This document shows positions 1 through 64,000 of a stretch of DNA of 64,000 nt, in pieces. Positions within the stretch are counted from its first letter, which is position 1; every line of letters begins with the position of its first letter. Source of the stretch: Octopus sinensis (lineage: Eukaryota); NCBI RefSeq assembly GCF_006345805.1, contig NC_043005.1, forward strand, positions 6,510,001 through 6,574,000, read 5' to 3'. Made by a program: the position numbers and the translations under genes. The notes beneath the pieces were generated by a model, which saw only the letters and a program-made list of their open reading frames with translations, did no database searches and had not been told where the DNA came from.

Positions 1-12420: not shown

Positions 12421-12534
12421 CCATGTTCTATTTAACCACGCCGGGTTTAACATCGCCCATCTGTCTCTCTGCTAGAGAAGCACCGGTCATACATAGAGGA
12501 ATTAACCAACCAACTAATACATCTTTATGATATT

Positions 12535-13415
12535 TTAGTATGTGGCGAGCTGGCAGAAACGTTAGCACGCCGGGCGAAAGGCTTTGTGATATTTCGTCTG
12601 CCGTTACGTTCTGAGTTCAAATTCCGCCGAGGTCGACTTTGCCTCTCATCCTTTCGGGGTCGATAAATTAAGTACCAGTTACGCACTGGGGTATATATAA
12701 TCGACTTAATCCGTTTGTCTGTCCTTGTTTGTCCCCTCTGTGTTTAGCCCCTTGTGGGTAGGTATTTCGTCTGCTGTTACGTTCCGAGTTCAAATTCAGC
12801 CGCGGTCGACTGTGCCTTTCATCTTTCCGAGATCGATAAATTAAGTACCAGTTGCGTAATGGGTCGAGCTAATTGATTGTTCCCCCTCATATATATATAT
12901 TTCTTTACTACCCACAAGGGGCTAAACATAGAGGGGACAAACAAGGACAGACAAGGGATTAAGTCGATTACATCGACCCAGTGCGAAAACTGGTACTTTA
13001 TTTATCGACCCCGAGAGGATGAAAGGCAAAGTCGACCTCGGCGGAATTTGAACTCAGAACGTAACGACAGACGAAATACCGCTAAGCATTTCGCCCGGCG
13101 CGCTAACGTTTCTGCCAGCTCGCCGCCTTCCCCCTCATATATATATATGTGTGTGTGTATGTGCGTACGTGCGTTCGTGTGTGTGCGTGCGCGGGTGCCT
13201 AGTGGTTAGGATGTTGCACTTACGATCGCCAGATCGCGGGTGCGATCTCCTGACTGGACGGCGCATTGTGTTCTTGAGCAAAACACTTCATTTCACTTTG
13301 ATCCAGTCACTCTTCGATCAGGGGAAAATGTTGGTCAGCTCACCTAGCCAGTGGCAAAAGCGCATTATGACCAGCGATGTGTAACAACATCTGATAGCCT
13401 GGTCGGTCATGTGAT

Positions 13416-13420
<5 letters not shown>
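12535..13420. mobile_element. SINE cluster: minus copy ~12535-12880, plus copy ~12900-13130, tRNA-derived SINE ~13195-13420
   Basis: Family motifs GGCGAGCTGGCAGAAACGTTAGCACGCC (rc) and its forward form. TTGTGTTCTTGAGCAAAACACTTCATTTCAC core is shared with the SINE at 4099. Confidence 0.8.
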
Positions 13421-13474
<54 letters not shown>

Positions 13475-13477
<3 letters not shown>

Positions 13478-13670
13478 CGGGAAGCTTTATGAAAATAGAC
13501 AAAAGACGAAGGCAGGTTTACGGAAATAAACAAAAGACGAAGGCAGATGGAATACAAACAAACAATTGTATTAGTATGGCGCTCAGGAAATATAAATAAA
13601 ACAAGTCTTTAACGTTTCGAGCCTACGCTCTTCAACAGAAAGATACACAGAGAAGAAACACAGAAAGTAG
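13475..13670 (-). mobile_element. Penelope-like pseudo-LTR fragment with minimal hammerhead-like motif (13606-13643)
   Basis: Near-identical to the terminal repeat at about 18900-19060 of the GIY-YIG-bearing PLE. Minus strand reads TCTTT-CTGTTGA-AGAGCGTAGGCTC-GAAA-CGTT-AAAGA. Confidence 0.65.
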
Positions 13671-13859
13671 GGGAGATGATACGTTGGATGATGATGGACC
13701 TTCCTGACGAAGACGACGTATGAGCGTTCATCTTTTTGCCGAACAACCTGTACAAATGTTTCGGTTCGTGATGCACATAAGCTCATTCCAGCCATCAAAT
13801 CGATGTTGCCTGTACAAGTGCATTTGGTACCATGTGTCAGGTGTCGAAATGATCGCAGA

Positions 13860-15030
13860 GCAACGTATTTGCGTGTGTGTGAGTATACGATGGGCTTCCC
13901 CACAGTTTCCATCCACCAAATTCACCAAGGTAACATTGGTCTGTCCGTGGCTATTGTAGAAAGTAACTTCGCAAACCACGTAGTGGCAAAACGAACTTGT
14001 TTACAACACGACCACCAAACTTTGGCTTACACTCTTCGAGGATCGATAAGTCAAGTATTAGTCAAACAATAGGTACAATTGTATCGACTATACTCGCCTA
14101 TTCTAGAAAATTGTGGCCTTTTAAGCGCTATTTGACATTTACTTCCTACACCGACGCCACACCAACAAACCACTCGTGATCTATGATTATAAACTGGATT
14201 TTCTCTTTGCATATCTACGAAATCTTGCCAACACTTGAAGTCTTCAATAAGGCGGCGAGCCGGCAGAAACGTTAGCACGCCGGGTGAAATGCTTAGCAGT
14301 ACTTTGTCTCTCTTCGTGTTCTGAGTTCAATTTCCGCCTAAGTCGACTTTGCCTTTCATCCTTTCCGGGTCGATATATGAAATCACTATTGCTTCTTATC
14401 AAAAAGAATTGAGAATTTTGTTTCGTTTGCATGAATACACTTAAACAAATATGAGACCGCTTTTCTTTTATTATCGCACAAAAGAAAACTTCACTGATCT
14501 GATCAGATGCTTATGTAAACGGCTTAAGAAATGCCGCTTCGTATTTCATGCAGTGAACAACTGTCTTCCTTCTAATATTGATTTCAAATTTTGGTATAAG
14601 GCCAGCAATTTCAAGGGGAGAGGATAAGTAGATTACATCGACCCCAGTGTTCAACTGGTACTTATTTTTATCGAGCTGGCAGAAACGTTAGCACGCCGGG
14701 CGAAATGCGTAGCCGTACTTCGTCTGCCGTTACGTTCTGAGTTCAAATTCTGCCGAGATCGACTTTGCCTTTCATCCTTTCGGGGTTGATTAAATAAGTA
14801 CTAGATACGCACTGGGGTCGATATAATCGACTTAATACCTATGTCTGTCCTTGTTTGTCCTCTCTGTGTTTAGCCCCTTATGGGTAGTAAAGAAATAGCT
14901 ACTTATTTTTATCGATCCAGAATGGATAAAAGGCAAAGTTGCCCTCGGCGGAATTTGAACTCAGAACGTAAAGACGAACGAAATGCCGCTAAGCATTTTG
15001 CCCAGCGTACTAACAATTCTTCCATCTCAC
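13860..15030. mobile_element. Further SINE fragments in both orientations
   Basis: Family motifs at about 13860-13950, 14250-14375, 14580-14880 and 14900-15030. Confidence 0.7.
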
Positions 15031-15318
15031 CGCCTTTTTGTTTCTTTCTTCAAATCATTGAGTTCAGATTATTCCAAGGAAGTTGTTGCAGCTGCTGCCG
15101 TTATTGATAATGTTGTTGAAAAAAAAAGTTATAATAAAAATCGTTGCGAGTTCGCATCAAAACATATCGTAATGGAGGAAACATTGAAATCTGTCGTCTG
15201 CCGTTTTCACAAATATGTCGCCTCATGCAGAGAACTCTCTAACCTCAGTCGGTATAATTTAGTTTCCTCACGCAGCGTTAAGTTTCCATGCGAACTTACA
15301 CCGATTTTTAACGGATTT

Positions 15319-15418
15319 NNNNNNNNNNNNNNNNNNNNNNNNNNNNNNNNNNNNNNNNNNNNNNNNNNNNNNNNNNNNNNNNNNNNNNNNNNNNNNNNNN
15401 NNNNNNNNNNNNNNNNNN
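15319..15418. other. Assembly gap (100 N)
   Basis: Run of exactly 100 N, probably a placeholder of unknown size. Confidence 0.99.
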
Positions 15419-15870
15419 TGCGAAGGAGGAAGATGAGTAGAAGAGGAAAAAGTACAAGTTAAACAATACGGGGAAGAATACATAAAAAAAAAGGTAACTA
15501 AGAAAGGGAACACAAAAGATGGGAAAATGAGATACAACTACAAGCTGCAGAAAATAGATGTAGAACAATATGTAGAAGAGAGGATGCTGAAGTATAAGTG
15601 GGAGTATAAGAAGGGGAAGAAGAAGAAGGAGGAGGAGGGGAGATGGGGAAGAGAAAAGGAAGAACAAGTAGGAAAATTAGAATAAGATGAAGAATAAATA
15701 GTAGGAGAAGTAGAAATACTAGAACTACAGGCCAAAAAAAAATAAAGAAGCAGAAAAAGTTGTAGAAGGAGATGAAGGTGACGACTATAAATTGTGTCTA
15801 TAGAAAGACATTACAGGTTAAGAAAGATATTGTCAAAGAAATACTATAAAAGGAGGTTGATTCAACTTAC

Positions 15871-15942
15871 AGAGTTGTTAAACTGGAAAGATTTCGGAAG
15901 GTTCCAGCGTCGATATTCGTTATATCATTTTCGTACAACATC
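15871..15942 (-). CDS. LRR exon 18 (T class): [23 protein letters not shown]
   Basis: cttatgtttcag / 72 nt / gtaagt. Last exon before the gap. Confidence 0.9.
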
Positions 15943-17428
15943 CTGAAACATAAGATTGAGTTAAGAATATTTATTGAACAAATTTGTGTCTAAAGAATTG
16001 GATGATGCAAGAGATGAAATGTAGATTACTATAAAGATGAACTTGATGATGATGTTGTAGATATCGTTGGGTTGGATGAGGGCAGTGATGAGTTTGATGA
16101 TGTGGAAGTGGAGAAGAAATTATTGTGGGAGTGTTGATGATGATGATATGATGCTGATCTTATCAATTTTGATCATCGTGAAAAAGATGAGGATTTGTAG
16201 TTTTGTTGTGATGATGAATATGGTATTGATGATGATGTTGACATTTAAAGGGGTTCCCAAAAAACCTACACTAATTATAGGAGTCGAACCATTCGACTAT
16301 CATAAAACACCGAGATTTACGTTTAACATTTCTCTCCCGTTGTAGCTACTAACATGGCCATATTAAGAGTAGGAAGTTTAAATTTTAGAGGCCTAGGATT
16401 GCCCTTGAAGCAGGGGTGTCTGCTCAACGACCTCGGCCCTTTAGAATTAGACAGAATTGCTCTCAGTGAGACCAGATTATTCATCATGTAAGAACTTGCC
16501 CCAAAACTCGACGACAATCAGATCTTTTCGTTTGTTACTTGACCGGGAATGGGAGGTGGGTTGATTGTTCAAGCAGCACATTTTCTGTACTTGTATACAT
16601 ATATTTATGTATACACCTGTCGATTGTTGCTGGTGTGTGCAAAATCATCGAGCATGAATGGTAATCAGCGTTGATCGAGGAGTAAACATAAGAAATAATA
16701 TAGAAAAGAATATACAGGCACAAATCGATACACTCGTGTACATTCACTCACCCTGAATGACACAGAGTCGCGTATGCACATACATACACAAAATCATATG
16801 CATTATAAGAAACTCAAACATAAACATAAACACTGATAGTCACACACACACTTACACTTGCACACACATACATTCACACAGATACATGCACACGCACTCA
16901 CATGTACACACACACCTTCCGAGATATTCACAAATAATAAATGTTCCTTTGGAAATCGACTGAGTGTATATAGTGCGTTAAGGAGAGTGAGAGAAAAATG
17001 AAAGCATGGAAAGACATTGAATGTTTAGAATTATATTGTCAATAAAAGAGAATCAAGAAACTAATTAAACTTACAGAGTCTTTAAACTGGGAAGATTTTG
17101 AAAAGATCCAACTTCAAGTTCAGTGATGTCATTATTAAACAACTCTCTGTAACAAAAAAAAATGAGCCGTAAAAACGTGTATACAGGTCCGAATGAAATG
17201 TTAAATTTATTGCCTAAATATTGAGGAACGTGACGCTGATGATGATGGTGTAATGATGATGGTGATGATGAAGAGGATAATGATGATGAAGGTGATGATG
17301 ATGATTTTCATGATGCTGATGATGATGACGATGATGATGATAATGATGATAATGATGATGATGATGTTGATGATGATGATGATAATGATGATGATGGTGT
17401 TGATGATGATGATGATGATGATGATGAT

Positions 17429-17493
<65 letters not shown>

Positions 17494-17506
17494 AATGATG
17501 ATGATG

Positions 17507-17561
<55 letters not shown>

Positions 17562-18829
17562 GGATGATGAGGATGACAGTGATGATGATAATGATGATGA
17601 TGATGGTGTTGATGATGATGATGATGATGATGATGAAGATGATGATGATCATGAAGGTGATGATGATGTTCAGGATAATGATGATGATGATGATAATGAT
17701 CATTTGTGATGGTGGTGCTGGATAAGATTATAATTTAGGGATCAAGTTTATGATGTTGACGCCGGTGGTGGTGGTATCGATGATGACGAAGATGATGACG
17801 AAGATAATGATGATGATGATGTTCAGGGTGATGATGATGGAGGCGATGGTGGTGTTTATGATTATGGTGTTGATGTCGAAAGTTATGCCAATGATGAAAA
17901 GAAGAAGAGAATGTATTAGTAGTAACTGTAGTAGTGGTAATGGTAGTACTTGTAGTAGTAGTAGTTGTATTTGTAGTAGTAGTAGAAGTAGGAAATATAC
18001 AATTGGAAGGGGGTGCCGTTGATCGTTGATAATTATTGATTTTATTCATATTCTCAGACACAAAAACACAATATACTATGTTATATAATTATATAGAAGG
18101 TATCTAGGAGAAAGAGTCCAATTAGATCACAGATGCCTGCCCCATCATATGAACCCATGCTCACATCGAAAGCGCCCTCCGTGTCGGTGTTTTTTACCCA
18201 CTTTGCATTCTCACTGAAAAGTAATGTCTTTCTAGCATGGAAGATTATATCCTTATCATTGGTACTAATTTCTATGAAGTCACTAGCGAAGATTAGGGCT
18301 TTATCTAGCAGTTCTTTAGAGATAGAGGCATAAAAATCAACAATATCGAATTGTGTAAACCTCGCTTTTTTCTTATTCTTAATAGCTTTAAACCAGTCTA
18401 CGACTTCTATACTATTGGACCATTGCACTAGCCTAGTATCGGTCTTAATTTTCGTATTTATTTTATCTAAAATTTCTTGCTAATAATCCCTAGTTCTGAC
18501 TTGGCTGGGTTGATAAGCCTACATTTAGGGTTGGAAAGGAAGTTTTCTTTGTGATCTTTAATAGTAATAAAGGCCTCTTTTTGGGGGAGGGTTTCTATTT
18601 TTTTATCTAATTTAAGTTTAGCGGCGATGACGCTAGCTTCTTTATGAATTTCGTTATATGTCTGTGCCCTAGCCTTAGTATAATTATTAATGATGCTGTT
18701 GTGTAAGAGTTGTGTGTATTTGCTGTTATCTACCAGGTATAAGTTCTTGGTTTTATCCGAAAGATTTCCACTTCGGCATCTGAAACTCAGAGTTTTATCT
18801 TGACTACCGAGTAATGTAACATATTGTAT

Positions 18830-18883
<54 letters not shown>

Positions 18884-19267
18884 ATATATATATATATAAA
18901 TAACGGGAAGCTTTATGAAAATAACAAAAGACAAGACGGTGGAAAACAAACGAACAATTGTATTAGTATGGCGCTCAGGAAATATAAATAAACAAGTCTT
19001 TAACGTTTCGAGCCTACGCTCTTCAACAGAAAGATACACAGAGAGAGAAAAACACAGAAAGAAGGAGAGAAAAAAAATGCGTGCAGTAGCTAACGAATCA
19101 ACATGGCGATCTGATTTCGGCCAGAGGTCAAAGATCAAACATGAGACGCGAGAGCGAAATAAGGGGAGATAATAGGGTTGATAAATGGGTTGAGGGACCA
19201 GCTAAAAGTGCGTGGGAGGGGTCTGGATGTGTGTATGTATAGGGTTGGTGTATGTATTAGTATGTAT

Positions 19268-19302
<35 letters not shown>

Positions 19303-20967
19303 AGAGAGTATTAGTGCGTAAGATTGGTCTGGACGTGCGTATGTATGGGGTTGGTGTATGTATTAGTATGTATTAGTATGTATTAGTACGTATTGGTATG
19401 TATAGGTATGTGTGTGTGTGTGTGAGAGAGTATAAGTGCGTATGCGGGGTCTGGACGTGTGTATGTATAGGGTTGGTGTAAGTATTAGTATGTACTAGTA
19501 TGTATTAGTATGGCACATCATATGTGATGTGATGTGTAAAGTCATGTGGTGTAGTGAGGAGAAGAGGGGGAGGGGAGAAGAGGGGGGAGAGAAGGGGAGT
19601 GGAAGAGAGGGGGAGGAGAAGGGGAAGAGAGAGAGGGGGGAGAAAGGAAGGGGAGGAGGGGGATGAAGGAGGAAAGAGGGAGAGGGGGAGAGAGGGAGTG
19701 AGGGAGCAGAGGGAAGGGGAAGAGGGAGGGAGAAAGAGGGAAGAAGGGAAGGGGAGTAGGGGTGAAAGGATGAAGGACTGAAGAAGTAGGGGTCGGGGGG
19801 AGAAAGGATAGGTGAGGAGGGGGGAGAGGGGGGTTAGATGAGGAGGGGGGGAGAGTTGAGACCAAATGGCGTATAAAGCGAAGAGAGAAGATTAATTCCT
19901 GTTCACGGCGCAAACGGGAATCCGGATGGCCTCTGTGTAAGGACAAACCGAACACAGATAGGTGTTGCAAGGAGTGACCGGTGGAGCGGAAATGGCGTGA
20001 GACCGGTGTGTCGTTCGCAAGGTGGATGTCACGAAGGTGTTCCGCGAACCGGTCAGCCAAGCGGCGTCCCGTTTGTCCGATGTACTAGGAATTGCAGAGA
20101 GAGCAAGAGATGCAATAGATAATATTGCTGGAGGTGCAGGTGAAGGAGTGGATGATGGGATAGGGTCGATGGTGGGTGCTAGTGAGGCGGGTGGTGTTGG
20201 AGAGGTAAGGGCAAGTGCGGCAACGTGGGCGGGAGCAGGGAAACGAGCCGGGTTGGGAGGTAGGGTCAGGGAAGGAGCTATGGACCAAAAGGTCTCGAAG
20301 TTTGTGGGCTCGTTTCAAAGAGGGGAGGGGTCGGTTAGGGAAGAGGTGTGAAGTGGACGGGTCGGACTGGTGATGACGGAAAGCTCGAAGAATGGTGCGT
20401 TGGAGACGTAGGGTCGTGGGGTGGTAAGTGAGGGGGAAATGGAGGCGGGAGACTACAGGGCGGGTTCGGGGAGAGAGAGCAGATACACGGTCCACGGACC
20501 GTGCTCTGGCAAGGGCGGTGTGGATGGTGGTGAGGGGGTATCCACGTAGGGTGAAGTGGTGAGCCATACGTTGAGACTGAGTCTCAAAGTCATGGTCGTC
20601 ACTACAGAGCCTACATAGACATATTATAAAATAAGAAAATGGATGAATATATTTCTTTCAATCATCAACTACTAGATAATACCAATTCCTATAATTTATT
20701 AACTAATTATTTAGGAACATCCAGATCAAACAGAATAATACAGAATAAAACAGTACACATCAATAAGTAAGATAATACCATAAGAACAATACATATAAAT
20801 ATAAAATGGATCTTAGAGCTGTTTCAGCAAGCTGGCAGTATATTGGATAAATGATATCCCATAGTGGGTTACACTGATAATCCCTATCTCACCTTGTATA
20901 TATATTTATATATATATATACACATACAGGTAAACATATATATATATACATAGATATATACATATAC

Positions 20968-21054
<87 letters not shown>

Positions 21055-22581
21055 CATATGTATTCATATATATATATATATATACACTTACACATATATA
21101 TATATATGATATACATTTTATATATACAGAAATAGAATGAAAGAGGGCGAGAAACGAATAAAGTAGAAAGAAAAGAATGACCAGAGGTAAAGAAGGAGGA
21201 AAAGAAGAAGAAGAGGAAGAAGGAGAAAAAGAAGAGAAGAAGAAGAACAAGAACAACAACAACAACAACAACAACAAAAAACAAGAAGAAGAAGAAAAAT
21301 GTGTAGTATGAAGAGCAAGTATTGAAAATGAATGAGTCGACAAAATAAACGAAATACTTTAAGAAGCCGAACTTCAAGAAGCGGGAAGAAAAGAAGCGAA
21401 ACAAGAGTATACATGTCGATAATACTTATATTCACACACACACCCTCGCACGTACACATGTACAGAGACTCACAAACAGTCACACAGTTCTATCAAAAGG
21501 GATTGAGATAAGGACGGGACGCGAAAGAAAATGGGAAGGTTTTAAATATTTAGTAATATTTTGTAAAGGAAATATTATTAACAAGTTTTATGCAACTTAC
21601 ATCACTTCTAAGCTGGTCAGATTAACGAAGGATCCTACTTGAATCTTCTCGATATTATTTTCATCCAAATGTCTGTAACAGAAAATTTTGGAAACGAGAT
21701 TTATTGGAAAATATTACGTCTGAAATGTCTATAAAATAAAATATTAGATGATTCATATTTGTTAGGTAGTATGATTTCTTGTCTGTATTTGTTAGCTTCC
21801 TTAAATACTGAGAACAGTTTATTGTTTTGCTCGTGTTTTGCCGCTATTTGCATCGGTTTTCCTTGCTTCTGAAGTAGATATTTTTGTAGTCCTATGGTGG
21901 TTATTTTATAGTAGTTTTCCAGCTGTATAAGACCTCTACCACCCTCTATACGTTGTATATATAGCCTTTCTCTGTCAGATTTTGGGTGGTGCATCCTAGA
22001 TCCTGTCATTATTTTTCTTGTTTTCCTGTCTATTTTGGTTGATTCATTTAGTGTCCAGTTAAGGATATTGTAGCTGTAACTTATAACTTGGACGGCTAAA
22101 GTGTTAATACCTATTATCTTGATTTTAGCATTGAACTCTGTTTTTAGTATTGATCTAACTCGTCTATAGTATACTTGGTTTATTTTCTCTTTCATTTGTG
22201 TGTGTTGTATCATATCTAGTTCACGGATTCCTAAATATTTGTATGTCTGACTTTAGTCTAATTCTCTTATTTCATTGGTTTTATCTAGCGTGACGTTGCT
22301 ATTCTTAACTAATTTTCCTCTCTTCAGCGTTGCATTGGAGCATTTTTCTAATCCAAATTTCATATCTGCTTCTTTCGTAAATCCATGTACTGTCTATAGT
22401 AGTGTTTCCACCTGTTTGTCATTTATGGCGTATATTTTTAGGTGATCCATTTATAAAATGTGGCTGATTGTTTTGCCGTAATATTTGTATACGCATCCAG
22501 TTCTATTTAGCATGTCAGATAGAGGTGTCAGACCCAAGCAGGAAACGAGAGGAGAGAGCGTGTCTCCCTATCATTATTATA

Positions 22582-22631
<50 letters not shown>

Positions 22632-25600
22632 ATTGTCTTATTTTTTACACGTGCTTTCACATAGAGGGCAGCTCTATGTGCTTTGGGTAAGTGCTCATAG
22701 TTTTACTTCATTGAAGCTGTTCATCTCCCTCAGCTTTTGGTATCCTTATGGCTATCTCTTCAATAGGGGCTATTGTGTCCAGGTTTGGATTGCGCTAGAT
22801 GGTTGTCGTAAAGTTGAGACCTTAGTTTAGTACTGCTTGAGCTTTGAGTTTCACAAACTTCTTAATCTGGCGTGTGTCACCATTTGAAATTCTTTCCTAG
22901 ATATTGTTGGATTGTTTTTCTATCATCATCTCTGGTTATTTTCCTAAATAATAAAGATAACCTCTCTTTGATTTCATTAATTAGTTGAATGGTTTTCCAG
23001 CTGGTAATCGATCCTGTCAGGTGGTATTAGCTTTGAGTCTCTACATCTACACAGGAAAATTTGATGGTCTGAAAGACGAGCCAGTTTTTGATGCAGTTTC
23101 CCTATGTTTCCACTGAAGTCTATTATATCGGCTCCGTACCGATTAGATAATACAGTTCTATATTTAAAAGACGAGGAAATATGTACGTTATTTACATTAT
23201 TTACATTTGACGGATATTTGTTCTCATCTTGTTTTTTGGTAACACAACCTTACGGCTGATATCCCTTCCAGCCTTCATCAAGTGCCTTGGGGAAATTTCC
23301 AACCTGGGTTCTCATTCCTAAGGCCTTTTTCGATTTTTTAATAACATCGAAACATACCTTAGGAACATGGCAAAATTTTCAACACGAATAATGTAATTCG
23401 CAATAATTAATTAGAACGGAGGACCATGAAAGTTAATCAGCGTTGATCGAGAAGTAAACATAAAGAATAATATACAAAATAAATGATAAAGAAATCGAGT
23501 CGTTTACTCGAGTATGTTCATTCATAACGAACGTCACAGACTGACACATGCGTAATAAAGCACAAAATTATATGCATTAATTATCTGAAACTCATATCAT
23601 AGACACTGATATTCACACAATCGCACACACCCTCACACACACGCAGACACACAGCCACACACACATCTTCTCAGACATTCACAAAGAATCAATGTTCCTG
23701 TGGAAATTGACTGAGTGTATATAGTGCGTTAAGAAGAGTGAGAGAAGAAAGCATAGAAAGACATTAGATGTTTAGAATCATATTGTCAATAAAAGAGAGT
23801 AAAAAAATAATGCAACTTACAGAAACTCTAAACTGGGAAGATCTAGAAAAGATCCAACTTGAAATTCCTTGATATCATTTTTACGTAACATTCTGTAACA
23901 AAAATATACAATGCCTATATAATGCCTAAAAATTTAGGAAAGCTAAGCTGATGATGACGGGGTAGATGACAATGACGATGATGATGATGATGTTACAAAG
24001 TGCCCTTCAAAAGGAAAAGATCCCAAAGTGGATTTTTCGCCAGACTTGACAGCAAAGAAAAACACATTCGCTGTCTGCGCACGATTAGTCTCGGGAAGTT
24101 TGTGAGGAGCCCATTGAGGCAATTTGCTGATTTTCCGCTGGCACTCGGTTATCGATGAATGGTTGAATGAACAAATGTAAGATTATCTGGGAGTTCCTCA
24201 ACAGATACGATGGAATTTTGTTCTACCAGTTTTGCAGAACATTCTCGTCGATCTCTGAAGATCTTCCATGACGAGGCTAGTCCTACAGGCTGTAGTCTCA
24301 GATACGGAATTGCAGTGAAATGCAAACAAAAGATGCGAAGGAGGAAGAGGAGGAGAAGAGAAACAATGAGGAGAAGAATAAATATAAAAAGGGAAATTAA
24401 AAAAAGGGAAATAAAAAAGGGAATACAAAAGAAAGGAAAATGAGATACAATTACAAGCTGCAGAAAATAGATGTAGAGAAATATGTTGAAGCGGATGATG
24501 AAGTAGAAGTGGGAGAATAAGAAGGGGTACAAGAAGGAAAAGCAGGAGAAGGGATGGGGAAGAGAAAAAGGAAGAACAAGTAGAAATATAAGAATAAGAT
24601 GGAGAATAAATAGTAGGAGAAGAGGAAGTACTAGAACTACAGGCCAAAAAAAAATAAAGAAGCAGAAAAAGTTGTAGAAGGAGATGAAGGTGACAAACTA
24701 TAAATTGTGTCTATAGAAAGACATTACAGGTTAAGAAAGATATTGTCAAAGAAATACTATAAAAGGAGGTTGATTCAACTTACAGAGTTGTTAAACTGGA
24801 AAGATTTCTGAAGGTTCCTGCTTTGATATTCGTTATATTATTTTGCTGCAATTGCCTGGAACATAACATTGAGTTAAGAATATTTATTGAACAAATTTGT
24901 GTCTAAAGAATTGGATGATGAAAGAGATGAAATGTAGATTACTATAAAGATGAACTTGATGATGATGTTGTAGATATCGTTGGGTGGGATGAGGGCAGTG
25001 ATGAGTTTGATGATGTGGAAGTGGAGAAGAAATTATTGTGGGAGTGTTGATGATGATGATATGATGCTGATCTTATTAATTTCGATATTCGTGAAAAAGA
25101 TGAGGATTTGTAGATTTTGAAGTGATGATGAATATGGTATTGATGATGATTTGGACATTTAAAGGGGTTCCCAAAAAGACCTACAATAATTATAGGAGTC
25201 GAACCATTCGACTATCATAAAACACCGAGATTTACGTTTAACTTTTCTCTCCCGTTGTAGCTACTAACATGGCCATATTAAGATTAGGAAGTTTAAATTT
25301 TAGAGGCCTAGGATGGCCCTTGACACAGGGGTGTCTGCTCAACGACATCGGCCATTTAGAATTAGACAGAATTGCTGTCAGTGAGACCAGATTATTCATC
25401 ATGTAAGAACTTGCCCCAATACTCGACGACAATCAGATCTTTTCGTTTGTTACTTGACCGGGAATGGGAGGTGGGTTGATTGTTCAAGCAGCACATTTTA
25501 TGTACGTGTATACACATATTTATGTATACACGCACCGATTGTTGCTGGGGTGTCCAAAATCATCGAACACCAGATCAGCTAGTCAACAATGTCTCAGAGA

Positions 25601-26059
25601 TACCGACAAGATCTCTGTAATAGGCCAGTGTGGAACTGTACCAGCCCATGCGTTCTTTTAGAAAGTATATTAAAAGGAGTTAAACTGAGAAAATAGGCAG
25701 TAATAGTGTAGCTTATCCAAATTTAAAAACTGTCGCCTACCCAGATCATGAGTTTGCAATATACACGACTGAGTGTATATAATGCGTTAAGGAGAGTGAG
25801 AGGAAAAAGAAAGCATGGAAAGACATTGAATGTTTAGAATTATATTATCAATGAAAGAGAATCAAAAAACTAATTAAACTTACAGAGTCTTCAAACTGGG
25901 AAGATTTTGAAAAGATCCAACTTCTAATTCCTTGATATCATTTTGATACAACTCTCTGTAATAAAAAAGTGAACCGTAAAAAAAGGTACACAGATCCGAA
26001 TGAAATAAAAAATATATTGCCTAAATATTGAGGAAAGGGACGCAGATGATAATGGTGTA

Positions 26060-26114
<55 letters not shown>

Positions 26115-29100
26115 GTCATGATCAGGATGATGAACGTGATGATGATGATGGTGGTGGTGGTATTTACGATAATAATGTTGATGAGGAAATTAATAAGGTA
26201 AGAATGACCATAGATGTTATTAAAATTGCTAGGAAATCGTTAATTGGATATAATAATAAATTTTAGTAACACCTTCAGTAGGTGAAGACGTCCTTTAGTC
26301 TGGTCTGTCGGTGTTTCTATTTTTCCTAACCATTGTCATCAGCGCTTGACATACTTCTGGAGAATTCATTTCACGTCACCAGGAAATATTTGGTCGAAAA
26401 TGGATCTTTCGTCAGACTTGACAGCAAAGAAAAACACATTCGCTGTCTACGCACGAATAGTCTCGGGAAGTTTGTGAGGAGCCCATTGAGGCAATTTGCT
26501 GACTTTTCCGCTAGCACTCGGTTATCGAGATTCTCTGGTAGTTCCTCAACAGATACGTTGGAATTTTGTTCTACCAGTGTTGCATACCATCCTCGTCGAT
26601 CTCTACAGATCTTCCATGATGAGGCTAGTCCTATAGGCTGTTGTCTCAGACACGGAATTGCAGCAAAATGCGGAGGAAAGATACAACGGAGGAAGTGGAG
26701 GTGAAGAGAAACAAGTAGAAGAAGAGAAACAATGAGGAGAAGAATAAATAAAAAGGGAACTAAAAAATAGAAATAAAAGACAGGGGATAAAAAAAGACGG
26801 GAAATTGAGATACAACTACAGGCTGCAAAAAATAGATGTAGAACAATATGTAGGAGAGGATGCTGAAGTAGAAGTGGGAGAATAAGAAGGGGAAGAAGAA
26901 AGAGGAGGAGGAGGGGAGATGGGGAAGAGAAAAGGAAGAACAAGTAGGAACATTGGAATGAGATAGAGAATAAATAGAAGGCAAAGTTGAAATACTAGAA
27001 CTACAGGCCAAAAAAAAGAAGAAGTAGAAACCGTTTAAGAAGGAGATGAAGGTGGCAAACTATAATTTGTGTCTATAGAAAGACATTACAGGTTAAGAAA
27101 GATATTGTTAAAGAAATACTATAAAAGGAGGTTGATTCAACTTACAGAGTTGCTAAACTGGAAAGATTTCTGAAGGTTCCTGCTTTGATATTCGTTATAT
27201 TATTTTGGTACAACGTCCTGAAACATAAGATTGAGTTAAGAATATTTATTGAACAAATTTGTGTCTAAAGAATTGGATGATGAAAGAGATGAAATGTAGA
27301 TTACTATAAAGATGAACTTGATGATGATGTTGTAGATATAGCTGGATGGGATGAGGGCAATGATGAGTTTGATGATGTGGAAGTGGAGAAGAAATTATTG
27401 TGGGAGTGTTGATGATGATGATATGATGTTGATCTTATCAATTTTGATATTCGTGAAAAAGATGAGGATTTGTAGTTTTGTTGTGATGATGAATATGGTA
27501 TTGATGATAATGTTGACATTTAAAGGGATTGCCAAAAAGACCTACACTAATTATAGGGGTCGACCCATTCGACTATCACAAAACACCGAGATTTACGTTT
27601 AACATTTCTCTCCTGTTGTAGCCGCTCTCATTGCCATATTGAGAGTAGGAAGTTTAAATTTTAGAGGCCTAGGATTGCCTTGGAAGCAGGGGTGTCTGCT
27701 CAACGACAACGGCCCTTTAGAATTAGACAGAATTGCTGTCAGTGAGACTTGATTATTCATCATGTGAGAACTTACTCCAATACTCGTCGACAATCAGATC
27801 ATTTCGTTTGTTTCTTGACCCGGAATGGGAGGTGGGTTGATTGTTCAAGCAGCACATTTTATGTACGTGTATACACATATTAATGTATACACCCGACGAT
27901 TGTTGCTGGTGTGTCCAAAATCATCGAGCACCAGTTCAGCTAGTTACCAATCTCTCAGAGATATCGAACAGATTTCTGTAATACGCTAGTGTGGAACTGT
28001 ACCAACCCCTTGTGTTCTTTTAGAAAGTATATTAAAAGGAGTTAAACTGAGAAAATAGGCAGTAATAGTGTAGCTTATCCAAATTTAAAAACTGTCGCCT
28101 ACTCAGATCATGAGTTTGCAATTTGTACGATTGACTTAGATAAGCCCTGTATGTTATGACCCGGATGCTGGAGCTGAACATGTTGATAGCAGCACGTGAA
28201 AAAGTACTTATAGAAGAGTAGAAGGGTGGAGGAGCTTGTCCTGTTGTAAGTCGAGGCGATTTGGTAACCTACGATAATGGCTTTAGAAATGTTTCAATGC
28301 GAAACATGAAGGTTGCATTATCACAGCTAAGTTGCGTGCTATGAGAAACGAGAGAACCTTATATGTTCGATGGGCCCGGGTGATGGAGGCGCAGCGTGGT
28401 AAGAAAATATTAATTGCGTCTTTGACGAACAAAGGCGTACATAAGCTAAGCAATTCCTGGCAGACCTGTGATGCCTTTCACCAGCACTTTCTTCGGTGGT
28501 TCGGTGGGAGTAGCAGGTCAGAGACGTTAGTGGTTTTCAGTCCGTACCTCGAAGGCTTTACTCAACTTTCCACGGCACACGTTGACCGCAGCGAAAGGTA
28601 GAAAACTTCATTCGCAATTAATGACGCTCTTGTCCGCTGCACGAGGCGCAATGGCGCAAATTACCCTGTTTGGACAGTCTGCCCTACTAGCTTTACGTAA
28701 ACATGCTAGGCCTGATCTCCAATCAACTCGAAGTCTTCTGTTGTTACTGAAAACAGAACGGGCGTATTTCCAGTTCTGTGAACCGGAACATAGTGACGCT
28801 GATAGAGAAAACAAGAGGGACACAGTAGATAACTACCAGCCCATAACACTGCGCCAAACTGAATTTAACACTTTGGTCAATGAGTTACGGAACTATGTGA
28901 CACTTCTCGAATATTTGGATGGTGAGGCGCAAACTTGTGCAATCCCGACCCGCTCCATTCACAACTTCCACGTCATTCTATACACTATAGAATGTGTAGA
29001 GTGGAAACTTGGCTTCAAGGGGACCATGGTAAGTTAAGATCATTCGAAAGCATTCGATACAGTCGACCATTGGTACTTGGAGGCAGTCATCAATGGAGTT

Positions 29101-29845
29101 GGCTTCGGCTGCTCTAAAGAATTTAGATCTCTGTAATAATGAACTACATCTGCTCGACAGACAAAAATAATGGTGACATCTATCAGCCGTTTCAGACTTC
29201 CTTGCCGATCCATCGAAGGTGCCCTTTCTCATCGCTTCTATATGCATTGTGTGTCGAGCCTTTAATGGGGAAGTTAGGGTTAGGGTTAGGGGGCATTTTG
29301 TTTGAACGGGGTTCGGAAGTGATGTGTAAATAAATCAAGCCAATACACTCGTGTACATTCACTCACCCTGAATGACACCCTGAGTGGCATGTGCACAATC
29401 ATGCACAAAATCATATGCATTATCAGAAACTCAAACATAAACACAGACACTGATAGTCACACACACACACTCACACATACACACATGCACACACACAATC
29501 ACACACACACCGGCTCAGATATTCACAAAGAATAAATGTTCCTGCGAGAAACGACTGAGTGTATATAATGCGTTAAAGAGAGTGAGTGAAAAAAGAAAGC
29601 ATGTAAAGACATTAGGTGTTTATAATTTTATTGTCAATAAAAGAGAATCAAAAAACTAATTAAACTTACAGAGTCTTCAAACTGGGAAGACTTTGAAAAG
29701 ATCCAACTTCTAATTCCTTGATATCATTTTGATACAACTCTCTGTAATAAAAAAGTGAACCGTAAAAAAAGGTACACAGATCCGAATGAAATAAAAAATA
29801 TATTGCCTAAATATTGAGGAAAGGGACGCAGATGACAATGGTGTA

Positions 29846-29903
<58 letters not shown>

Positions 29904-31246
29904 GTCATGATCAGGATGAGGAAGGTGATGATGATGATGGTGGTGGTGGTGGTATTTACGATAATAATGTTGATGAGGAAATGAATAAGGTAAGAATGAC
30001 CATAGATGTTAGTTAGTTAGTTAGTTAGTTAATTTGGCTCAAAAGCAAATAGCAAGGCCATGTAGGGGGACATGGAGTTAAGTACAGGTTGGTGTTCATG
30101 TAAAGAGTTCAGGCCACTTGAGGTCCAGGGAGGCTTTGAACAAAGCGGTCGTTGGCATCTTCACCATCTCATCTGGCAGCTTGTTCCACGGATCCGCAAC
30201 CCGGACGGAGAAAGCACCTCTACTTCGATTGAGATGAAATCGTCGCAGGTAGAGCTTTTCGGAATGACCCCGCAGCCGACGCTCCGGAGCAGGAGTGAAG
30301 AACAGCTCTTTCGAGAGTTTACACTTCCCGCTTATGATGTTGTGGGCGAGAATGAGATCACCACGGCGGCGGCGTTTTTCAAGAGAATAAGGTCGAGCGT
30401 CCTCAGCCTTCTTCGTAGGACAATTTTTGAGACCATGAACCAGGCGGGTAGCCAGCCTCTGGACTCTTTCGAGGTGCTGTTTGTCTTTGAGGAGATAAGG
30501 AGAAGAGGCTTGAATCCCATACTCCAATATGGGTCTCACCAGCGTGACATAGAGTGGCAGGAATATGGCTGCTGTGAGCACAAGTCGATACACTCGTGTA
30601 CATTCACTCACCCTGAATGACACAGAGTCGCGTATGCACATACATACACAAAATCATATGCATTATAAGAAACTCAAATATAAACATAAACACTGATAGT
30701 CACACACACACTTACACTTGCACACACATATATTCACACAGATACATGCACACGCACTCACATGTACACACACACCTTCCGAGATATTCACAAATAATAA
30801 ATGTTCCTTTGGAAATCGACTGAGTGTATATAGTGCGTTAAGGAGAGTGAGAGAAACCAGAAAGCATGGAAAGACATTGAATGTTTAGAATTATATTGTC
30901 AATAAAAGAGAATCAAGAAACTAATTAAACTTACAGAGTCTTTAAACTGGGAAGATTTTGAAAAGATCCAACTTCAAGTTCAGTGATGTCATTATTAAAC
31001 AACTCTCTGTAACAAAAAGAAAATGAGCCATAAAAACGTGTATACAGGTCCGAATGAAATATTAAATTTATTGCCTAAATATTGAGGAACGTGACGCTGA
31101 TGATGATGGTGTAATGATGATGGTGATGATGAGGAGGATAATGATGATGAAGGTGATGATGATGATTTTCATGATGCTGATGATGATGACGATGATGATG
31201 ATAATGATGATAATGATGATGATGATGGTGTTAATGATGATGGTGT

Positions 31247-31337
<91 letters not shown>

Positions 31338-32001
31338 GATGATAATGATGATGATGATGATGATGATGATGGTGTTGATGATGATGATGATGATGAAGAT
31401 GATGATGATGGTGATGATGATGATGGTGATGATGATGAGGATGATGAGGATGAGGAGGATGAGGAAGAGGATGATGATGATGATGTTGATGATGATGATG
31501 ATGGTGTTGATGATGATGATGATGATGAAGATGATGATGATCATGAAGGTGATGATGATGTTCAGGATAATGATGATGATGATGATAATGATCATTTGTG
31601 ATGGTGGTGCTGGATAAGATTATAATTTAGGGATCAACTTTATGATGTTGACGCCGGTGGTGGTGGTATCGATGATGACGAAGATGATGACGAAGATAAT
31701 GATGATGATGATGTTCAGGGTGATGATGATGGAGGCGATGGTGGTGTTTATGATTATGGTGTTGATGTCGAAAGTTATGCCAATGATGAAAAGAAGAAGA
31801 GAAAGTATTAGTAGTAATTGTAGTAGTGGTAATGGTAGTACTTGTAGTAGTAGTAGTTGTAGTTATAGTAGTAGTAGAAGTAGGAAATATACAATTGGAA
31901 AGGGGTGCCGTTGATCTTTGATAATTATTGATTTTATTCATATGCCCAGTCACACAAACACAATATAGTATACATATATATATATATATATATTATATTA
32001 T

Positions 32002-32035
<34 letters not shown>

Positions 32036-35000
32036 ATATATATATATATAGGTGAGAAAGTTTGTGTGTGAAAGCACGTGGTTGAATATATAGAAAATAT
32101 TAAAAAATGAAAAAACTACAGAAGGCTTGTTTTAAAAGGTTAAAAAATATATATTTGAGTCATTATGTCAGAAGAATGTTATAAATTTTTTTCATACAGT
32201 GACGTAGTTTTTGAAGAAATTACCGGTTTCGTGTTTAACTTTACAAATTCTCAAAACATTGTTATAATTTCGTTCGTTAAGAAGTGTAAAAGAGAGTTCC
32301 AGGTAAGGGGAGGTAATAAGTGATTTCTTCCGGTGTGAGGGAGATTATCGCTTAATATTTCTTGCCTTTATTTTTAATGGGGTGAGTTTCTCTGTATAAG
32401 AATGTTAGAGTGGTTAAGTTTGGGCTTATATTTTTCAATAAAGAATGTTTCCTTGTTTAGTCTAATTTGTATAGGAACACCAACACAAATTAGAAAGAAA
32501 AGAATGACCACAATAGAGAAGAAGAAGAAAAGAAGAAGAAGAAGAAGAAGAAGAAGAAGAACAACAACAACAACAACAACAACAAAAAACAAGAAGAAGA
32601 AGAAAAAGGTGTAGTATGAAGAGCAAGTATTGAAAATGAAAGAGTCGACAAAATAAACGGAATACTTTAAGAAACCGAACATCAAGAAGCGGGAGGAAAA
32701 GAAGCGAAACAAGGGTATACATGTCGATAATACTTATATTCACACACACACCCTCGCACGTACACATGTACAGAGACTCACAAACAGTCACACAGTTCTA
32801 TCAAAAGGGATTGAGATAAGGACGGGACGCGAAAGAAAATGGGAAGGTTTTAAATATTTAGTAATATTTTCTCAATGAAATATTATTAACAAGTTTTATG
32901 TAACTTACATCAATTCTAAGCTGGTCAGATTAACGAAGGATCCTTCTTGAATCTTCTCGATATTATTTTCATCCAAATATCTGTAACAGAAAATTTTGGA
33001 AACGTGATTTATTGGAAAATATTACGTCTGAAATGTCTATAAAATAAAATAGTAGATGATTAAAAAATGTATAGAAGTGTTTTATGATAAAATGTAAAGT
33101 AGCATGGCTAAACAACAACTTGTACTTTTCCCAATTCTCGACGACAATCAGATCTTTGCGTCTGTTACTCGGCCGGGAATGGGAGTTGAGTGCCTGTTAT
33201 GTGCACGAATATTTGGATCCCGAGATAAAATTGTTCTTCCGGGACCCAGATTGTAAGCTGTTGACCCTGGACGTGAGTAATAGCGAATGTAGTGTAATTA
33301 GACTGGGGGTCGTCTTTGTGCAAACCGGAGCCAAACAGCCGGATTTCTTAAGTTTGGAAACCCTTATATATATATATTTATATATATATATTTATATATA
33401 GCTAGCTAGAGCTTTACTGTTTGTGGGAGATTGGAACGACATCTGAGACGCATGTTGTGATTGTGTTGAATACATACATTGGGGAAAATAATTTTAAGAC
33501 CGATGATAAAAGTTCTATTTCTGACAAAATATTTTGTTACTAACACCATACAAATTATGTATATCTTTTACACCTTATAATACAATTCTCATTGGATAAT
33601 TCTTTACAAATGTTAATGGCCGTCAGCATTCGGTTGCATTACGAAAGTTGATTCGGCGGTCCAACTGCGCCTTTTTTTTCTTGGGACGCCAGCCGTTTGC
33701 CGATCTTTATATTGACCAGTCTCCGAGTATATCTTCCAGGCTTGCACGTAAGCCGTTTTACTGCACTTTAGTTGCTTGCTGATGTTCGAAAAGGAAACTT
33801 TCTGCTGGTGGAGTAATACGATCTTTCCTCTCGTAACTGAACTGAGGCTACGTTGTTTACCCATCATTAATCAATTGTATGATAACATTAAATTATAACA
33901 CTTCATAGTGCAGTTAGGCTAGTTATTTGACCACCCATTTTGGTAAAAAAATAAATTGTCTACATATTACATGGTCTTTAACTAATTTTGTCGGTAAATT
34001 TGAAACGTTTATATTAATTAAGCATTAGAATTCTTTAGGTTGTATAAAAATAGTTATTGTCTGTGTCATTCGAAATAGAAATAAATTCTGCATAAGGTGT
34101 AAGAGATAAAAATAATTTGTATGGTGTTAGTAACACCATACAAAACAGAAATTTTATAATCGGTCTTAACTTTATTTTCGCCAGTGTATATATATGCCGG
34201 GCTTGTTCTCCGATAGAACTGGCGTATTCCCAGTTCTATGGACCGGGGCGTAGTGACGATGATAGGGAAAAACGAAAAGAAGAGTGACACATTGGATAAC
34301 CTTAGGCCTATAAGATACTGTTCTATATTTACGAGATGAGGAATAATGAATTTTGGAGTGAATTTTAAGGGCTTATAAATCTAATATTTTTCTAATCTAT
34401 CCATATGCTACTCATATCTGCACTCGGTCTGCTTAGGATGTTGTTGCGTCCTAGCTGCTTCTTTTAGTTTTCGTATATTCCAGTGGTGTTCTATGTCTAT
34501 TATTTTAACTTCATCCTACAGGGAGGCGTGATGGTCTCCATTTTTCCATATATGATCAGCTATACCCGATTTATCAATATCTCCCCGTGTCGCAGCTTTG
34601 CGAAGTTCGTCTACCATTATTTTTATGGGGTGGCATTTTTCTCCTTGTATAACCTACCACAGCTGCATGGGAGGGAGTACATGCTGTCTTTGGTCATATT
34701 CTCTTCTATTGGTGGTTTTAGACTAAGGGGATATTTGCGAAGTGTTGTATTACTCTTGAATACTGCCCTGATATGATATCAGCCGCATATCTTTTCTATC
34801 TTTTAGGAGAGGCCTTTCAAATAGGGTAGACAGACTGTGCTTGGATTCATTGGGGGTTATCCTTGATCATTTCTGAGAAGTGAAAGGAATTCTTCACGCA
34901 CGATGTTGACTTTCCTGCTAATGGACTGATTATAAGGGAGCGGTTCAGTGGATGACATGCTGAACCTGTAGGGAGAATGTGCATGTGTGTTAGTTTACTG

Positions 35001-38000
35001 TAGTGTTGAGTCAGCTGTCTGTACTTCATTACTGTAAAGTGATCCTTGTTCTTCATTAAGAACTGTGACAATGGTGGTGGTATGGATGAAAATGAAGTAG
35101 AGACTGATGACAGGAGGACGGTGGTAGTGTTGCTTTCGTGGTCATGTAAAATGTCCACAAAAGCATCAATTACATTCATAGGAAATGAAGAGGGAAAATA
35201 GGAAATACAGTCTTATGGAGAAAAAGAATTAGGGAAGGAGAGGAAGAACAACGAAAAGGAGAACAATGAGAAGGAGAAATAAAACTATGAGAAAAAAAAA
35301 GAACCGCTAAAATATATTTAAAAAAAAAAGGGTATGAATAATCTGATGAAAAAATATACATGTACAAAGGTTATTCAAGGATGTTATTTAGATTCGACCG
35401 ACATGTAAACACCATCTGTTTGGATTCAATTGGGGTGTCTTTGATTATTTCTTTGGAGAGGGTGGAATTCTTCACGTACGATGCTGACTTTCCTGCGAAT
35501 GAACTGATTATAAGGGAGAGGCTCAGTGGATGACATGCTGAACGTGTAGGGAGGATGTGCATGTGTGTTAGTTTACTGTAATACTTCAATACTGCAAAGT
35601 GATCCTTGTTCTTGATCAACAAATGTGACAACTTCCCCTTTATTTTCAGAGTTGGGTCTTTCTTTCCCTTGCTGTAGCTGCCATCACTTATAAGGCTTGC
35701 CAATTTATCAGAGTGGTCAGACTTGTTTGTCACCACTGTCGCCTTTCCCTTGTCCACTGGAAGTCTTATGATGGAATTCTCACTCTGTAGTCTTTTGAGA
35801 GCGAACTTTTCTTCCTTAGAGATGTTTGGATTGGGAAGTTTCGCTTATTCTAGTACCTGTCTAACTTAGTTCATCTCCCTGAGCTTTTGGTATCCTTGTG
35901 TCTATCTCTTCAATAGGGGCTATTGTGTCCAAGTATGGATTGCGCATGATGGTTGTCGTAAAGTTGAGACCTTAGTTTAGTACTGCTTGAGCTTTGAGTT
36001 TCATAAACTTCTTAATCAGGCGTGTGGTCACCATTTAAAATTCTTTTCTAGATATTGTTGGATTCTTTTTCTATCATCATATCAGATTATTTTCCTAAGT
36101 AATAAAGACAACCCCTCTTTGATTTCGTTATTTAGTTGATGGTTTTTCCAACGGGTAATCGATAGTCTGACGGATGAGGTTATGTTCTGCCCTTTCGGCT
36201 ACACTTTTAGCTTCATATGAATCCACTGGTGTCATTATATTGAAGCCAGGTGGTATTAGCTTTGAGTCTCTACATCTACACAGGACAATTAGATGGTTTG
36301 AAATACGAGTTACATTTTGATGGAGTTTCTCTGTTTCCACTGAAGTCTAACGTTGGTTTGTACCGATTAGATAATGCAGATCTATATTTAAGAGACTCAT
36401 ACATAAACACAGACTCTGATATACACACACACACTCATACACACGCACACACACGCGCGCAGACACCCACACACACGCACCTTGTCAGTCATTCACAAAG
36501 AATTGCATATTCCTGTGGAAAGCGACTGAGTGTATATAGTGCATATATGGAAAGAAATTAAATGCTTAGAATTATAATGTCAATAAATGACATGTTACTT
36601 ACAGATTCTCTAAACTGGGAAGATTTTGAAACGATCCCGCTTCTAATTCCTTGATATCATTTTTATGCAACTCTCTGTAACAAAAAAAATACATAAAGCC
36701 TAAAAATTAAGGAAAGCGAAGCTGATGATGACGGGGTAGATGACAATGATGATGATGATGATGTCGAATGAGCAATTGATGAGTATCATGATGATATTGA
36801 TGATGATGGTAGTGGTATTGATGGTGTTTATCTTAGTTATGTTGATGAGGAAAGCCATGGCAATGATAACGTTGATGATCGTGATGGTGAAGAATTTACG
36901 TAGCTGGAAATATTTTCAGAGAAATAAAGAAAGTAAATGGCTAAGAGTTTAAAGGTTGTAGATATTTGCATATGATTAAATTTGCTTTAAGAATACGATT
37001 AGAAGATCGATATGTGGCATTCATCGTTGATCCAGAGCTAAACGCAGTAAGAGTTATACAGACATGAATGCACTAGTATTGGACCAGCCATACACAGAAC
37101 ATAAACATATGTATATACATACATAAGATGTGCTGCTTGAACTGTCACACGGTCCTATGTACTTACACACACACGTAAGGACTCACAAACACACACTGAC
37201 AGCCATTCAAATACAATCATATACACGCTCTGTTGAGAGAGTGCGAATGCAGAGAGGGGAAAGAGCGCCATTTAATTGGATGGCAATTAAATATTATAAA
37301 TATGACTCTAATGAAATACTATGACGAATTATCTAAATTAGAACTCTGTAAAACATTTCTGAACAATTCCAGCTTCAATTTTCGTGATAGTATCGCTATA
37401 CAAAGTCCAGAAAAACAAAAATTTAGGTTGAAGAGTATATGTATCGTGTCACCCCATACAAAATGCGTTTTTATACTTCTTTCATTTTCATAATTAAGAT
37501 AAATAAATTTATTTTTTAATCTAAAATATACTCTCCGTCATTTTCTACAATGCATTTACCTCTATCTGGTAGACTTCAAAGGTCCCTCTTCCAAACTTCA
37601 TTTGTCCGTACAGAAAAATACTCCTCACTACTATTCTGAAATCGTCTACAAAATACTTATTTTTTTCCAGATGTGAAAATGTCCGGCAAATATGGAGTGT
37701 GGGGCATCGTCTCCCGTCCAGACTGGTCACGCGTTTGGAATGTCATCCTCTCGTATGTTGTCGAGCATTATCCTGATCGAAGGACAACATTCGTCTTGAT
37801 AAGAAAGATGGTCGTTTTTCGTTCACAGCTGACTGACGGCGTTCAAGCTGCTGGCAGTAGATATCCTTTGTTACCTTTTTTTCAAACTGGACCAGACAAC
37901 TCATATACCACCAAACAAATAGTAATACCTTTTATGGGGGTAGACTTCCTTTAGTCTGGTCTGTCGGTGTTTCTACTTTTCCTGACTATTGTTTTCTGCG

Positions 38001-39238
38001 CTTGACATACTTCTAGAGAATCCATTTCTCGTCAGCAGTAATTATTTGGTCCAAATTAGCGTTAGGGTTACCAGTAAATATTTGGTCGAAAATGGATCTT
38101 TCGTCAGACTTGACAGCAAAGAAGCACGATTAGTCTCGGGAAGTTTGTGAGGAGCCCATTGAGGCAATTTGCTGACATTTCCGCTGGCACTCAGATGTCG
38201 ATGAATGGTTGAATGAATAAATGCAAGATTATCTGGGAGTTCCTCAACAGATACGATGGAATTTTGTTCTACAAGTTTTGCAGAACATCCTCGTCGATGT
38301 CTACAGATCTTCCATGACGAGGCTAGTCCTCTAGGCTGTAGGGACAGACACGGTATTGCAGTGAAATGCAGAGGAAAGATACAACGAAGGAAGAGGAGGA
38401 GAAGAGAAACAAGTAGAAGAAGAAAAAATAATGGGGAGAAGAATAAATAAAAAAGGGAAATAAAAAAGCGAAATAAAAAAGAGAATTAAAAAAGGGAAAT
38501 AAAAAATGTAGAAAAATATGTTGAAGATGATGATGAAGTAGAAGTGGGAGAATAAGAAGGGGCAGAAGAAGGAGGAGGAGGAGAAGAGATGGGGAAGAGA
38601 AAAGGAAGAACAAGTAGAAATATAAGAATAAGATGGAGAATAAATAGCAGGAGAAGAGGAAGTACTAGAACTAGAGGCCAAAAAAAAATAAAGAAGCAGA
38701 AACCGTTGAAGAAGGAGATGAAGGTGGCAAACTATAAATTGTGTCCATAGAAAGACATTACAGGTTAAGAAAGATATTGTCAAAGAAATACTATAAAAGG
38801 AGGTTGATTCAACTTACAGAGTTGCTAAACTGGAAAGATTTCGGAAGGTTCCTGCTTTGATTTTCTTAACGTGATTTTGCTGCAATTGCCTGGAACATAA
38901 GATTGAGGTAAGAACATTTATTGAACAAATTTGTGTGAAAAGAATTGGATGATGGAAAAGATGAAAAGTAGATTACTATCATGATGTTGTAGATGATGTT
39001 GGATGGAAGAAGGGCAGTGATGAGTATGATGATGTGGAAGTGGAGAAGAAATTATTGTGGGAGTGTTGATGATGATGATATGATGCAGATCTTATCAATT
39101 TTGATCATCGTGAAAAAGATGACGATTTGTAGTTTTTGTTGTGATGATGAATATGGTATTGATGATAATGTTGGTATTGATGTTTTCTGTTGATGATGGT
39201 TGTCATGGTCCCTCTTGCCCCATCCATCTCATGAAAGC

Positions 39239-39314
<76 letters not shown>

Positions 39315-41924
39315 TATTATTCAGTAGTCTTACTTTAAACACGTGCTTTCACTGCCCTCATGAGGGCCGCTCTATGTGCTTTGGGTATTTGCTCAAAGTT
39401 TTACTTTATTGGAAGTGTTTTACATCGCATGTTTGCGATGCATAGTAGTGCTATTTCCTATATGCTATACATATTTGTAAGTCCTGGTGATTTTGTCATG
39501 TATTTTCCGGCATGCGGCTACTATAATAGGATTTTTTTCTGTTTTCAGACACCACCTTCGGGTTACCTCTATTTCGATGTCTTCGTATTTTGAGATATTC
39601 GCCATTTCTTTTAGAGAAAGGTTCTCATCAGCTGATATTGATATATCGATTTGAAAGCATTTTCCCCCCTGACATTGATATGGAAACAAGAAAACAAAAG
39701 GGACACATTAGATAAGCTCAGGCCCATAACTCTGCACTAAATAGAATTTAACATTTTGGTCAAGATGTTAGCGAAGTGCTTGGCGCTTGTCGATGATTTG
39801 GATGGTGAGGCGCAAAACTGCGAAATCCTGACCTACTCCATACACGTCGACATCTAACTTACGCTATGCATCATAGAAAGTGTAGGGTGTAAACCAGGCT
39901 TCGATGGGACCCTGATCAGTTTAGATCAATCGAAAGCATTCAACATAGTCGAAAATCGGTACTTGGAAGGTGTCGTCAATGTAGAAGTCTTCGGCTGCGA
40001 CTCCAGAATTAGTAACCCACTAAGGATCTGATATCGTCCCGATAGCGATGCCAAATATTGTAAGGGAGTACTGGTCCGGAATAGATCCGGAAATATTTTT
40101 GCACATTAAGCCCGAAAACTTCAAAAGAAACCCGGACTACTTCCGTCTCCAAAGTCGTATGGTATTGCACATAATGACTGAGGGAAAAAGGCCGCATTGT
40201 TCCGTTTGTTGAGAAAGTACTCATTTGCGAGCCTATTCCCTCAACTAATACAAAGTAAAGGATCGAAGGCTTCCAGTGCTATCTACGCCAGGACGAGGAC
40301 CCACAACCAACGAACACAAGCACCGGCAAACCCACCACCAAAGACATCAGCTACCATAGAGAGAAACGAAGAATGCTCTATCACCCTCACACTAATAAGT
40401 TTGCATATCTATAAGAATATAAACATGGAGACAGACACCGACACAGTTACACCTACAGATTCTTCATCTTCTTGTAGTGAAGGTTAAGGAAAACCAAACG
40501 GCCAAAAATAAAAGAAAGGAGAAAATAAACCTCCTTAAAGCATAACAACACCCATAATAATAATTCAACAATAACAGCAGCACCAACACGACCAACACCA
40601 CCACCATCACCAGATTTTCCGAAACGTAAATAAATTAAAAGATGGTCATATTAAGTGTAGGAAGTTTAAATTTTAGAGGCCTAGGATCGCCCTTGATGCA
40701 GGGGTGTCTGCTCAACGAGCTAGGCCCTTTAGAATTAGACATAATTGCTGTCAGTGAGACCAGATTATCCATCATGTGCGAACTTGCCCCAATACTCGAC
40801 GACAATCAGATCTTTTCGTTTGTTATTCGGCCGGGGGTTGGAGTTGGGTTAATTGTTCAAGCAGCACATTTTATGTACCTGTATACATATATTTATGTAT
40901 ACACCCGGCGATAGTTTCCGAGGTGTCCAAAATCATCGAGCACCTGATCAGCCAGTTACCAATCTCAATAAACAGCAGCATATGCTCGGTGGTCAAAGAT
41001 AATGGCCACCTCTCTCAACCGTTTCAGACTTCCTTATCGAACCGTCAATGGTGCCCTCTCTCCTCGCTTCCATACACATTGAGTGTCGACCCTTTTCTGC
41101 GGAAGTTAGGGTTAGGGTTATGGGGCATTTCGTTTGAAGCGGGAGTCGGAAGTGTTGTGTCGACTTACGTGGACAATACAGTGATGGGATCGAAGAAAAT
41201 TTAAGTGATCGGGAAATATGAAAATTGACCAAAACTTAGCCCGGGAATGTCGGTATCGAGCAGAAAAGGTGGGAGGCGGCGAATGCGTACATCGCGTCCG
41301 TCATCTACATAGAGGCCGTCATCTACTACCGGCTGACCATCGTGTCTTCCCTCGGTTGGCGCCTCACCATTTTTGCTGGGTAGAGGTGCTTGTCTCCACT
41401 TTGAAAACATAAGGACAAAGGAAATGTATCAAGTCCAACAGGAAACGGTCTTTCCTAGGGCTAAATAACAGTAGCATTCTTCCCTTTCATGGGACTATCA
41501 CATTAAGGTAACAAAATACTATCTCTTTGTCGTGATGCTACAGCATAAATCTCTTTTAGAGATTTAGAAATATATTATTTCTGTTTACTCGTTGTTTTGG
41601 GGATATTTCCAAATGTTCTTGTGGAAATCGACTGAGTGTATATAGTGCGTTAAGAAGAGTGAGAGAAAAAAGGATAAAGACATTGTTTAGAATTATATTG
41701 TCAATAAAAGAGAATAAAAAAACTAATTAAACTTACAGAGTCTTTAAACTGGGAAGATTTCGAAAAGATCCAACTTCAATTTCGGTGATGTTATTATTAA
41801 ACAACTCTCTGTAACAAAAAAAAATGAGCCGTGAAATAATGTATACATGTCCGAATGAAATATTAAATTTATTGCCCAAAAATTGAGGAACGTGACGCTG
41901 ATGATGATGGTGTAATGATGATGG

Positions 41925-41955
<31 letters not shown>

Positions 41956-42136
41956 AATGATGATGACGATGATAATGACGATGATGATGATAATGATGAT
42001 GACGATGATAATGACGATGATGATGATAATGATGATGATGATGATGATGATGATAATGATGATGATGATGATGATAATGATGATGATGACGATGATAATG
42101 ACGATGATGATGATGACGATGATAATGACGATGATG

Positions 42137-42167
<31 letters not shown>

Positions 42168-42334
42168 GGATGATGATGATGATGATGATGATTATGATGA
42201 TGATGATTTATGATGGTGGTGTTTGCGATGGTGGTTCTGGATATGATCTTGATTTAGTGATCAAGTTCATGATGCTGGATGCCGGTGGTGGTGGTATCGA
42301 TGATGGTGAAGATGATGACGACGACGACGACGAC

Positions 42335-42370
<36 letters not shown>

Positions 42371-42448
42371 AATGATGATGACGATGATAATGACGATGAT
42401 GATGATAATGATGATGACGATGATAATGACGATGACGATGATAATGAC

Positions 42449-42481
<33 letters not shown>

Positions 42482-43423
42482 AATGATGATGATGATGATG
42501 ATAATGATGATGATGATGATGATGATTTATGATGATGATGACGATGATAATGACGATGATGATGATGATGATGATGATGATTTATGATGGTGGTATTTGC
42601 GATGGTGGTTCTGGATATGATCTTAATTTAGTGATCAAGTTCATGATGCTGATGCCGGTGGTGGTGGTATCGATGATGGTGAAGATGATGACGACGACGA
42701 CGACGACGATGATGATGATGATGATGAGGATGATGAAGGTGATGATGATGTTCAGGATGATGATGATGGTGGTCGTCGTCGTGTTTATAATAATGGTGTT
42801 GATGAGGAAGCTTATGCTAATGATGAAAAAGAAGTAGTAGTAGTAGTAGCAGTAATGGTAGTACTTGTAGTAGTAGTTGTTGTAGTTGTAGTAGAAGTAG
42901 GAAATATTCAATTGGGAGGGAGAGCTGTTGATCGTTGATAATTATTGATTTTATATGCATAGACACAAAAACGAAATAAAGTATACACACACATATATAT
43001 ATATATAGGCGCAGGAGTGGCTGTGTGGTAAGTAGCTTGTTTACCAACCACACGCTTTTTGGTTCAGTCCCACTGCGTTGTACTTTGGGCACGTGTCTTC
43101 TACTATAGCCTCGGGCCGACCAAAGCCTTTTGAGTGGATTTGGTAGACGGAAACTGAAAGAAGTCCGTCGTATATATGTATATATATATATATATGCGTG
43201 TGTGTATTTGTGTGTCTGTGTTTGTCCCCCTAGCATTGCTTGACAATCGATGCTGGTGTGTTTATGTCCCCGTTACTTAGCAGTTCAGCAAAAGAGACCG
43301 ATAGAATAAGTACTGGGCTTACAAAAGAATAAGTCCCGGGGTCGATTTGCTCGATTAAAGGCAGTGCTCCAGCATCCAGCATGGCCACAGTCATATGACT
43401 GAAACAAGTAAGAGTAAAAGAGT

Positions 43424-43480
<57 letters not shown>

Positions 43481-43485
43481 CAAGC

Positions 43486-43529
<44 letters not shown>

Positions 43530-43556
43530 TACATATATATATATATACATACATAT

Positions 43557-43603
<47 letters not shown>

Positions 43604-44304
43604 TATATATATATAATAAATATTAGGGAATAAATCCAAACTTACAGGGAAAATCAGATTTAGTATTGAATCCAATTTTATAGTAAAATATTATATTATA
43701 TTAAATTAGAGATAAAACCACTATTAGGCAAATCATACAATGAAAAACTTAAGCCAATACATATTAATTAATATTTTTTTAATAATTTTGTTATTTATTT
43801 AAATAATATAAATTAAATAATCTTATGTATTGGCTTAAGTTTTCCAGTGTATGATTTGCTTAATAGTGGTTTTATCTCTAATTTAATATAATATGATATT
43901 TTACTATAAAATTGGATTCAATCCTAAATCTGATTTTTCCCTGTAAGTTTGGATTTATTCCTTAATATTTATTATTAATTAATATATTGATAAATTACGT
44001 ATATTGAGTGTAATATCTCAACTTCGTAAATTATGGAATTTACAGGTAAGATAGAACCGCTATTTTGAAATTCATCATTGAAGGATATTCCAGTACCTTC
44101 TAGAAAGGAATTTATTTTGAAACTTATTAATAATATTAAGGATTTTGTTTCTAGAATTAAATGGAAAGCTTATATTAATTATATTTTTTTAATAATTTTG
44201 GTATATATTTAAATAATATAAATGAAATAATCTTATGTATTGGCTTAAGTTTTTCATTGTATGATTTGCCTAATAGTGGTTTTATCTCTAATTTAATATA
44301 ATAT

Positions 44305-44348
<44 letters not shown>

Positions 44349-46302
44349 ATATTATATAATTGAGTAGTTGAATGAATTATCCTATTATTGATAATTCGGT
44401 TAACCGACACCTAGGTAGCAAATTCACGTCAGAAAATCACGGTTGAAGCTACATGCCTAGGGCAGAGATCACGTGCTATCGTGTGGAAATTTGTGTGTTT
44501 TTTTTAATACAAATAAATGAAAGAATGGAGTTGAACGATGAATTAACAAAATTCCTTTATTTTATTTTCGACATATGTTTCGAAGGCTGCATATTCCTAA
44601 TTTCGAAGGAATAAGGGGTGCATTATGCCGCCTTCTCATCAGGAAAAGTAAGGAATTTATGTCAGCATCAAGATGCACAGAAATTTTTAGATGCCTGCCC
44701 ACACGGAGCCCATAGCGATAATGAGTGTTTCTTTAAAATATTCCGTTATAAGCAGTGACGTCAAAAATGGTTGAATGTAGAAGATTCTAGAAGGTTTAAG
44801 GGTTCAAACAAGGTTGTAGGACTGCTAAATAAGGACTCATCAGCCGAGAGTAGCGACACCGCCCTTTCCAATTCCAACCAAACATACAATAACAATAATA
44901 ATAATAGAAATAGTATTGATAATAGCAACATTCATAGCAGCGTTGGCATTAACAATAGTAATATTAATAATAATATTAGTCGGATTATTAACAGTGGTAG
45001 TGTTAGTGGTAATAACGGCAGCATTTATAATAACAGTGGTAGTATTGATAACAACCCCAGCATTCCTATAGTCAGGGAAATTACCGACGATAATACAATA
45101 AATAGTAATGATAATAATATGAATAGTATTGTGGTCAATGCTAGCAATAATATTAACACCAATCATAACAATAAAAACTCCGTCTTAGTCTCAGAGGTAA
45201 ACCATAACAGATTAAAGTTCTTATCCAGCAATTCCAAAATTAGAAATTCCATTTACCAGCGCAAAATTTTTTTACGTACCGATGTCTTCTTCTACATAGG
45301 GGCAACTACTTCTAAATTATCCCACAGGATCTCCAACCATTATTCAACTTTCCGAGATAAGAGAAAACAACACAGCACAGGACTAAGTAAAATGGTTTGG
45401 CGTCTTAAGGACAGTAATACAACTTTCAAGCTGGGATGGTCCATATTGTCTGTATCCTTTCCGTTTGATAAAGGCAGAAAATTTTGTGGCGTCTGTAATT
45501 CCGAACTTTTCCATATTTTGTTCGCCAAAGTATCTTTAATAAATACAATGGCCGAGAAATCTTTTAGATGCATGCACTGCAAAAACACACCTTTCACTCA
45601 TATGAATAATGATTAATATAGATAACTTCCTTGAATTTTAATAATATAGTCCCATTTATATACCACCCCCATAGTCAATTTTTATACTCTTAAAGAACTA
45701 CTACCCAACCCATTGAGGTGTGTTTTTCCTTTGTCTCTCTAACTCTCCCTCCTCTCTCTCTCTCTCTCTTTCCCTCTCTCTATCGTAAGCACAATCTAAC
45801 ACACAGACACAAACCTGTCACTTCACCAGTTTTTAACATCTACCCATCCACACACACAATCACGCACACACATACACACACATAGCCATTAATGCAGTTA
45901 TATACATACACACACATAGGCACTCATTCACAAAAGAAAACAGCAAATTCACCATTCATTTGACCTGCACCCTTTAACCTTCCTATTCTTAGGTCTCTCT
46001 CCTACAACCTTGTTTGAACCCTTGAACCTTCTAGAATCTTCTACATTCAGCCATTTTTGACGTCACTGCTTATAACGGAATATTTTAAAGAAACACTCAT
46101 TATCGCTATGGGCCCCATGTGGGCAGGCATCTAAAAAATTTTGTGCATCTTGATGCTGACATAAGTTTCTTACTTTACCTGATGAGAAGGCGGCATAATG
46201 CACCCCTTATTCCTTCGAAATTAGGAATATGCAGCCTTCGAAACATATGTCGAAAATAAAATAAAGGAATTTTGTTAATTCGTCGTTCAACTCCATTCTT
46301 TC

Positions 46303-46365
<63 letters not shown>

Positions 46366-49300
46366 CACACACATATGTATTCATATATATACACTTGCAT
46401 ATATATATTATAAATAGAAAGAAAGAGGGCGAGAAACGCATAAAGTAGAAAGTGAAGAATGACCACAGTAGAGAAGAAGAAGAAGAAGAAGAAGAAGAAG
46501 AAGAAGAAGAAGAAGAAGAAGAAGAAGAAGAAGAAGAAGAAGAAGAAGAAGAAGAAGAAGAAGAAGAAGAAGAAGAAGAAGAAGAAGAAGAAGAAGAAGA
46601 AGAAGAAGAAGAAGAAGAAGAAGAAGAAGAAGAAGAAGAAGAAGAAGAAGAAGAAGAGGAAAGTGGAGGGGGAGAAAAAGAAAAATGTGTAGTATGAAGA
46701 GCAAGTATTGAAAATGAACGAGTCGACAAAAGAGACAAAATACCTTAAGAAGCCGAACATCAAGAAGCGGGAAGAAAAGAAGCCGAACAAGGGTAGACAT
46801 GTCGATAATACTTACAGTTGCAGGCCAAAATGTTCTGAACGGCATTTTTTTCGTCAGAAAAGTAGGTATACGTTTTTATCAAAGTTGTTTTGTATTCTAT
46901 AATTTTCACAGACAATAAATACGATATTATTTGTTATTGTCTGAGATTTTGGTGTAATTTGAGAGGATAATACAAAAGTTATGAATGATTTAGTGATTTA
47001 CTGCAAAACCCATGGCGGTCAAAATGATCAGAACGGTTGCTTTTACTCCGTGTTTTAGTATATATAACCGTCGATCTCTAATGTTTTGAATTTGTTTACG
47101 TGATGGTTCGTTTACTAAACATTAGTAAGAATATTTGCAGTGTACTTTGTTAATATAATGCCACTTACTCCGTTACCAATTCGTCAGCAGATTATTAAGC
47201 TTCGAAGGAAGGATAATTTAAGTATTGGATCTATTGCAAAGATTGTTAACAAGTCAAAAAGTGTTGTTCACGGTATTCTTAAGGTCTAGAATGATTGTGG
47301 TTCGTGTAAAGCAAGAAAGTCTACAGGTAGACCAAGAAAAACGACCAAGAGAGAAGATCGTGCTATGGTAAAGTTGGTTAAAAATGACAGATTTAAAACT
47401 GCTGCTGCTGTGTTTCAGGAAATGAGCATTGTACTGAAGAAAACTTTATCTCGAAAAACTGTGTCTCGACCTTTAGTTGAACATGACCTACAAGCAAGAG
47501 CACCTGCAGTGAAGCCACTGATCAGCTCCAAGAATAAAAAGTGTCGTCTTACCTTTGCAACCGAACATGTGTTGTGGTCCCAAGGAAAATGGTAAACGGT
47601 GCATTTCAGGGATGAATCTAAGTTTATATTATTAGGCTCAGATGGGAAAAGGTACATTCGTCGAAAAGTAGGTGAAAAATTGTCGCCTAAATGCCTTAAG
47701 ACTAGCGTTAAATTCGGTGGAGGAAGTGTCATGGTTTGGTGGATGATGTCTGGAGATGGTGTGGGCCCTTTGGTGCGATTACATGGAAAGGTAAATGCAG
47801 AAGTTTATAAACAACTTGTAAAAGATCATGTCTTGACTGTGCTGAGAAATTCAACTAAGCGACCATCCATATTCATGCAGGAAAATGCCCCATGTCACAT
47901 GGCTAAGGTGATCATGAACTTCCTCAAGGCCGAAAAGGTTATTGTTATGGATTGGCCTGCTCAAAGCCCAGATCTCAATCCTATTGAAAATGTGTAGAAT
48001 ATTCTAGGAGAACGTTCGAAAGCCAGAAATCCTAAAACAACGGAACAATTATGGAATGCTCTTCAGGAAGAATGGAATAAGATCACCCAGCAAGAAATTG
48101 AAAATTTAATTTCCTCATGCAGTCGAAGATGTCAAAGTGTGATTGAAGCTAAAGGGCTTCACACTAAATATTAAATAATTCCAGTATTCTGTCGTTTTTG
48201 ATTATTTTGTTATTTTTTCAACCGTTCTGATCATTTTGACCGCCATGGGTTTTGCAATAAATCACTAAATCATCCATAACTTTTGTATTATCCTCTCAAA
48301 TTACACCAAAATCTCAGACAATTACAATAACAACTCATATCGTATTTATTGTCTGTGAAAATTATAGAATATAAAACAGCTTTGATAAAAATTTATACCT
48401 ACGTATGTGACAAAAACAATGCCGTTCTGAAAATTTTGGCCGCAACTGTATATTCACACACACACTTGCACGTATACATCTACAGAGAATCACAAACAGT
48501 TCTATCAGAAGGGATTGAGATAAGGATGGGACGCGAAAGAAAATGTGAAGGTTTTAAATATTTAGTAATATTTTGTCAATGAAATATTATCAACACGATT
48601 TATGCAACTTACATCAATTCTAAGCTGGTCAGATTAACGAAGGATCCTTCTTGAATCTTCTCGATATTATTTTCAAGCAAATTTCTGTAACAGAAAATTT
48701 TGGAAACGAGATTTATTGTAAAATATTATGACTGAAATGTCTTTAAAATGAAATATTAGATGATTAGAAAATGTATAGAAGTGTTTTATGATAAAATGTA
48801 AAATAGCATGGCTAAACAATAACTTGTACTTTTCCCAATTCTCGACGACAATCAGATCTTTGCGTCTGTTACTCGGCCGGGAATGGGAGGTGAGTGGCAG
48901 TTATATACAGGAATGACCAGGATCCCGAGGTAAAATTAATCTTGCGGGACCCAGATTGTGAGCCTTTGACCCTGGACGTGAGTAATAGCGAAGGTAGTGT
49001 AAAGAGACTGGTGGTCGTCGTTGCGCATACCGGAGCAAAACAGCCGGATTTCTTGAGTTTCGAAGCCTTTATATCACGTGATCAGGTGACCGACCAGACC
49101 ATCAGATGTTGTTACACATCGCTGGTCACAATGTGTTCGCATTGTTTTAGCCTTCGAATGACGCCAGCCCGCTGGCTAAGCGAGCAGGCCAACAGAAGAA
49201 AGAATGGGAGAAAGAGTACAGCAGGGATCATCACCCCTTGCCGGAGCATCGTGGAGCTTTTAGGTGTTTTCGCTCAATAAACACTCACAACGCCCGGCCT

Positions 49301-52300
49301 GGTACTCGAAACCAAGATCCTACGACCGCGAGTCCGCTACACTAGCCACTGGGCCATTGCGCCTCCTCGTGATCACATGATATATCATGTGTGACCCTTC
49401 TGCCCGGCACTACTCGCCATAATCGATCGTTAGCCACTACACATATTCTTTTCTCTCCTTGTTTCTCGCCTTGTTTTTTCTGTGCTCCTTTCTGTAGAAG
49501 AGCGTAGGCTCGAAACGTAAAAGACCTTTGCTATTCCTGAGAGTTATACTAATACATCTGTTTGTTTTGTACACCACCTGTCTTCGTCTTTTATTTTTCG
49601 TAAACTCTCCCTATATATTTATATTTAGGTAGGGCTTTACTGTTTGTGGGGGGATTGGAACGTCATCTGAGACGTTGGTTGCGATTGTGCTGAATACATA
49701 CACTGGCGAAAATAAATTTAAGACCGATGATAAAAGTTCTATTTCTTTCAAAATATTTTGTTACTAACACCATACAAATTATTTTTATCTTTTACACTTT
49801 ATGCAGAATTTATTTCTCTTTCGAATGATACAAACATTAACTAAGGTATTTTTTGATGTTATAATAACATCGAAAAATACCTTAGGAATGTAGCAAAATT
49901 TCAACATGAATAATGTAATTCACAATATGTAATTAGAACGGAGAGACATGAAAGTTAATCAGCGTTGATCGAGAAGTAAGCATAAAAAACAATATACAAA
50001 TCAAATCGTTTACTCGAGTATGTTCATTCATAACGAAAGTAACAAACTGACACATGCGCAATAATGCACAAAATTATGTGCATCAGAAACTCATACATAA
50101 ACAGAGACGCAGATATTCACACACTCACGCACACACACACATACCTCAGATTTTCACAAAGAATTGTATATTTCTGTTGAAAGCGACTGAGTGTATATAG
50201 TGCATATATGGAAAGAAATTAAATGCTTAGAATTATAATGTCAATAAATGACATGTTACTTACAGATTCTCTAAACTGGGAAGATTCTGAAACGATCCCG
50301 CTTCTAATTCCTTGATATCATTTTTATGCAACTCTCTGTAACAAAAAAAAATACATAAAGCCTAAAAATTAAGGAAAGCGAAGCTGATGATGACGGGGTA
50401 GATGACAATGATGATGATGATGATGATGTCGAATGAGCAATTGATGAGTATCATGATGATATTGATGATGATGGTAGTGGTATTGATGGTGTTTATCTTA
50501 GTTATGTTGATGAGGAAAGCCATGGCAATGATAACGTTGATGATCGTGATGGTGAAGAATTTACGTAGCTGGAAATATTTTCAGAGAAATAAAGAAAGTA
50601 AATGGCTAAGAGTTTAAAGGTTGTAGATATTTGCATATGATTAAATTTGCTTTAAGAATACGATTAGAAGATCGATATGTGGCATTCATCGTTGATCCAG
50701 AGCTAAACGCAGTAAGAGTTATACAGACATGAATACACTAGTATTGGACCAGCCATACACAAAACATAAACATATGTATATACATACATAAAATGTGCTG
50801 CTTGAACTGTCACACGGTCCTATGTACTTACACACACACGTAAGGACTCACAAACACACACTGACAGCCATTCAAATACAATCATATACACGCTCTGTTG
50901 AGAGAGTGCGAATGCAGAGAGGGGAAAGAGCGCCATTTAATTGGATGGCAATTAAATATTATAAATATGACTCTAATGAAATACTATGACGAATTATCTG
51001 AATTAGAACAAAGTAAAACCAGAAAATTTCTGGACAATTCCAGCTTCAATTTTCTTGATAGTATCGCTATACAAAGTCCCGAAAAACAAAAATTTAGGTT
51101 GAACAGTATATGTATCGTGTCACCCCATACAAAATGCATTTTTATACTTCTTTTATTTTCATAATTAAGATAAATAAATTTATTTTTTAATCTAAAAATA
51201 TACTCTCCGTCATTTTCTACAATGCATTTACCTCTTGCAGAACATCCTCATCGATCTCTACAGATCTTCCATGACAAGGCTAGTCCTCTAGGCTGTAGTC
51301 TCAGACACGGTATTGCAGTGAAATGCAGAGGAAGGATGCAACGAAAGAAGAGGAGGAGAAGAGAAACAAGTATAAGAAGAAAAACAATGAGGAGAAGAAT
51401 AAATAAAAAGGTCCCTCTTCCAAACTTCACTTGTCCGTACAGAAAAATACTCCTCACTACTATTCTGAAATCGCCTACAAAATACTTATTTTTTTCCAGA
51501 TGTGAAAATGTCCGGCAAATATGGAGTGTGGGGCATTGTCTCCCGTCCAGACTGGTCACGCGTTTGGAATGTCATCCTCTCGTATGTTGCCGAGCGTTAT
51601 CCTGATCGAAGGACAACATTCGTCTTGATAAGAAAAATGGTCGTTTTTCGTTCACAGCTGACTGACGGCGTTCAAGCGGCTGGCAGTAGATATCCTTTGT
51701 TATCTTTTGTTCAAAGTGGACCAGACAATTCATATACCACCAAACAAATAGTAACACCTTTTATGGGGGAAGACTTCCTTTAGTCTGGTCTGTCGGTGTT
51801 TCTACTTTTCTTGACTATTGTTTTCTGCACTAGACATACTTCTAGAGAATCCATTTCTCGTCAGCAGTAATTATTTGGTCCAAATTAGCGTTAGGGTTGC
51901 CAGTATATATTTGGTCGAAAATGGATCTTTCGTCAGACTTGACAGCAAAGAAGAACGATTAGTCTCGGGAAGTTTGTGAGGAGCCCATTGAGGCAATTTG
52001 CTGACATTTCCGCTGGCACTCAGATGTCGATGAATGGTTGAATGAATAAATGCAAGATTATCTGGGAGTTCCTCAACAGATACGATGGAATTTTGTTCTA
52101 CAAGTTTTGCAGAACATCCTCGTCGGTGTCTACAGATCTTCCATGATGAGGCTAGTCCTCTAGGATGTAATCTCAAACTACATATTGCAGTGAAATGCAG
52201 ACAAAAATACGAAGGAGGAAGAGGAGGAGAAGAGAAACAAGTACAAGAAGAAAAACAATGAGGAGAAGAATAAATATAAAAAGGGAATTTAAAAAAGGGG

Positions 52301-53131
52301 AAATAAAAAAGGGAATACAAAAGAAAGGAAAATGAGATACAACTACAAGCTGCAGAAAATAGATGTAGAGAAATATGTAGGAGAGGATGCTGAAGTAGAA
52401 GTGGGAGAATAAGAAGGGGAAGAAGAAGGGGAGGAGGAGAAGAGATGGGGAAGAGAAAAAGGAAGACCAAGTATGAAAATAAGAATAAGATGGAGAATAA
52501 ATAGCAGGAGAAGAGGAAGTACTAGAACTGCAGGCCAAAAAAAAATAAAGAAGCAGAAAAAGTTGTAGAAGGAGATGAAGGTGACAAACTATAAATTGTG
52601 TCTATAGAAAGACATTACAGATTTAGAAAGATATTGGGAAAGAAATACTATAAAAGGAGGTTGATTCAACTTACAGAGTTGCTAAACTGGAAAGATTTCG
52701 GAAGGTTCCTGCTTTGATATTCGTTATATTATTTTGGTACAACTTCCTGAAACATAAGATTGAGTTAAGAATATTTATTGAACAAATTTGTGTCTAAAGA
52801 ATTGGATGATGAAAGAGATGAAATGTAGATTACTATAAAGATGAACTTGATGATGATGTTGTAGATATCGTTGGGTTGGATGAGGGCAGTGATGAGTTTG
52901 ATGATGTGGAAGTGGAGAAGAAATTATTGTGGGAGTGTTGATGATGATGATATGATGCTGATCTTATCAATTTTGATCTTCGTGAAAAAGATGAGGATTT
53001 GTAGTTTTTGTTCTGACGATGAATATGGTATTGATGATAATGTTGGTGTTGGTGTTTTCTGCTGGTGACGAAGTTTTTGGTGTTGATGATGGTTGTCATG
53101 TTCCCTTTTGTCCCATCCATCCCCCAAAAGC

Positions 53132-53204
<73 letters not shown>

Positions 53205-53818
53205 TATTATTATTATTCAGTAGTTTTATTTTTATAGCGTGCTTTCACTTCACTACCGAGCACAGCTCTGTGTGCCTAGTAGTGCAATTTTCTGTATGTT
53301 ATATGTGTTTGTAAGTCCTGGTGTTTTTGTTATGTATTTGTCTGAATATTTTTTTATCATGCCTAATGCACCTACTATGATAGGAATTGTTTCTGTTATT
53401 AGATTCCACATTCTGGTTACCTCTATTTCCAGGTCTTTGTATTTTGAAAGTTTCTCCATTTCTTTTAGAGACGCGTATTGATACATCAATTAGAAAGCAT
53501 TTTTTTTCTTCATGATCTCTGACAACTATATCTGGTCTGTTGGCCTTAATTTCTCTATCTGTGTGTATCGGCATATCCCAGAGTATGGTTGCTTTCTCGT
53601 TTTCTGTGACCTTTTCTGGTGTGTGCCTATACCATCTTTTTTCTGTTGTTATTCCATAATGTTGGCATAGCTTCCAGTGTATGTAGGTTCCAACTTTGTC
53701 ATGTCTGTGAATATATTCCTTCTTAGCTAGGACTGGGCAGCCAGAGATAATATGATTTATTGTTTCTTGTCCATCTCCACATATTCTGCAGTTACTTGTA
53801 ATATTTCTTTTCATTACA

Positions 53819-53894
<76 letters not shown>

Positions 53895-53919
53895 TGTTGT
53901 TGTTGTTGTTGTTGTTGTT

Positions 53920-53959
<40 letters not shown>

Positions 53960-54769
53960 CAGTCGAAGTCGCTATTGTTGTGGTAGAAGAAGGAGGAGGA
54001 TGTGGTGGTGGATGAGGAGGGGGAGAATGAGAAGTAAAAAGAAATTTTCGATATAAAAGAAGAAATTTAGGCAGATGCATGTTTCGTGTTTAGGAGTAAA
54101 TGATAAAGAAATAGAAAAGTTGAAATAAAATTACGCTGAATGGAAATAATTAGAACGGAGAGCCATGAATAGTAATCAGCGTTGATCGAGAAATAAATAT
54201 AATAAATAATATACAAAAAGATATAAAAGTCAAGTCGCTCACTCGTGTACTTTCACTCATACAGACAGACACATACACATAGACACACATGTACAAAGAT
54301 CCTATACATTCATTATCAGAGACTCATACATAAATAGTGTATATAGTGTATATAGTGTATATAGTGCGTTAGGAAGAGTGAGAGAAAAAAGAAAGCATTG
54401 AGAGACATTAAATGATTAGAATTATATTGTCAATAAAAGAGAATCGAAAAACTAATGCAACTTACAGAGTCTCTAAATTGGGAAGATCTTGAAAAGATCC
54501 AGCTTCTAATTCAGTGATTTGATTTTCATACAAATTTCTGTAACACAAAAAGTGAGACGTGAAAAAATGTACACAGGTCCGAATGAAATATAAAATATAT
54601 TGCCTAAAAATTTAGGAAAATAGATGATGATGATGATGATGATGATGACGACGATGATGATGATGATGATGATGACGACGATGATGATGATGATGATGAT
54701 GATGACGATGATGGTGTAGATGATGATGATAATGATGATGCCGGTGGTGGTCGTATCGATGATGGTGAA

Positions 54770-54800
<31 letters not shown>

Positions 54801-55301
54801 TTTATGATAATGGTGTTGATGAGGAAGCTTATGCAATTGATGATTTTGATGATGGTGAAGGATTGTACAGCTGAACATGTTTTCAGAGAAATAAAGAGAG
54901 CGAATGATTAAGAGCTGGAAGGTTACAGATTTATGTTGCTTTAAAATATACAATTCCAAGATTCATGCGTGGCATCTTGGGCAAGTGTCTTCTGCTATAG
55001 CCTCGGGCCTACCAAAGCCTTGTGAGTGGATTTGGTAGACAGAAACTGAAAGAAGCCTGTCGTATATATGTATATATATAACAGACCGCCATGTTAAATC
55101 GTTAGCTCCTGCACGCATTTGTTTTTCTCTCCTTGTTTCTCTCCGTGTTTCTTTTCTATGTATCTTTCTGTTGAAGAGGGTAGGCTCGAAACGTAAAAGA
55201 CTTGTTTTATTTCTATTCCTGAGCGCCATACTAATACAATTGTTTGTTTGTACTCCACCTGCCTTCGTCTTTTGTTTATTTTCGTAAGCTTCCCGTTATA
55301 C

Positions 55302-55333
<32 letters not shown>

Positions 55334-64000: not shown

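What the first reader, a model, noticed from the sequence alone, without database searches (positions are those of the whole stretch)
15871..59817. Hidden array of 18 intact single-LRR 72-nt exons spread over 44 kb of apparent junk
Seen: 18 minus-strand segments of exactly 72 nt, all with YAG acceptors and GTAAGT donors and no stops. Each encodes one 24-aa typical LRR; they are too short for the ORF track. They fall into T (GTF..LSSL), S (GSF..LPSL) and C (GSFVNLTSL) classes, with a fourth degenerate B class. Established: one LRR per 72-nt phase-2 exon is the architecture of LGR/RXFP-type receptors and other extracellular LRR genes. Inference: this is a recently and rapidly expanded LRR ectodomain in a probable octopus genome, a candidate variable recognition (immune or chemosensory) receptor. 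Exons and splice sites stay intact while the surrounding introns have decayed into TE debris, which argues for function.
Basis: partly seen in the sequence, partly recalled or inferred. Interest (0 to 1): 0.92.

Follow-up and report, generated by a model that had tools for sequence, protein, structure and literature searches.

The report
Giant octopus LRR receptor exon array
The window holds 18 of at least 39 one-repeat exons of a very large, apparently unannotated octopus gene for a leucine-rich-repeat surface receptor, which grew by repeated exon duplication; selection has kept its splice sites and scaffold residues intact, but its 3' end and its expression remain unknown.

Summary
Eighteen minus-strand segments of CAG|72 nt|GTAAGT, all open in one frame, each encode one 24-aa typical LRR. 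Shuffles give about 0.05 such segments.

The array is much larger than reported. The flanks show 39 intact exons from C9:6,525,871 to 6,653,753. A signal-peptide/LRRNT first exon matches at C9:6,663,186-6,663,380, so the gene spans at least 137 kb.

The closest proteins (47-53% identity) are Octopus LRR adhesion-GPCR family members. Their architecture is SP-LRRNT-LRRs-LRRCT-Cys-rich-SEA-like-HRM-like-GPS-7TM. An O. bimaculoides paralogue has the same exon structure.

Proper tests do show selection:
- Splice columns: 1 change against 45 expected.
- Nonsense changes: 0 against 18 expected.
- Indels in exons: none.
- LRR scaffold codons: omega about 0.2.
- Predicted ligand-face codons evolve at or above the intron rate.

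Several things remain unresolved. No LRRCT or 7TM lies in the 96 kb downstream. A 100-N assembly gap cuts the array 450 bp after the last exon. No annotated protein matches the array, and I had no transcript data.

Verdict: a new, extreme member of a known kind, of moderate interest.

The parts
59746..59817 (-). LRR exon X22, class T ([23 protein letters not shown])
   Evidence: CAG|72 nt|GTAAGT, open frame
57989..58060 (-). Dead B-class exon copy: acceptor lost (GCA), in-frame TAG, donor GTAATT
   Evidence: Profile score 20.6; sequence shown
56088..56159 (-). Dead B-class exon copy: frame open but donor GT changed to GG
54466..54537 (-). LRR exon X23, class S
52675..52746 (-). LRR exon X24, class T; first exon of block copy 1 of [T S' C S]
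50264..50335 (-). LRR exon X25, class S'
48613..48684 (-). LRR exon X26, class C
41737..41808 (-). LRR exon X27, class S
38818..38889 (-). LRR exon X28, class T; first exon of block copy 2
37338..37407 (-). Third dead B-class remnant (approximate coordinates): AG and GT lost, 6-nt deletion
   Evidence: Local alignment to the 56088 copy
36603..36674 (-). LRR exon X29, class S'
32909..32980 (-). LRR exon X30, class C
30935..31006 (-). LRR exon X31, class S; identical in sequence to X38
29670..29741 (-). LRR exon X32, class S
27146..27217 (-). LRR exon X33, class T
25884..25955 (-). LRR exon X34, class S
24784..24855 (-). LRR exon X35, class T; first exon of block copy 3
23821..23892 (-). LRR exon X36, class S'
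21601..21672 (-). LRR exon X37, class C
17075..17146 (-). LRR exon X38, class S
15871..15942 (-). LRR exon X39, class T; last exon found
   Evidence: No further family exon in the 96 kb downstream
15319..15418 (.). Assembly gap of 100 N, 450 bp 3' of X39. T-unit similarity runs right up to it; beyond it only dispersed repeats match the array
61701..63986 (+). Non-LTR retrotransposon ORFs (RVT_1, zf-RVT) inside the intron between X21 and X22
47596..47997 (+). DDE_3 transposase fragment inside the 6.8-kb intron between X26 and X27

Best explanation
The window contains exons 22-39 of a single very large minus-strand gene on chromosome-scale contig C9 of an octopus genome, most likely Octopus sinensis.

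Gene structure. It starts with a signal-peptide + LRRNT exon at C9:6,663,186-6,663,380. At least 39 exons of exactly 72 nt follow, each encoding one 24-aa typical LRR and separated by phase-2 introns of 0.7-9.6 kb that carry transposon insertions and microsatellites.

Family (shown by similarity). It belongs to the octopus-expanded family of LRR-bearing adhesion GPCRs. Their architecture is SP-LRRNT-LRRn-LRRCT-Cys-rich module-SEA-like-HRM-like-GAIN/GPS-7TM.

Growth (shown from the repeat structure). The array grew by tandem duplication of exon+intron units and of a multi-exon block [T (B) S' C S], presumably through unequal crossing-over.

Selection (shown). During this growth, selection kept every splice site, the reading frame and the LRR scaffold residues. 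The codons of the xxLxLxxNx face evolved at or above the neutral rate.

Function (inferred). The exons are spliced into one long LRR solenoid that forms the ligand-binding ectodomain of a cell-surface receptor with a rapidly changing binding face.

Unresolved. Whether this copy is still joined to the LRRCT-to-7TM part is unknown, because the assembly breaks 450 bp after exon 39.
For: Anatomy:
- 39 intact exons and 0 plus-strand hits in 224 kb.
- The first exon matches P0121 residues 1-63 at 60% identity, E = 7e-16.

Family:
- The best protein relatives are Octopus family members: P0121 53%, P0075 51%, P0184 48%, P0105 47%.
- P0184 carries LRRNT, LRRs, GPS and 7tm_2.
- The P0105 gene in O. bimaculoides has the same 72-nt single-LRR exons.
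- G000 holds at least 80 family first-exon matches (88 rows in all, a few of them unrelated LRR genes) and more than 100 Cys-rich-module matches, co-located with 7tm_2 hits.

Selection:
- Splice columns CAG+GTAAGT show 1 change on the tree against 44.9 expected (P about 1e-18).
- Nonsense changes: 0 against 18 expected (P about 1.5e-8). There are no exon indels.
- Scaffold codons have omega about 0.22; the other codons about 1.0.
- Concave-face codon positions 1+2 show 8.2-8.5 changes per site against 5.2 in introns (P about 1e-4).
- In the young T clade, exon nt 1-36 have 0.44 changes per site against 0.15 in flanks (P = 7e-5). Pooled over young clades, nt 37-72 have 0.08 against 0.22 (P = 1e-8).
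- The three dead B copies show what decay looks like here.
Against: - No LRRCT, Cys-rich, HRM, GPS or 7TM exon lies in the 96 kb downstream, or anywhere on C9 near 6.4-6.5 Mb.
- No protein above 55% identity to the array exists in a 5.8-billion-protein database at lengths 237-3276 aa, although other O. sinensis RefSeq proteins are present. The locus therefore seems unannotated.
- I had no transcript evidence.
- Whole-exon omega is about 0.8. Outside the scaffold positions the exons change about as fast as introns, which also fits relaxed constraint.
- Selection tests on a tree describe the past, not the present.
- I did not read the first exon itself; I saw only a search row.
- The parsimony counts and the intron-based tree are approximations. 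Gene conversion could produce part of the excess change in T-class exons.
Confidence: 0.62

Rival explanations
1. The locus is a recently orphaned gene fragment or young pseudogene. It is a 5' part (first exon + LRR exons) that lost its LRRCT-to-7TM part by rearrangement, and its exons look intact only because too little time has passed.
For: - No 3' domains within 96 kb, and none on the related unplaced scaffolds among the scored hits.
- No annotated protein.
- Omega is about 1 at most positions.
- Some copies are identical or nearly so (X31 = X38, X11 = X13).
- A related array on scaffolds C9192/C11063 contains an exon with a lost acceptor.
Against: - Unit similarity runs straight into a 100-N gap and stops there, which points to an assembly break rather than a biological end.
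- Along the tree of 39 copies, about 45 splice-site changes and about 18 nonsense changes are missing. The array was therefore under selection through nearly all of its expansion, including the youngest duplications.
- The three B copies show that decay is visible on this time scale.
Confidence: 0.2
2. The array is a functional LRR-only gene, or a cassette array used combinatorially. Any subset of the interchangeable phase-2 exons could be spliced to give ectodomains of variable length and composition.
For: - All 39 exons are symmetric (72 nt, phase 2 on both sides).
- Every possible exon-exon junction codon reads Leu, Ile or Met, the hydrophobic LRR position.
- Brown-alga ROCO genes with 72-bp phase-2 LRR exons show such alternative splicing (PMC11378527).
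Against: - No transcript data.
- The uniformly strong CAG/GTAAGT sites suggest constitutive rather than regulated splicing.
- The full-length family model P0184 uses about 21 LRRs in series.
Confidence: 0.12
3. The modules are copies of a mobile element, or a satellite, that happens to carry an LRR-like open frame.
For: The copies are embedded in repeat-rich DNA, and the units are 1-2 kb repeats.
Against: - All 41 copies are on one strand at one locus.
- Close copies elsewhere occur only in similar arrays on three unplaced scaffolds and in family genes.
- Exon length, phase and splice sites are conserved far beyond the neutral rate.
- Scaffold residues are under purifying selection.
- No transposon hallmarks flank the units.
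Confidence: 0.01

Closest known systems
Octopus-specific LRR-bearing adhesion GPCRs (e.g. O. sinensis LOC115224769 = P0184; probably the 'group 3' expansion of Ritschard et al. 2019, PMC6408891)
   Same: - Closest sequence relatives (47-53% identity).
- Same SP+LRRNT first exon and the same 24-aa typical LRRs.
- Same one-LRR-per-72-nt exon structure in the O. bimaculoides paralogue.
- Family clustered and expanded in octopus.
   Different: - At least 39 LRR exons here, against about 21 LRRs in P0184 and about 13 in the P0105 model.
- No LRRCT, Cys-rich, HRM, GPS or 7TM part found for this copy.
- No annotated protein.
- Equivalence with Ritschard's group 3 is inferred from domain content, not tested.
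Glycoprotein-hormone / LGR-type receptors (LH receptor gene structure, Koo et al. 1991 as cited in PMC11378527)
   Same: The LRR ectodomain is built from similar-sized single-LRR exons, all separated by phase-2 introns. It is explained by exon duplication from one prototype.
   Different: - Those are class A (7tm_1) receptors with about 9-17 LRRs and old, conserved exons.
- Here the relatives carry GPS + 7tm_2.
- LRR-7tm_1 proteins are more distant, at 33-35% identity.
Brown-alga LRR-ROCO genes (Ectocarpus, Saccharina)
   Same: - Tandem 72-bp phase-2 exons, one LRR each.
- Exon duplication and shuffling.
- Positive selection reported on the concave face (PMC11378527).
   Different: - Those are cytoplasmic LRR-ROC-COR GTPases of algae, unrelated in the rest of the protein.
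- Alternative splicing is documented there and not here.
Tetrahymena 90-bp-exon LRR genes
   Same: - Long tandem arrays of exons of one exact length with an extreme phase-2 bias.
- Growth by unequal crossing-over.
- Retrotransposons in the introns (PMC6564038).
   Different: 90-bp exons, introns of about 250 bp, thousands of genes, a ciliate.
Lamprey/hagfish VLR loci (own knowledge, not tested against sequences)
   Same: Many diverse single-LRR coding modules at one locus, with variation concentrated on the concave face.
   Different: VLR cassettes lack splice sites and are copied somatically into an incomplete germline gene. Here every module has canonical splice sites and one orientation, i.e. 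ordinary exons.
Long-array extracellular LRR proteins (chaoptin, artichoke, Slit)
   Same: These are the top non-octopus database hits. They have comparable numbers of typical LRRs.
   Different: Only 26-34% identity, which is generic LRR similarity. Their termini differ.

Membership tests
Octopus LRR adhesion-GPCR family (P0184 type) | N-terminal signal peptide + LRRNT exon | tested here: met
   G000:C9:6663186-6663380 (-) matches P0121 residues 1-63 at 60% identity, E = 6.7e-16. It has the same 66-aa open frame as other family first exons and lies 9.4 kb upstream of exon X01. I did not read the sequence itself.
Octopus LRR adhesion-GPCR family (P0184 type) | Series of typical 24-aa LRRs, one per 72-nt phase-2 exon | tested here: met
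   39 such exons here. The same structure is seen in the O. bimaculoides P0105 gene.
Octopus LRR adhesion-GPCR family (P0184 type) | Closest sequence relatives are family members | tested here: met
   P0121 53%, P0075 51%, P0184 48%, P0105 47% identity. All non-octopus hits are at or below about 41%.
Octopus LRR adhesion-GPCR family (P0184 type) | LRRCT + Cys-rich + SEA-like + HRM-like modules after the LRRs | tested here: inconclusive
   None in the 96 kb 3' of X39 by tblastn, and none near this locus in whole-genome searches. However, a 100-N gap cuts the array, and only about 115 candidates were scored per search.
Octopus LRR adhesion-GPCR family (P0184 type) | GAIN/GPS + 7tm_2 | tested here: inconclusive
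   The PF00002 search found family-type hits at C9:7.45 and 13.59 Mb and on other contigs, but none at C9:6.4-6.5 Mb. The same caveats apply.
LGR/RXFP-type class A LRR receptors | 7tm_1 domain joined to the LRR ectodomain, and closest relatives being LGRs | tested here: not met
   LRR+7tm_1 proteins (P0009, P0070) are only 33-35% identical. The nearest full-length relative has GPS + 7tm_2. Only the exon structure is shared.
VLR-like somatically assembled LRR cassettes | Cassettes without splice sites flanking an incomplete germline gene | tested here: not met
   All 39 modules have CAG acceptors and GTAAGT/GTATGT donors under strong selection, and all share one orientation.
Transcribed, spliced protein-coding gene | Spliced transcripts joining the exons | not testable with these tools
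   No RNA-seq resource was available. No matching protein in the database.

The most novel reading that the evidence does not exclude
The array is a diversification device. Because all 39+ exons are interchangeable (72 nt, phase 2, and every possible junction codon reads Leu/Ile/Met), cells could include different subsets. That would give an adhesion GPCR with a cell-specific LRR binding surface, an octopus counterpart to Dscam or clustered-protocadherin diversity, in a family reported to be expressed in suckers, skin and the axial nerve cord.
Probability: 0.1. Interest if true: 0.85.

Novelty: new member of a known kind. Interest (0 to 1): 0.5.

Why it matters
Octopus-specific adhesion-GPCR expansions have been linked to suckers, skin and the axial nerve cord. 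They were counted from annotated 7TM domains, about 21 genes across two species (PMC6408891).

This locus shows that the LRR-bearing branch is far larger in O. sinensis, with at least 80 family first-exon matches in the genome. It also shows that the branch contains giant, unannotated genes whose ectodomains are still growing by exon duplication. Their scaffold residues are conserved while the predicted binding face changes fast.

If the gene is expressed, it is a concrete candidate for rapidly evolving surface recognition in octopus sensory or neural tissue. It is also a clear animal example of the exon-array mode of LRR evolution known from brown algae and ciliates.

There is a practical lesson for annotation too. 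Arrays of 72-nt exons in repeat-rich introns are missed or truncated by gene predictors. The O. bimaculoides model P0105 begins with translated intron.

Tried and rejected
1. Mobile-element origin. Rejected: one strand, one locus, selected splice sites.

2. LGR/RXFP membership. Rejected on relatives and 7TM class.

3. VLR-like cassettes. Rejected because the modules are ordinary exons.

4. Search for the 3' end:
- tblastn of the P0105 C-terminal half against 224 kb.
- Whole-genome searches with two family C-terminal queries and with PF00002.
- Nothing at this locus or on scaffolds C9192, C11063 or C10429.

5. Search for an annotated or assembled protein. Three database searches covered lengths 237-3276 aa. 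One used a doubled query purely to widen the length filter. Nothing was above 55% identity.

6. Exact look-up of P0121's gene: not on record.

- My first pairwise version (exon 4.4% versus intron 9.8% divergence) chose pairs by exon identity and is biased.
- Tree-based counts show nearly equal overall rates.
- I therefore replaced it with site-specific tests.

10. Haplotig explanation for C9192. Rejected for the sampled piece: at most 96% identity over 442 nt, otherwise 70-78%.

11. Rfam and tRNA scans of the window: nothing.

Full report
**Observation**

On the minus strand of the window, the pattern YAG + 72 nt + GTAAGT occurs 18 times. Every instance is open in frame offset 1. A looser GTAAG donor adds a 19th hit at 14031-14102, which has a stop in frame offset 1 and is not LRR-like. 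The strict pattern occurs once on the plus strand, and 0.045 times on average in shuffles.

Each exon is 1 nt + 23 codons + 2 nt, so all introns are phase 2. Joined in order, they give 431 aa of uninterrupted 24-aa repeats with the consensus xLxxNxIxxIxxGxFxxLxxLxxL. This scores LRR_8 at E = 1e-158.

The classes T (6 exons), S including an S' subtype (9) and C (3) are real. A tree built only from flanking intron sequence recovers them. The degenerate B class is also real and consists of three dead copies:
- 56088-56159, where the donor GT is now GG.
- 57989-58060, with no acceptor and an in-frame TAG.
- About 37338-37407, with no AG, no GT and a 6-nt deletion.

**Extent**

The window is G000:C9:6,510,001-6,574,000. 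G000 is 2,719,151,902 bp in 13,516 contigs.

With 80 kb of flank on each side, a peptide-profile scan that ignores splice sites found 41 LRR-like 23-mers. All are on the minus strand and none on the plus strand. Of these, 39 are intact exons: CAG acceptor, and GTAAGT donor in 37 or GTATGT in 2. They run from C9:6,525,871 (X39, window 15871) to C9:6,653,753 (X01), which is the edge of the DNA I could fetch.

A whole-genome search with the N-terminus of the O. sinensis relative P0121 placed a signal-peptide + LRRNT exon at C9:6,663,186-6,663,380. It is on the minus strand, 60% identical, E = 7e-16, and lies 9.4 kb upstream of X01. The gene therefore spans at least 137.5 kb, and the window holds exons X22-X39. 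Introns are 0.7-9.6 kb long. They contain non-LTR reverse-transcriptase ORFs, a DDE transposase fragment and long microsatellites.

**The 3' end is missing**

No further family exon lies in the 96 kb downstream of X39. A 100-N gap sits 450 bp after X39. Similarity to other T units runs right up to the gap edge. Beyond the gap, only dispersed repeats match the array. So the array is cut by an assembly break.

Exon+flank copies 84-95% identical lie in similar minus-oriented arrays on three unplaced scaffolds:
- C9192, spanning 12-115 kb.
- C11063, which duplicates part of C9192.
- C10429, which has its own first exon.

The sampled piece of C9192 is not an allelic copy of the window. It contains one exon with a lost acceptor. 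These scaffolds may be the continuation of the gene or may be paralogues.

**What it belongs to**

The best database relatives are all Octopus proteins:

| Protein | Source name | Length | Identity |
|---|---|---|---|
| P0121 | LRRC15-like, O. sinensis | 461 aa | 53% |
| P0075 | metaclust (no species given) | 801 aa | 51% |
| P0184 | LOC115224769, O. sinensis | 1566 aa | 48% |
| P0105 | "toll-like receptor 5", O. bimaculoides | 784 aa | 47% |

Non-octopus hits such as chaoptin, artichoke and Slit-like proteins are 26-41% identical.

P0184 shows the full architecture. Pfam supports LRRNT, about 21 LRRs, GPS and 7tm_2. By eye, the sequence between the LRRs and GPS reads as LRRCT, a Cys-rich Ly6/uPAR-like module, a SEA-like domain and an HRM-like module, but Pfam gives no hit there. 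The family is therefore an adhesion GPCR with an LRR ectodomain.

The P0105 gene in O. bimaculoides (locus L059) has the same 72-nt single-LRR exons with similar intron flanks. Its annotated N-terminus is translated intron.

In G000 the family is large. There are at least 80 family first-exon matches, more than 100 Cys-rich-module matches and co-located 7tm_2 hits on C27, C29, C8, C2, C10, C25 and C9. A paralogue on C8 shows LRR exons at 71.27-71.37 Mb followed by LRRCT-to-HRM exons at 71.38-71.45 Mb on the same strand.

Ritschard et al. 2019 described an octopus-specific adhesion-GPCR expansion. Some members carry LRRs, and the genes are expressed in the axial nerve cord, suckers and skin (PMC6408891). 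Equating that group with this family is an inference from domain content.

**Organism**

The G000 size matches the 2.72 Gb O. sinensis assembly cited in PMC12564688. O. sinensis RefSeq proteins map exon by exon at 87-97% identity, including overhang into introns.

**How the array grew**

Exons lie inside duplicated blocks of 1-2 kb that are 81-96% identical. In the window, the class order is:

T S | T S' C S | T S' C S | S T S | T S' C S | T

So a block [T (B) S' C S] is present three times. Dead B remnants sit at the corresponding place in two block copies. B therefore died before the block duplicated, while the other exons stayed intact through the duplications. This is the pattern expected from unequal crossing-over.

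**Is it under selection?**

On a tree of the 39 units, exons show 4.4 changes per site and the neighbouring intron 4.8-5.1. Site-specific tests are decisive.

Against the flank rate of 5.0 changes per site:
- The nine splice-site columns (CAG, GTAAGT) show 1 change where 44.9 are expected (P about 1e-18).
- Nonsense changes number 0 where 18 are expected (P about 1.5e-8).
- No exon has an indel, while the flanks carry about 0.04 gap openings per nt.

By codon class:
- Scaffold codons (L2, N5, I7, I10, G13, F15, L18, L21) have omega about 0.22, with 25 synonymous and 20 nonsynonymous changes.
- All other codons have omega about 1.0.
- The codons of the xxLxLxxNx face (positions 1, 3, 4, 6, 22, 23) change at 8.2-8.5 per site at codon positions 1+2, against 5.2 in introns (resampling P about 1e-4).

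In young clades, where the flanks align unambiguously:
- T exons have 0.44 changes per site in nt 1-36, against 0.15 in flanks (P = 7e-5).
- Pooled over clades, nt 1-36 change at the flank rate (0.21 versus 0.22).
- Pooled over clades, nt 37-72 change at a third of the flank rate (0.08; P = 1e-8).

I read this as firm evidence for purifying selection on splicing, reading frame and fold. The evidence for diversifying selection on the binding face is suggestive only. Patchy gene conversion and tree error are the alternatives.

**Mechanism**

Shown:
- Gene anatomy.
- Family resemblance.
- Duplication history.
- Selection on splicing, frame and scaffold residues.

Inferred:
- The exons are spliced in series into an LRR solenoid of at least 936 aa. 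It forms the ectodomain of a surface receptor, most likely an adhesion GPCR, whose concave face evolves fast.

Open:
- Whether this copy still has its receptor part.
- Whether it is expressed.
- Whether exon choice varies. Any exon-exon junction would encode Leu, Ile or Met, so exon skipping would be structurally tolerated. The uniformly strong splice sites argue for constitutive use.

**Comparison and novelty**

The exon architecture is known from several systems:
- Gonadotropin receptors.
- Brown-alga ROCO genes, which have the same 72 bp and phase 2 (PMC11378527).
- Tetrahymena, with 90-bp exons (PMC6564038).

The protein family is a known octopus expansion. What is new is this member: it is apparently unannotated, it has about twice the LRR count of the annotated relatives, and it is still expanding. 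The size of the family in this genome is also new.

Interest is moderate. The finding is solid and gives testable leads, but it is a member of known kinds. Its expression and its 3' end are unknown.

Noticed in passing
window 1477-3125: A 78-bp minisatellite of about 21 copies at 87% identity. It carries long open frames of an acidic Glu/Lys-rich repeat (e.g. 1680-2402 +). It lies outside the LRR array, downstream of the assembly gap.
   Followed up: no
window 17237-17700, 31098-31592, 41899-42768: A (TGA)n microsatellite of 155-288 copies sits about 90 nt upstream, in transcript sense, of the S-class exons X38, X31 and X27. It is part of the duplicated unit, varies in length between copies, and creates long spurious His/Ser/Asp/Ile-run ORFs.
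   Followed up: partly
window 61701-63986 (+) and 60582-61615: An apparently long-ORF non-LTR retrotransposon (RVT_1, zf-RVT; ORFs of 657 and 438 aa) lies in the intron between X21 and X22. It is preceded by a (TAA)n tract of 345 copies. It looks young.
   Followed up: partly
introns, +22 to +46 after each donor and -25 to -11 before each acceptor (e.g. window 15825-15849 below X39): A moderately conserved intron motif (about TATAGTATTTCATTGACAATAT) follows most donors, and a CTTAACTCAAT...polypyrimidine stretch precedes acceptors. Several columns show 0-2 changes against a mean of 5. The same motifs flank LRR exons of O. bimaculoides paralogues in L059. They may be splicing elements or remnants of a short ancestral intron.
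   Followed up: partly
L059 (O. bimaculoides CM046629.1:10,400,675-10,483,064), gene at 10001-72390: The annotated protein P0105 ('toll-like receptor 5') starts with about 30 residues that are translated intron upstream of an LRR exon. It has no TIR domain. The model is a truncated family member with a misleading name.
   Followed up: partly
G000:C10:79.83-80.58 Mb: A dense cluster of at least 35 apparently intronless 7tm_2 ORFs of about 650-700 aa appeared in the PF00002 search. It is probably a separate class-B GPCR expansion (Methuselah-like?).
   Followed up: no
G000 scaffolds C9192 (about 12-115 kb), C11063, C10429: These unplaced scaffolds carry sister arrays of the same T/S exon units (84-95% identical with their flanks). 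C10429 has its own SP+LRRNT exon at 22916-23104. C11063 duplicates part of C9192. One sampled exon has lost its acceptor.
   Followed up: partly
C9:6,577,163-6,578,050 (13-14 kb beyond the window's right edge): A further B-unit-like remnant, 75% identical to the C9192 sample, lies in the intron between X20 and X21. I did not check it for an exon remnant.
   Followed up: no
window 16001-32000 and 52001-56000: There is a strong positive GC skew on the plus strand (0.2-0.4) across much of the array. It is probably driven by the (TGA)n tracts and the repeated units rather than by transcription.
   Followed up: no

What the first reader, a model, noticed from the sequence alone, without database searches (positions are those of the whole stretch)
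15871..59817. Paralogous exons differ mainly at concave-face (ligand-contact) LRR positions, mostly non-synonymously
Seen: the three C-class exons differ at only 5 nucleotide sites, none synonymous (codon 1 H/Y/N, codon 3 D/D/L, codon 12 V/E/E, codon 23 V/L/L). T-class exons start E-L-H-N, K-L-Y-Q, Q-L-Q-Q, T-L-Y-Q, Q-L-Q-Q and M-L-Y-E, while GTF.NLSSL is essentially invariant. S-class exons vary E/N/M-L-F/Y/H/R-N/Q/K/E and end KT/EN/ET/EF. Established: the x positions of LxxLxLxxN form the concave beta-sheet binding surface, and this is where VLRs and plant LRR receptors diversify. Inference: diversifying selection on a binding surface.
Basis: partly seen in the sequence, partly recalled or inferred. 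Interest (0 to 1): 0.8.

Follow-up and report, generated by a model that had tools for sequence, protein, structure and literature searches.

The report
Duplicated LRR exons diverging on binding face
This is the middle of a large, probably cephalopod, gene in which 18 separate 72-base exons each encode one turn of a leucine-rich-repeat receptor domain; the recently duplicated exons have changed mostly at residues lining the predicted binding face, a pattern already known from other repeat receptors.

Summary
Observation confirmed. On the minus strand lie 18 intact LRR exons. Each is exactly 72 nt, bounded by phase-2 introns, with an AG acceptor after a pyrimidine-rich tract and a GTAAGT donor. 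They fall into classes T (6), S (9) and C (3) exactly as described, and the C-class detail (5 variable sites, none synonymous) is correct.

- Four dead "A-class" relic exons.
- The introns were duplicated along with the exons, at 82-96% identity.
- A T-(A)-S-C-S unit of 11-14 kb is repeated three times.

My own codon-partition likelihood model, applied within classes, gave these omega values:
- Concave codons: about 2.8-3.0.
- Other exposed positions: about 0.8.
- Core positions: about 0.14.

Omega = 1 at the concave codons is rejected (p about 0.002; 0 of 200 parametric bootstraps; p = 0.007 with a double-hit term).

Three things weaken this:
- Against intron divergence in recent duplicates, the excess is 1.56-fold (p = 0.08). 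It is strong in T and C but absent in S.
- Four-gamete failures inside the exon show gene conversion or recurrent mutation.
- No orthologues were found.

The closest relatives are Octopus LRR proteins, including one LRR adhesion GPCR. The closest analogue is the brown-algal ROCO genes, which also have 72-bp LRR exons.

The parts
59746..59817 (-). E1, T-class LRR exon ([23 protein letters not shown]), the most diverged T copy
57989..58059 (-). Relic A-class LRR exon. It is 71 nt long (a 1-nt deletion) and has TGA at the Leu-1 codon in the LRR frame. The AG and GT splice sites are still present.
56088..56159 (-). Relic A-class LRR exon ([23 protein letters not shown]). The frame is open, but the donor GT has changed to GG and the conserved Gly and Leu are lost.
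54466..54537 (-). E2, S-class LRR exon (diverged)
52675..52746 (-). E3, T-class exon, first exon of repeat unit 1
51007..51078 (-). Relic A-class exon of unit 1. The acceptor CAG has become CGG and the conserved Asn is lost. Coordinates are approximate, taken from the alignment.
50264..50335 (-). E4, S-class exon (unit 1)
48613..48684 (-). E5, C-class exon (unit 1)
41737..41808 (-). E6, S-class exon (unit 1)
38818..38889 (-). E7, T-class exon, first exon of unit 2
37342..37407 (-). Relic A-class exon of unit 2. The acceptor CAG has become CTG and there is a 6-nt deletion. Coordinates are approximate.
36603..36674 (-). E8, S-class exon (unit 2). It differs from E4 by 1 synonymous nucleotide.
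32909..32980 (-). E9, C-class exon (unit 2)
30935..31006 (-). E10, S-class exon (unit 2). It is identical to E17, although their flanking introns are about 4% diverged.
29670..29741 (-). E11, S-class exon, part of a small S-T tandem duplication
27146..27217 (-). E12, T-class exon
25884..25955 (-). E13, S-class exon. It differs from E11 by 1 nucleotide.
24784..24855 (-). E14, T-class exon, first exon of unit 3
23821..23892 (-). E15, S-class exon (diverged; unit 3)
21601..21672 (-). E16, C-class exon (unit 3)
17075..17146 (-). E17, S-class exon (unit 3)
15871..15942 (-). E18, T-class exon, the last LRR exon in the window. An assembly gap (N run 15319-15418) lies just downstream.

Best explanation
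The window holds the internal part of one large gene on the minus strand, most likely from a cephalopod.

Architecture:
- Each 24-residue extracellular-type leucine-rich repeat is encoded by its own 72-nt exon bounded by phase-2 introns.
- Spliced in series, the 18 exons give at least 432 residues of uninterrupted LRR solenoid.
- The N-cap, the C-cap and whatever follows lie outside the window. In the nearest relatives the LRR array is followed by a Cys-rich region, and in one of them (P0122) also by GPS and a family-2 7TM domain.

How the array grew (shown):
- A five-exon unit, T-A-S-C-S, of about 11-14 kb was duplicated in tandem, giving three copies.
- A smaller S-T unit was also duplicated.
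- Introns were copied with the exons.
- The A-type exons then died through splice-site loss, a frameshift or a stop codon.

How the copies diverged:
- The surviving copies are kept intact at core positions (shown).
- They have diverged disproportionately, and almost only by amino-acid changes, at LRR positions 2, 3, 5, 7 and 8 (shown).
- Those positions line the concave beta-sheet (inferred from a model of a relative and from established LRR structure).

The most likely reading (inferred) is episodic positive selection after exon duplication. This would make successive turns of a lengthening solenoid chemically different and so remodel a ligand-binding surface. Short-tract gene conversion between paralogous exons probably moved some of the variant patches around.
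For: Exon anatomy and splice sites:
- 18 exons of exactly 72 nt with conserved acceptors and GTAAGT donors.
- The spliced product matches Pfam LRR_8 with E = 1e-158 in 14 stretches.

Duplication:
- Intron-inclusive segmental duplications at 82-96% identity.

Exon death:
- Four relic exons with different lesions.

Purifying selection on the fold:
- Core omega is 0.09-0.14.
- Core change is 0.23 times the intron rate, p = 8e-4.

Concave acceleration:
- Omega is 2.1-3.0, and omega = 1 is rejected at p = 0.011 and 0.002.
- Parametric bootstrap: 0 of 200 replicates reach the observed statistic.
- The result is robust to a double-hit parameter, p = 0.007.
- Per-class estimates are 2.6 (T), 2.9 (S) and unbounded (C).
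- Event counts are 25 amino-acid-changing to 0 synonymous at concave codons, against 18:8 and 3:5 elsewhere.
- T and C copies exceed the intron rate 3.1-fold and 2.6-fold.
- E12 and E14 differ at 5 of the first 13 nt but at 0 of the next 51 nt.

Register and surface:
- In an AlphaFold2 model of the Octopus relative P0001 (pLDDT above 95 over the LRRs), the beta-strands fall on LRR positions 3-5 with a 24-residue period.
- The best fold matches are LRRTM2, FLRT2, LGR4/5 and the Nogo receptor.
- All 14 N-glycosylation sequons sit at positions 10 and 21, and none is on the concave positions.

Relatives:
- Octopus sinensis LRR proteins at 48-53% identity, including one LRR-GPS-7tm_2 protein.
Against: - There is no transcript evidence, so exon inclusion and expression are inferred from intact frames and splice sites only.
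- The gene's ends are not in the window.
- No orthologue or close homologue was found in three protein searches. Every rate estimate therefore comes from 18 paralogous 72-nt exons.
- The pooled excess over the intron rate is modest (1.56-fold, p = 0.08), and recent S-class duplicates show zero concave change where 3.9 changes are expected.
- Among the recent duplicates alone, the concave versus convex contrast is not significant (p = 0.06-0.11).
- Four-gamete violations mean the trees used are not strictly valid, and old variation may have been shuffled in by conversion.
- My filtering of intron alignments may under-estimate the neutral rate.
Confidence: 0.6

Rival explanations
1. There is no positive selection. 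Exposed concave residues are simply unconstrained, and short-tract gene conversion between old, diverged paralogous exons, some possibly outside the window, has pasted pre-existing variant patches such as QLQQ versus KLYQ into otherwise young copies. This would make exon divergence look larger than flank divergence and push dN/dS above 1.
For: - Three mutually incompatible site patterns lie within 72 nt of the T exons.
- Exon and flank relationships disagree. E3's exon is closest to E12, yet its downstream flank is closest to E14 and its upstream flank to E18. E7 and E14 share an identical first 13 nt although their flanks are about 10% diverged.
- The variation is clustered in a 13-nt block at the 5' end of the exon.
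- The pooled intron-referenced excess is only 1.56-fold, p = 0.08.
Against: - Conversion from a diverged donor should bring linked synonymous and convex differences along. Instead, concave codons show 25 amino-acid-changing events and 0 purely synonymous ones, and the adjacent 51 nt can be identical.
- Mere relaxation gives omega near 1, not 2-3. The equally exposed convex x positions sit at 0.6-0.8 and at 0.9 times the intron rate.
- C-class copies have three different residues at codon 1 and no candidate donor in the window.
Confidence: 0.25
2. The exons are not all constitutive. Every exon is 72 nt and bounded by introns of the same phase, so any subset can be spliced in frame. The array could therefore be a store of cassette exons whose variable inclusion yields many receptor isoforms with different concave surfaces.
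For: - All exons are symmetrical and in the same phase.
- Alternative splicing of 72-bp LRR exons is reported for brown-algal ROCO genes (PMC11378527).
- The array contains near-identical exons (E10 = E17; E4 and E8 nearly so) whose joint inclusion adds length but no new surface.
Against: - There are no transcript data.
- The exon classes are interleaved (T-S-C-S) rather than being a run of alternatives for one position.
- Introns are 1-7 kb and all donors are strong GTAAGT sites, as expected for constitutive exons.
- The annotated Octopus relative P0122 carries a comparable 4-LRR super-repeat, about four and a half times over, in one predicted protein.
Confidence: 0.1
3. The array is a decaying pseudogene fragment or an assembly artefact (uncollapsed haplotypes), and the pattern has no functional meaning.
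For: - Four dead exons lie in the array.
- There is an assembly gap at 15319-15418.
- No gene ends are present in the window.
- No identical annotated protein was found.
Against: - All 18 exons keep an open frame, exact length and both splice sites. The relic exons show what decay looks like here.
- Core codons evolve at 0.23 times the intron rate and at omega 0.09-0.14.
- Copies differ by 2-12% in their introns and lie in a consistent tandem order. By my own general knowledge that is far above heterozygosity, so they are real paralogues.
Confidence: 0.05

Closest known systems
Octopus LRR ectodomain proteins: O. sinensis LOC115224769 (P0122; LRR + GPS + 7tm_2 adhesion GPCR), 'LRRC15-like' P0001, and O. 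bimaculoides 'TLR5' P0224. P0122 may belong to the octopus-specific adhesion-GPCR expansion of Ritschard et al. 2019 (PMC6408891, group 3), but I did not check that.
   Same: - They use the same 24-residue repeat type, with near-identical stretches such as [17 protein letters not shown].
- They are 48-53% identical over the array.
- The genes are very large with long introns (P0001 spans 229 kb).
- P0122 also has a multi-LRR super-repeat.
- The paper reports positive-selection signatures in that co-localised expansion, and LRRs in 5 of 22 members.
   Different: - No LRRNT, LRRCT, GPS or 7TM is present in this window, so membership cannot be shown.
- No orthologue above 53% identity exists in the searched collections.
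- In P0122 the paralogous repeats do not vary preferentially at concave positions, and positions 5 and 7 are nearly invariant.
Brown-algal ROCO (LRR-ROC-COR) genes with shuffled 72-bp LRR exons (Zambounis et al. 2012, as cited in Teng et al. 2024, PMC11378527)
   Same: - One LRR per 72-bp exon, with all introns in the same phase.
- Exon duplication and shuffling within genes.
- PAML site models place the positively selected sites on the concave face.
   Different: - A different kingdom and a different protein: a cytoplasmic ROCO GTPase with a 23-residue-coded motif, against an extracellular-type, N-glycosylated 24-residue LRR here.
- Alternative splicing is documented there and untested here.
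- Here the duplication unit is a defined five-exon block rather than free shuffling.
Glycoprotein-hormone receptor and LGR4-6 genes, and Slit genes (one LRR per roughly 72-bp exon)
   Same: - Exon-per-repeat organisation with in-phase (phase-2) introns. This rests on my own knowledge and on Koo et al. 1991 as quoted in PMC11378527.
- LGR4/5 ectodomains are among the best sequence and fold matches, and R-spondin binds their concave face (established knowledge).
   Different: - Those arrays are ancient and conserved, and their repeats are not recent paralogues with 82-96% identical introns.
- No class-A 7TM exon is seen here.
Lamprey/hagfish variable lymphocyte receptors and plant LRR resistance proteins
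   Same: Hypervariability is concentrated on the x residues of LxxLxLxxN on the concave sheet (established knowledge).
   Different: - VLR diversity is somatic: LRR cassettes lacking splice sites are copied into an incomplete germline gene. Here the exons are ordinary, in one orientation, each with its own splice sites.
- Plant R-gene evidence comes from alleles and paralogous genes, not from repeats within one gene.

Membership tests
Extracellular 'typical' LRR proteins (Pfam LRR_8 / 24-residue LxxLxLxxNxLxxLxxxxFxxLxx) | Tandem 24-residue repeats with the LxxLxLxxN core and the F at position 19 | tested here: met
   LRR_8 E = 1e-158 in 14 stretches. L6, N9, G17, F19, L22 and L1 are invariant in all 18 exons.
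Extracellular 'typical' LRR proteins (Pfam LRR_8 / 24-residue LxxLxLxxNxLxxLxxxxFxxLxx) | Cysteine-rich N- and C-terminal caps (LRRNT/LRRCT) and a signal peptide | tested here: inconclusive
   tblastn with the cap regions of P0001, P0122, P0224 and P0213 finds nothing in the window. The gene evidently continues beyond both ends of the window.
Octopus LRR adhesion GPCRs (LRR + GAIN/GPS + 7tm_2) | GPS motif and family-2 7TM domain downstream of the LRRs | tested here: inconclusive
   These domains are present in the relative P0122 but absent from the 15.9 kb downstream in this window. The truncated relatives P0001 and P0224 lack them too.
Octopus LRR adhesion GPCRs (LRR + GAIN/GPS + 7tm_2) | LRR array specifically similar to the octopus proteins | tested here: met
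   48-53% identity to O. sinensis P0122 and P0001, against about 30% to all other LRR proteins.
Exon-per-repeat LRR arrays under concave-face positive selection (brown-algal ROCO type) | Each LRR on its own 72-nt exon, with all introns in one phase | tested here: met
   18 of 18 exons are 72 nt with phase-2 introns.
Exon-per-repeat LRR arrays under concave-face positive selection (brown-algal ROCO type) | dN/dS above 1 at concave positions of paralogous exons | tested here: met
   Omega is 2.1-3.0, p = 0.002-0.011, bootstrap 0 of 200. Caveats: the intron-referenced test gives p = 0.08, and recombination signals are present.
Exon-per-repeat LRR arrays under concave-face positive selection (brown-algal ROCO type) | Alternative splicing of LRR exons | not testable with these tools
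   No transcript data for this locus are available.
VLR-type somatically assembled LRR receptors | Germline LRR cassettes without splice signals flanking an incomplete gene, copied in by gene conversion | tested here: not met
   Every cassette here is a canonical exon with an AG acceptor and a GTAAGT donor, in one orientation and in phase.
Dscam-type mutually exclusive exon clusters | A run of alternative exons that all replace the same protein segment, with docking and selector intron pairing | not tested
   The exon classes are interleaved (T-S-C-S) and each adds a solenoid turn. Intron RNA pairing was not examined.

The most novel reading that the evidence does not exclude
The 18 symmetrical, same-phase LRR exons form a combinatorial cassette store. 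Variable exon inclusion, together with germline patch conversion between exons, would give one cephalopod gene many receptor isoforms whose concave surfaces differ. This would be a Dscam-like or ROCO-like route to recognition diversity, built on LRRs, in an animal lineage already known for expanded protocadherins and adhesion GPCRs.
Probability: 0.1. Interest if true: 0.75.

Novelty: new member of a known kind. Interest (0 to 1): 0.4.

Why it matters
Cephalopods expanded several cell-surface recognition families, including protocadherins and adhesion GPCRs, and how those receptors gain new specificities is an open question. This locus shows one concrete route.

- An LRR ectodomain is lengthened by copying multi-exon blocks.
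- Some copies are pruned by exon death.
- The binding-face residues of the surviving copies are then changed while the fold-determining residues are held fixed.

The architecture (72-nt in-phase LRR exons with fast-evolving concave residues) is also described in brown algae. That makes it a useful case of convergent gene architecture for evolvable receptors. It does not overturn anything known about LRR evolution.

Tried and rejected
- A first LRR regex on translated frames missed the exons because they are split at position 4. A splice-aware scan solved this.
- A global MAFFT alignment of 400-nt flanks gave inflated divergences because of microsatellites and indels. It was replaced by local pairwise alignments and filtered alignments.
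I did not try to get round this. For structure prediction I used the Octopus relative P0001 instead.
- DNA of the O. sinensis relative's locus could not be fetched because the gene spans 229 kb, so no orthologous codon alignment was possible.
- Three protein searches found no close orthologue or transcript fragment: the normal query, a length-padded query to reach long proteins, and an 8-exon query to reach fragments.
- I tried to identify the source species from the LINE ORF. The best representatives are unnamed ENA/Logan contigs at 51% identity or less.
- No tRNA-like element was detected.
- One likelihood run timed out and one failed on a missing interpreter. Both were rerun successfully.
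- Pseudogene and assembly-artefact readings were considered and rejected; see the rival explanations.

Full report
**What is in the window**

The DNA is eukaryotic, about 37% G+C and crowded with microsatellites. It also contains non-LTR retrotransposon fragments.

A splice-aware scan and a profile HMM search of all six frames agree on the exon set. There are exactly 18 intact leucine-rich-repeat exons, all on the minus strand, running from 59746-59817 down to 15871-15942.

Each exon has the same structure:
- It is exactly 72 nt.
- It follows a pyrimidine-rich tract ending in AG (ttaCAG, tttCAG, ttcCAG or ttgCAG).
- It is followed by GTAAGT.
- Its first base completes a split Leu/Ile codon and its last two bases start the next, so all introns are phase 2 and every exon is symmetrical.

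Joined in order, the exons give 431 residues with no stop. This product matches Pfam LRR_8 at E = 1e-158 in 14 stretches.

The register is as follows. Codons 1-20 are LRR positions 5-24. Codons 21-23 are positions 1-3. The split codon is position 4. The 'x' residues of LxxLxLxxN are therefore codons 22, 23, 1, 3 and 4.

**Checking the observation**

The C-class exons differ at five nucleotide sites, all amino-acid changing.

Across all 18 exons, the most variable positions are 5 and 7 (8 and 7 different residues), followed by position 3 (6 different residues).

I made a tree-free count of the minimum number of codon-state changes within classes:

| Codon set | Codons | Amino-acid-changing events | Synonymous events |
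|---|---|---|---|
| Concave | 5 | 25 | 0 |
| Other exposed | 10 | 18 | 8 |
| Core | 8 | 3 | 5 |

The concave enrichment gives binomial p = 7e-4. An exact permutation over all 3003 five-codon subsets of the non-core codons gives p = 0.005.

1. The introns are duplicated along with the exons. Self-alignment finds 0.3-2 kb blocks around homologous exons at 82-96% identity.
2. The exon order shows a higher-order unit repeated three times, each copy about 11-14 kb: E3-E6, E7-E10 and E14-E17. The full order is T, S, T, S, C, S, T, S, C, S, S, T, S, T, S, C, S, T.
3. A small S-T duplication (E11-E12 and E13-E14) is inserted between units 2 and 3.
4. There are four additional dead 'A-class' LRR exons (NAIKKIE type):
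   - about 57989-58059: 71 nt, and in the LRR frame a TGA.
   - 56088-56159: donor GT changed to GG.
   - about 51007-51078: acceptor CAG changed to CGG.
   - about 37342-37407: acceptor CAG changed to CTG, plus a 6-nt deletion.

The ancestral unit was therefore T-A-S-C-S, and the array has both gained and lost exons.

No LRRNT, LRRCT or other domain of the relatives is present in the window. The gene extends beyond both ends.

**Identity of the gene**

The best protein matches are Octopus sinensis LRR proteins at 48-53% identity, against about 30% for every other LRR protein. They share near-identical stretches such as [17 protein letters not shown].

- One relative, P0122 (1566 aa), has a signal peptide, about 20 LRRs, a Cys-rich region, GPS and 7tm_2. 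It is an adhesion GPCR.
- Others (P0001, P0224) are shorter forms.
- P0001's gene spans 229 kb.

Ritschard et al. 2019 describe an octopus-specific, co-localised expansion of adhesion GPCRs. Five of its 22 members carry LRRs, and it shows positive-selection signatures (PMC6408891). I did not check whether P0122 belongs to that group.

No orthologue or transcript fragment of the window's own gene was found. The source species could not be named. A cephalopod is the best guess, not a demonstrated fact.

**Testing the selection claim with codon models**

No PAML or HyPhy was available. I wrote a Goldman-Yang-type codon likelihood model with these features:
- F3x4 codon frequencies.
- A synonymous rate shared across all codons.
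- A separate omega for site classes fixed in advance: concave (codons 1, 3, 4, 22, 23), other exposed, and core.

| Analysis | Concave | Other exposed | Core | Test of concave omega = 1 |
|---|---|---|---|---|
| Whole 18-exon tree | 2.05-2.1 | 0.62 | 0.09 | 2dlnL = 6.4, p = 0.011 |
| Within-class trees only | 2.85-3.0 | 0.78 | 0.14 | 2dlnL = 9.4-10.1, p about 0.002 |
| With a double-nucleotide-change rate | 2.76 | 0.77 | 0.15 | p = 0.007 |

Further results:
- Setting concave omega equal to other-exposed omega is rejected (2dlnL = 19.9, p = 8e-6).
- In a parametric bootstrap under omega = 1, none of 200 replicates reached the observed statistic. The 99th percentile was 4.4 against an observed 8.9.
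- Per-class estimates are 2.6 (T), 2.9 (S) and unbounded (C). Each is only marginal on its own, with p = 0.04-0.06.

**An independent yardstick: the introns**

For groups of recent duplicates I counted minimum changes per site in well-aligned flanking intron and compared them with the exon partitions.

| Partition | Observed / expected | Note |
|---|---|---|
| Core codons | 0.23 | p = 8e-4 |
| Other exposed codons | 0.90 | about neutral |
| Concave codons, pooled | 1.56 (13 vs 8.3) | p = 0.08 |

The pooled concave figure hides heterogeneity:
- T copies: 8 observed vs 2.6 expected.
- C copies: 5 vs 1.9.
- The three young S groups: 0 vs 3.9.

E10 and E17 are identical although their introns are about 4% diverged.

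Within the recent groups alone, the contrast between concave and other exposed codons is a trend only (p = 0.06-0.11).

**Recombination**

In the five young T exons, three site patterns are mutually incompatible under the four-gamete test, all within 72 nt:
- nt 2, 4, 8 and 10, shared by E7 and E14.
- nt 47, shared by E12 and E14.
- nt 65, shared by E14 and E18.

Exon and flank relationships also disagree. E12 and E14 differ at 5 of the first 13 nt but at 0 of the next 51 nt.

Either the same changes arose repeatedly or short conversion tracts moved the 5' 'concave patch' between exons. This violates the single-tree assumption of the models. It also means some variation may be older than the flanks suggest.

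Against a pure conversion artefact, the patches carry almost no linked synonymous or convex differences. The equally exposed convex positions also behave neutrally rather than fast.

**Controls and structural register**

Control: the Octopus relative P0122 has its own 4-LRR super-repeat. Its paralogous repeats show no concave excess (5.2 vs 5.0 residue changes per position). Positions 5 and 7, the most variable here, are nearly invariant there. The pattern in the window is therefore not an automatic property of LRR super-repeats.

Register: an AlphaFold2 model of the relative P0001 has pLDDT above 95 over the LRRs. It places a beta-strand on positions 3-5 of every 24-residue repeat. Its best fold matches are LRRTM2, FLRT2, chondroadherin, LGR4/5 and the Nogo receptor. 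The best sequence matches among solved structures are TLR3, LRRC15, ALS and LGR5.

All 14 N-glycosylation sequons of the spliced product lie at positions 10 and 21, off the concave strand. This fits a glycosylated ectodomain with a free concave face. That this face binds a ligand remains an inference.

**Verdict**

The most likely explanation has three parts:
- An extracellular LRR solenoid was lengthened by tandem duplication of multi-exon blocks.
- Purifying selection acts on the fold.
- Episodic positive selection, probably helped by patch conversion, acts on concave residues of some copies (T, C and the older S lineages). Other copies (the young S duplicates) are frozen.

This is the same kind of thing already described for the 72-bp LRR exons of brown-algal ROCO genes (PMC11378527). 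More loosely it resembles plant R proteins, TLRs and VLRs. It is not VLR-like in mechanism, because these are ordinary spliced exons.

I rate it a new member of a known kind, of moderate interest. The untested possibility that the symmetrical exons are used combinatorially by alternative splicing is the only route to a surprising result.

Noticed in passing
window 57989-58059, 56088-56159, ~51007-51078, ~37342-37407 (minus strand): Four decayed LRR exons of a fourth class (NAIKKIE type), each killed differently: a 1-nt deletion plus TGA, donor GT to GG, acceptor CAG to CGG, and acceptor CAG to CTG plus a 6-nt deletion. They show that the repeat unit was originally five exons (T-A-S-C-S) and that exon death accompanies exon birth.
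   Followed up: yes
window 61185-63986 (+) and 53-652 (+): Non-LTR retrotransposon fragments. One has an RVT_1 reverse-transcriptase ORF followed by a zf-RVT ORF, preceded by a roughly 1 kb (TAA)n tract. A second zf-RVT fragment lies at the start of the window. The closest database proteins are unnamed contigs at 51% identity or less, so they do not identify the species.
   Followed up: partly
window 1477-3125: A 78-nt minisatellite of about 21 copies at 87% match. On the + strand it reads as an open Glu/Lys-rich repeat (NENEEEETEGDGKEEEKADERRSEGV). It has no Pfam match, and whether it is coding is unknown.
   Followed up: partly
window 7127-7613, 12525-12686, 12877-13209, 14244-14432, 14880-15107: A dispersed short repeat, tandem with a 191-nt period at 7127-7613. 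It recurs in both orientations downstream of the LRR array and looks like a SINE-type element. ARAGORN finds no tRNA-like part.
   Followed up: partly
window 17237-17700, 31098-31592, 41899-42768, 26045-26150, 29846-29939, 54623-54822: Long (TGA)n/(GAT)n microsatellites of up to 870 nt sit at the same relative place, in the intron just upstream (5', on the minus strand) of S-class exons. They were copied as part of the duplication unit and now differ greatly in length.
   Followed up: no
window 15319-15418: An assembly gap of 100 N lies 450 nt downstream of the last LRR exon. The next exon of the gene could be hidden here or lie beyond the window.
   Followed up: no
Octopus sinensis locus of P0001 (no DNA held): In O. 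sinensis the 229-kb gene for the LRRC15-like relative overlaps, on the opposite strand, a gene model for a 1088-aa LRR + GPS + 7tm_2 protein. Either LRR genes are nested antisense there, or the gene models are tangled.
   Followed up: no
spliced product of E1-E18: All 14 N-glycosylation sequons fall at LRR positions 10 (NIT) and 21 (NLS/NLT), and none at concave positions. T-class repeats carry one or two each (two in E1, E3, E12 and E14).
   Followed up: yes
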